A program made the translations under genes and the position numbers. 64,000 bases of DNA from Octopus sinensis (lineage: Eukaryota), in contig NC_043000.1 of NCBI RefSeq assembly GCF_006345805.1, positions 83,142,001 to 83,206,000 of the forward strand, in the 5' to 3' direction. The notes under the pieces were generated by a model. The model saw nothing but the letters and a program-made list of their open reading frames with translations. It was not told the DNA's origin and did not search any database. Below are positions 1-64,000 of this stretch, piece after piece; the stretch's first letter is position 1, and each line of letters begins with the position of its first letter.

Positions 1-58
1 GGTAGTGATTCTGCTATGAGGGCCAAGTCATCAGCATAGAGGAACTTCCCGGGGCAAC
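1..58 (-). mobile_element. LINE reverse transcriptase fragment
   Basis: Minus strand reads CPGKFLYADDLALIAESL (YADD motif). Confidence 0.7.
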
Positions 59-229
59 AAGAAAATGAGATGACAAAGGAGAAAAAATGTTATGTAGTGA
101 ACTTTGATGTTTTTTTGTAACTGCTTCTTATCTTTGTCATCTCATTTTCTTATTACAGCTCTGCACTCATCTAATGCTTCATTCTGAAGGCTATGTATAT
201 TGACTTCTACATCAGGTTTTTAGTCTCAC

Positions 230-535
230 AATGCCAAAAAAAATGTGTGTGTGTGTGTGTGTGTGGTGCGTGCGTGTGTGTGTGGTGCGTGCGTGTGTGT
301 GTGGTGCGTGCGTGTGTGCACATGTCTTTGTCCCCCACAACTGCTTGACAACCAGTGCTGGTGTGTTTAGGTCCCCATAACTTAGTGGTTCACCAAAAGA
401 AACTGACAGGATAAGTACCAGGCTTTTAAAACAATGAAGTACTGAAGTCAATTCATTCGAATAAAATTTTTTCAAGGCAGTGCCCTAGTATGGCCACAGT
501 CTAATGACTGAAACAAGTAAAAAAATAGAAGAGAA
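230..535 (+). mobile_element. SINE 3' half with (GT)n/(GTGC)n microsatellite
   Basis: Matches the 3' part of the family seen at 44945-45350 in the opposite orientation. Confidence 0.7.
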
Positions 536-551
536 AAGATAGATATTATAC

Positions 552-746
552 CTTCTCACCAGAAGATGGTTTGAATTTGGTAGGTTTAAATGCCATTGCT
601 GATGGTGACCGCCATAAAAGAATGGGAGGCAATGGCACGTTCCTCTCTGGTACAGTGGGTTCCTTATCAAGCATACAGACACTGTTGTTAACTTCATACA
701 TTTTGGACTCTTCTTTCTGGAACTTTATTAAAGAATCCAAAGATTT
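552..746 (-). CDS. CFAP54: CFAP54 exon 19 ([13 protein letters not shown]...[29 protein letters not shown])
   Basis: CAG acceptor, GTATA donor, 195 nt, phase 0 to 0; resembles VPPPPILLSRTHCSVTLKPAPF. Confidence 0.9.
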
Positions 747-3700
747 CTGAAAGTAATAATGAAAAGAAAGGTTGTTTTAATTATTAAAAGATAAGTTGTG
801 AGTTCATTAGTAATATAACTAAATCTCAGTAATGGGGTATCTATATTGGAAGATGGAGTAAAAAGCAAATGACAGTGTTTTAACAGGTGTCAAATATAGT
901 AAACTGCAAACCCGAATGCCTTATACTATTTTGTCTCTCCATCTACATTCTGAGTTCAAATCCTGCTGGAATTAACTTTATCTTTCATCCTGCAGAGACC
1001 AACAAAAGTATACTGGAACAAGAAATGGTTATCAAAACCTATGATAATGATTTATGAGATTAAAACCATCGCTTTTAGAAATTAAACATATTTTTAATAT
1101 TCATATTAATAATGTGTTTCACTGGTTTTGATCTTTGACTATCATCAACTTTCTTATTCCTAGATATACGCATAGTAAGGGACTGGACTTCTGTCCAGTC
1201 TGGAACTATGTACATATCTAGGAATAAGACAGCTGATGACAATTTGAAGATCAAATTGGTCAAAAATTTAAAGCAAATATTCCAAAATGTTTTATCTCTG
1301 AAGTTAATAAACTGAAAAAGTATAAACTTATTAACATCAACTAACCCCAGATTTGACAGAAGTCCAGTCCTTTACTATGCACATATCTAGGAATAATCCC
1401 AGATATTGAAAGATTTTAACATTATTCAGTTCAAAATCTCTTATTCTAATCATCTTTAAAATAGGTGAAAGCAACAGCTAAGTATGATTTTTGTTACAAT
1501 TGAAGCTTCTATTGACAAAAATCAGATTTGTGCCATACGATGTACCTGAATAATTCAATTTCAAAATAAGATAGTATTTATATTGCTATCTAATATTGAT
1601 TTCAAAGTTTGGCACAAAGCTAGCAGTTTCAGAAGAGATATGTCAATTACGTCAACACCAGCACTCAACTGGTACTTATTGTATCAACTCCAAAATGATG
1701 AAAGGCAAAATCAACCTCAACAGATTTTGAACTCAGAACATAAAATGCCACTAAGCATTTGTCCAACATGCTAATGATTCTGCCAGCTTGCTGCTCTATA
1801 TCGATTTCTTATATAAAACCTGTTTATTGCAATTGTTTCAAGAATATACTGATGTTTACTCTTTTTTTCCTTTGTTATCACCATCACTGCTGTTACCACC
1901 ATTGTCAACATCCATGCCATTATCTTCCTTATCATCAGCACCATTATTGCCAGCACAAACACCATCATCATCATAAACATTGCTATTACTTTTAGTAGTG
2001 TAATTCTCCAAGCTTTCAGCAAATTATGATTGTGCATTTATAATATATCACCACCAATTGACAAAAATAAGACAAGAATAGACTTTTCATTCTCTTCTCT
2101 TGATTACAGTTCTTTTACCAAGTATTTAATCACTTCCTAATCATACTGCTGCAAACCACCAAATCATAGCAGCCATTCATCTTATCTGCCACTTAAAATT
2201 TTGAAATATTAAAGTAGAGAGAAGTTATATCTCACCAATTTTGTAATAAAACAGAACACTGATTCCTTTGACTGACCAAGATGTGAGATGACTAACAAAA
2301 TTCACTTAAACCAGGGTTATTAAAAGAAGTATTTTACAAAAGATTGGGATAACTGATAACAATCTTTCATTTATTCCACAATCTTGTGGCTGTAAGGCAT
2401 AAATAAACATTGCTCTTATCTTGAAATGCATTCAGCAACTGTAAATCCAAATGTCAGGTTACAGGAACCAGCAAAAACTTGACAACTGTATCCTCATGTG
2501 CCCTCTACTTGAGCTTCTGGCCAGAAAGAACTACTCCCCTAAAATCGTTCCCCAAAACACCTCCATCCAACTCAATGCATTGCAAAGAAAAGTGGTCATT
2601 TAAATATGCTGTTTCTTGATGTGACATCAATTCCCCTCGCTTCCAGTCCTACATCCTCGTCACTCACTTCATTCCTCCACAAATGCTTAATTTAGTGTAA
2701 TGATAGTTGCTTTCCTTATGGAGGACATACCTCAGTACTATATCCCCATGACCCTCTCAAGAATATTCAGTGGAGATGATGGATAGATGGATGGATACTT
2801 AATTTTGTTGCTCACTTGAGTAAGTTAAACTGGCTACTTTTATGCTATACACCTTTTAGGGAAAACACTCAGCTAACAAAAAACCATATACAACAATTCA
2901 CTTCATACAAAAATACATAGGCAGAGCTTACCTGCAATATTTCTTTTTTTGATTCATTTGACACCACAGCAGCTTGCATTTTCAGGAGGGCTTTCAACAA
3001 ATTATGGGAGCCACATTCATTCAGTAACATCTCATAAGTGACCATGGAAGTGTCTTCTTTTTTCTGGAATGTGGAAGCCAAAAGAAAATGCTTACTGAAA
3101 ATTTCTTTTTAAAAACAAGCATAAAATAGTTTAGTTTCTTTTTAATTAACTTGTTTCTTTCTCACTTGTGGTGAGGGTTTAGAATATATACAAGGAGGTA
3201 CCCAAAAGTAATGGGAAACATTCTCAGTAAAACAAACCCATTGTAGTTCAGGCTTCAGCTGTTAGAAGCCACTTGATGTGACCCTCGGGCATCAGTCTGC
3301 CAACCAGCGGCATCTTGTAAGGTCATACTGTCATGTGGTGCGTCTTTGTTTTGCAGTGCTTCTCCCTTATTCAATGATTTTTGTGGTGGCTGAAATGAAG
3401 AAACAGCATGCTTCTATGAAATTCTGTTTTCTGCTAGGGAAAACAGTGGCCAAAACAGTTGTCATCCTTCAAACAGCTTACAAGGATGCTACCATGAGCA
3501 AAACACAAGTTTATGATGGTTTTCATGCTTTAGGAATGATCACTTGTCACTTGAAGACAAACTTCATTCAGGGCAACTGTTGACCTCCTGAATGAATGGA
3601 AACATCATGGAAATTCATGAACAGATTTTGGAGGACCGTTGCTGAACAATTGACAAACTTGTTGATATAACTAGTGTGTCCTGAGCGAGGAATTGCAAAT

Positions 3701-4271
3701 GAAAAGAGTTGTAGCAAAATTTGTGCCTCGCTTGCTCACAGAAGATCAAAAGCAGTCACAACTGAATGCATATCATGAACTGAAAGAACAGTTAGAAGTT
3801 GATCTGAATCTTTTTTCAAAGGTCATCACTGGTGCTATGGAATTTGCAGATGTGGAAGAGGTGAAGGAAAAAATGACAGAGGTGTTAAAAGGCATCACTT
3901 CACAAGAGTTCCAGGACTTCTTCAGACAGTGGAAAATGCATCTGGACTGATGCATTGCTTCAAATAAAGAATACTTTGAAGGCAATAAAAGTGTAAACAT
4001 GTAAAGCTAAGTGAATAAAACTGCAAAATTCCAGTTTCTCTTGAATACCCTTTCATTTATCTTTTACTTGTTTCAGTCATTTGACTGCAGCCATGCTGGG
4101 GAAAACAAATCAGCCCCAGGGCTTATTTTTTTGAGCCAGGTACTTATTCTATCAGTCTCTTTTGCTGAACCACTAAGTTACAGGGCTTTAAACACCAACA
4201 TCAGTTGTCAAGTGGAGGGAGGGGTGTAAGCACTGACACAAAGGCACACATACATTAATATATACTTACAT

Positions 4272-4303
<32 letters not shown>

Positions 4304-7300
4304 GGGGTTCTTTCAGTTTCTGGTTATCAAATCCACTCACAAGGCTTTGGTCAGCCTGAGGCTGTAGTAGGAGACACTTGCCCAAGATGCCATGCAGTGG
4401 GACAGAAAATGGAACCATGTGGTTGGAAAGCAAGCTTCTTACCACACAGTCATGTCTGCAGCTATATATGTGCACACGTTTATACACACACACACACACA
4501 CGCATATATATATCCAGCCGAGTAACCTTGTATTTCCTCTACAGCAAGACACCTATTTCTGTCTCTCTGTCTCACTATAACCTTTCATCATCTGACACAC
4601 ACAAGATCACCTCCTCCCATGCTCTCTCCCCTCTCAAAAGATTTTTGTCTTGCAGGTTACTTGGTGACCCTGTCAGTGCAGGCGCCACTTAAACAGCATC
4701 CAGTCCACACCGTAAAGTGGTTGGCATTTGGAAGAGCATCCAACTGTAAAAAACCTTGCCAAAACTGACCTCACCTGTACTTGTGCCATATAAACAGCAC
4801 TTCGTGCACTCTGCTGTGTGGTTGGTGTTAGGAAGGGCATCCAGCTGTAAAACTTCTGCCAAAACAGTCATAGAAGTCTGGTGCATTCTTCTGCCTGGCT
4901 AGCTCCTGTCAAACCTTCACACCCATGGAAGGGGGATGTTAAACGATGATGATGATGATGATGTTGATGATATATTTATATATCATCGTTGTCGTCGTTT
5001 AACGTCCGCTTTCCATGCTGGCATGGGTTGGACAATTTGATTGAGGGCTGGCAAGCCAGAAGGCTGCACCAGGCTCTAATCTGATCTGGCAAACTTTCTA
5101 CAGCTGGATGCCCTTCCTAAAACCAACTACTCCAAGAGTGTAGTGGGTGCTTTTTATGTGCCACTGGCATGAGGGCCAATCAGGCGGTACTGGCATCGAC
5201 CACGCTTGAATGGTGCTTTCTACATGCCACTGGCATGGGAGCCAGGCAGGCACCACTGGCAACGACCACACTGAAATGGTGCTTTTTATGACAGGAGCCA
5301 GTCAGGCAGCACAGGAGCCAGTCAGGTGACACTGGCAATGATCTCGCTCAAATGGTACTTTTTACGTGCCACCAGCACAGGACCAGTCAGGCAACACTGA
5401 CATTGACCACACTCAAATGGTACTTTTTATGTGTCACTAGCACATGTGCCAAACAGGAGATACTGTCATCGGCCACGACAATGACTCCACTTGACTCAAC
5501 AGGTCCATGCAAGTGCAGCTCATTGACCAATGACTGAAGGCTACTCCTAGATGGGCTGGTTATGCTGCATTGGCACAGGCCACAGTTATGGTCTCACTTG
5601 GCCTGCCAGGCCCTCTCAAGCACAGTACATTTCCAAAGGTCTTGGTCACTCGTCATCATCTCCGCAAAGCCCAACGTTCGAAGGTCATGTTTCACCACTT
5701 CATCCAATGTCTTCTTGGCTCTACCTCTTCTACAGGTTCCCACCAGTTAGGGTGTGACATTTTTTTTACACAGCTGTCCTTATCCATATGCAGCACATGA
5801 CCAGACCATCACAGTCATCTCTCTTGCACACCACATCTGATGCTTCTTAGGTCCAACTTTTCTCTCAGAGTGCTTACGCATTGTCATGTATGCACACTGA
5901 CATTACACATCCAGTGGAGCATACTAGCTTCACTCCTTGCAAGCTTACGCATGTCCTCAGCAGTCACATCCCATGCCCATGTTTCACTGCCATGTAGCAT
6001 GGCTGTTCACACACATGCATCATACAGTCTACCTTTTAATCTGAGCAAGAGGCCCTTTGTCACTAGCAGAGGTAAGAGCACTCTGAAATTTGCCCAGGCT
6101 ATTGTTATTCTAGCAGCTATACTCTCAGAGCATCAACCCCCACTACTGACTTGGTTACCTAGGTAACAGAAGCTATCAACTACTTCTAGTTTTTATCCCC
6201 TGGCATGTGACAGAAGCTGTTTTCTGCACATCTTCAGTGTTTATTGCCCCTGAGCAATTGCCACACACAAAAACTATCTTCTCAGTTAGCCTTCCTTTGA
6301 TATTGCTGCACCTCTTATGTGTCCATAGCTTACACTGGGTATATCTTATGGAGTTTTTACCTATGCCTTTTTTACAGATTGAGCAGGGCCATCTACCTGA
6401 AGGGATTTGTGATTTGTTTACCTTCCTACTTAGTAAGACTTTGGTTTTTGCTAGGTTGCCGTTACGTTCTGAGTTCAAATTCCATCGAGGTCGACTTTGC
6501 CTTTCATCCTTTCGGGGGTCAATAAATTAGGTACCAGTTATGTACTGGGGTCGATATAATCGACTTAATCCGTTTGTCTGTTCTTGTCCCCTCTGTGTTT
6601 AGCCCCTTGTGGGTAGTAAAAAAATAGGTTTTTGCTAGGTTGACTCTAAGGCCCTTCAATTCTAGACCTTGCTTCCACACCTGAAACTTCTCCTCTAGTT
6701 CTGATAGTGACTCATCTATTAGAGTAAGGTCATCAACATAGAGAAGCTCCCAGAGGCATCTTGTCTTGAATTCCTCTGTTAATGCCTGGAGGACTATGAT
6801 GAATAAGATGGGGCTGAGGACTGATCCTTGGTGGACCCCTACCCAGAATTCTTCACTATACTTATTGACATTTATTTATTTATTTATTTATTTATATCTA
6901 TATATAGCCAGATTAGAAATTTTATACATATTTGAAACTTCAAAATATTGTTTCCTGATCACAGCTTTGTCTGTTATCCTTCAGAGTTATTAAATAAATA
7001 TCAATAATATATTAGTGTTTATAGAACTACTTTTATTTATACTCAATAAAATTGACTTTCTACATGTTTATATTGAAGGCTAATTCATTCAGCACTTGAC
7101 TCAAAGATTTATTAGTGTCAACTAAATTGATTTGAACAATTTATTACTGTAGTTCATAGAATGACAACTACTAATAAATGCAATCGCAATTGATAGTGGT
7201 GGCAGTGGTAGCAGTGATGTTTAATATCTATGATCCATGCTGGTATGGGTTGGATGGTTTGATAGGATCCAACAAGTTCAAAAACTGCATCATGTTACAG

Positions 7301-10300
7301 TATTTGCTTTGGTATAGTTTCTTCGGCTGGATGGTCTTCCTCACGCCAACTACTTTATAGTGTGTACTGGGTGTTTTTTCATGGAACTAGCACAAGTGAG
7401 GTCATCATACAGCCAGTAAGACCAAAATCTCCTTTGATTTATTAAGATTACAGTAAAGGGTAAATGTAACGAGAAATATAACAGCATTTTATAGATTTGT
7501 GGAATTTTGATTTAGCCCATTTTTAATGTCAGTAAAAGAAATCTTTAAAAACCTGGTAAGTTACTCCAATCAGTGACTCGGCACAGTAAAAAGTGATGTT
7601 ATTTCCATGTCATGATAAAATCTATTACATTGGTGGCTTCTTAAATTCTTAGAAAAGAGTCAAATTTGAGTATACTGCATGCCAGTATATGCGTTTAAGT
7701 GATTACTTAGCATATGGATAGAGACTTCATACTTTTTATTGAAGAACCATTATTTGATGCTTTGGTATATGACATAAGCTATCTCACTTTTGCTGGAATA
7801 TAAATGTTAATCTAAGATCTGAGAATTTGACCTCTGGCACACTGATATCTGGTCTGAAAAGAAGTATTTTGATACCAACCTACACAAAACTGCTTCTGAT
7901 TCTATGAAACTAAAGAAACCATTTTCAAGTGTTCCTATTTAAATTAAAACTGTTCAACATAATTTTAAATCTGGTGATTTATTAAATTACATTATAAATA
8001 CCATAATAATAATAGAATAATAAATAAATTTATTAAATTTCACCAAAATTTTGATTAATTAATTGAAATATAATGTATTTCATTAGAAATAAGGTCACAA
8101 AAGGGTTAAAATATCCTTAAAGTTCATTAATTATTGGTTATCATTTTTATATTTAATCAAATGGGACTTTGTTATGACACACAGCAGACTATCATCATAC
8201 TCATTAATTTCCAGCAAATTCAATATTCCACTACTGAGACAGACTCTGCCTGGCAAACCAGTGTTCTGCAGGAAAGTGGTTGGAAGGAATTCTATGAAAC
8301 TGAATTGAAAAACAAATGTGATCTATACTTATAATGAAAGGTATTTAAATAAGAAAACATACGTTGATAGCTGTGATTTTAGCTAGTTTCCCAACTGCTC
8401 CAATATGTTATTCCAATATATTTCAATAGATTAATTTTCCCCTTCCACCTTAGAACATCGTGTATCTTAGGGATGTCTTTTTTAAAACTAATTATTACAG
8501 AAAATGTTAAACATCTATGTTAATCAGAAACAAACGTATAAAGATGATTATGAAAACAAGCTTTTATTAAATTTGTTGTATTTAAACATATTTTATTTCC
8601 CTATAAAATAATTTCTCGATTAAATACCCAAGATAAAATTGGCACAAAACTGATGACTGATTAACATTTCCTTAATCAGGGTCAGGGTTACATTAATCAG
8701 TTGACTTATCTTTCTCTTTCTTTGGATCTTAAACTAGAAATATATTTGGAACAAAAAAAAAAATCATGTAGTATATAAAGCCTTCTGTAATTTCCATTAA
8801 CTCTGCTTTAATTTTTTAAATCAGCCATGATCCAGAAATACAGAAGAAAAAATGAAATCAGTGAATAAATAATCAATGTTCCCTTGTTCTCAAATATATA
8901 TCATGCCAAGAGAAACTTGTGTTTCTCGCAAGAAATTTTTGGGACATGCCTAACTACTCACAGTATTACTATAGGTAATTGTGAGGTTGAAGAGCTAGAA
9001 CAAGGTCTCATTTGTGGTCCTATAGGTGACCTTGGTCACCAAAATGAGATAAAGCTAATCAATGAACTAATACTAGGGTAAATATTTCTTTGCCCCTAGA
9101 GCTTGAGGGATTGTCTAGGGATGTTGGTAAGAGGTCTGATGGACTCTTAGCCCTTGGGCTAGAGGCACATGGGATGTCATCATTAGTGACTTGTCTACTC
9201 CTTACATGTCTTTAATGTTGTAGCAGATATGTGGATTAATACAGCCTTAGCTGAATGAAATACTGTAATCTGCCAGCAAATTATATTTTTCAATCTGTGG
9301 CTTTTGAGATCTTATGGGATGTCAGACTGCTGACAAGTAAGTTTTAGACTTCTTTAATTTATTATCAAAGATTTCCTTCATTTATTATCAAGAATTTTCT
9401 CTTTTCTCTATTTGGAAAACTTTTTGTTAGGGACTGAATTAGAAAGCTATGAAAATCAGAAGTTTCCATAATAAGGAAACAAGAGGCAAAGAGAAAACAG
9501 AGATGTTTGACAATGAAGTATATATTACAATAAACAAGACATGAAAAGTTTTATTACAAACCTTTTTAGAATTCTTTTTCGATGATTGTAAATCTCTTTT
9601 AAGATCTGATTTCACTGGACAAATATCTGTTCCTGAAAAGTAAATTGTCCCATAATTTAATAACTGAATCTGACATAGGCATAAAACACAGAGAATTCTC
9701 TTAAAAGATGTAATGTTATTAGAGCAGATAATATCAGTTATATTTAATTATGTTATATAACTGCATCATTTTCATCATCATTATGATAAAGGCATCAACA
9801 GTAGCAGCTGTATTGATGTCAATGAAGATAATGCATAATAACAGTGATAATGACAGTTGTAAATTAAATGTTAAGTACATATAATTTACACACAATGATA
9901 ACATTTCTGTTGAAAAATATAATTGTTCTTGATCACTGACAGAATAGTAATATGCAACTTCATGTGAGATGTAATCCAAGATAATATTTCAAATTTATCA
10001 TCACAAAATGTAAAACCTCTGAAGTTGTATTTCATTACTATATTTGGAAAATAACATTGATCTAATGAAGTGGGAAATTAATTGTCTGAACAAATTAACA
10101 AATGATTGATCATTATATTTTTATCTCAGTAAAGTCAAGGTTTTGTGTCTTACTTATCAGATTGCATGATACTCTATAGTAAATAAATAACAACTCAGTG
10201 TGTTGATCTCTTATAAAATGACAAAGGGGAGTCTCAAAGTTCAGAAGTTGATCTTTAGGAATTAATTTGTTGACATTCTCAGCTGCAGTCTTAACACTGT

Positions 10301-13300
10301 TTCCTGTTTCAGGGACCTGATTATTCACTTCCTAAACAGAGAAATATACAGAAACCATTATAAGTAATCAATCACAAAATTGATTAATTAATCAAACACA
10401 CACATGTATGAACTATAGATATTCCAATAAACTACAAGAAAAAATCTCAGTTCAAGAAATTTTCAAAAGAAAATTATTGGAAAAAATTTTTTTATTATTT
10501 TTGAATCCTGGAAAATTAGCTGTGAACAAAAAGAGTTTGGAGACAAACAGAAAAACCAGTTAAGTATTTTGATTTGTATTTTGAGAGAGTAAACAATAAT
10601 AAGCTATACAATATATTCTGAAACTATGAGTTAAATAAATCTGAATAGTAAGTCTCAGAAATAAGCTAATAGTTTAGGCTTCCAAATTGCATTGGTATAA
10701 TTCATTTTGTCAGTAATCAAGAAAAAAGATGTCACAGTGACTCAATATGAGATGGAGTCTTAAATATCCTTTTCTACTCTAGGCACAAGGCCCGGTATTT
10801 TGGAGGAGGGGGGGCAGTTGATTAGATCAATCCCAGTACGCAGCTGATACTTAATTTATCGACCCAGCTTGCCACCTTTCTTAAATATCAATACATCTTG
10901 ACTGAAAGGACTATTCTATATAGTATCATACATCTGGACATTGTAGGTACTCAGAATCCATGCTAGGTAGAAGTTTTTTGTCTGAAGCTTCTAGGAGATA
11001 TAGTTGGAGAAAGTAAGTGTTAGGGAGAGGAAGAAGAATAGTAGGACCCCTGAGACCAAAGGAAGTTCTTCTTAGAGTAGAGATCTAGATGAAAAGCTTG
11101 TAGAAGGCTTTACTAAAGGCATGCAAGAGTTGGGGAAATGTTTTAAAACTAAGTAAAAGAAAAAATCTGCCAGCCTAAAACAGTCACAATATTTCAAATA
11201 GACTATCACACTGTTTCTGTTTACCATTTCCCAAATTTCACTCAGATGGCTTTGGTCAACCTAACACCATGCCAGAAGACACCAGCACAAGTTGCTGCAC
11301 AGTACAGAGTGTCTTCATTTTTATATCTACATTCTTTGTGTGAAAATGACTGAAAATTATTTAATGTTCATTAGGCTAAAACAATTAGTTGAGGTGCATG
11401 GCTAAGTGGTTAGGATGTTGGACTCATGATCGTAAGATTATAGTTTCAGTTCCTGGATCAGGTAATGCAATATGTTCTAGAGCAAAACACTTCATTTCAC
11501 CTAACTCCAGTCCACTCTGCAGGCAAAAATGAATAATCCTAGAGTGGACTGGGAAATTGGGAAACTGGCCTTATGGTTCGATATTACTCAGAAAGGAGCT
11601 GTATCATTTATCCTAAAACAAACCATACCAAAAAATTATTAATACATAATACTTATCTAAATTTCTGAGTGCTTCAAAAGTTATATGTATTACTAATTAT
11701 CTTCAGAAAACAGCCAGAAGAGAAAAATATGAATGAATTTACATTGAAAGAATTTCTTTCTTAACCAAGATGTTTTCTAATAGTCGAAGCTGTTTAATAA
11801 CCATACATATTGTGCTCTTACTTTTACAGTCAAAGCACTATGGGACATTGGACTCTCCTGTTTTGCAGTTAAACTGCGAGCTTGGTCAATATCTTTGAGG
11901 CCTTTCATTAGAATGCTTCTTGCTAATCTCAAAAAATCTTCTTTAGTCAATAGGTGAATATCTGATGGTATAAAAGAATCCTCAACTAAATTTGAATATG
12001 CAGAGTTTCCTTCTTTTCTAATTGACATTTCTGGTGGTGATGATGAAGACATCAAAAGCATTTCTTTTTTCTCTATATCTTCTGCAAAATAATAATAGCA
12101 ATAAAAAAATAATAACTACAATGACAACAGAAAATTATATTTTTAATTGCTCCAAATATATTAGTTTCAAAAATTTTGGCACATGGCCAGCAATTTCAAG
12201 GAGGGGATACATTGATTACATCAACCCCAGTGTTCAACTGATATTTAATTTATCAACACCAAAAGGATGAAATGCAAAGTCGACCTTAGCATAATTTGAG
12301 CTCAGAACACAACAACAGATGAAATGCCACTAAGCATTCTGCCCAGCTTGCTAACAATTCTGCCAACTCATCACCTTATTTACTCCTAATATATATTCTC
12401 ATGTATAACTGTAATATGTTTTACTGTGTACTGGTACTTTCCTTTTTTTATATATATATACAGTAGATAACATTGTGTTAAGACATTTTTCAGTCAGCAT
12501 TACTATTATAACTGAAACATGTGCTACTTAAGTTCAATACATTTTAATAATTGATGACAAATTGGAAACCAGATTTTGTATAACTGATAAATCAACCAGT
12601 ACATTACTGATAATCATATTTATGAATTATCCAGTATATGATAGAATATGATTTATGGAAATTTGAGGAAGGAAATGTAAAGTTAACACTGATGGTACTT
12701 GAAGACTGAATTGATGAGATGAATGAAATTAAAGTTTCCTCACATTACCACAATTTACAAATTTGATAGTGAGTCAGTCAAGTAAATTAAATTGGTCCCA
12801 GTAGGAATCTGGTAGTTATTTTACTGATTATGCAGATCCTGAAAATATGTTTGAACTTATTGGATACTCACAGAGAGACACATAGAGAAACATAGGAAGA
12901 CAGATAATTTTTTATTCTTCTAAAAAGTAACTTAATAGTTTACAGTTCATTTTGCTGTCAGATCCACATTTCAAATGATAGACTTAAATGTCTATTGAAA
13001 TGTTTTTATTTTATTAAGTTACCATGATTTCACACCCAAATTAAGATTTATCCCCACATAAATATGGATGTTCTGTTAGAACAAACTTTACTGCAGTTGA
13101 TACAGTGAGAGAAATTCTCATATTAGCTTTTAGTGTAAAAAGCCAACATGAGAGTTTCTCATGCTTAAGTGGAGATAACGTGCATGTTTAAGTGGGGATA
13201 GATATTACCTCTCAGTTTTAATGCTGCCTCTGTCGCTGATATATATATTTTACCAACCTAAGTTAAGGATATTACAGATCCAACCACTTATTAAAATACT

Positions 13301-16300
13301 ACACTAGAACAAAGTATATTTTTAAAGAACAAAATGTTAAATTCTATATATGTTCTCAAATAAATCTACTTAAATTATATCAGAATATCTATTAAATAAA
13401 TGTGCTCATTTAGAAAGAAAAGCTTTTCATAATATTTTAAATTTATTTAAAGAAGACAGTCATTACTCCATGATTTCTTTCCTTGTGTTAAATTGGCGCA
13501 AACTTCTAAAAGTAAAGCCAGGCGAAGTGTAACTTCACTAAAAACTGTAAAATTATTGGAGGAGACATCACACCAACACATCACTGAGAAAATCACATCT
13601 AGAATAGGCAGCCACTGAAAAAAATATTAAAAACGTGTAAGTAACAGGTAATAAAATCATTGAAAATTAACAATGTTTGGAGAGTTGTTATATTGTACCT
13701 AGCATTGTTAGTGGTTGTTGGTTGTTGTTTTTTCTTTTACATAGTTCTAGGGAAAATTTCAATATATCTCCAATTACATAAATATAAAGGTACTCATGAA
13801 GTTGGTTTAATAGGTTTACCACAGGAACATCAAGATTATTAATGACAACAACAGCAACAATGGCAAGCAGAATTTTTTTTTACTTTACCCAAAGATGATC
13901 TCTACTTTCACCAACAGACCTGACCTCTCCCTGCCACTACTATTACTACTATGATTGCTGTTGTTGTCATCACTATTACTACTATATCTCAGTTGTTCTT
14001 CCTAATTTATTTCTCATCTTCAAGACTTCTTTCAAGAGGTGGAGTGGTAGGCACACAACACTGCCCATTTTAACACCACCATCTTACCCTTGAGTTAAGA
14101 CTTACACTCTCATCCTCTATGGTTGCCCAAACACCCTAACCAGTTCTTCTCAAATATCTGAGTTGGAGAGAATACCTTGGATAAGGTTTTCTTTCTTAGA
14201 TCCCACACATCACCTCTTCTCAACCCTTATCTATAACCTGTCTTTGCTGGCCAGGATACACTCGCAATTCAAATTTCTCTCCAAAAGGTAGTATCTGTAC
14301 ACATATAGACTCCACTCTCCTTGTCTTCCAACTCTCTTACTGGTATCTCAGCAATAACAACTTCCAGTTACTCTGGCGCAATGTCTCCCTCCTTTGTTCT
14401 CCAAAATACATCTGCTTCCTTTAATGTTCTCTGAACTCCTCAAACCACCAGCATCTCTTTGACAAAATCTCCTCCTGCATTGAGAACATCTATCTCACCT
14501 CTCCCTTCTCCAAGGTCATCATTCTCAGTGACCTCAATGCTCATAACCCCTCAAGGCTCTCACATTCATCCCATACTGATGCTACAGGTACAGAAGCTAA
14601 ATCCTTTGCTACTCTCAACATTTTACTCCAGTTTGTTTTATCTTCTACTCTCATTGCAAGCTAACACACAGACACCCCAAACACCTTTCTCTTCTTTACC
14701 ACAAAACCTAACCTCTACTAAACCAAAATTGTCTCTGTGCTTACTACATCACCCAATCACGGTCCTAACACAGTTGCTTAACACACCATCACACACATAT
14801 GATGGGTTTGTTTGAGTTTCCACCTATCAAATGCACTCAGCAGGGTTTGGTTGCACCAGGGTTATAGTAGAAAATACTTGCCCAAGGTGCTGTACAGTGG
14901 TATTGAACCAAAAACCACATAGTTTAGAAGTGGACTTCTTAACCACACAATCATATCTATTAAAATGTCTGATGTTCATTAAAATCCAGTCTTTTCTTTA
15001 GTAGAGTAATTCTTAGAAAACTATGATTCCTGCCATAAAGAATTACTAATAGAGTCACTAGTAACAAATCATGTAAACTAAAAGAGATTATAACAAGACA
15101 AACCTTTGCTATATTTTCGCTCTTTTGGAAATACTTTGAATTATTCTCAAATCCGATTTGGTGCCGATGTAGTACTACTTTGGTTTGGTTCCACAGATAA
15201 TAAACAACATCAAGAACTACAGTGAGGTCAACTTGTGCTGGCTGATAAAAATGAAAAAAAAAAAGTTTCAAAATAGAAACAACTTATAACACATTAAAAT
15301 GATTGATTATCAGATAATCTTTTGTCTTTAGTATAATACATCATATTGTGGTAAAAGCAAAAAAAAAAAAATGAAGAGTAATGGTGTTTATACATAGACT
15401 CTCCTTTCATAGACAACTGATGAGGGAGGTATAATTACTTGCTAAACAATCTGCCAGCCTGCACAGATGATTTGTTTATAGTGATCAAATGTTTGAGCTG
15501 TACGGTTAGTTCACTCTCTCCAATAAATCAACATTACCTGGGCAGGTGCATGATGTACCTCATGTCAATTGACAAAGCAATCACAAAGTTACATGAAATG
15601 AAGTGTTTTGCTCAAGAAAAAAATGGACTACCTAGTCTGGGAATCAAACCTACAATCTCACGATCATGAGTGCAACATTTTAACTACTAAGCCATGTGAT
15701 CTCACAATACACAATGATAATAATGTTACTTAATTCTATCAGACACTGACTATTTTAATGTTCATTATGATACTACCGAACATTTTGTCTTCCTGTAATC
15801 ATACACAGTCTTTGCACAAGCCCAATCTCTGACATGAAAGTGATTGTCTACAGTCTTTTCAGCCTCATCCATCTCATAATATTTTTCACCATAAGAAAAC
15901 TACTTGTCCTTCTGGAACAAAGGAAGATGACAGGATGATTTTCATGAGGGACTCGCTTGATAGTCAAATTTGTCCTATTCATAACAACAGCTGCAGAACA
16001 AAACTCCACAAACCAATGATGCTGACACAGAATGAGTGTCTACAAAACAATTTTGCTGCTCTATATGCATCATGGACAAACCCAGCTGATGGTATTTCCT
16101 GCTTTGTATAAGCTGGCAGAATCATTAGCACGTCTGACAAAATGCTTAGCAGTATTTCGTCTTCCGTTACGTTCTGAGTTCAAATTCCACCGAGGTTGAC
16201 TTTGCCTTTCATCCTTACAAGGTCGATAATTTAAGTACCAGTTACACACTGGGGTCAATATAATTGACTTAATCCATTTGTCTGTCCTTGTTTGTCCTCT

Positions 16301-19300
16301 CTGTGTTTAGCCCCTCGTGGGTAGTAAAGAAATAGGTATTTCCTGCTTTGTAGAAATTTTCTTGAGCCAGCAACACCCACTAGCAACACAGTTAAGTCGG
16401 AGATTCCTGTTAGTTATCCATAGTTCCTAGACTGGATGTTGTCCAGAACAGACCAGCCCATCGATTCTCAGAAACACCTAGAGCTTTCTTGAAAATGTTG
16501 TTGCTTTTCCCCAATACTAATACTTGATAGAATGCTGACTGCATTACCTGATTGGTATAGAGCTGTGAGTGCCCTAGAACATTCCAGATACCAGATGCCT
16601 GGTATTGGTCATTGCTTGACTTTGGACTGCAACTCTGTCAAGATGATGGGTGGTGCAAAGATGTGCCTGACAAAGCATGACCATGCCTGCGGACCATCTA
16701 GTAATCTCTGTAAATGTAACAGTCTCAGTGCATGTCTGCATCAGCCATGGCATCTCATCACAGAGGATGTTGAGAGCAAATGAATCATCTGATGAGTGAA
16801 ACACATCACTTCAACATGAAGCATAAGAGCAGATGTTCCAAGCTTGTCAGGCAAGAAGTAAATTAAGGCACAAAATGCAGATAATAATATATAATGGAGG
16901 AAGGGCAGCAAGCTGGCAGGATTGTTAACATGCTGGGCAAAATGCTTAGTGACATATTTTCCATCTTTACATTCTGAGGTGAAATGCTGCCAGGGTTGAC
17001 TTTGCCTATCAATAAAATAAGTACCAGTAGAGTACTGGGATCAATTACATCAACTTGCACCTCCCTGAAATTGCTGGTCTTGTACCAAAATTTGAAACCA
17101 ATATATAATGGAAGCAGCATAAACTTTCACCAAGTCTACCCATCTTTTCAAAGACAGCTTCTTTTCAACCCATTTTTAAATGAGATGGATCACCTTGCTT
17201 GTAACTCCATCCTTGTTCCTATCTACCTGAAGGTCTGAACTGAACCAGTCCCCAAGCAACTTATCAGAACCCTCTATCTAGAACTCAGTGATGCTGTCTG
17301 ATAGCCTAGATTTGTTTTTGCATGTACCAAGCTACAAACCCATTAACTTGTCTGGGTTATTTTTGCTCCTACCCAAGTCTCATATTCCTCTAGAATGGTG
17401 CCAACTACCTCAGTTTTCATGGTGGCAGACACTATTATGGTGACATTGTGACATTGTTGGCATACAGCCTTTTTTTATATCCCAGTTTGAATGGAAATCC
17501 CCATAACAATTCCAATTTCTGCAGTAGTGAATCAAGAATCAATACATAGAGAAGAGATTAGAGAGGACATCCTTGACAAATTGAGTGCATAATCAGAAAT
17601 GATTAAAAAAAGTGGCTTATTGCTCTGACCACTATACAAATTCCACTGTGCACTGAAGTGATCCAGCCTCTAAAGACAAAACCAAAACAGGTAACTTTGC
17701 GGATAGCCATTAGGTAATTATGATTGACTCTACTAGCCTTTCAGTTGATCTAAGTTGACGAGAGTTCCACCAAAAACAGGTTTACTACCTACTTTCTCTA
17801 GAATGTATCCTGAAGTGGAAGTTTTGGAGGAGAGATCTGGTTGCAAATGTGCATGTCTGTCTTCCCATCCACACTTTCAATGGCAAATGCCAACCTCTTT
17901 GCTAGCATCTTAGCCAAAAACCTTAAACTCTGCACTTACCAGAGTTATGGGCTGGAAATTATTAATTACACCCCTATTACATGCATTCTTCTTCAGCAGT
18001 ACCACCACTTTCAAACTTACAAAACTGAGAATTCTCCCATTCTGCCATCAGTTGCAGTAGATGTGTGTCAAGATGTCAATGAACAACTCTGACATGTATG
18101 TGTATAGCTTGTAGGCCAGGCCATCCAAACCAAGTGATTGCACCTCATGCAGATGTTTATCATATCCCAGCTTCTCACAGCACTCTGTATTTTCTGCCAT
18201 ATACCATGACAGGCTGCCAAGGTAGGTACTAAATCCACATCTGTCTACATTCCATTTCTTACCCCCAAACAGTTGAGCAAAGTGACACTAGAAAACTGTA
18301 CATTAGTCTGTCAAAAACTAAATTATGGCTTTCTTATCATGCTGCAACTCTACCACCTGGGCCCATCAAATGGCTTTTGTACTTTCATGACCTAAAGCAT
18401 GAACATTAATTCTCACAATGCAACTTTGTTTCACATTGAAACCATTATCACCATTTGAACATGAGTTGCAATGCCTTTTCTAATCACAAGTGCCAACTAA
18501 GCCTTCTGCTACCAACCACTAAAAACAGTTACATCCACTCAGCATGTTGATCAGGTCAGGAGGAACGTTATTAAGTGGTTCTTGGCACCACTAAGGTCAA
18601 ACATTTCATCTGAACTATGCCAAACCCTTTCCCATGAACAATGTAGGTTATGATGCCCCAGATTGGTTTCAGACAAGTTTCTACATAACTGTAGAATACT
18701 GCTCTTACAGGTCTCCTCCGGAATTTAATCTAATATTACTTAGCAACTTCTTTACATCATTCAGATATAATGGTAATAAAGTTATTAGGTGCTGTGTTTA
18801 AGAAATCATTAACAATTAGTTTACAAGTCATGGTGCTGGTGCTAATGATATTAGTATTGATGATGGTATTTTCTCAATGTTTGGTTCTCTACTTTGTTTG
18901 TTACAGTTGTTGCAGTTACTAATTACAACAGAGTTAGTCAAAGTAGTGGTAGTGAGATTGTGTTACTCCTATGACTGTTTTCTTATGCTTCTTGATTTTT
19001 CTCAAAGAAGAAGAAAGTATGAGAAATCCTGTCCATAGCTGCTATTCCAATAACCATCAACATCCTCCTTGTTGAACATCACATTTGTATGTTGTTTTTT
19101 TTTAAAAATATGTCAGTTTTAAAAAACAGCATCATACATCTGAAGGGCCAAAAATATCAGGTAACCAGCCACATCTCTAGAAAGTTGATTGGATTAACAA
19201 AATGTTGCAATAATATCAACAAAGTGTTTTCCTTAAATCTATAAACAAAAGAATGAAAAGACTTACATGCAGATTACAATAAGTCACTAGGACAATAACA

Positions 19301-22300
19301 ACAACAACAACTTACACAAAAATTGTTTGTTAAAAGAGACTTCAGAACTTGAGTCAAGGTGAGTAAGTCGTCAGCACCAAGTGCACTATATCCTGGAAAT
19401 ATACAATGATTATATGAACTTTTATAGCTTATCTATTTACATACATAAGTTTGTTAAAAGTTCTATGATAGTTTATGAATATTAAACTGAGTATCATATT
19501 AAATTCTGAAATATCCAAATTTGGGATCAAGTCCAGTTAATGAATTTAGAAGTTACAAATTAAAATATAAAGATATGCTATTACAAATCATATTTACAGA
19601 AGAAATTTTAATTATTAATGTATTTGTTTCATATTTTTAACAACATAGAACTCAAAAAACAATAACTCAGATTAGGAAGCTTAAAGAAACTAAATTTTCA
19701 TTAACACAATTGCTATAATTGCTATATTCTTAGGCAGACAAAAAAAAACATCCATAAAATGGTTGTTTTTTGTTTAAATCCTTGTTTTATCTTTTTACTT
19801 TTACTTGTTTCAGTCATTAGATTGTGACTATGCAGGGGCATAAGAAGAATTTTTTAGTCAAATGAATCGACCCCAGTACTTATTTTTTTTAAAGCCAAGT
19901 ACTTATTCTATTGGTCTCTTTTTGCTGAACTGCTCAATCACAGAGATGTAAAGACATCAATACTGGTTGTCAGGAGGTAGTGGGGGACAAACACACACAC
20001 ATATATGATGGGCTTGTTTCAGTTTCCATCTACCAAATCCACTCACAGGGCTTTGATTGGCCTGAGATAATAGTAGAGGACACTTGCCCAAGGTATCATG
20101 CAGTGGAACTGAACCTGGAATCATGTGTTTGGGAAGCAATCTTCTTACTACACAGCCACACCTAAATACTAAATGATCATACATTCTTATTATTAAGCAC
20201 ATTTTGAAATTTCAAAATTTAATATCAACTTTCCCCATCTTAATAAACCGTACCATCTTTTACTTCCCGATGAGAATGAACAGCTTAAGGTTACCTCATT
20301 TCCTTTTCTAAAAAGATAAATAAGAACAAAATATATTGGCTGTATTTTAGATTGAATAACACTGTATAACACGATCTTTGTCCTAGGGTAACAACTGTTA
20401 TTTCCTATTTGTTTACCCCTAAATAGTGCAAAATGGCTAATATTTTTTTCAAACTTTTGTTACATTTATTCATTTTCCAAAGAATCCCTCTCAACACATG
20501 GCTGTGATGCTCTCCCACTACTCCTGTTCATCATCAGAGATGCACATATTGTGAACCTCTAAGGGACATGCTCAAGTGGTTAAGGTCAAGCAACTGACAA
20601 GCAAATGTTTGGTACTGAGCAGAATATTTGCAATAACAATATTTCTGCTTCAGTAACTCAGCACTGAATCTCTCTGAAGTGGAATGGAAAATAGATCAGT
20701 TTCAAAATATTGATGTCCAGGTCACAAAAGCAAAATTTTCTTTGATATCTAGACGAAGAAAATTTTAATTTTGTTATGCAGTGTAATCAAAAACAAATTG
20801 AAACATTGGTTTTTAATAAATTGATTATAAAGTTAGGTTCTCAAACTGGTAAATACTAATTTCCCACCACAAAAAAATATGAATAGGAATGGCTGTGTGG
20901 TTGAGAAGCTTGTTTCTCAACCATGTGGTCCTGAGTTCAGTCCCACTGTGTGGCACCTTGGGCAAGTGTCTTTTATTGTAGCCCTGGACTGACCAAAGCC
21001 TTGTGGGTGGACTTGGTAGGCAGAAATTAACAAATTAGTTTTCTATTTACAATGAAAAAGTTGAATAAAAAAAAATAGATGCAGATAGTGTATTTAGTTG
21101 TCTTAAGATAGATAAAATTTTAAATAACCTGACGGTGTGGGCTGAAGAGGGTCAGAGATATCAGCCTCATAATCATCCTCATTATCAGCCTCAGGAGACG
21201 AAGCAGATGCTTGTGCTTTTCGAACTTTTCGCCCATGTACCAATTTCTCCATTACAATAAGAAGCTGTATGATTTTAACATCCCAAGCATATCTTTCATC
21301 TTTAATTTTCTGTAGAGAAAAAGAAATTTTTACACACACAAAAAATTATAAAATATACCTAGCACAACAATGGTTTTACAAGAAAGAATGAATGTAAACA
21401 AAATAAATAGAAGCAGAAATTACAGCAAATTTGCTAAAAAATTTAATTGAAAATATTTCTATAAAACTTGAAAAAAATTATCAACATTAACAAGTTAAAT
21501 CTAAAATGAGATGTATTGTTTTTGCAAATGAGTCAACTGCTTATGTATACTGCTTAAATAATAGCATCATTTTAAATAGTAGGATTTTCTCAGCAACATA
21601 TCTTGACTAGTATGGAGTTCCCATAAGCCTTTCAACTTATCCTGGTCAAGGCATGTTCCTATTGTCACTTCATATTCTTTCAGTAGAGTGCAAACTATCT
21701 CAGATTCCATGATGTCCAACATCATAATGATGATACCCACAAATGCCAACACATCTCTCCCACATCCCAACTTGAGTGGAAGCCCTTCAACATTTCCATT
21801 TTCTGCAGTAGTAGCATGAGTCAAAATGTCCAGAAGTGAAGAGAGAAGAGCCTATGTGGTCATTTATTCTAACCATCAAGTAGATATTGCTGTACATGAC
21901 AATAATCCAGACTCTGAAACTTAGACTGAAACTGTCTGTATTAAAGAGAGCCATTAGCTAGTGAGGTTGACTTGTGCATTTTTCATTGATATAAACTGAT
22001 CAGACCTGCCCAAAACCAGATTTGTTACTTACCCTGTGATGTATTGCATGAGGTAATGATTATTAAAGATAGATCTACTGGGAACTACACAGATCTTTGC
22101 ATGTCTAATGACACTTCGTATTTTCAAAGGACTTAGCCAAAATTTTAAACTTTGCATTCAGCAAAACTGATGGACTGAAATTATTGATGTCATACCCCTT
22201 GTTCTAACAATAATAATTTTTTTATGCAGGCTCAAAGTCACATATTTTGAAAGAAAGGACTCAGTTAATTTAAATTATACTTGAATGGTACTTATTGTAT

Positions 22301-25300
22301 GAATCTCAAAGGCAAAAAAGTAATGTTGATATTTATTGAATTTGAACTCAGAAAGTAGGGAGATGTAACCAAATACTACAAGGGCAGAGATAACTTAGGT
22401 TTAATTAATCAGATGTTGACATTCAGTTTGAAGTTATTCTAAGTTAATAGCTAAAAGAAAAAATAATAGGTGGGAAATGAAATTTCAGACTGATGCAGTT
22501 CTAAGGGAGAATAATGAAACTAAATGCTTAGTAAATGCAGTGTCACATAATACAGGGAACCACTGGAACAAGCTTAGCTGTATAACAAATGTTGATTTAA
22601 CAAGAGATTATAGACCGAAAGAGTAAAATATTATTTCATGACAAGCTGTTATTTGAAAAGAATAGACTGGTTTATCATGTTGAATACTTTGGGGATCTAA
22701 ATGGAATTTGTGAGGAGCATGGATGGTGTGTAGCAGATCTGTTTTAAATGTGTAAACACTATTCATGTCTAGATCATGTTTGTGTTTTGTCAATAATGTT
22801 AGATTTTTTCTATTTTGAAACATATGCTAAAAACTAAAGAATAAAAGAAATACTTTATCATTTAACAAGCTGCTTATTAAGTGAAATTATAACAAAATGT
22901 AAGAATAAATTTTTTTTTCTGTAAAGAACTGACATTAGAATTATATTGAATATACTTTTTCTTTTAAGAAGCTAAAACTGATATGTAAAGTCATGCCTAA
23001 CATTTTCCAAGATTTTGGAGTTTAAAATAATAATCAATATATTTAAATAATTAATGATATTTTTTCAAACTGAACTCTACTTCAGAATAAATTTATTTCA
23101 ACATCAAACAATTTATTTATAAGTTTCATCAAAAATTAACACTAAAACAATGAACAGATAATACCTGCAAAAATTCTGCGAAGTTAATAAAAAATTCCCA
23201 TTGCTCATAACAGAATGCCAGGACAGTAAGATGAAATACTGCTTTCATAGGTATTTTGTTTTCTCCTACAAAGAACATAAAACAAAAAACTAAAATGAAC
23301 ATAAATATAAATAAATTTAACAATTATAACATAGGAAAAGGATGGTAGAAATATAGAGTAAAAACCAGCACTGAACATGATAGAATTATCCTTATGTGAG
23401 ATTCTTGGTTATTGTTGATGTGAATAGGTCAGTTAACAAATGTAGAGTTCAATACAAAAAAATAAAATGATGATAATAATTGTGTATTTGAGTACACATA
23501 TTGGTTTTTGGGCCTTGTGCCATTAGTAAAAAGGATTATTCATTCATTGAATAAATAATTTTGGACAAAAACAGAAGCAATCAAAATGAATTACATGAGA
23601 GTGAGATATATTTATAGGATATTAAAGTAACATTTTGGAGAAATTAAATAAAAAGACATATGAATACCAAGTATTGCTAATTCTAAAAGCGAATTATCTT
23701 CAAGGTGGACAACGTTAGTGAAAATATTGGTATAAGAATCTTTTCTTGAGCGGTTAGCTGTTATATTTCCTAAAAAGGCAAAAGAATATCAATTAGAAAT
23801 AAGCATACTGCACCATTAATTTTAATTGATTACTTAAAAGAGAATGCTTTCTTTGTCGTTAGAGATATTTACATTATTCTTTCAAGACGGAGAGGACATG
23901 TCTCTACACCAAGTCTTATCCTTACTTGGCATATTTTCTTTTATTTAACCCAGTTTTAATATTATTCATTCATAGCATATGTCAATCCAAAACAAATATG
24001 TTTCCTTGAGAGGAATGGGGTAACAAAAATTGTAAATATACAGGACTAAATATCTTGCAGTATTAAATCATGTTTCTGAGTTCCAATACCATGAAAGAAG
24101 AAAGACCAGCAAAGTAAAAGTACACAACTGAACACTGCAAAGCATTTTGCCTGACGCCATACCAATTTATTAATCCACTGACCTCAAGACCTTAATAATA
24201 ATATTTCTTTCTTTCTTTTTTTTTGATGCTATATATTAATTTCATTTGATGAAACTTCCTTTCAAATCAGTTTTGTCTCAGCTTTCCCAACAACCTTCTA
24301 CTTATTCGACACTATAACATATGATTTGAATATGACTTAAAAACAGGATTTTAGCCACTAAAACATCTGGATAAAAACAATCTGTTTATACTCAAACTTT
24401 ATTACTTCTTTGTCATAACACCAACAAAAATCTTCAAGCTACAACTGGGCTGAATGTAGATATTGTAAGTAAATCACATATTTGCATAGAATTAACTTGG
24501 TATCACGAGTATGCTGGTATCTTGAAAATACCTCACAGAGTGATGACTGCTCTGCATAGTTATGGGCTGCCCTTTAACAAGGCAGAGTACCCGCTCAGCC
24601 ATCCTGCCAGGGATACTGCAAAGTCATGAGGCTAAAGGATGGCAGATTGTGAAGAGCTCAACTGAGCTAACAGTGCTTCTTGCATTGATGTTGAGTGGAG
24701 GAATCCTAGAAGATCAACAGTCCAGATCCCCAAGTTCTATCAAGAGAGTAACTGCAACACATCCATAGGGGTGTATCCATGGTTGTGTAATCAGTTAATG
24801 AAAGATTCACTATGATTCAGGCTCCCAATTCAAATTCATAATAATGGAATTGGATGGTGACAGAGTCATAAGAATCTGTGAAAGCAGTGAAAGAAAAAAA
24901 AAACTAGGTAACAAACTATTTTGTATTTTTTTCTTTAATCATTTTATTTAGGAAAGAGTGACTCAAGTGCTATACTCTCATACATTACACTCATACATTA
25001 AAACCAAAGAATTACAAAACTTGGATTTCACTAACCTGAGACTATTTCTTTGGCAGCAGCAAACAGTTCTAAACTTACATCGTTTAACTCCATCTCTCCT
25101 TGGAAAACACCACCTGGTGTTATGAGACGTATGTGACTGTCACTCAGACTTTCCACGATAGCTAAGAATTGTGCTGATTCACTATCAAACATCTCAACTA
25201 ATAACTTTTCTGTATTAGTTCTTGGCCAAGACAACTGAAAAAAAATTCTTAGATGTGAGTTGTTTTTTTTTTTTTTTGTTTTTTTTTCATAATGGAAATA

Positions 25301-26947
25301 TATCCGGGGTTTGTTTTAAGCCAATTGGACAGATTTGTTCAAATTGGGCCCCGCACCAAGAGAGGACCCTGTACACATGCTCAAGCAGAGGATACTATGA
25401 TGATTTTTTAGTGAATTATTGTGGCTAATGGTGGAGCCTCAAGCTCTTAACACTTTTTGGCTGGGACTGGCAAACTACATGAAGCATAAAACATCAATCT
25501 TCAGCTTTTGTAGAGGAGATGGCCCCACTGATAATTTTCTAATTGAGCCAAGCACCACCTAGTGCCAGTCCTGAATATAGTACATAATGGATTGATAGTA
25601 TATGTGTGCAAAATTACATTTTAAGATTCTACTTTTTCAATCCATCTGAGTAACAGGTAAAATACAAATAAACACATTTACCTATTCATATTTAAATCAA
25701 AATATCTATATATTTTTAATTACATAGGTGTGGTTGAGTGTTTAAGAGGCTTGCTTTCCAACAACATAGTCTAGGGTTCAGTCCCACTGCATGATACCTT
25801 GAGCAAATATCTTCTATTGTAGGCTATGACCAATCAAAGCCTTCTGAACTGATTTGGCACACGAAAACTGATAGAAGTCCATGGTGTATGAGTGTGCACA
25901 TGTGTGTGTATGCAGGTGTATATTTGTGTGTGTGTGCGTGTGCATGCATACGTGTGTGTGCATGCGTACGTGCATGTGTACATATGCAGAAGGGAAAAAA
26001 GAGAGAAAATAGAAGGCTTCTGACAATGTAGAAAGTTTATATACATCCATATATATACATGTATATATATATATATATAATAGAAATATTAAAATTACTA
26101 AGTCTCTCTAAAGGAGATTACAGCAGCGTTACTGGATATTAATAGTTATCGCCATACTAATATGGCAGTCTATAAATATAAGACTAAAGCTGTCGCTGAT
26201 TAGCTCCAAGAGGCCATTGCCTCTAGCTAGCTATATGACGCATGAACCTGCGTCCATTACAACCTTCGAACAGGGGAGGTCAGCCGCTTCACCTTGCTAG
26301 TCAGACATCTGCAGACATGTTTCAGGGTTGTTGCCCTTTATCAATAAACGAACACCAGCTGTGAAGCAGTGGTGAGGGAGAAACACTGAAACATGTCTGC
26401 AGATGTCTGACTAGCAAGGTGAAGCAGCTGACCTCCCCTGTTCGAAGGTTGTAATGGACGCAGGCTCATGTGTCATATAGCTAGCTAGAGGCGATGGCCT
26501 CTTGGAGCTAATCAGCGACAGCTTTAGTCTTATATTTATAGACTGCCATATTAGTATGGCGATAACTATTAATATCCAGTAACGCTGCCGTAATCTCCTT
26601 TAGAGAGACTTGGTAATTTTAATATTTCTATTATTGAAAACAAGTGGATGTATTCCACTGTAACTAGGTAAATGAAATCTTCAAACAGACGGTCAGTAGC
26701 AACACCTGCGGGTCTGACTACGCTGCATTGATAAAGGGCAACAACCCTGAAACATGTCTGCAGATGTCTGACTAGCAAGGTGAAGCGGCTGACCTCCCCT
26801 GTTCGAAGGTTGTAATGGATGCAGGTTCATGTGTCATATAGCTAGCTAGAGGCGATGGCCTCTTGGAGCTAATCAGCGACAGCTTTAGTCTTATATTTGT
26901 AGACTGCCATATTAGTATGGCGATAACTATTAATTTATATATATATA

Positions 26948-27014
<67 letters not shown>

Positions 27015-27639
27015 ATATATAGATGTATATGTATACATGTATATGTATAACTGTATATGCATACATGTATATGTATACATGTGTATGTATAGATGTATTT
27101 CTATAGATATAGATGTATATGTATACATGTATGTGTAGATGTATATATATAGATGTACATGTAATGTGTACATTTATATATACACATATATACATGCATA
27201 CATATATACATGCATACACAGCCAGCCCCCACACACACATACATAGGTGCAGGTGTGGCTGTGTGGTAACAAACTTGGTTCCAAAACGCATGGTCCTCAG
27301 TTCAGTCCCACTGTGTGGTAAATTGGCATGAGTCTTCTGCTATAGCCTTAAACCAACCAAAGCCTTGCCAGTGGATTTTGTAGACAGAAACTGAAAGAAA
27401 TCAAATGTATGTATATGTATCTATATATGTAAGTCTATGTGTGTGTCTTTGTGTTTCTCCCTCACCACTGCTTCACAACTGGTGTTTGTTTATTTACATC
27501 CCCATAACTTACAGGTTTCACAAGAAGAAACTGATAGAATAAGTACCAGGCTTATCAAAATAAAAAAAACACTTGGCAGTGTCTCATATTTTTGTTTGCT
27601 CACTCAGTTGTATCTATCAATTTATCTTTGTGTGTGTGT

Positions 27640-27708
<69 letters not shown>

Positions 27709-28962
27709 ATATGGATTTTGTAGACAGGAACTGAAACAAATCATTTGTATATATATGTATGTATATATGTAAGTGTTTTATTTACATCCCCATAACTTAC
27801 TGGTTTCACAAGAACAAACTAATAGAATAAGTACCAGGCCTATATTTATAAAATTTCATCTTCTTACAAGTTACAAAGACCTCCTCCATGGGAACTTAAC
27901 ACCCACAATTTTGTCATTTTATCCAAGCAAAAATGAATACAGTTGTGCTCTTGGAAGCTGTAGGGTTACCTGAACATAAAAGATGAGCATTATTTGTAAT
28001 TCATTGGTACAACAGTGTAACAGTTTGCTTTGACATACATTTACATTGTGATTTCTGCAATGTGGTGCATAAATTGTCAAGTAAATGAGAGGCATCTTTG
28101 CCGCCACTGATTCAGTTGCAAAGTGTTGAGTAAAGTTATTTGATCACAGACCTCCTTTCAGTCTTTTAATTATCACTGGGTCACACATAGTTCCCAGATG
28201 GTAACATTGATTTCAAGGCCTTCCCAGATGAGTGACTGGTTATTCAAAAACATTTATAGATTGTAAATTTATTCTGTCCAGTTACATATCAGTATAGTGG
28301 TCATTTGCAAACTCCAGAGGTGACACTTTCCTTTCTCCTTAGCCCTCACGTCACACAGTTGTTAATGTTTATTTCAATTGGGTCATGCCCTTCCAATTGC
28401 TATAGATTTGTAATGCCTCTTATGGCTGTGCCTGTCAGCTGGATGGTGAGGAATCCTACATTGGGAGTGGTAATGACTAGGGTAGGGTAACTGACTACTT
28501 ATTGTGATCATTCATCTTTTGGTTTCCTGTAGCTTTGCTCTCTTTTACAAACCCAATGAACATATATTTCCTATTTCAAAGAAATTCAAACAATAGATAT
28601 AAGACCCAAGTTAAAAAGATTCTCAACAATTCAACTTCTCTTGTTGACATTAAGATGCCCACCCCCAACAGGGTCCTTAACTCTCACATTTTAGAGCTCC
28701 ATGACCTCCATTTTTCAGGAGCAAAATCTTTTTAACAGGTTCAATAAGACTGGAAATTTGGAATATGTGCATAAAAATCAGTAGTATGGGATACATGTGG
28801 CACAATTACAATTTTTTAGGGTGTGTAAAGAGGGAAATAACCTTTACCAGCAATTTTGATGAAATTCGAAACATAGATATTCTAGTTCATTACAGAAAAT
28901 ATAACAGAAAAGTCTAATTCTTCAATTGCATGTAACCCAGGCAACGCCGGGTATCTCTGCTA

Positions 28963-29008
<46 letters not shown>

Positions 29009-30434
29009 AAAAACCCACACACATACATATATAAACATAAGCATATATATATTAGGGGAAGTCAAATATTATCTGCACTTTCACCAAAACTTTCTTTAAG
29101 TTGGCTGCACTGCGTTCAGCACCCACATGCTAAAAGGTGGTATTCTACTGGTTATATAACTAACCAAGATTTGACCTTGATCGCTCCTGTTTTCTTTCTT
29201 GTGTTACAGAACATGGCTGCTCTTCTGGCAGTGTAAACTATGAAAGAACAGAGATCACTGATCCGATTTCTCTGGTCTGAAGGTGTTTCAGGGGCTGAAA
29301 TTCATTGTAGGCTTTCAGTACAATATGGGGACAAGTATGAAGAACAAAGAAGGAGAAGGACACCTATCAATTTCCACCACTGACATGAAGATTCAACAGG
29401 TTTGAGAGAGGGTTCTGGCAAACCAACTAGTGACCATCATTGAGGTGGCATGCTCTCTGCAAATTAGTCATGGTTCTGCATACAAAATCATTCATGACAA
29501 GCTTCACTTTCATAAAGTCATTGTGAGATGGGTGCCAAGTGAGCTTACTGAAGCACATATGCACAATTGTGTAGAGATCCATCAATGCTCACTTGGCCAT
29601 GACAATGATAAAGGTGAAGCTTTTTTGGAAAGAAATCAAATTGGAAGAGTTTGGAACAGAAATACCTGGAAGCGCCAGTGAAAAAGAAATTCAAAACTCA
29701 AACCATCCACTAAAAAAGTGATGCTAACTGGGTTTTTTGCAACACAAAAGGGCCTATACAGGAACATTACCTGGAAAAGGGGTTGACAGTCACTAGTGTA
29801 GGCTACAGTGAAATCCTGGTCAGCAAACTGAAACCAGCAATTTGCACCAAAGCAAGTGTTATTGTTGCATGACCTTGCACACCCACATATGGCCACCCAT
29901 ACCTTTGGAACTTTTGAAAAATTGGGTTTCACATTTCTGGAACACTCTACATACAGTCTAGACCCCACTCTTCACAATTATCACCTCTTTAAACCCCTAC
30001 AAAAAACATCGTGTTCAAGGCCATCAATTTGTTATGGATGAGGAAGTGCAGGAAGTGGTGCATAAATGGCTGTGCAACCAACCAAAAATCTTCTTTGATA
30101 GAATAAGTGAGCTTGTTGACTGCTGGAAGAAAGGTATTGAAAAGCAAGAAGACTATGTCGAAAAATGATATAATTGTTCAACCGCCTGCTTTTTTTCAGA
30201 AATTACAGAAACAAGAGTGCATGTAATTTTTTTACTTACATACATATGTATGTGAACATGTCTGTGTTTGTGTGTGTGTGGACATGGCACAAGCAACATA
30301 TATGTATATGTCAATGTCAAACAATGAGAATGATTGCTCCACACTGCAATCATAACTTTATTTGTGTATAAAGGCTACCATTGTTTTCATTGGTTTTCTT
30401 TCATGAAACCAAGGGTAGCCTTAATACACACACA

Positions 30435-30480
<46 letters not shown>

Positions 30481-30999
30481 CACACACACATACACACACA
30501 CACACATATGTATACATACATATATATATATATACCGGAGTAAACACATAAATGTGATGAACGGCAACGAGAAACTCAGAGTAACAGATTTTGTTGAATT
30601 TTCTGCTGCTTTAAATAAAGTATATATATATATACATATGTGTACATATATGGACATCCAAAACTTCATTTTCATGATCAACTCAAGTGATCTCTCATTT
30701 TATGTGGTGTCTCTCCCACTCACTTGAAGCCCCTTCCCTGGCTGTTAATCAGAAGGCATGGAAGCCCATGTGTGTTACTGGATTAGAACACTTTGGAACC
30801 AAATGTCGGAGACTGCATGAAAAGAGATGCAGTTGTTGTTCAGGGGCACTTTCAGTGCCTTCAATGTCACAGGATCTGCCTATTTCATGTTGGTCTTGTC
30901 AGTCACCTTGACAAACAACATGCTGGAAGTGGAGGAGGATGAATGTCTTCAATCAATGCTGCCATCACCTTTGATGAGCTATCATAAGCAAAGTAAGTT

Positions 31000-31030
<31 letters not shown>

Positions 31031-34000
31031 AAGAGAGAGAGAGAGAGACATTAAACATAACTGCATCTGGTGGTGAGATTCTACCTCAGAAGTTCTGGAG
31101 TTGTGGGGAACATGGAGTTATCCCTTAATGACCATTACTCCCAGGTCCATCCTGACCCAGAACAGTAGTACTTATTGGGGTCCCATCTGTGGGTTAAATA
31201 GATTTTCCAGACGTAGAGAATACTCCCATTATTTTTGACAAAACCATGGCGAAGGCAGATACTCTGACATTTAAAATAATGCTAGCCATCTTGCAATGCT
31301 TGTCACTGGAATCTACCATGACAACTGTGACAGTGGGAAAAGTGTTAGACAAGCTTTTGTCACTTAAATCTAATGACATACAGATGTCTCACTATTGAAT
31401 GTGAGATGGCTATCATTTGAGAAGATAGGGCAATCAACATGTGTGTTGTGGGGGGGGAGGTGTGAGTGTAATGGACATCTTTCAGCTTTTGTCCACCAAA
31501 TCTCACAAGGCTTTTTTCAGTGTGAAGCTATTGCAGAAGCCACTTGCCCAAAGTACCAAAATTCATATTAAAGTACTTTGCTTTAGAGATTTTTTTCTTT
31601 TAATGTATAACTTAAAGAATTAACTCACATTCACAAAATCCCTTTCACTAAACCTGTTCTTCAAGCGTATAAATCCTTTCATTTTTCGACGGGTTTCAAA
31701 GACAACTCGCTTAAAGATCATGATTGCCATCTAAAGAAGAGAAAATAATTCCATTATTTCACTCAGAAAAACAATTCGAATATTCTTTTCACAATCTGAT
31801 TATTTAATTTAATATATGAGAAAATGGTTTATGAAAATAGCTTGTTCATTGTACACAAATATTTTAATGTTTTCATCATTCACATCATTCTCTTTAACAT
31901 TAACACAACCACCATTTTTATTACCAATGGATTCTGTGGATATTCTATGTTTATAAATGATTAATTTCAATTTAAATGCATTAATAGATCTTTTTAAAAT
32001 TGCTCCATTCTGTTTAAATATTTTCATCATATCTTCAATTTCACCCCATAGATAAAGTTAATGCAGGTGTAATTTTTACACTTACATCTTTGAGATAAAG
32101 ATTTTGATTGTGTGATTCCATTCCTTCCAAATGAATTCCTTTATATTTTGATCATTCTCCTCCAATGTGTGTCTAGTCATAGTCATATTGTTAAGATAAA
32201 AGAAGGCACCACACAACTTTTCTTCTCTCACTACCCCATCCATAGCTTGTTGGAAGTCATCTACCATATTTGAGGTTCCAATGAAATCCTACACAACTGA
32301 TACAGATAGCCATTGGCTTCAAAAGCTGTATATTGTCTAGAATCCTTCAGCCACACCTAGTACCAGACACTTTTCATGTCAAAGGTGAAGAATGGTCTCT
32401 ATTTTGTAAGTTTGTTTATTAGCTCATCTATCAAAGGCAAGGGATAAGCATCTGACTTCATATATTGGTCGACTGTCACTTAAACTACTGGAACTCACCA
32501 TGAGGACATGCTTGCCCCAGTAACAACAAATGGCAAATATCCCTTGCAATGAAGTTTTCATCATCTTTACTAAATTACTTTGATTTGAGAGCAATTGGTT
32601 TTTCTCTTGGAGACAAGTTTGGAAAAGGGATGACTCTCTTACTTTTACTATGGCCAATGTACTGAAATCAGTAGCATTTACAGTTATGTCAGACAGGACT
32701 TCCCCATATTCAAATTTTACCCTCAGATATTGGTGCAGGAAAGCTTGGCCAAGTAACATATCAGCTCACAATTCCCTCAAATTACGGAGTCATGCAGCAA
32801 CAAGTAACTGGTTATTAAGGCTAACAGTTAGGTCCACAACAACATAACTCTTGGAACTAATATTTTAGGTTTTGTGAACCATAATGGTGTCTTTACTAGA
32901 GAGGGGAGTCTTTAATTTTAGTTCCTGCACAGCTTTCTTACTAACAGTGCCGCAGAATCCTAGACAGAATTCTAGACGCCACTTAACCTTTGTCCCTTCC
33001 TAATCAAAAAAGTCGCAGCTTGAATGAGTCCCTGTCATACATTCACTGGGTTAGTATGTGAGAAGTGACCACTGTCACCAGTAAGCTTAATAAGGTCTTG
33101 GGTTTGCATATGGGAGCATAATGTTCCTTCTTGAGGCATTTATTGCATTTATGCTGGACAGTTATCACATGAATGGTGAAAGAAACAACAAATGAAACAT
33201 TTCCTCTTAGTAATTTATAATCAGCATACAGAACTGGTTCATTAAGAACAACTGAAAGCTTATATGAATCTTTCTCATATACTTGTGATATCTATTGTTG
33301 ACCAGAGTTAACTACTGTCACTGTATTGACCTTTGGGGTTGTGTATATATTGTTACTGCGCTGGGCTATATCTATCACAGAGGCTTTATTATAAACAATC
33401 TTGAAGCCCAGTGCTTTATTTTCTAAAAGGTGCTGATGTATTGAAGTTGAGGTTATACCAGCAATGAATGTTACATGTTGCATAATAGTCGTACTGCTCT
33501 GTGCTATAATCCTGGTAATTTCAATTCCTCTATAGCTTCTCTAACTCTCTGGAAAATTAATCCAATGATTCATCTGGTAAGTATCTAGTAAAAACAATGG
33601 AGCCTACTCAGGCTAATAGAGTCCTATATTTATTTGGTATTTTGTCCCGATAGTCCTCTTCAATACAAATTGTAAAGATGGTTCACTGGTATTGGTGTTC
33701 TGTGAACTCAGGTCAATATCTAAAACTTAGGTTTCTACACCATCTTCATTTTTGAATTTGGGTTGAATAAATTGTAATGATAGCCAAAAGGTGGTTGCTT
33801 CTTCCCAAGCTTTATTCAACTCAGTTGTTTAGTTACAGTTCAGAATAGCATGGCACTTTATGTGCAATTACATAATACTAAGGTTGCCTCAACAACTTCT
33901 AGTTCTACCATTCAGTTCTGGTTGCATGTATGGAAACTTATATATATGAACCAATTAATTGTAACATTATATCATCATCATCATTTAGTGTGTATTTTCC

Positions 34001-34613
34001 ATGCTGGCATGGGTTAGATGGTTTGATAGGAACTTGTAAGCCAGAGAGCAGTACCATGTTCCAGCCTGATTTGGCTTGCTTTCTACAGCTAGATGCCCTT
34101 CCTAATGCCAACCACTCCAAGAATGTAATGGGTGCCTTTTATGTCACTGGCACAGGTGCCATTTACATTTTACCAGCACTGGCCACGGCTACAATTTCAC
34201 TTTGTTTCTCAAGCACAGCAAATGACCAGAGGTCTCGAACGCTGTCATTGCCTCCATGAGACTCAGCATCCAAAGATTGTAACATTATATGTTTCATAAT
34301 TATCCCGCAGCCTTTCGTCAAAACTCCTAATTTATTCTTAACTATTTGTTGAGCACAGTTGTGATCATGTTCCTCAGATTTGTTATAGACATACATATAT
34401 CATACATGAATGGGTAAGTAAAAGAAAAGGTATAGTAAAGGAGGTTCAAATTCTTTTCTCCTCTACCAACCCTTATCTTTGAGTATCACAAAGCAGAACA
34501 ATGTAAGAAGATTACACAGATGTAAATGCATTATATATATATATATATATCATCATCATCATCATCATCATCGATGATGATATATATATATATATCATCA
34601 TCATCATCGATGT

Positions 34614-34675
<62 letters not shown>

Positions 34676-36357
34676 ACTTAAATATATATATAGAAATGTT
34701 TAAATTTGAAGTATTCCATCCATGCTATTATATAAAAATTGATGTGAAAAGTGAAAAGAAAAAAGATTAAGAATACCTTCAAAGTACATTCTCGAATAGC
34801 TGCTGTGTGTTGAGTGGTTCTTGCCCTTTCACTCTTTTTCTGAACATTCAAGACGTCATTTATTTTGCACAATCCTCTTCTGGCAAAGGCTTCTGCATGC
34901 TCTCCTGTTTTACATTCCCAATAGCACTGACATACAGCTGTGTATATTGTGCACCGCCAAGACAAGAAGGAAATGTCAGTGAGAAGGGGAGAGTTCTCTA
35001 CACACAGACAAGCCCAAATTAAGTATTGTAGAACCTAAAACAAAAAATGTGATGGAATAGTAAATGTAAAACAAATATGATTAAAGAGATTCGAAATTAG
35101 CTTCAACTGATAATATTAGTTTCAAATTTTTGCATAGGGCCAGTAAATTCAAGAGATTACATCAACCCCAGAATTCAACCAATACTTATTTTATTGAACC
35201 CAAAAGCATGAAAGGCAAAGTTAGCCCCTGCAGAATTTGAACTCAGAATATAAAGACAGATGAAATGTCGCTAAGCATTTTGCCTGGCATGCTAATGATT
35301 CTGCCAGGTCACTGCCTTCTCTTCAACAGATATATTAACAAGGATAAATCAAAAATATTTTATTGACAAGAAAGCAGAAAAGTGTAACTTTTTTATAAAA
35401 AGGAAACAATGTAACAATATTTGTTTAAGTTAAACAAATCTTTTATTAAATTGCAATTTAATTGTTCACCTGAAACCACCCAATTTGTATCACCTTACTT
35501 ACACTTGTATTAAAAGAAGTTATGGAATCTGTAATCTAAGGGGGAAAAAAAATCTTTCTATCATTTTTTTACATTTTGTAAATGTACATCATTAGCATTA
35601 ATCATTCATTGTTAATTTAATAACTAATTATTACACAAAATGCAAAATAACATTAAATTTCTTGTTAAGAATTAGTTATTATGAAGTTCATCATTATTAT
35701 CCTCATCATCATTTAATGTCCACTTTCCATGCTGGCATTGGGTTTGATAGTTTGACAGGAGCTGACCAGGCAGAAGACTGCTCCAGACTTCTGTGTCTGT
35801 TTTGGCATGGTTTTTTACAGCTGGATGCCCTTCTTAACACCAACCACCCCTGCAGAGTGGATAGAATGCTTTTTATGTGGCACCAGCACAGACGAGGTCA
35901 GTTTTGGCATGGTTTTTACAGTTGGATGCCCTTTCAAACACCAACCACTTTACAATGTGAACTGGATGCTTTTTTCATGGCACCAGCACTGATACCACCA
36001 AATAGCTTGCAAGACAAAGATCCTTTAAGAGGGGAGGGGCCATTGAGGAGGTGATCTTGTACCAGATGATGAAAGGTTAGAGAGTGATAGAAAAACAGAA
36101 ATAGGTGTCTTGCTGTAGAGGCAGTACATGGTTACCTGGCTAGAGAGAGAGAGTATGATCAAGAATGAGGACAGAAACAGGTGCACTGCTGTAGAGGAGA
36201 TGCATGGTTACCCAACCAGAGGGAGAGAGAGAGAGTGCAAGACAGCAAGAGTGCAAGAGAGAGAGAGAGAGAGAGAGAGAGCAGGAGAGAGATGGTGTTG
36301 AAGTGCAGGGCATACTCACAAGGAATGGGAATCAGAATGTATTTCATAAACTCAGTG

Positions 36358-36420
<63 letters not shown>

Positions 36421-39400
36421 GCAAATGGCCTAGTGGTTAGGGCATTGCACTCACAATCACAAGATCTTGGTTTTGATTCCTAGATTGCTGGTGCATTGTG
36501 TTTTTGAGTAAAAGCACTTCATTTTATGTTGCTCCATTCCACTCACTTGTGAATGGATGGTCCTGTGACAGAATGGCATTCCAGTCAGTGGGTATGTTGG
36601 CCTGCCTGTCTAGCCAGTGGGGTAGCATTATTTGAAAGCTACAATAATGAAAGTAAGTGCATTGTGACCAGTGATGTATAACAACATCTGATGGTCTGGT
36701 CAATACAGTGCTATGTATATTTGCTTGCTCAGAAATTAAAAATTAAGGTTATGCTAAAAATTCATGTTACCTTTGTAGCGTGTCCAGCCACCATCATATC
36801 TTGACAAATAGTGTATATAAGTACAGTGCCTGAAAAACATAGTGGAAATATCTTAAAATAGGCTAAAATGTGTCTGGAGAAAAATCACTAAATCTATATT
36901 AAAAGCATGTGGACATTTTTGGGCAAGTGGTTTTAATTGAAAGATAATTGAAGTGTGGATATGACCAATGAAGATTAGTCAGAGAAAGAAAAACAATTGT
37001 AGCATGCTGCCATGAAAAGAACTGAGTCCTAAAGTGACTGTTGTTTTGGAAGAATTAGACATTGTCTAAGTTACATCTTATTCTGGTAGAGAAGCTAAGT
37101 TTTCTTGATTCAGGTTTGGAAAGGAATATCTGGTTTCTAGATGAGGAAGATTTCTTGAAAATGGCTATTCTCTAAAGAGTTATTCCATAACACAGTAGCT
37201 CCCTGATAAGCTAAACATGGGAGATTGTTTCAATTATGAGTTATATTCTGATATATATTTTAAGGGTAGTTTAATGTAATAATAATGATAATTTACATTA
37301 AGGAGTGAAATATACAATTTCCTGTAATTCAGACCACTTTATGGTCCCAGCAGATAAAATGGAAAAGGCGTTGCCCCAGAGGATGGTGAGGTAGATGCAC
37401 TGGAATAGCCACTCTGAATCACAGGATCACACTTGTGGATAACCATCTCTGCTCCAATAGTGCTGAGGCCAAGAACACTGGAGGTCTCCACTGCCACAGG
37501 CTCGATATAAAGTTGTCAGAGGGCAACCAATATTTTGATAGTTTGCTTTTCTCAGCCTGACAAGCATGAAGCCTAGGCTGATGGCTGAACACACCAAATT
37601 GCTGCTGGTGAAGGTACCATAGCATGTGGCATCCCAAATGAGGGACCTTCCACACCATGCTACCCTTAACAACATCATAAAACATGGCCTAGAACACTAC
37701 AGGCTTCCCTTCCCAGCTTGAGCCAGTAGGGCTTTAAGAGCTATATATATCTATATATATAAAACTGTAGTTGTGTGAGTGTCTGTCCCCTTCAATTTAG
37801 ATTCCTAACTACTCCCACATTTTGCGGTGCAGTTTAACCAAATTCGGGTATCTTATAGTCGTGATTCATATCGAGCCCGTCTGGGTATTAGCGCACGTCT
37901 ACGATGAGCCTACGATTTTAAAAATAATCTAACATCATTTTTTATTCCATTTTAATGCATAATTTTTCGTGTGTCGATGGTGGCGGAGTTGGCGTCCATG
38001 GTCACATCTGCACCTGTGTTGCTTCTCCCCCGTCTTCCCTCCCTCGTGAAGCTGTGGGGAAGGGAGTGTAAGGAAATCAACGTCGTAAAGCGTTGTCAAG
38101 GAGACCAGCGTTCTTTTAGAACATCGACTTCATGGCTTGAAGACACCAAAACAGAAATGGCTAAGAAAGCCCGAATTGGCATCTATAAGGGAAGTAACTC
38201 TCTAAAAATGCTTATATAGTTATTTCCCTTACAAACCCAAGCAACGCCGGGCGATACTGCTAGTATATATATATAAGGTGAATGGATAAGTAAAGACTTA
38301 ATTCTTTAAAATGATTACCACATGTATTACTCCTGTTTTTATTATTTCTAAGACGGTGAGCTGACAGAATTATTAAAACAACAGGCAAAATTCTTAGCAG
38401 CATTTATTTTGCCTTATGTTCGGTGTTCAAATTCTGCCACAGTTAACTTAGCTTTTCATCCTTTCAGGACAAATAAAATTAAAAACTAGTCAAGTACTGG
38501 GGCCAATGTTATCAACTTGACCCCTCCACTCAAAATTACTAGTCTTGTACCAAAATAAGAAAGATTATTTGTAAGTTTTACTATTGTCAGAAGTTTTTTT
38601 TACATATTTAATATATTTTTTACTTATTTTATATATGACATTGTTGGTTACAGTTTACCAACAGACAAATCAGCAATTTTCTGCATTTCTATTTTGATTT
38701 TCTTGCCCATGTTTACATCTTCAGCTGATAAACATCAACAAAGACATATGCATATACAAATCTACAATGGGCTTTTGCATGATATGTTTATGAAATTTTT
38801 CTCACAAGGCATTGATCAACCTGAGGCCCTAGCAGAAGACTTACCATGCTGAGCAGTTTGGAATTGAACTTCTAAACTACACAGCCAAACTGACACCCAT
38901 TTAAAAATGACAGATTACACCATTTTGGCTCACATCTGATTAAAATAACATTCAATTCGCTCTCAAATTACAACAAATGTGGGAGCTTCCACATGGTATC
39001 ACAAACAGAAGAAGTAGTAGCCAGATTTTCTTCAAACACATCTTACTGCCTGACATATGTTTATATGTATACAAGAACCAACAAGTGAAACTAACATCTT
39101 AACAAGGATGTCAGATATAGCAAGCAATTCTCCCTCAAGTCACATCACATTTTTGTCTCATGTTATTTTGATACAATAACTGGATACAAATTATAAAGGT
39201 ACTTTTCCTTTAATATCAAAGATTTTAAACTGGTGGTTTATATATGAAAGGACCAGAAGTAGTTTCAAAAGGGTTGATATAATCCAGGGTGTTCAAAGAG
39301 TCCCATATATATATATAAAACTAGAACTTTGCTTTACTTTGATTCAGTTGTTGAAACAATTTAGCTGTGAAGGCATCAAAATTTTGAGTTAGTGCTGTTC

Positions 39401-42400
39401 CAATACAACAGTTTTTAACAGTTTTTTTTAACTGTTACACAATTTTTTAATTGTTACACAGTTTTTTTTAACTGTGTAATGTAGTTGACAGAAGTATCAA
39501 GGTACTATCCATATCAAAACATTACTATAATCTCCTTTTGAATGACAATGCATAGGGATTCTAAATCATTAGTCAATGTAATATGTAATACATGCCAAAA
39601 TCTTCACATTATTGGTCATATTACTTTGATACAATACTTGGACATTACCAGATACCTCTTGAAGACGTCTACATGATATCTAAATCTGGTAGAAATAGCA
39701 GCCAAATCTCCTTCAAGTCACATCCTATTGTTATATATGTATACATATATCTGAGTAACCAAGTGGTTACATCAGTGGTTCTTAACTTTTTTCATCATCT
39801 TACTCCATGAGACTCTCCAGGGTATTACCATGACCCCGATAATAAATTTTGTAATGGTGAACTTTGCAGAAAGCTAAGATAAAACAAAGCTATATGAAGA
39901 TCTTAATTTATTGAAAATGTTACAAATGAAAGACCTACAAGTGCTAAAAAAACACATGGAACTACTGAACATCATACTTACTCACTCAGTGGGAGGGTGG
40001 ATATTATTTTCCAGCCATAAGTATATCAAAGTGAGGAACAGTGCTTGACAGACAATACCTCCTGTCAGTGTCAATCACAAGCCTACTGCTTGTCTTTGTT
40101 TTCAGTGCCATCATTGCTGAGAACCCAGTCTTGCAGCAGTAGGTCAAGGAGGACTGGATCAGTGCTTGCATTGAAAGAAGAGAATGGTCATCCTTCAGTT
40201 TCGCCCAAAATGTCAGAACCTCTTGTTCAGAAAAATCAACTGAGTATCCTCACAAATTTGAAGAAAATATCAGTATCACTGATGGCACTGTCCTTCACTG
40301 AAAAGGGTCTGCAGGATAGTTGTCATCTGAAGGAAGAAAGCTGTGTCTTGGAAGTCACAGAGCAGGAGCAAAGCACATAGTCACAGTATCACTAGCAGCT
40401 GCAATATATTACACTGCAATACAGCAGTACAGCTGCAATACAATACCTTAAATACATGTAATAAATTACTTTCTCCCAAACGCTCTGTGACCCTGCCTCC
40501 CCCAGGGTCACAACACCCAGTTTAAGAACTGTTGTACTACATAGTAGCTAGACATGTTAGAATAGCAGACATATCTCCCTAAAAATCACACCCTCCTGTT
40601 TTATATATAGAATAAAAACCAAACATTTACTCCGAGGCATTGGATTGAACAAGTGACTAAGAAATTTCTACTGTAATTCCTGCTTTAGTGAAATTAGACA
40701 AAGATTCTATTATATTAGTCTTTTAGTTTGTAACATGTGCCAATTACCAGTACTGCATAGAATTACTTTGATACAATACTCAGGCAGCACTGGGGATCTC
40801 TGCCAGTTTAAATATAAATTTCCTAAGATATTACTTTTCAAAGAAATTAACACCTGTTCCTGACAGAATATTCATTCTAGCAAACTATTTGATTTAAAAT
40901 GTTAACAAAAGTTTTAGAGCTTACATATTATATTCATTTTACTGAAAGCATATAATCTAATAAATTTTACAGAGGCATTCCATTTATGCATGAAAGACAT
41001 TCATAAAGAATCATTGGTTTTAAAAAGCCATCTAGTGTTAAATTTGTGTTAAAATATTTGATTAAAACTTAAGAAAAGTACATTTTAAAGAAGCAGACAT
41101 AAACAAATAAAAAGTCATGATTATGATGAGCTCCCAGACTGTCAGAAGCTTACTGGCTGAAATGAATGTCCTTTCTCTACCTGTCTGAGATACACTAAGT
41201 AACTTTGATAACTTTTATAGGTTTCAGCCAGTATAGGCCCAGGCCATGTCTAACTTAATAGCACCACCTGGTGGACACTATAGCCCACTCTAGCAAAAAG
41301 TTATTATTGTTGGAGACATGTCTGGGTGTAGGAGGTTGGTCTAGGATTTTTTTGAAGAACTTTGTCCAGTGAACATTTGAATTTTATGGGATCCGTTTTC
41401 GTTTTGACATATTTTGGTATGGTATTAAAGAGAGCTGGACCAGTTGAGGTAAAGTAATTGTGACATAATGTTGCTATGTGTACCAAGTTCGATTTTTGTA
41501 GTGGACGGATAGCATGGGGGCCAAGTCTTGAATGGATTTTAAAATTGATGCCAACATCATTTGTGCAATATTGATGGAATATTTTCCACATAACACAAAT
41601 GATATAGCAGTCCTGGTGGCATTGGAGAGAGTAGAGATTGAGTTTTTTAGTCAGCCACAATAATCAATGCCTCTCATGCCGTCTATCTTTTTTGTTATTG
41701 ACCTCTGGAGTGCTTCTATTTTCATAATGAGTTGCTTTGTATGGGGAGACTACAGTGGGCAACAGTATTCAAGGTTGCCCACTGATGGTGCAGGCATCTC
41801 TAGACTGGAAAGTTCTCAGAAACCAGGAGCACACCTTGCAGGCCAAATCAACCTTACTGTTTACGTGGGAACTTCAGCTTAGATTGTTATCAATAATTAC
41901 TCCAAGGTCTCTAGTGTTAGATGCTGCTCACAGTTATATTATATTGTAAATGTTTTATTTCAAACTAAGGGATTATTTAAGGTAAAAATTGAATAATCCT
42001 TCTCTTTATTTGGCATTAAGGGGACATTTTTGAACTGATCAAGTAGAAGAGGTAGAATACAGTGAGGCCTTATAAATATTGGTTTCAAACTTTGGTACAA
42101 GGCCAGCAAGTTTGAGGGAGTGTGTAAGATGATTACATCGACCTCAGTGTTCAACCGGTACTTATTTTATTGACCCCAACTGGATGAAAGGCAAAGTTGA
42201 CCTCAGCAAAATTTGAACTCAGAACATAAGGACAGATGATATGCTGCTAAGCATTTTGCCTGGCTTACTAACGATTCTGCCAGCTCACTGCCTTTGGCCT
42301 TATAAGTATTGGAATCACATAGACAACTTTTCATAATCGGATGTTTGTTTTTTTGTCATTTTATATTGGTGAATCAGAGGAGTCTCAATGCATAGATATT

Positions 42401-45400
42401 TTGCATACATTGTTTGACAAGTCATTTTCCAAGTATAATTTCATAAATAACTTACAGTTGTAAAGCAGCCAACAATATGATTTCTCAGGTAACAAAACTT
42501 GCGTCAACATCTGGTAGGATAATAAAATCTTTTCACATTCATCAGCCGACTGACAAGTCTGTAGAGTGTGCATCTTTTCAATTTGGTACATGCAAAAATA
42601 ATTTGCAATTAAAATCTGAATCTAAAATGTCAATTGAAAATAATAAAATATTAGCCTAAAACACATATTTATTGGTATCAATACACAAATATAGTCATAA
42701 ATTTGCATTTCCTTGCACACAGAAATGTATTACTCTAATGCATCTGCCATATACAAGATCAACCGAAAAATTGCACCCCTTATTTGTCTATAGTTTGAAT
42801 TGGATACACTCCTTCTCAACATACTGACCAAATTCATTCCCTGATGGAGAAGGATACTATCTATTTTTTTTACTTATCAATACTTTAGTCTTTGCTAAGT
42901 TAACTTTGAGATCTTTTGATTCCAAGTTTTTCTTCACTATCTGAAACTCCTTTAGGCCTACAACAGATTCCAGTTCTAAGAACGAGATCATTAATATCTT
43001 GGGTCCACATTGGGAAGACCTCTCATGTTTTCTGCATATTCAATAACCTTTCATATTAGACATTTCCATGGAACCTTTCACTTCAGAATCACCAGGTGCA
43101 AATGTATCACTGTGCATCTGTACACACTTCTGCCAAACAACATTGATTCTCTCTAGTATACTAATATTAACTTCTTAGTTTTTCCTAAGTCAATCTGTTA
43201 CCTTGTTTCCTTTCTAGATACCTAGAATAACTCTTTGCTGTCTTTTGTTCTACTTTTTCCAAGCCTGTCCCTGCTGCTTTCTACAGCAACTCTAAATAAC
43301 TATATTTTCAGGTCATTAGATAGATTTGACTCTCATATTGCATGGCATTTTGTCTGTTGCAGACCATTTTGATTCAGTTCTTACTTTATCATCTCTCTGA
43401 GCTTTCAAGCCATGATCTCAGTTATTCAAAGTCATTTACACATTTTGAATTTGCATCCTTTGACAATATAATGTGTTCTTTTGGTTGACTGAAAACCATA
43501 AACTCAGTCTTATAGTTATTGATGTATAGTTCTGTCTGTTTTAAAGCTTCCTCAGCTTTAGAAATAGTAATGTTATTTTAGTATATTCTTTATTTCAAAA
43601 TTAATTGAAACAGTCAGAAGGACTTGTAGATATAAAGCACTCTATTCAGCAACTCAACTGACCAGCTCAGGGATGCACTGACCATATATCGAGTGGAATC
43701 AGCAAAGCTTGACTTTCAAGCAAGTCAGATGAAGATCAAGCTGATGCATGTCAGCAATGGCCTTGACTTACCGCCTCTCCATGTTAGCCCTGACGTCATG
43801 GAGTTTGTTAACTCCTTCCTCTATCTGGACTCCACAGTTACCAAGAATGGAGACCTGACCCCAGAGATCAACCACTGATGTGACCTGGCCACCAGGGTCA
43901 TGTACTCTCTATGGAAGCCCCTCTAGCACCACTGCTCTATCTCCTGGAAGATAAAGCTCTGCCTCTACAATGAATCAGTCCTCTCCATTTTCCTCTATGG
44001 AACAGAAACATGGCCCCACATGAAGACCCTGGCAAAAAAAGGATTGATAGTTTCAATAGCAGAGCCCTAAGAACCATTAAGAACATCAGATGTTACCATC
44101 ACATTTCCCACAAAATATTGTGTGCACTCACACATCAGCCCACAGCCTCCTGCCTCATTGCTGTCTACCACATGCACTGGTACAGACATGTCCTCCCACC
44201 AGCCAGATTATCCTACAAGGGCCTCACTCTCACAGCTATGAGCTGGAAGACACCCTATAGCAGGCCCCACACCAGATGGTTGGATGGGATTAAGGAAAAT
44301 CTCCAGAGGCTTGACATCACCTTGGAGGATGCAGACAGGCTGGCACGGGACTGCCAATGATTGGAAGAATGCTAGTGGACCTGGTTGGCTCTACACATGA
44401 TGACACCACTGCAACTACTAATCTAGGATGATCCTCAGCCCATCAAGCAAGAACATGAAGCATGAAGATTTTTTAGTGTGCAGAGAGGGGAGAAACTCAA
44501 CAATTTTTAAAATACATATTAAGATACTAGTTACATCTCACTATAAGCAGTTAATATACTAGTTACATCTCACTATAAGCAGTTAATATACTAGTTACAT
44601 CTCCCTATAAGAAGTTAATATAGTAGTTACATCTCACTATAAGCTGAAAGAAATTTCTTATTTATTCAATAAGCTGTCAGCCAAATACTTACTGTTAGAA
44701 TTGCTGTATTTGATTGTAATCCTTCAGGAAAAAAGCATTTCTTATAGCTCTCTAAATCATAGTGCGCAGTGCACTTACTGATATCCGATTCCAGAAAATA
44801 AAAATTGTAACAAGACAATGCAAGTAAATATTCCTGAAAATAAATTACAAGAAAAATTTAGGATGATTTGCTATATCTTTAACAATTGTGTTTTCTTTTA
44901 CTTATATGAAACAATTACTTATATTACTCAATTACTTTTTTATTCTTTTACTCTTTTACTTGTTTCAGTCATTTGACTGTGGCCATGCTGGAGCACCACA
45001 TTTAGTCAAGCAAATCGACCCCAGGACTTATTCTTTGTAAGCCTAGTACTTATTCTATCGTACCCTTTTGCCAAACCGCTAAGTTACGGGGACGTAAACA
45101 CACCAGCATCGGTTGTCAAGCGATGTTGGGGGGACAAACACAGACACACAAATATACACACACACACACACATATAAATATACATATATACGATGGGCTT
45201 CTTTCAGTTTCTGTCTACCAAATCCACTCAAAAGGCTTTGGTCAGCCTGAGGCTATAGTAGAAGATACTTGCCCAAGGTGCCACGCAATGGGACTGAACC
45301 CAGAACCATGTGTTTGGTAAGCAAGCTGCATACCACACAGCCACTCCTCCCCCAACCTAACCATCCATGTTCAATAACTTTGACAAGCTACAAATTCAGT

Positions 45401-47667
45401 TCTAGCTGCAGAAAATTTAAACAGATTTTAGCTCTATCCTCTCATATTTAAACTTTAATCCCAGTAGTGTCAACTTAGCTTTCATCATTCCAACACTGAG
45501 ACAATAAAAATCTATTAGTCAGTTCACCAACCATATTTTCCACCAAGAATTGTTTAGCCTTGTGCCAATATGAGAAATATTGTTATTCTTTTAACTATGT
45601 GCTTTCACTACACAACCAATAGCAGGTCAGTGTGAGGACATACAGAGTTTTGTTATGGTTCTGTATTTTCTATGGTATAATAAGTACTCTATGTTTCAAA
45701 TATGTGATATACCCAGTATTGCCTTTTGTTGTATGTTGTCTATACATGTAAGTGTGGGAGATTTGTTTATGTATTTATTTGCCCCCTTTTTAATCATTCC
45801 TAAGAAATCTAGTAGTATCATAAGGATGGCTTCTGTTTACAATTCCCTCATTTTGATTATCTCTGTTTGCAGATCTTTATATTTGAATAATTTCCATACT
45901 TCTTTAAAGAATCATTATCTGTTAGAACAAGTACAAAGACCAGTCTTTGATAACAGTACCATGTTGATTTTCTTGTCTGTGTGGATTGACATATTCAAGA
46001 GCATGGTTGCCTTATCATTCAGTGAAACATTTTCTGGTGTATGTTTATACTATCTTGTTTCAATCAATATTTCATACTATTAACACAGTTTCCTGTGTAT
46101 GGAAGCACCTCTCTGATTTGTCTGCTTGTATATTCTCATTTACAAGCCAGACAAAAACAATATAAATAATTAATAGTTTCTTTCAACTCTTTTGTTACCA
46201 TATATCTATAGAAATGCACTGTCTTCGTTTCCAGTAATTTAAAAAATAATGAAGCCTGGTTGTTATTAAGTTGGTATTAGGACTATAAATTAACATTAAA
46301 TTTTGATCGAGTAGATATAATTTAGATCACTTTTAAATAAATTTGTATCAGAGAAATAGGTGCAGTCTCAGGTGTGTCATTATCAAAACCTCATATATTC
46401 TACAGTTACTTAGTGTATTCTGCTTTACTATATATTTTTATGTTTTGGTAGCTTCTAATGAAAATGCATGGTCTTGTGTCACACTGAAAGGTCTTTCAGA
46501 GTCAGCTCTGAAACCCTGCTTTCATCAATCAGTATTGGGGTTTTTCTTTATACAACAAGTAATGAACTATAGCATCTTTGATTACAAGTTACCAATTGGC
46601 AATTATTTGTACTGGCAGGAAAATATCACTCCTTCAGAGTGAAAGACAGACTGTATAATGCTTGTGTGCAAAGTGTATTGCAACATGGTAGTGAGATATG
46701 GGTTTTAAATACAGAAGACATTTGAAAACCAGAAAGAAATGAAGTACATATAATTTGTTGGATGTGTAATGACAGTTTTTATGAACAGCAGAATACACAT
46801 AACTTTGGGAAGAAAAAACTGTGCATAAGAGGAATCAAATGCTGGTACAGTCATGTGATGCATACAAATGAAAACAGCTGTATTAAAAGGTGCTGAGCAC
46901 TCAAAGTAGACAGTGCCTGTAGAAGAGGAATACCTAGGAAGACGAGGAACAAATTTATTGAAGGGAAACTTAATAATGCAAGTTTCATGGCAATCTCACA
47001 AGCACTGATGCTACATAAACAAAAAATACTCAATACACTTGGTAATGTGGTTGGCATCTGGAAGAGCATCCAGCTGTAGAAAACATGCAAAAGTAGATAT
47101 TTGTGCATGATGCAGTCCTTGGACTTGTTGGATCTTGTCAACGTATGTCATGGAAAATGGACATTAAAAGATGATGATGATGATACTGCATCCTAATTTC
47201 TTTTGTAAAAATTAGAATTCACCTTGAGCAGACATTAAGAAATAGTAATAAAATCAAAAACTAACAAAAGTAAAAACTAAAATGCTTGAGAATATTTTCT
47301 TCAAAATTAACTTACTTCTTCATCTCTGAGGAAATTTCCAATTTTCAATAACTGCTTTAAAAAGTACACTTGTGGAAGTAATGGTTGGTACTTTTTTAAC
47401 ATTTCAAATAATGTTATTGACCTATAAAAGAAATTTTTATCATTATATTATATGAAGAAAGTTGGCAATAGAAAATATGGATGGAATGATATATATATAT
47501 ATATATATATACATATACATGCATGCATGCATGCATGCATGCATGCATACATACATACATACATACATACATACATACATACATACATACATACATACAT
47601 ACATACATACATACATACATACATACATACATACATACATACATACATACATACATACATACATACA

Positions 47668-47703
<36 letters not shown>

Positions 47704-48070
47704 CATACATACTTATATATGCAGGTGGTTTTCCTAGTGGTCAATTATTGCAAGGGTGATAATCATTTTTTCATAATACGAAGTGGGATTAAAAATTTGA
47801 ATTTAAAATTAAAGAATTTCAACCGTGTTTCGTGGTCTGCTACCACAACAGCTCCTTTATAGAATCCAGTTAGCTCAAGACATCATCAGGAGGAACTACT
47901 ATTTGCGGTTGGAGCCCTGGCTGCTATTTCTAGTGGGTCGAACGGCCTATTGTAGCCATTCCTCAATTGTTGTTGAATTTATTCATAGTCTCTGACTATT
48001 TCCTCTTTCTCACTAGACCGCTGGTGGCAAAATAATTTCTATTGAATTTTTTGCTACCCTAAATTGATAA

Positions 48071-48101
<31 letters not shown>

Positions 48102-48668
48102 ATATATACATATACATGCATGCATGCATGCATGCATGCATGCATACATACATACATACATACATACATACATACATACATACATCATACATACATACAT
48201 ACATACATACATACATACATACATACATACATACATACATACATACATACATACATACATACATACTACATACATACATACTACATACATACATACATAT
48301 ATATACATACATACTTATATATGCAGGTGGTTTTCCTAGTGGTCAATTATTGCAAGGGTGATAATCATTTTTTCATAATACGAAGTGGGATTAAAAATTT
48401 GAATTTAAAATTAAAGAATTTCAACCGTGTTTCGTGGTCTGCTACCACAACAGCTCCTTTATAGAATCCAGTTAGCTCAAGACATCATCAGGAGGAACTA
48501 CTATTTGCGGTTGGAGCCCTGGCTGCTATTTCTAGTGGGTCGAACGGCCTATTGTAGCCATTCCTCAATTGTTGTTGAATTTATTCATAGTCTCTGACTA
48601 TTTCCTCTTTCTCACTAGACCGCTGGTGGCAAAATAATTTCTATTGAATTTTTTGCTACCCTAAATTG

Positions 48669-48709
<41 letters not shown>

Positions 48710-49051
48710 TACAAACTGAGGAAAAGAAATCCTTCAAAGGGGTGTGTTAAACATCCAATTCACTGGTATGTCAGTTGAATAACATAAAAATATCAGTATA
48801 ATGCAATAATAAAGATAAATTAAATATAGAGATATTCTATTGATATTCAATAATTTATTTATATTACAATATTACATTAAATACTATGAATATAATATAT
48901 ATCATAACATAATATTATATAAATAATTATAAAAAACGTAAAAGTCCAACAAATTGTTTTGACATATATATTTTTTTCTGATATTGTAAAAATTTTTACA
49001 ATCCAGCCATCCTTTCCAGACTGGATTTCATCTTTCTGAACCAATTCATAA

Positions 49052-49150
<99 letters not shown>

Positions 49151-52100
49151 TTAACGTCCGCTTTCCATGCTAGCATGGGTTGGACGGTTCAACTGGGGTC
49201 TGGGGAGCCCGAAAGCTGCACCAGTCCAGTCAGATCTGGCAGTGTTTCTACAGCTGGATGCCCTTCCTAACGCCAACCACTCCAAGAGTGTAGTGGGTGA
49301 TTTTATGTGCCACCGACACAGGTGCCAGACGAGGCTGGCAAACGGCCACGCTCGGATGGTGTTTTTTATGTGCCACCGACACAGGTGCCAGACGAGGCTG
49401 GCAGACAGCCACGCTCGGATGGTGTTTTTATGTGCCACCGACACAGGTGCCAGATGAGGCTGATATATATATATATATGTGTGTGTGTATATATATATAT
49501 ATATACCAGGTATGGTAGATAAGTTCAGTAAAATTTAGATTCAGATGAATATGGTACTTAAGTTAAAGGCACCAGAATTTAGTATGGTATTATCCTTATA
49601 ATTCAAAATGGGGTGATAATAATCAAAATAAGCAACAAGGATATACAGAGGTAATGCAGTATGATTGTTTCATGCGAATCCATTTAATTGAACAATGCAA
49701 ACATTACATCAATTTAAAATGTAGAGCAATCTTCTAGATTGCTCTAGAAGATTGCTCTACATTTTAAATTGATGTAATGTTTGCATTGTTCAATTAAATG
49801 GATTCGCATGAAACGATCGTACAACATTACCTCTGGATATCCTTGTTGCTTATTTTGATATACTTATATATACTTATATATCAGGGGCGTGCACTCTCAG
49901 CAATGCAAGGTATGCGCTGCATGCCTTCTTTGTTTCAAAGAAAATACGTCCAGTTGTTTTAGAAATATTGTCTCCACTTCGTACATCTGCTTTGATAAAT
50001 GCTTTTAGAAGATCGCATGATACACACTCCCTCTCTGTCTGTATTAGTTTGTCCTTCCTTCCTCTCTCTCTCTCTCTATCTTAGTGACTCGATAAATTTA
50101 TCGCTTGTCATGCGTTGGGAAGACAGCATGAGTCCCTTCTCTCTGTCTTTGATAGTTTGTCCCTTCTTCCTCTTTCTTTGTTTAAAAGATATACTACGAG
50201 GAATGGTCACCCCCTTCTCTCTCAGCGATTCGACAAATTCAGTTTGGCATGTCATGCTGTGCTAAAATCGCATTTCACGCCTCTCTGACTATTTTGACCG
50301 GAACAAGAGCCGTCCCATAATTCTTGTTTTAGCCAGCTGAAATGTTGGAATAGCCTTCGCATGTAAGTTTGAAATTTTTTATCCAAAACATCCGTTTGCA
50401 CTATCATATTTTTAAAAAGTTTTGAAAGCAAAAATATCTACATTATATTTCTTATTTCAGAAATAGCTAATTAATCTTAAATTAATTTAACAAAGGGTAT
50501 TTTTCCGTTTTGTTGAAATTGACTTAAAATTTACGCCGGCGCTTCCACGTGGGTCCTTAAATAAGAGCAGCCTTTTTCAAAATGAGTGAATTGTGTGCTA
50601 TAAACGATATTTTGAGAACTAGTTTTTCTAAAAGGGACTTCGATGGGAAAAAATTAATTATAAATCGCGGGAGACCAACACCGAATTTACCTAATTTGCG
50701 AAGCTACAACTAGAAATTCACGAGACAATTTCAGGTTAATTCGTATGAAAAGAAGAAATGGTTAACTGGAAGTGTTGCTCTTAATAAATTATTCTGTTGG
50801 CCGTGTTTACTTTTTGGCTTAGAAAAAAATGTTTGGAATGATAAAGGCTATGATGATATAAATAATTTACATATGGCTATGCTAAAGCACGAGCGTTCTC
50901 AAAGGCATATAAAATGTTTGATAGACCTTAAAATATTCGGGAATGTTCGCATAGACTTACAATTAGATGCACGTAAAAATCAAAACATACAACAGCATAA
51001 TGAGAAAGTTCGACGAAACAGATCCATTCTGCAACGATTGATCGATGTTGTTATTTTTTTAGGCCTCCAGGAATTATCGTTTCGGGGTCATTTTGAATCT
51101 GAAGGCTCTAATAATCGGGGAAATTATAAAGAACTCGTTTATTTGATCAGTAAGTATGACAAACAAATGGAAAGTCATTTAGATACAGCTTCTATCTTCA
51201 CTGGTCTGTCGAACAGAATTCAAAATGACTTGATCGAAGCAATTCATAAAGTTATGTTGAATGAGATGCAGAAGGAAATTGACCAAGCTAAGTTTGTTTC
51301 TATTCTTGTTGATGAGACATCTGATGTCTCAGCATCTTCACAACTGTCAACAGTTTTACGTTATGTTACAGAAGACTGTGTGACGAAAGAACGATTTATC
51401 GGTTTTAGTGATGTTAGTGCAGATCGATCTGCAAATGCTTTATCTGAACATGTTTTTAAATGCATTGAGACGTGGGAATGTGGAAACAAATTGATTGCGC
51501 AGACATATGATGGTGCCGCTACAATGGCAGGACAACTAAATGGGTTACAGGCAAAAGTAAGAAAGAAATATGAATGTGCGATCTTTATTCATTGTTGTGC
51601 CCATATCCTAAATTTAGTTCTTTCACAATCATGCTCTGCTATGAAAGAATGCAAGATATTTTTTTCTACAATAAACGGACTCGGTACATTTTTTACGAAA
51701 TCACCGAAAAGGACTAATGCATTAGATAATATTGTTAAAAAAAGATTTCCGAAAGCAACAGCAACTAGATGGAATTACTCCTCACGTCTTATTATTACCA
51801 CAAAGGAAAATTATAATTTCATAATCAGCCTTTTTGAACACATCATTGAAAATCCTGAAGCATAGGATGATATCACCATAAATTCAGCAATTGGATTCTT
51901 ACACACTTTAAAAGCTCCTGATTTCTTATTTTTGTTAGAGGTATTCAGTGACATTTTTTCTTTTACTGACGTCTTATTTAACATACTCCAGAGTAAAAGT
52001 CATGACATAGTGTATTGTAAACAGCAAATAGATAAAACTAGAACTGTACTCGAAAACAAACTTGATAATTTTTCAGTCTTTTATGATAGGTTAGGGGAAA

Positions 52101-53692
52101 AATATGGAGTCGATGCAGGAATCGGAATTCAGAGATCCAAGAATATATCTATTGATCCCCAACGACATTATAGAACGCTTTATAACAAAATTATAAGTAC
52201 AATAGTTGACCAAATAAAAGCACGATATTCATCCTTAGAAGAGTTTAAATTCATGGAACTTTTGAATTTCAACAAAGTTGATGAGTATTGCAAACAATTT
52301 CCTGTGGACTCTTTAGATTCTTTAAGAACAACTTATGGCAGATTTTTTGATGTAATACGATTACAAAGTGAGCTCAATGGGATGTATTCAATGAAAAATT
52401 TTAAAAAACCAAGTGTAAGTCATTTAATGAGTTACATTAACAGCACTGATCTTGTGGAAGCTATGCCAGAACTCTTCAATCTGTGCAAGTTGATTTTGAC
52501 AATTCCGTCTACGACTGCTTCTGTAGAGCGATCCTTTTCTGCATTAAGTAGAATTAAAACATACCAAAGAAATGCGACAGGAGAAAGAAGACTGTCTGGG
52601 TTAGCACTAATGTCAATTGAAAAAGATTTATTACAAGAATTGATGAAAAGAGAAGATTTCTATGAAAATGTGATAGATATATTTGCCCAGAAAGATCGAA
52701 GAATTGAATTAATTTATAAATGAGCTAAGTAACATTTTAAAACATTAAAAAAATATATATTAAAGAGCATATATTACAGGTTTTGCTAAGTGTTTGTTAT
52801 AACGTAAGGTTCGACCTTCTTACATCAGTATTGTTTCGCAGGAGAAATGTTTTGATTTCTTCGTGAAACCTAACCTACATAGATTTCCCTTTCTGTGCTG
52901 CTGGGTGTAGTCTATTTACGGCCGTAAATAAGTGTTTTGTTTCGCTTTCAATAAGTGTCTTGTTTCAATCTCAGAGATGTTGACTTCTGCCACAACAGTT
53001 TTGGGAGGCTTTTTACAATGTTGAATTTTCGCTGTCTTTCATTGTGTGCGTATTCATGTATATGCGTGTATTTTCAATGTTTGTGCGTGAGACGTAGTCC
53101 TTTAATGTACGGAGTTCAGTAAGTCTCAGAACAGTCAATAATTTTCCCGGAATTGACAAGTAGCATGATAAAGAACCTGACTTGTCTTCGAGAGCGTAAC
53201 GATCTAAAACCATGGCCATATAATGTAACTAAATGTGTTCTTTTAATTAAATCATTTCATTCAACTCAACCGATAGGTATAGGGTCTAATGCAGAATCGC
53301 ACCCCTTTGAAAAACGAATTTATGTGAAAATTTTTTTTCGGATTCCTACCTTTAACAGAGATTCTGAATATGCAAAAATATTGACAGAATCCAATTTCAT
53401 CTTTATTATATTTCACTTATGATTTTTAGACTTTTCTAAGGGAGAATGAGGATGGGAAAGTACTGACGTTTCGAAGAGCAAAGAATAATACAAACAATAC
53501 ACTTATTTCAGGATCATCTCTGCACAGCCATTTTTTATTCCCTGTTTATTCTGCATATTCAGAATCTCTTATATGTAAATCGTAGGAATACGAAAATGTT
53601 TTACTGAAAAATTGCCGGGGGGGGGGGGGAGCAATGAAATTAATTGCATGCCCAACGCCGGAAGTCACCGCACGCCACTGTTATATATATAT

Positions 53693-53766
<74 letters not shown>

Positions 53767-54755
53767 AATAATGAGGGAGATGAATTAATTTTAATTTCAA
53801 TATCAATTTAAATCCAGTAGTCTCGCATACAAAAAATCTGAGAAATCAGAGAAAATTCTAATATATGTGTATATTGGCAGGGCAAGGCTGCTAGGTAGTC
53901 GGCCATATGCTAGAAATAGATCATCAACGATCAATCTACAAAGAAAGTTCTCTAGAGGAAAAATTCGGTTAACACCAGAACCAAATTTGGCGGGCAGGAC
54001 AGATGAAAATTTATATAAAAAACAGAATTAATTGCATACCTCGGTTTCGGCCTTTAACAAAAGAATTACTTACATAATTCAAATGTCCGTGGCCTCATCA
54101 GTACAATCGTTCAGTGTAAATGCAATCTAAAAAACTAACCCCAGCTTTCTGTGCCAAAACAGACACGTGTTTAGTTTTACCGATTACATTAGGGATAAAA
54201 TTTCAAATGTCTTAGTTCTGGCGTGCTAAAAAATTCCTGAAGCAAAGAACTGCAGTAAATAATTCACTGCGGTTAGCGCTTGCTACTAGAGAACGTATTT
54301 ATTTCAATATTTAAATAATGAGGGAGATAAATTAATATTAATTTCAATATCAATTTAAATCCAGTAGTCTAGCATACAAAAAATCTGAGAAATCAGAGAA
54401 AATTCTAATATATGTGTATTATTTACTGCAGTTCTTCGCTTCAGGAATTTTTTAGCGCGCCGGAACTAAGACATTTGAAATTTTATCCCTAATGTAATCG
54501 GTAAAACTAAACACGTGTCTGTTTTGGCACAGAAAGCGGACATTTGAATTATGTAAGTAATTCTTTTGTTAAAGGCCAAAACCGAGGTATGCAATTAATT
54601 CTGTTTTTTATATAAATTTTCATCTGTCCTGCCCGCCAAATTTGGTTCTGGCATTCGCTGAATTTTTCCTCTAGAGAACTTTCTTTGTTGTTTGATTGTT
54701 GATGATCTATTTCTAGCATACGTCCGACTACCTAGCAGTCTTGCCCTGCCAATAT

Positions 54756-54807
<52 letters not shown>

Positions 54808-56591
54808 CTGCAGACCGTGATGTCTGGTGCCACACGATCTTCAACGCAGTCAGTAAGTTTGAGGAACAAAGAAGAGACACACTTAAAGACAAGAGATGCA
54901 GGAGGAAGGCGTGAGCCGCCTCTGACACCACATCATCAACATCATTGTTCGACCGTGGTCGAGACAATGGAATTTACCATGCTACGCCAGACTTCACAGT
55001 CCATTATGGCATTACGGAGGTCCTGTTGCTGGATGCCTGTATCCCTGACACCACACCAGATGTTACCTTCTTCTGTGGACACTACTCACGGACCTGCCTT
55101 TCCCATATTGGACTGGTCAGTCATGAGCGTGCATGCACGCGACGTGGACAGCCTTCCTGATCTTCATTCACAAAGCCAAGCCATATATATATTTACATTT
55201 ACATATTATTGTATTTGTCTCATTTTTTTCTGTTCATGTTCACCCATTATGTTTACTTATTTATAAACCAGCAACCTGTGTTGCTAACAGCCAAATCGAA
55301 CTATATTGTCAAAGTGTGTTGAAATCATGATAATATCTGGTCGAAAATTTATGAAGATTTGACCATGCTTGTGTCCATCGTGTACATGTGTGTGTGTATG
55401 TGTTTCTTTTTCTTGTTTGTCCCTTTGTCATCTCCTTTGTAACAAGAGGTGAAGATGAACTACAGGCTGACTAACAGAGAAAGTAAGTTTCATATGTGAC
55501 AGATGCATTGGAGCAGTAAGTACGTACTATGAGCACACTTGAAATGGATTCTCTACATTTTAAAAAATATATTCTCACTCTTGGTGTGACACAGTTTTGG
55601 GACCACTGCATCAGACTATGTGAATGACAATACATATCTAGGAACTCTTACCAGCAAGGCAATGTTATTACCATTTCGAATATGGCACATTTGGACTGAT
55701 AAACAAGTCATTTACTGTGTTTTGTCACAGAGAAAATTTATCACTTTTGACAATGGTGTAAATACACCTGTCTGTGACCAAAGAGGAAATAATTACTTTA
55801 AAATGCAGTATCTCACAGTTTGGAAAGGGGTCACTGCAAACTGATCTAGGTGTATTTACACCATTGTCAACAGTGATAAATTTTGTTCATGACAAAACGC
55901 AGTGAATGGCATGATTATTAGTCCAAACGTGCCACAGGCATATTTGAACTGATAATAACATTGCATTTATACCTATCACTGCTTAGGGCCCTAACTTCAT
56001 AATTTACTTATGGTGAGCAACTGCGTAGTATTCTCAGCCATTGTATGATGACTGAAATAGCATAAGACAACCACTCTCTTTCATCAGTTCATGGTGCCCT
56101 CTGCCCAGTGCCTGTCACTGAAGAGGAGATAGCTACTCCGAAATGCTACATCTCACAGTCTGGAAAGGGAGTGCTGTGAACTGATTTAGGTGTATTTATA
56201 CCATTATCGACAGCAATAAATTTTCTCTATAGTAAACACAGTGAATGGCTTGTTGGGGTGGACAGGTCTTCTTCTTCTTCTTCTTCTAAATAATAATAAT
56301 GATAATAAAGGCCGTATCCCAGTATGTCCACTGCTCAGTGACTAAAACTCAAGACGAATAAATAAATGAAAAAGGGACGAAAAAAACACTGAGGAAAGTA
56401 TGTACTTACGGTCGGCCACATACTGAAGGTACATCAGTCGGCTTATTCCGGAAAAGATTTAAAAAATCTTCCTTTTCTTTCTTAAAAGCTATAAAAACGG
56501 GGTTGATTTTGCAGCCCACAGCATCATAATAACTGCTTGGATACTGTCTATTGAGTAATTTTGCCGCTTTCAGTCTGATGTTAGTAGCCAT
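552..56591 (-). CDS. CFAP54: CFAP54 orthologue, 5' portion: 19 coding exons, 932 codons; gene continues beyond the left edge of the window
   Basis: Manually spliced exons have GT-AG sites and matching phases. Peptides are collinear with vertebrate CFAP54 as recalled: [32 protein letters not shown] vs SWPRTVTERLLDEMFDSTASQFLAVLEALSDS; [13 protein letters not shown]...EAFARRGL vs WRATLYTAVCQCC...EAFARRAL; [16 protein letters not shown] vs MAVMIFKRGVFESRRK; [11 protein letters not shown] vs VPPPPILLSRT. Confidence 0.93.
1595..1795 (-). mobile_element. tRNA-like SINE, family A; further copies near 900-1010, 10790-10880, 12160-12378, 16900-17100, 22230-22380, 35115-35320, 38350-38560, 42078-42293, 63020-63160
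   Basis: Shared core gagctggcagaat...ttagc...ttctgagttcaaat (B-box-like)...gactttgcctttcatcc repeated in both orientations. Confidence 0.85.
2932..3063 (-). CDS. CFAP54: CFAP54 exon 18 ([44 protein letters not shown])
   Basis: CAG acceptor, GTAAGC donor, 132 nt, phase 0 to 0; resembles NTLSKAIYLMQKA. Confidence 0.87.
3189..4040 (+). mobile_element. Decayed, internally deleted Tc1/mariner transposon
   Basis: Fragments IKFC-like [22 protein letters not shown] (HTH), [13 protein letters not shown] (WVPxxL-type motif), FADVEEVKE...FRQWK; degenerate TIRs. Confidence 0.85.
4035..4460 (-). mobile_element. tRNA-like SINE, family B; further copies near 14790-14955, 19790-20165, 20885-21030, 25725-25890, 27243-27570, 44945-45350
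   Basis: Shared core ggctgtgtggt...ggttcagtcccactg...cttgggcaagtgtctt...gaccaaagccttgtgagtggatttgg. Confidence 0.85.
4985..6865 (-). mobile_element. 5'-truncated RTE-like LINE: RT end, Cys-rich segment, 3'UTR with ~65-bp internal tandem repeats; interrupted by a SINE
   Basis: Minus strand [25 protein letters not shown]...[10 protein letters not shown], [17 protein letters not shown] motif. Related 3'UTR copies at about 4600-4975, 7205-7430, 33970-34200, 35700-36000, 47030-47185 and 49110-49460. Confidence 0.85.
6459..6626 (+). mobile_element. 5'-truncated family A SINE inserted into the LINE with 16-bp TSD
   Basis: GGTTTTTGCTAGGTTG at 6443-6458 and 6627-6642. Confidence 0.9.
9562..9632 (-). 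CDS. CFAP54: CFAP54 exon 17 ([23 protein letters not shown])
   Basis: CAG acceptor, GTTTGT donor, 71 nt, phase 1 to 0; restores frame between exons 16 and 18; low sequence conservation. Confidence 0.7.
10154..10331 (-). CDS. CFAP54: CFAP54 exon 16 (EVNNQVPE...[22 protein letters not shown])
   Basis: TAG acceptor, GTAAGA donor, 178 nt, phase 0 to 1; resembles FMMDLHLELIQAQHRIAVVL. Confidence 0.87.
11822..12081 (-). CDS. CFAP54: CFAP54 exon 15 ([12 protein letters not shown]...[23 protein letters not shown]...LTVK)
   Basis: CAG acceptor, GTAAGA donor, 260 nt, phase 1 to 0, open frame. Confidence 0.82.
13467..13614 (-). CDS. CFAP54: CFAP54 exon 14 ([14 protein letters not shown]...[12 protein letters not shown]...)
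   Basis: CAG acceptor, GTAATG donor, 148 nt, phase 0 to 1; EVTLRL motif conserved. Confidence 0.88.
14050..14720 (+). mobile_element. Highly decayed LINE endonuclease-region fragment
   Basis: CT-rich with a remnant resembling vi-GDxNaH (tcattctcagtgacctcaatgctcat); many stops. Confidence 0.45.
15104..15241 (-). CDS. CFAP54: CFAP54 exon 13 ([21 protein letters not shown]...FQKSENIAK)
   Basis: CAG acceptor, GTTTGT donor, 138 nt, phase 0 to 0; resembles IVVDTIMFLWQKCK. Confidence 0.87.
16109..16334 (+). mobile_element. Family A SINE with 18-bp TSD, inside a decayed minus-strand LINE (~15760-16860)
   Basis: GGTATTTCCTGCTTTGTA at 16091-16108 and 16335-16352. Confidence 0.9.
19316..19392 (-). 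CDS. CFAP54: CFAP54 exon 12 ([25 protein letters not shown])
   Basis: CAG acceptor, GTAAGT donor, 77 nt, phase 1 to 0; required to keep frame between exons 11 and 13. Confidence 0.8.
21129..21309 (-). CDS. CFAP54: CFAP54 exon 11 ([23 protein letters not shown]...[21 protein letters not shown])
   Basis: CAG acceptor, weak GTTAT donor, 181 nt, phase 0 to 1; LLIVME vs LLIAME. Confidence 0.82.
23165..23265 (-). CDS. CFAP54: CFAP54 exon 10 ([33 protein letters not shown])
   Basis: TAG acceptor, GTATT donor, 101 nt, phase 1 to 0; LAFCYEQW vs LAFTYEEW. Confidence 0.9.
23668..23769 (-). CDS. CFAP54: CFAP54 exon 9 ([33 protein letters not shown])
   Basis: TAG acceptor, GTATT donor, 102 nt, phase 1 to 1; SLLELAILG vs SLLELMIG. 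Confidence 0.85.
25036..25234 (-). CDS. CFAP54: CFAP54 exon 8 ([33 protein letters not shown]...)
   Basis: CAG acceptor, GTTAGT donor, 199 nt, phase 0 to 1. Confidence 0.93.
26077..26934. mobile_element. Retrozyme/Penelope-like non-coding element: 361-bp unit in ~1.5 tandem copies (26386-26934) plus inverted copy (26077-26344), flanked by (TA)n
   Basis: ctgaaacatgtctgcag recurs at 26386 and 26747; 26077-26325 is the near-perfect reverse complement of 26386-26634; hammerhead fold at the unit junction. Confidence 0.75.
26723..26763 (+). ncRNA. Minimal type I hammerhead ribozyme fold with variant core (TTGATAA for CTGATGA)
   Basis: CTGCA-TTGATAA-AGGG caacaa CCCT-GAA-ACATGT-C-TGCAG: stem I CTGCA/TGCAG, stem II AGGG/CCCT, palindromic stem III ACATGT, GUC site. 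Confidence 0.65.
28780..28963 (+). mobile_element. Helitron 3' terminus (5' extent unclear)
   Basis: Hairpin acccaggcaacgccgggt, then CTAG followed by T and (TA)n; same terminus as the element at 37750-38263. Confidence 0.7.
29050..30245 (+). mobile_element. Decayed mariner transposon
   Basis: [48 protein letters not shown] (YSPDLAP-like); degenerate TIRs. Confidence 0.85.
31629..31730 (-). CDS. CFAP54: CFAP54 exon 7 ([34 protein letters not shown])
   Basis: TAG acceptor, GTGAGT donor, 102 nt, phase 0 to 0. Confidence 0.92.
32150..33900 (-). mobile_element. Highly decayed LTR-retrotransposon-like (probably Gypsy gag/protease/RT) remnant
   Basis: Fragments [25 protein letters not shown] (YLDD region) and [10 protein letters not shown]; many stops. 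Confidence 0.5.
34777..35034 (-). CDS. CFAP54: CFAP54 exon 6 ([13 protein letters not shown]...[13 protein letters not shown]...AIRECTLK)
   Basis: TAG acceptor, GTATT donor, 258 nt, phase 0 to 0; strongly conserved segment. Confidence 0.93.
36771..36829 (-). CDS. CFAP54: CFAP54 exon 5 ([19 protein letters not shown])
   Basis: CAG acceptor, GTAAC donor, 59 nt, phase 1 to 0; resembles TIYIYTICRKLMVIGQSSK. Confidence 0.9.
37380..37740 (-). mobile_element. Non-LTR retrotransposon C-terminal restriction-like endonuclease fragment
   Basis: Frameshifted [10 protein letters not shown]...[10 protein letters not shown] pattern, typical of CRE-like elements. Confidence 0.5.
37750..38263 (+). mobile_element. 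Complete non-autonomous Helitron (514 bp)
   Basis: 5' TCTATATATATAAA, 3' hairpin cccaagcaacgccggg then CTAG; inserted between A and T, no TSD; retains CpGs. Confidence 0.85.
39773..40533 (-). mobile_element. Decayed hAT (Charlie/Buster-like) element
   Basis: TIR-like cagtggttcttaac at one end and tttaagaactg at the other; minus-strand remnant ending YPPSH*. Confidence 0.5.
41280..41930 (-). mobile_element. Decayed LINE 3' region (CR1/L2-like)
   Basis: LNLYSLQ...[12 protein letters not shown]...FKCSLDKVL motif in ORF 41304-41660. Confidence 0.7.
42456..42621 (-). CDS. CFAP54: CFAP54 exon 4 ([13 protein letters not shown]...[15 protein letters not shown])
   Basis: TAG acceptor with an in-frame alternative CAG 6 nt further in, GTAAGT donor, 166 nt, phase 0 to 1. 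Confidence 0.88.
43640..44400 (+). mobile_element. Decayed RTE-like LINE 3' part
   Basis: [37 protein letters not shown] motifs with frameshifts. Confidence 0.8.
44524..44644. repeat. 32-bp minisatellite, ~3.7 copies (atactagttacatctcactataagcagttaat)
   Basis: Direct head-to-tail copies with 1-2 mismatches and no spacers. Confidence 0.95.
44693..44833 (-). CDS. CFAP54: CFAP54 exon 3 ([12 protein letters not shown]...[17 protein letters not shown])
   Basis: CAG acceptor, GTAAGT donor, 141 nt, phase 0 to 0; resembles EYKLALLQCY...FFPKGFKDKTAGLT. Confidence 0.9.
47316..47421 (-). CDS. CFAP54: CFAP54 exon 2 ([35 protein letters not shown])
   Basis: TAG acceptor, GTAAGT donor, 106 nt, phase 2 to 0; resembles TSLFNIWTKYAPRLPADYYNEKLLKVGDSL. 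Confidence 0.9.
47488..48705. repeat. Tandem duplication, period ~602 bp: (AT)n(ATGC)n(ATAC)n microsatellite block plus ~370 bp unique segment
   Basis: 47700-48075 appears identical to 48302-48677. Confidence 0.95.
49622..49859. repeat. Near-perfect palindrome, ~117-bp arms, 4-nt loop (TTGC, 49739-49742)
   Basis: Arms are reverse complementary with only a few mismatches, located in the outer part. Confidence 0.95.
49882..53680 (+). mobile_element. Full-length hAT DNA transposon (3.8 kb)
   Basis: TIRs CAGGGGCGTGC and CAGTGGCGTGC (reverse complement of right end); perfect 8-bp TSD TTATATAT at 49874-49881 and 53681-53688; internal transposase gene. Confidence 0.95.
50582..52723 (+). pseudogene. 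hAT transposase (ZMYM1-like: TTF-type zinc finger, DUF4371, hATC dimerisation), 713 codons with two in-frame TAG stops (50711, 51863)
   Basis: Single frame with WL...LFCWPCLLF...HERSQRH, LVDETSD, YDGA, IHCCAH, ATRW and ASVERSFS; no frameshifts. Confidence 0.92.
53762..54760. mobile_element. Retrozyme/Penelope-like non-coding element: 547-bp unit in ~1.2 tandem copies plus internally deleted inverted copy (54419-54760), flanked by (TA)n
   Basis: atttaaataatgagggagat at 53762 and 54309; 54419-54760 is the reverse complement of ~53862-54263 lacking ~54090-54143. Confidence 0.78.
54031..54107 (-). ncRNA. Type I hammerhead ribozyme, intact core, extended stem II
   Basis: Minus strand ATTGTA-CTGATGA-GGCC...GGCC-GAA-ACC GA GGT-A-TGCAAT; stem I ATTGTA/TGCAAT; stem II extension GAATTAT-GTAA-GTAATTC; predicted cleavage after GUA (between 54037 and 54036). 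Confidence 0.82.
54806..55181 (+). mobile_element. LINE 3' end with C-terminal zinc-finger remnant, containing a nested 112-bp antisense LINE 3' fragment (54933-55044)
   Basis: [23 protein letters not shown]; the nested piece is flanked by an 11-bp TSD CTGACACCACA (54922-54932 and 55045-55055). Confidence 0.8.
55659..56252. mobile_element. Older retrozyme-like element: 340-bp unit in ~1.4 tandem copies plus inverted partial copy (55659-55769)
   Basis: aaatgc...atctcacag at 55801 and 56141; 55659-55769 is reverse complementary to 55848-55964; hammerhead folds at both junctions. Confidence 0.72.
56112..56158 (+). ncRNA. Minimal type I hammerhead ribozyme, intact core; decayed sister copy at 55772-55818
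   Basis: CTGTCA-CTGAAGA-GGAG atagcta CTCC-GAA-ATG cta CAT-C-TCACAG. There is one C-C mismatch in stem I, whereas the sister copy has a perfect CTGTGA/TCACAG stem. AUC cleavage site after 56152. Confidence 0.78.
56410..56591 (-). CDS. CFAP54: CFAP54 coding exon 1 ([50 protein letters not shown]...)
   Basis: ATG at 56591, GTAAGT donor, ends in phase 2 matching exon 2; [10 protein letters not shown] resembles CFAP54 NPLLASCEKE. Confidence 0.82.
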
Positions 56592-56803
56592 TCTAAATAG
56601 TGTGAAGTTTATTATTAATCTTATGTGAGTTTAAGTGTATGCCTGTGCATATTTCTATATTAGTATATATGCGTGTGTGTATGCACGTATGTATGTTTGT
56701 GTATGGGCGTGACTGTAATTACGTGTGAGTGAGTTATGGTTAGTTCCAGACGTTAGTTTCGACCAAAATGGGATTCAGACGATACTTAATTGTTATTGAA
56801 TAC

Positions 56804-56858
56804 GTTGCTTAGAAACCAAAGTAGAGTTGGCTATATTTACACGCAGTTTCGTATTTAC
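56804..56858. promoter_or_regulatory. Candidate RFX X-box (GTTGCTTAGAAAC, 56804-56816) plus two forkhead-type motifs (TATTTAC at 56834 and 56852)
   Basis: Lies 213-270 bp upstream of the CFAP54 ATG in a locally CpG-retaining stretch; RFX and FOXJ1 are established regulators of motile-cilia genes. Confidence 0.5.
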
Positions 56859-57471
56859 AAACGCACACGCGATTGTCGACATATGGTTTTCAGAAATCTG
56901 TTAAACACCACGGTAATGGAAATATAGAACTTATTTAATAATATCTGTAATAAGAGTGATTGATTAGCTCTATTTAATCATTACCTTTATACATGCTAAT
57001 ATCCAACAGTAAGAATGTTACAAGACATTAAAAATACATTTCCTCACAGAGAAAATATCACCAGAGAAATTAATGAGTTTATCACTTCTGATCTATCGCT
57101 GGACCGGCCAGAAACGGCCAAATCTCCCTCAAATTATATATAACCATCTTTACAGTGAAAGAGTTTAAAAAACCCACTAAAGTAAAAGAGGGGCACATTG
57201 GATGATGTGCTCGTAAACCTCGATAAGCATCATTTAGGTAAATTTTTATATTAATACCCGCACGATTTTTCACTAAAAGAAAAAAAAATCAGATTTTGGA
57301 AAGACTTCGCCCCCCCCTTTTTTTTCTCCTAAATTTGTATATATTTATTATTTTTTTTTTTTGTCAAAAACCCCCGTTTTCGGATACGGAGGTTCCGGAA
57401 AATTGCCAAAAATCGGCATTGTTAAATCCCCCCACCGCCAAAATTCTTCAATTTTGCCTTTTTCCCCAACA

Positions 57472-57594
57472 CTAACCCTAACCCTAACCCTAAAACTCTA
57501 ATCCTAACCCTAACCCTAACACTAAAACACTAACCTGAACCCTAACCCTAAAACCCTAAAACCCTAACCCTAACCCTAAAATCCTAACCTTAAC
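57472..57594. repeat. Degenerate interstitial telomere-like (TAACCC)n array inside a CpG-retaining ~0.9-kb repeat (~57290-58200)
   Basis: About 120 bp of TAACCC with TAAAACCC and TAACAC variants. Confidence 0.85.
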
Positions 57595-58196
57595 TGTATG
57601 TACAGAAATATTTTGAAATTTTTGTCCGAATCATAATATCCGTATTTTTCCGCATTTATTTTTTTTAAATTCTTAAAAAAAAAATTTTGCAAAAATTTTT
57701 GGAAATTTTATTCAAAATCAGCGGTGGTGCCCCAGCATGGCCGCGTCCTTCGGGCTAAAACATTTTTAAGGATTTAATCATAACAGTATTTTCCCGCATC
57801 TTTTGAAAAAAAAATTCTGAAAAAGTGAAAAATGATGGAAATGGGATAGGGGAATTAAAAATGTAGATTTTTGACAACTTTTTTGCAGAATCGTATTCCC
57901 CGTAGCCGAAAAGGGAGCGGGGATTGTGTCGAAAAAAAAATTTTTTTTAAGGGTGGTTCTGGTGGGGGGACGGGCAGAAGGGATCTTTACCTTTTGACCT
58001 ACTGATTTAAAAAATAAGGTTTTGTAACTAAACACTTTTAAACTTCGGACACTGGTAGAATGTGTCATATGAAACATCTTTTACTTTTAGCATTTTTGAG
58101 AAAAACTTATATTTACGAAGTTATTTCACGTTAAAGTAGTCCTACTTCGGTAATTTCAACCAATCAATGACGTGTATTCAGCTGAATAAAATTACT

Positions 58197-60540
58197 GTTA
58201 GACGTCTTAACACCGTCACTGACGCAGATCGCTATCCCCTTCTTAAAGCTCATGATTTTCCATCTGCACTGCATGGTTGTAAGATTTTTTCTAAGATTGA
58301 CTTGGTACACGCGAACCATCAAATCCCTGATGACCCCGATGACATTCCAACGACAGCTGTCACCACGCCTTTTGGAGCATTTGAATTCTTGTCTATGTCA
58401 TTTGGACTTCGTAAGGCAGCCAGCATGTTCCAAACATTAATTGATGAGGACGTTTGTGGGTTACAGTTTATCTTTGTGTACTTCGATGACCTTTTAATCA
58501 CAAGTGATACTCCAAAACAGCACCTACAACACTTGACCCAGCTGTTCAAGCATCTACATTCCTATGATGTGAAGATTAACCTAGCTAAGTGTGTCTTCTG
58601 TTCTACAAGTTTGGAATTCTTGGGGCATCTCATTGACACCGATGTTATTCATTTACTTCCCTCTAAAGTGGAAATTTTATTGGTTTAATTATTATCGTCG
58701 CTTCATTCCTAAATGTGTGAAGAAGTTGTTTCCCTTGACCCAGCACTTGAAAGATCAATGAAAGACACATCGATAATACTGTCTTCTACAGCCGTCCAAG
58801 CTTTTGAATCTGTCAAAGCTGTCCTTATTCAAGCATCTTTCCTCGCTCATCCTGTTCCAAATGCAAAATTATCACTTACTGTCGATGCATCATCATCTAA
58901 TACAGGGGCAGTTTTAGAGCAATCTGTAAACAGCCAAAACCAGCCATTAGCCTTTTTCTTGTACCAGCTGAAAAGTGCCAAAATGAGATATAGTGTATTT
59001 GGTAAAGAACTCCTAGCAATTTACCTGGTGGTGAAGCATTTCTCTTATCTTCTTGAAGGTAGAGACTTCACGATTTTCACTGACCACAAACCACTAACGT
59101 CCACTCTCTTTGCAAAAATGGACCGGTACTTGCCCAGAGAAACAAAATCAATTGAATTATATATCACAGTTCACTAGTGACATCCACCACATCTCTGGCA
59201 CTGACAACATCTCTCCTGCTTTGATTGATTTGGTTGCTATGGCTACTGATCAACCCTCCTTGGACTCTCTGGACACCTCTTCACCACAGTTTTCCTGCTG
59301 CAAGTTTGAATATCTGCCTCTGCCTTTTCTGAAGGAACCATTCTCTGTGATGTTTCTACCGGATCGACATGAGCCCTCGTTCCTGAATGTCTCTGTTGTG
59401 CTGTTTTTGAAGCACTGCATTCACTGCTGCACCCTGGCACTACAGTCAGAGTAAAGCTTGTCTCAGCCTGCTTTTTCTGGACGAATATGTGACGGTCTAT
59501 TACTGCTCGGTCCCATGCCTGTCTACCATGTCAGCATTCCAAAGTGCATCATCACATGAGAGCAACTCTTGGACATTTCCAGCCACCGGACACCAAGTTC
59601 CATCACATACACATCGACCTGGTTGGTCCTTGGCCGATCAGTTGCAGATTTACTTATATATTGACCTGTGTCGACCATTTCTCCAGAAGGCCTGAAGCCA
59701 TCCCTCTCATGGACATTTCCACAGAACAGTCGCCAGAGCACTCATCTCTGGGTAGATATCTCACTTCGGAGTACCCTCTAGAATTACTACTGATCGTGGA
59801 TGCCAATTTGAAGCTTGTCTCTTCTGTGAGCTTTCGAGATTGCTCAGAGTTCAGCGCATCCACACCACCAGTTACCATCCCACCACAAACTGTATGGTGG
59901 AAAGATTACACCGACAACTTAAAGCCGCTATTCACACGGCTCCTGACCCTCATTGTTGATCCAAGTTTCTCCCCATTGTTCTGCTAGGGTGCTGCTCAGC
60001 TGTCAAGGAAGACTTAAGCTACTCCTCTGCTGAGCTCCTGTATGGCACCACCTTAGCACTACCTGAACAAATGTTGGTGCCTGTCAACTTACCAGAGGTA
60101 GGTGTTCAAACTTGCAGCAGGTAAACCCAACATCTTCATGCGACTCAGGTCATTCTTTGCTGACCTGCCACCAATGTTTCCTAGTGACCAGTCTATTTCC
60201 TCTGCAGTACCTCTGGATATTTCTATCTGGACTCATGTGTTTGTGAGAAATGACGCTGTTAAGGGACTGCTCACACCTCCCAACACTGGACTCTATCATG
60301 TTCTTAAAAGCATACCGGAACTGTTCACTGTGGTCATTCATGGGGGAAAACGAGACTGTCTCTATTGACAGAGTAAAAAAAGCCTTTTCCGAAACATTGC
60401 TGACATACCCATCATTCCACAAACACTGCCACCCCCACCCCCACAAGCACCACCTCCACTCACCAAAACGCCAACTACACAAACACATTCTTCACCTTAC
60501 AGGACACATTCTGGCAGACTGGTAATTGGCCAAAGAAATT
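58197..60540 (+). mobile_element. Decayed Ty3/Gypsy pol remnant (RT, RNase H, integrase)
   Basis: DRYPL...FSKIDL...TAVTTPFGAFEF...YFDDLLI; LTVDASS...ELLAIY...FTDHKPL; FHHIHIDLVGP; stops and frameshifts, no LTRs recognised. Confidence 0.92.
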
Positions 60541-60859
60541 GTCTCAGACTATTCATATATCTTAACTTTGCCTCACCAGTGACTGTTCCAGAGAATAGAT
60601 TTATGCTGCTTGAGACACTGCATTCACATTTTCTCTCTTCTGTATCATTGTACATATATGCTTTGTTCTACTTGATTGCACATCTTTCTTTGCTGAACGT
60701 TTTTCCTTGTATTGTATTTTTTCAATTGTTCATACAACTGTTTTTGCAATGGTTCATTCTTCTGTGCCCTCCTAGTACACTCCACCTACACTACTATTAA
60801 TTGACCACTTCCAGTCTAAGAGTGGGGAGAGTCTTTCTTGGCGCATTACTCCCTTTGAC

Positions 60860-61990
60860 AGCAGGTCAAACAAGCTGCCTCAACTTCAAAGAAATCAGTC
60901 TCTCCATCAGGAAATACAACTGTGGCAGTAGTGTTTGTGTACAGCGTTCTGATAGCATCAACAATCCTGGGAGGAATACCATAGAGTTCAACGATTTTAA
61001 ACATAAGATCTTTGCTGATGGAATCAAATGCTTTGCAAAAGTCAACAAAACAGATTCTGATGCTCTTGTTAAACGTTTGCATTTCTTCTAGTATGTAACA
61101 TATGGAGAGGAATTGAGCAGTTGTTGACCATCCCCTTCTAAATCCATTCTAATTCTTACACATTTCCCTAGACGGCATGTAAGAAAAGGGACTCCTTTTG
61201 AAACCCCACCAGAGCAGTTGGCATTGTGCACAATATTTAACTGATCTTGACTTTGCTGACGATCTTGCTTTGATATCCCATTGTATACAGAATCTTTGTT
61301 ACAAGCACTGGAGAAAGCAGAAAACAAGGTCGGCCTTTACTGCAATGAGAGTAAGACAGAGTTTAACATGACCTCCTCCAAGTTAAATCACTCAATAATA
61401 TATCAATCAAAAACGTTGACAACTGCAAATATCTTTGTTCACACACAGTAGACTCCCAAAAGGACTTTTGCATCTGCAGAGCTCTTGCTTGAGATGTCTG
61501 TAACAGACCTGATAAGGGCTGGCACTCAAACCTTCCGCCCACGTTAAAAGTTAAAATATTTAGAACACTGATTGAGCTGGCCCTTCTCTATGGATCAGAG
61601 ACCTGGACCTTATCAGCTCTCTTAGAAAAACAACTTGATGGAACATATACCAGCCTGCTCAGAAAAATACAGAACATCAGTTGGAGATCACACCCAACAC
61701 TTAGTAACATTTATGGAAATCTGATACCAATATCCCTCAAGCTAAAGCAGAAATGGCTACAATTTGCTGGCCACTGTCATCAAGCAGAGAAAACGGTTAT
61801 CTCATCCCTGCTCCTATGGAATCCTCTGGAAGTATTTTCTCCAGGAAATTGATATTTTCAGATACTATATCTCAGGACTCAGGGCTAGATATTAGAGATC
61901 TGAATGCAGCAATGCAGGACCGTGTGGTGTGGAAAGGGATTGTCAATGGAGTTTCGACCAACCTATGGTTGTTTGAAGGATGATGATGAT
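60860..61990 (+). mobile_element. RTE-like LINE with inverted 5' segment
   Basis: 60860-61090 on minus encodes FVDFCKAFDS...YGIP; from ~61185 the plus strand encodes LTDLDFADDLAL and LLYGSETW, ending in a (TGA)n tail. Confidence 0.85.
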
Positions 61991-62660
61991 ATGCCATGAA
62001 ACTAGCAAACCAGCTCTTATGAGTCAGCATGACTTGAGAACCAAACTTTCCTTTTTTAAGGTGAAAAGGAATGGGGATAGAGTAACTGGAAGGGCTGATG
62101 TGCTGAGGTTGCAAGAGCATATAGGGTAAGTGAGGGATGATTAAAGATGGAGTAGGGGTGAGAGCTGAATATAATGAATATTGAAAAGAGGTGGTCAATG
62201 AAAATATGAGTTAGATGGCAGGTAGGAGGGAGAAGGTGATAGCTGTAAAGATTAGTTAAGGTTGAAAAGCAGAAGTAGTCAGTGGTAAAAAGGGTAGAGG
62301 AATGGTTGATGGGTTGAAGGTAAGGTAGGAAAGAGTTAGTCATAACTGACAGTTATGAAAGAGATGAAGTATAGCAGAATAATAACAATAATCATAATAA
62401 TAATAATAATAATAAAAGCATTGTCACTGTGAATCTTCTTTCCTCTTTCTCCATTATTTTCATTTTTTTTTCCATTTTTTCTTATTTCTTTTTACTCTCT
62501 GTCTTTCTTCCCCTTTTTTCTATCACATGATTTTGTAAATGAACAATCTGATGTCTTTATTTTAATGGCTTACCAATGTGTACTGTGAGTTTCTTTGCCC
62601 TATGTGTCAGGAAGACACTTAGCAAGAAATGGAAACAAAATTGAAAGAGGATAATAATAA

Positions 62661-63018
62661 TAACAAGAGCACTCAGAGAGGGCAAACCTCCACCAAGGCA
62701 ACACCAACATCCTCTCAACAATTAACTGGAGATGATTTTTAAAATAAGAATATCTGAAATAACTCGACTGCTTTCACAAATGAGAACACTAAAAATTAAC
62801 CCGACCACTCTCAAAAATTAAGCAAAAAACTGGAAAAATAATCCAGAACCCTTGTCTGGTACTGGATTGATCCCAAAATCTAATCAGTACCAGTCATGAG
62901 GCCAAACATCTCTGAAAGTTTCATCTGAATCCATCCAGCGGTTCTTGAGATATCTTGTCCACAGAGAAACAAACATGACTGAAAACAATACCTCTGTCTT
63001 CACTAAGGCAGAGGTAAT
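62661..63018 (-). mobile_element. Non-autonomous Helentron-like (HINE-type) element
   Basis: Minus strand begins attacctctgcc...cagaggt (hairpin) and ends ttggtggaggt...ctctctgagtgctcttgtt; sits in an (AAT)n context. Family assignment from recall. Confidence 0.5.
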
Positions 63019-63157
63019 AATAATCCTTTCTACTATAGGTACAAGGCCTGAAATTTGGGGAGAGGGGATAAATCAATTACATCAACTCCAATGTGTAACT
63101 GGTACTTATTTCATCAACCCCAAAAGGATTAAAAGCAAAGTCAACCTCAGTGGAACT

Positions 63158-63205
<48 letters not shown>

Positions 63206-64000
63206 GGAAATGATTAGAGAGAAAGAGGTAACATTTTGGTAGGTAAGTTGCAAGAATGTGCAAGTAATGGCAAACACTGCTTTAGAAGGGTGAGAGATGT
63301 ATGTTAGCAGAAAAGCTGACATGATTTGGTGGTACAGAAGAGTGATTAATGTAAACTGTGAATGGAGGAGGAAATATTAAGAACTAGCTTAAAAGCCGCC
63401 TTAACTGGTGGCTTTTAAGCTGGCTCTTCTTTGGGCCTTGAGCCCAATAATGACACTTCATGCATTGAATACATATTAAATTTTATTAAACTTGACCATC
63501 ATTTTTCAAGCTATGAACAATTTTCGTCAAAACAATGATATAATATGTTGACTCAGAGCTTATTGCAAAGCTTCATGATAAACAACATTGTCTTCCCATT
63601 CAAGGGTCAGTACAATTTTTTTTTCTATCTAACCTTTTTCTTTCTCTCTATTTGTTGATTGCTTTCAACCATCACCAGTACCACCACCATCGCCACCACA
63701 ACTATACACACACCATTTAGACTTCTGATGCCACCACCATCACCACTGTCTTTCACATCCCTTACTGTCACCGTCAATCTTGACCACTTCAGCTACCACC
63801 ACCACCACCACCATCATCACCGTCACCTCCACCTTTATCGCAACTACAGCTCATACTGTTACTATCACCCCATTACCATCTCAACTATCAATCTACTACC
63901 GCCCTCAACATCTCTATGCCTACTATTACTCTTACCCCAGCAAGAAGTGTAGAAGATGTGTCATTCAATAGTGAGAGAAGGGGATCAAAGTGTGACACAC

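What the first reader, a model, noticed from the sequence alone, without database searches (positions are those of the whole stretch)
26077..56252. Recurrent hammerhead-ribozyme retroelement system: three unrelated non-coding units with the same tandem-plus-inverted architecture
Seen in sequence: three loci (26077-26934, 53762-54760, 55659-56252) with unit lengths of 361, 547 and 340 bp and no similarity to each other that I can see. Each has about 1.2-1.5 direct copies, an inverted partial copy and a type I hammerhead fold. Two are bounded by (TA)n. Established knowledge: Penelope-like elements carry minimal type I hammerheads in tandem or inverted pseudo-LTRs, and animal non-LTR retrozymes are short hammerhead-bearing tandem units that yield circular RNAs. 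Inference: these are several non-autonomous retrozyme families mobilised by Penelope-like elements. Three in 30 kb suggests a large, probably poorly catalogued population in this genome.
Basis: partly seen in the sequence, partly recalled or inferred. Interest (0 to 1): 0.8.

Follow-up and report, generated by a model that had tools for sequence, protein, structure and literature searches.

The report
Ribozyme-bearing hitchhikers of Penelope retrotransposons
Three unrelated short, non-coding repeats, each with a predicted self-cutting RNA motif and many copies across this animal genome, are likely passengers copied by Penelope-like retrotransposons: new members of a known kind (retrozymes), whose paired ends give a testable clue to how these enzymes start copying.

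Summary
Confirmed. The three loci hold units of 361, 547 and 340 bp as 1.53, 1.2 and 1.42 direct units plus a head-to-head partial arm, each with one type I hammerhead motif. All three are dispersed families: exact ribozyme patterns occur 663, 74 and 58 times, controls 0. Older F1 subfamilies show compensatory stem changes. Units close on themselves, carry no ORF and reach 3.5 tandem copies. 3' ends fall at two fixed internal sites, mostly against (TA)n, the Penelope 'tail' signature. In head-to-head inserts the two arms use one site each: 15 of 16 (F1) and 10 of 10 (F2). The genome has intact RT+GIY-YIG elements, one sharing F1's U3-A8/ACAUGU ribozyme variant, but no pLTR homology was found. 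Verdict: non-autonomous, Penelope-mobilised non-LTR retrozymes, a kind already published (Cervera 2020; Li 2026). Cleavage, circles and expression are untested. The scan earlier noted a similar architecture with a tRNA instead of a ribozyme in another genome (e1-7810660).

The parts
26077..26345 (-). F1 inverted arm, 0.75 unit; 3' end at unit position 253 against (TA)n; 5' end cuts off the ribozyme's 5' stem I strand
26346..26381 (.). 36-nt filler at the F1 inversion joint; 26343-26386 matches (95%) a dispersed repeat at 27451-27494, likely captured by a template switch
26382..26934 (+). F1 direct arm, 1.53 units of 361 bp (unit 26382-26742); 3' end at unit position 192-194 against (TA)n
26722..26764 (+). 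F1 type I hammerhead: U3-A8 core variant, 4-bp stem II, palindromic stem III ACAUGU; predicted cut after 26758
53762..54419 (-). F2 main arm, 1.2 units of 547 bp (unit 53762-54308); 3' end at 53762 against (TA)n
54031..54107 (-). F2 type I hammerhead: CUGAUGA core, stem II with 38-nt hairpin loop; predicted cut after 54037
54414..54765 (+). F2 inverted arm, unit positions 42-448, with an internal deletion that removes the first half of its ribozyme; 3' end at the second site against (TA)n
55656..55769 (-). F3 inverted arm, 0.35 unit; 3' end at unit position 55 (family site A)
55769..56252 (+). F3 direct arm, 1.42 units of 340 bp (unit 55913-56252); old and decayed; ends off the family sites; decayed second ribozyme near 55772-55818
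56112..56158 (+). F3 type I hammerhead: CUGAAGA core, one stem I mismatch in this copy; predicted cut after 56152

Best explanation
The three loci are copies of three separate, dispersed, non-coding repeat families (361, 547 and 340 bp units), each carrying a predicted type I hammerhead ribozyme, that are likely copied in trans by the reverse transcriptase-endonuclease of Penelope-like elements. Shown: copy number, self-closing unit, no ORF, tandem plus head-to-head layout, two fixed 3' ends, (TA)n flanks for F1 and F2, and stem covariation in F1. Inferred: tandem copies are transcribed and the ribozyme cuts, probably as a dimer through palindromic stem III. A more-than-unit template results; I favour a re-ligated circle (about 55%) over an uncut multimer (about 45%). 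The helper enzyme cuts both strands of AT-rich DNA and primes each strand at one of two internal RNA sites 155-275 nt past the cut site. It copies on through the ribozyme, stops at variable points, and the two cDNAs are joined head to head by microhomology.
For: Families: 129, 92 and 76 matches from 40 scored of 2417, 1771 and 923 candidates; exact ribozyme patterns 663, 74 and 58 vs 0 controls. Longest Met ORF in multimers 45, 32 and 36 aa. Arms over 2 units: F1 4 of 64, F2 1 of 40 (3.54 units). 3' ends in two site windows that cover 7-10% of the unit: 58 of 75, 39 of 41 and 37 of 61 arms. Head-to-head loci with both ends at those sites use one of each: F1 15 of 16 (p 0.0003), F2 10 of 10 (two look like duplicates), F3 2 of 2. 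This matches the two internal start sites, two-strand cutting and AT preference of a purified Penelope-like protein (PMC11167929). Covariation: 97% of cells paired, 5 of 12 pairs changed on both sides. No indel at the cut site in 52 of 52 F1 and 32 of 32 F2 contexts. Copies within one F1 insert share recurrent variants 0.46-0.47 vs 0.07 between loci. Helper candidates: 9 of 150 scored GIY-YIG matches lie in open frames of 762-883 aa, with RVT_1 + GIY-YIG in both ORF2s scanned. The commonest one ends at (TA)n and carries the same U3-A8 core and ACAUGU stem III as F1 (2319 matches vs 105 control).
Against: No nucleotide homology between any unit and 5 autonomous 3' regions beyond AT-rich or 12-nt matches, so no helper is identified. 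No RNA evidence was obtained. Isolated F1 and F3 ribozymes do not take the active fold as the minimum-energy structure, and F1 cofolds into another helix. Rfam does not recognise the motifs. F2 inverted arms share no more variants than unrelated loci (3 of 33 vs 0.13). One F1 insert (L161) has ribozymes of two subfamilies in one arm, which a single circle cannot give. In published tests only 1 of 9 Xenopus dimers cleaved, and ribozyme mutants did not affect insertion in vitro. F3 is not TA-bound and its ends are less clean.
Confidence: 0.82

Rival explanations
1. Same helper and same insertion chemistry, but the template is an uncut linear read-through transcript of tandem copies. The ribozyme acts elsewhere in the cycle (5' end processing) and no circle is involved.
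For: Unprocessed RNA was the dominant substrate for a purified Penelope-like protein. 9 of 64 F1 arms start at unit positions 53-59, at 0.3-0.5, 1.5 and 2.5 units, which could be a transcription start. L161 is a two-subfamily chimera. Within-insert sharing is only about 0.47.
Against: Arms reach 2.58 (F1) and 3.54 (F2) units, and lengths must be regenerated despite 5' truncation. No column differs consistently between last and earlier passes in F1 (best p 0.01 of 307 columns). Circular folds are more stable than shuffles for F1 (z -5.2) and F2 (z -3.1), though the antisense strands score similarly. Related retrozymes are circles in coral, mussel and axolotl.
Confidence: 0.4
2. The loci are only 5'-truncated pseudo-LTR stubs of autonomous Penelope-like elements, not independent non-autonomous families.
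For: The partial-tandem plus inverted layout and the tail are typical of autonomous elements. Only 150 of 5029 GIY-YIG candidates were scored, so most autonomous families were not compared.
Against: The unit end joins its own start in nearly every long copy, with no ORF between. PLE protein hits occur in 4 of 90 unit loci and, from coordinates and flanks, look like neighbouring insertions. F1 kept the same short unit and both ends through subfamilies 75-88% identical.
Confidence: 0.08
3. DNA-level satellites or fold-back rearrangements (or assembly errors) with chance ribozyme-like motifs.
For: The window does hold a near-identical 602-bp duplication in microsatellite. A few tandem copies are identical (L004, L051).
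Against: Copies are dispersed, with few units each, fixed 3' ends and variable 5' ends. Stems covary. Motif counts are far above controls. The tandem joint occurs in contigs of 3 of 4 public runs laid.
Confidence: 0.03

Closest known systems
Non-LTR retrozymes of animals (Cervera & de la Pena 2020, PMC7229834; Li, Clavereau & Pollet 2026, bioRxiv 10.64898/2026.07.22.740005)
   Same: Short non-coding tandem units with type I hammerheads, GC 35-42%, dispersed, co-occurring with Penelope-like elements.
   Different: Copies are mostly 1-2 units with a head-to-head arm. F1 has the U3-A8 variant that Cervera 2014 described in Penelope elements. F2 (547 bp) exceeds the 150-450 bp of the 2020 paper but lies within the 51-972 bp of the 2026 preprint. 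No pLTR homology was found here, unlike 21 annotated PLEs matched in Xenopus. Circles not shown.
EN+ Penelope-like elements and their pseudo-LTR hammerheads (Cervera 2014 PMC4209133; Craig 2021 PMC8557442; Arkhipova 2013 PMC3846280)
   Same: Partial tandems, inverted 5'-truncated arm, tail at one end only, (TA)n targets, palindromic stem III, U3-A8 core variant.
   Different: No RT/GIY-YIG ORF. The tail is 59 nt (F1) and 99 nt (F2) against the usual 30-40 nt; F3 is about 35 nt.
Poseidon element PAc of the green anole (Frangieh 2024, PMC11167929)
   Same: Two internal reverse-transcription start sites downstream of a hammerhead; AT-rich target; both strands extended in vitro.
   Different: PAc is autonomous. 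The paper saw no difference in start site between strands and, in the parts I read, did not count pairing of sites within single inserts.
Non-autonomous Chlamys elements such as MRC1 (Craig 2021, passage seen)
   Same: ORF-less Penelope-type passengers with head-to-tail copies.
   Different: Those share 3' sequence with their helpers; none was found here.

Membership tests
Non-LTR retrozyme | Type I hammerhead with conserved core and stems | tested here: met
   Core heptamer plus GAAA in 47 of 58 F1, 29 of 36 F2 and 12 of 36 F3 extracted regions (truncated arms included). Rfam does not detect them.
Non-LTR retrozyme | Short head-to-tail units, low GC, no ORF | tested here: met
   Units 361/547/340 bp; GC 0.42/0.35/0.40; longest Met ORF 45 aa.
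Non-LTR retrozyme | Dispersed multi-copy family | tested here: met
Non-LTR retrozyme | Two or more consecutive units with complete ribozymes ('active' criterion of Li 2026) | tested here: inconclusive
   Not met by the three window copies (one motif each). Met by other F1 and F2 loci, e.g. three F2 motifs 546 bp apart on contig C10927 and F1 loci L017, L019, L023. Not seen for F3.
Non-LTR retrozyme | Self-cleavage and circular RNA in vivo | not testable with these tools
   Only contigs of runs not on record as RNA were available.
Penelope-like element (autonomous) | RT plus GIY-YIG ORF within the unit | tested here: not met
Penelope-mobilised element | Partial tandem with head-to-head 5'-truncated arm | tested here: met
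   Head-to-head in 27 of 46, 11 of 30 and 11 of 39 loci.
Penelope-mobilised element | Two internal 3' ends ('tail') and AT-rich target | tested here: met
   TA flanks for F1 and F2; only 1 of 42 F3 arm ends is TA-flanked.
Penelope-mobilised element | Terminal homology to an autonomous helper | tested here: not met
   5 autonomous 3' regions and 50 GIY-YIG loci compared. Only the ribozyme core and stem III are shared with family A. Most autonomous families were not sampled.
Penelope-mobilised element | Target-site duplication | not tested
   Cannot be read inside (TA)n; not attempted for F3.

The most novel reading that the evidence does not exclude
The one-of-each rule records a fixed geometry: a dimeric Penelope enzyme on one RNP primes the two strands of a (TA)n break at two different preset RNA sites, which would explain both the tail and the head-to-head inserts. 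F1 would be a long-lived, self-sustaining circular RNA parasite that kept its helper's rare U3-A8/ACAUGU ribozyme, possibly to cleave as a heterodimer with helper RNA.
Probability: 0.3. Interest if true: 0.62.

Novelty: new member of a known kind. Interest (0 to 1): 0.4.

Why it matters
The class is known, so the families themselves are catalogue additions, in a genome that may hold of the order of 10^4 such motifs that Rfam misses. Their use is as short, young, ORF-free substrates with hundreds of independent insertion records. They make the unsolved Penelope insertion mechanism countable and testable: the tail, the inverted arm, circle versus linear template, and the role of the ribozyme.

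Tried and rejected
Rfam on the whole window and on each motif: no hammerhead at a useful score; window hits were microsatellite-driven miRNA matches. RNA search with one F1 unit: no RNA holder listed. 19 of 24 rows hold part of it, most of them only guessed to be RNA, all as contigs. Laying 4 of them covered all 28 bins and showed the tandem joint in 3 of 4, but cannot show strand, ends, circles or expression; not used as evidence on expression. Search for pLTR homology: negative; an 11-nt match of an old F1 copy to family A (E 0.55) was set aside as chance. tblastn of PLE proteins on the window: no hit. Pile-up of 5' ends at the cut site: 2 of 64 in F1 (positions 13-20) and 4 of 40 within 10 nt in F2; not convincing. 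Position-specific variants: none in F1; F2 hits at unit positions 3-6 are an artefact of alignment into the TA flank. Conservation profile across old F1 segments: not used, because loci were picked on the core pattern. Homolog search of the helper ORF: 572 relatives, no usable clade or host name. No tRNA in the window. Earlier notes on this genome: none.

Full report
OBSERVATION. The three loci exist as described. F1: inverted arm 26077-26345, a 36-nt filler, then 1.53 units of 361 bp at 26382-26934. F2 (ribozyme on the minus strand): 1.2 units of 547 bp at 54419-53762 and an inverted arm 54414-54765 with an internal deletion. F3: inverted arm 55656-55769 and 1.42 units of 340 bp at 55769-56252. 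In ribozyme sense all three are head-to-head. The units are unrelated. My descriptor found 4 motifs in the window. Three are these; the fourth (17100-17174) is at chance level. Tight criteria give 3 against 1 hit in 100 shuffles. A stricter descriptor keeps only F1 and F2. Rfam misses all three.

FAMILIES. The genome (G000, 2.72 Gb) is an animal's. That it is an octopus-like mollusc is my recalled guess from size and repeat content and was not tested. DNA searches scored 40 of 2417, 1771 and 923 candidates and gave 129, 92 and 76 matches. Candidates are not copy numbers. Exact ribozyme patterns count 663, 74 and 58, with 0 in reversed controls. Top F1 and F2 copies lie 2.6% from the column majority and F3 15%, so F1 and F2 are young and F3 is old. 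In 60 unselected 10-kb stretches at round coordinates of contigs C1-C20, F1 fragments occur in 2, F2 in 2, F3 in 0 and Penelope-like ORF pieces in 5. A tight descriptor finds 4 motifs there (in 2 stretches) against 1 in 10 shuffles. That suggests of the order of 10^4 motifs genome-wide, with a wide error. In 198 fetched loci, 84 motifs fell into 13 clusters, 9 of them outside F1-F3.

THE RIBOZYMES. F1 has the U3-A8 core, described for Penelope elements by Cervera 2014, and a palindromic stem III. Older F1 subfamilies (75-88% identical) keep the unit and its ends. In 15 motifs that I picked from loci found by core patterns, 97% of cells pair and 5 of 12 pairs change on both sides, in stems I and II and in the middle of the palindrome. 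These 27 cells reflect a few subfamily events, and core invariance in this set is circular. F2 shows one two-sided stem I change in a subfamily; F3 includes many copies with C at position 4. Folding is mixed. F2 forms stems I and II alone and a dimeric hammerhead on cofolding; F1 and F3 prefer other folds. Cleavage is predicted, not shown.

INSERTION SIGNATURE. 3' ends fall in two windows per family: F1 unit positions about 194 and 253 (58 of 75 arms), F2 about 448 and 547 (39 of 41), F3 about 55 and 90 (37 of 61); the windows cover 7-10% of each unit. F1 and F2 ends run into (TA)n; F3 ends do not. The sites lie about 155-275 nt past the predicted cut, and long arms read through the cut with no indel in 52 of 52 F1 and 32 of 32 F2 contexts. 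The template was therefore uncut or re-ligated. Among head-to-head loci with both ends at these sites, one arm uses each site in 15 of 16 F1, 10 of 10 F2 (L035 and L037 look like duplicates) and 2 of 2 F3 loci. The other 11, 1 and 9 head-to-head loci have an end off-site and were not counted. Most inversion joints overlap by a few bases. Loci are top hits, so long arms are over-represented. Within F1 inserts, recurrent variants agree at 123 of 264 sites between passes and 110 of 240 between arms, against 0.07 between loci. In F2 the figures are 46 of 134, 3 of 33 and 0.13, so the between-arm signal is absent there.

HELPERS. 9 of 150 scored GIY-YIG matches lie in open frames of 762-883 aa. Two ORFs scanned carry RVT_1 (just under the cut-off) and GIY-YIG. 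A CxxxxCxxC linker precedes the nuclease, which by Craig 2021 points to Neptune or Nematis; no tree was made. Family A ends at (TA)n about 65 nt after a ribozyme with the same U3-A8 core and ACAUGU stem III as F1 but a different stem II. Beyond that, no homology links any unit to 5 autonomous 3' regions. PLE protein hits occur in 4 of 90 unit loci and appear to be neighbours in shared TA tracts. The helper is thus inferred from the footprint, not identified.

MECHANISM. Most likely these are non-autonomous RNAs that borrow a Penelope RT-endonuclease. The enzyme cuts both strands of AT-rich DNA, primes each at one of two internal sites, copies more than one unit, and the truncated cDNAs join head to head. 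Frangieh 2024 showed two internal start sites, cutting and extension of both strands, AT preference and a predicted dimer for an anole element. It also found the ribozyme dispensable for insertion in vitro. For a circle: arms up to 3.54 units, seamless read-through, stable folds (z -5.2 and -3.1; antisense similar; F3 -1.1). Against: 9 of 64 F1 arms start at positions 53-59, and L161 is a two-subfamily chimera. I put the circle at about 55%.

WHAT IS KNOWN. Seen: Li, Clavereau and Pollet 2026 preprint, parts 1-3 of 5 (vertebrates, insects and a coral; its supplements were not seen); Cervera 2014, parts 1-2 of 4; Cervera 2020, passages and Discussion ('octopus' and 'cephalopod' 0 times); Craig 2021, passages; Frangieh 2024, parts 1-2 of 4; Arkhipova 2013, passages; a 2026 Octopus vulgaris repeat annotation, passages ('ribozyme' 0 times; its library was not seen and may hold these units under other labels). 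Searches listed no paper on cephalopod retrozymes or on within-insert pairing of the two sites; the library lacks most subscription papers and Repbase. That the tail is often at one end only is in print. One earlier scan note (e1-7810660) describes a similar TA-targeted tandem unit with a tRNA; I did not check it.

VERDICT. A real feature, correctly read: new members of a known kind. Interest 0.4, mostly for the one-of-each rule and the ready test system.

Noticed in passing
window 47902-48117 and 48504-48705: 5'-truncated 3' end (83%) of a fourth hammerhead family, ending at (TA)n. A fuller head-to-head copy with a unit of about 490 bp and two ribozymes lies in L200:1-1485.
   Followed up: partly
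window 47489-48705: Direct duplication at spacing about 600 bp, 98.6% identical, in (TACA)n/(TA)n; recent duplication or assembly error.
   Followed up: no
window 49622-49859: Palindrome of two 117-nt arms (96%) of another dispersed repeat found in 7 of 258 loci, often in TA tracts; possibly another head-to-head Penelope-type stub.
   Followed up: partly
window 49882-53680: hAT DNA transposon with terminal inverted repeats and an 8-bp AT-rich target duplication; transposase (DUF4371, Dimer_Tnp_hAT) split by a stop at 51863-51865. F2 sits in the TA tract at its right end.
   Followed up: partly
window 58140-59177: Broken RT and RNase H pieces of an LTR-type retrotransposon.
   Followed up: no
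L161:1853-1899 and 1492-1538 (minus strand): One F1 arm carries ribozymes of two subfamilies 361 bp apart: template switch or mixed multimer.
   Followed up: partly
L125:1174-4874, L129, L127, L128: Autonomous Penelope-like family A has an upstream ORF of up to 479 aa without a clear Pfam match, overlapping the 781-aa RT/GIY-YIG ORF; several copies are intact.
   Followed up: partly
L172, L176, L177, L180-L182, L184: Another U3-A8 ribozyme family with stem III ACUAGU, in L182 downstream of a Penelope-like ORF piece; the pattern has 1004 matches vs 87 control, shared with old F1 subfamilies.
   Followed up: partly
L127:6264-7375, L123:6286-7228, L128:845-931, L208, L249: Further hammerhead families with long hairpin loop 2, some in head-to-head pairs.
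   Followed up: no
F3 loci L062-L090, L187-L198: Many F3 copies read CCGA instead of CUGA in the core (U4C), recurring across loci as if a subfamily trait.
   Followed up: no
P0029, P0038, P0059, P0073: Penelope-like proteins filed under bacterial symbionts of bivalves; probably host contamination of metagenome bins (inference).
   Followed up: no
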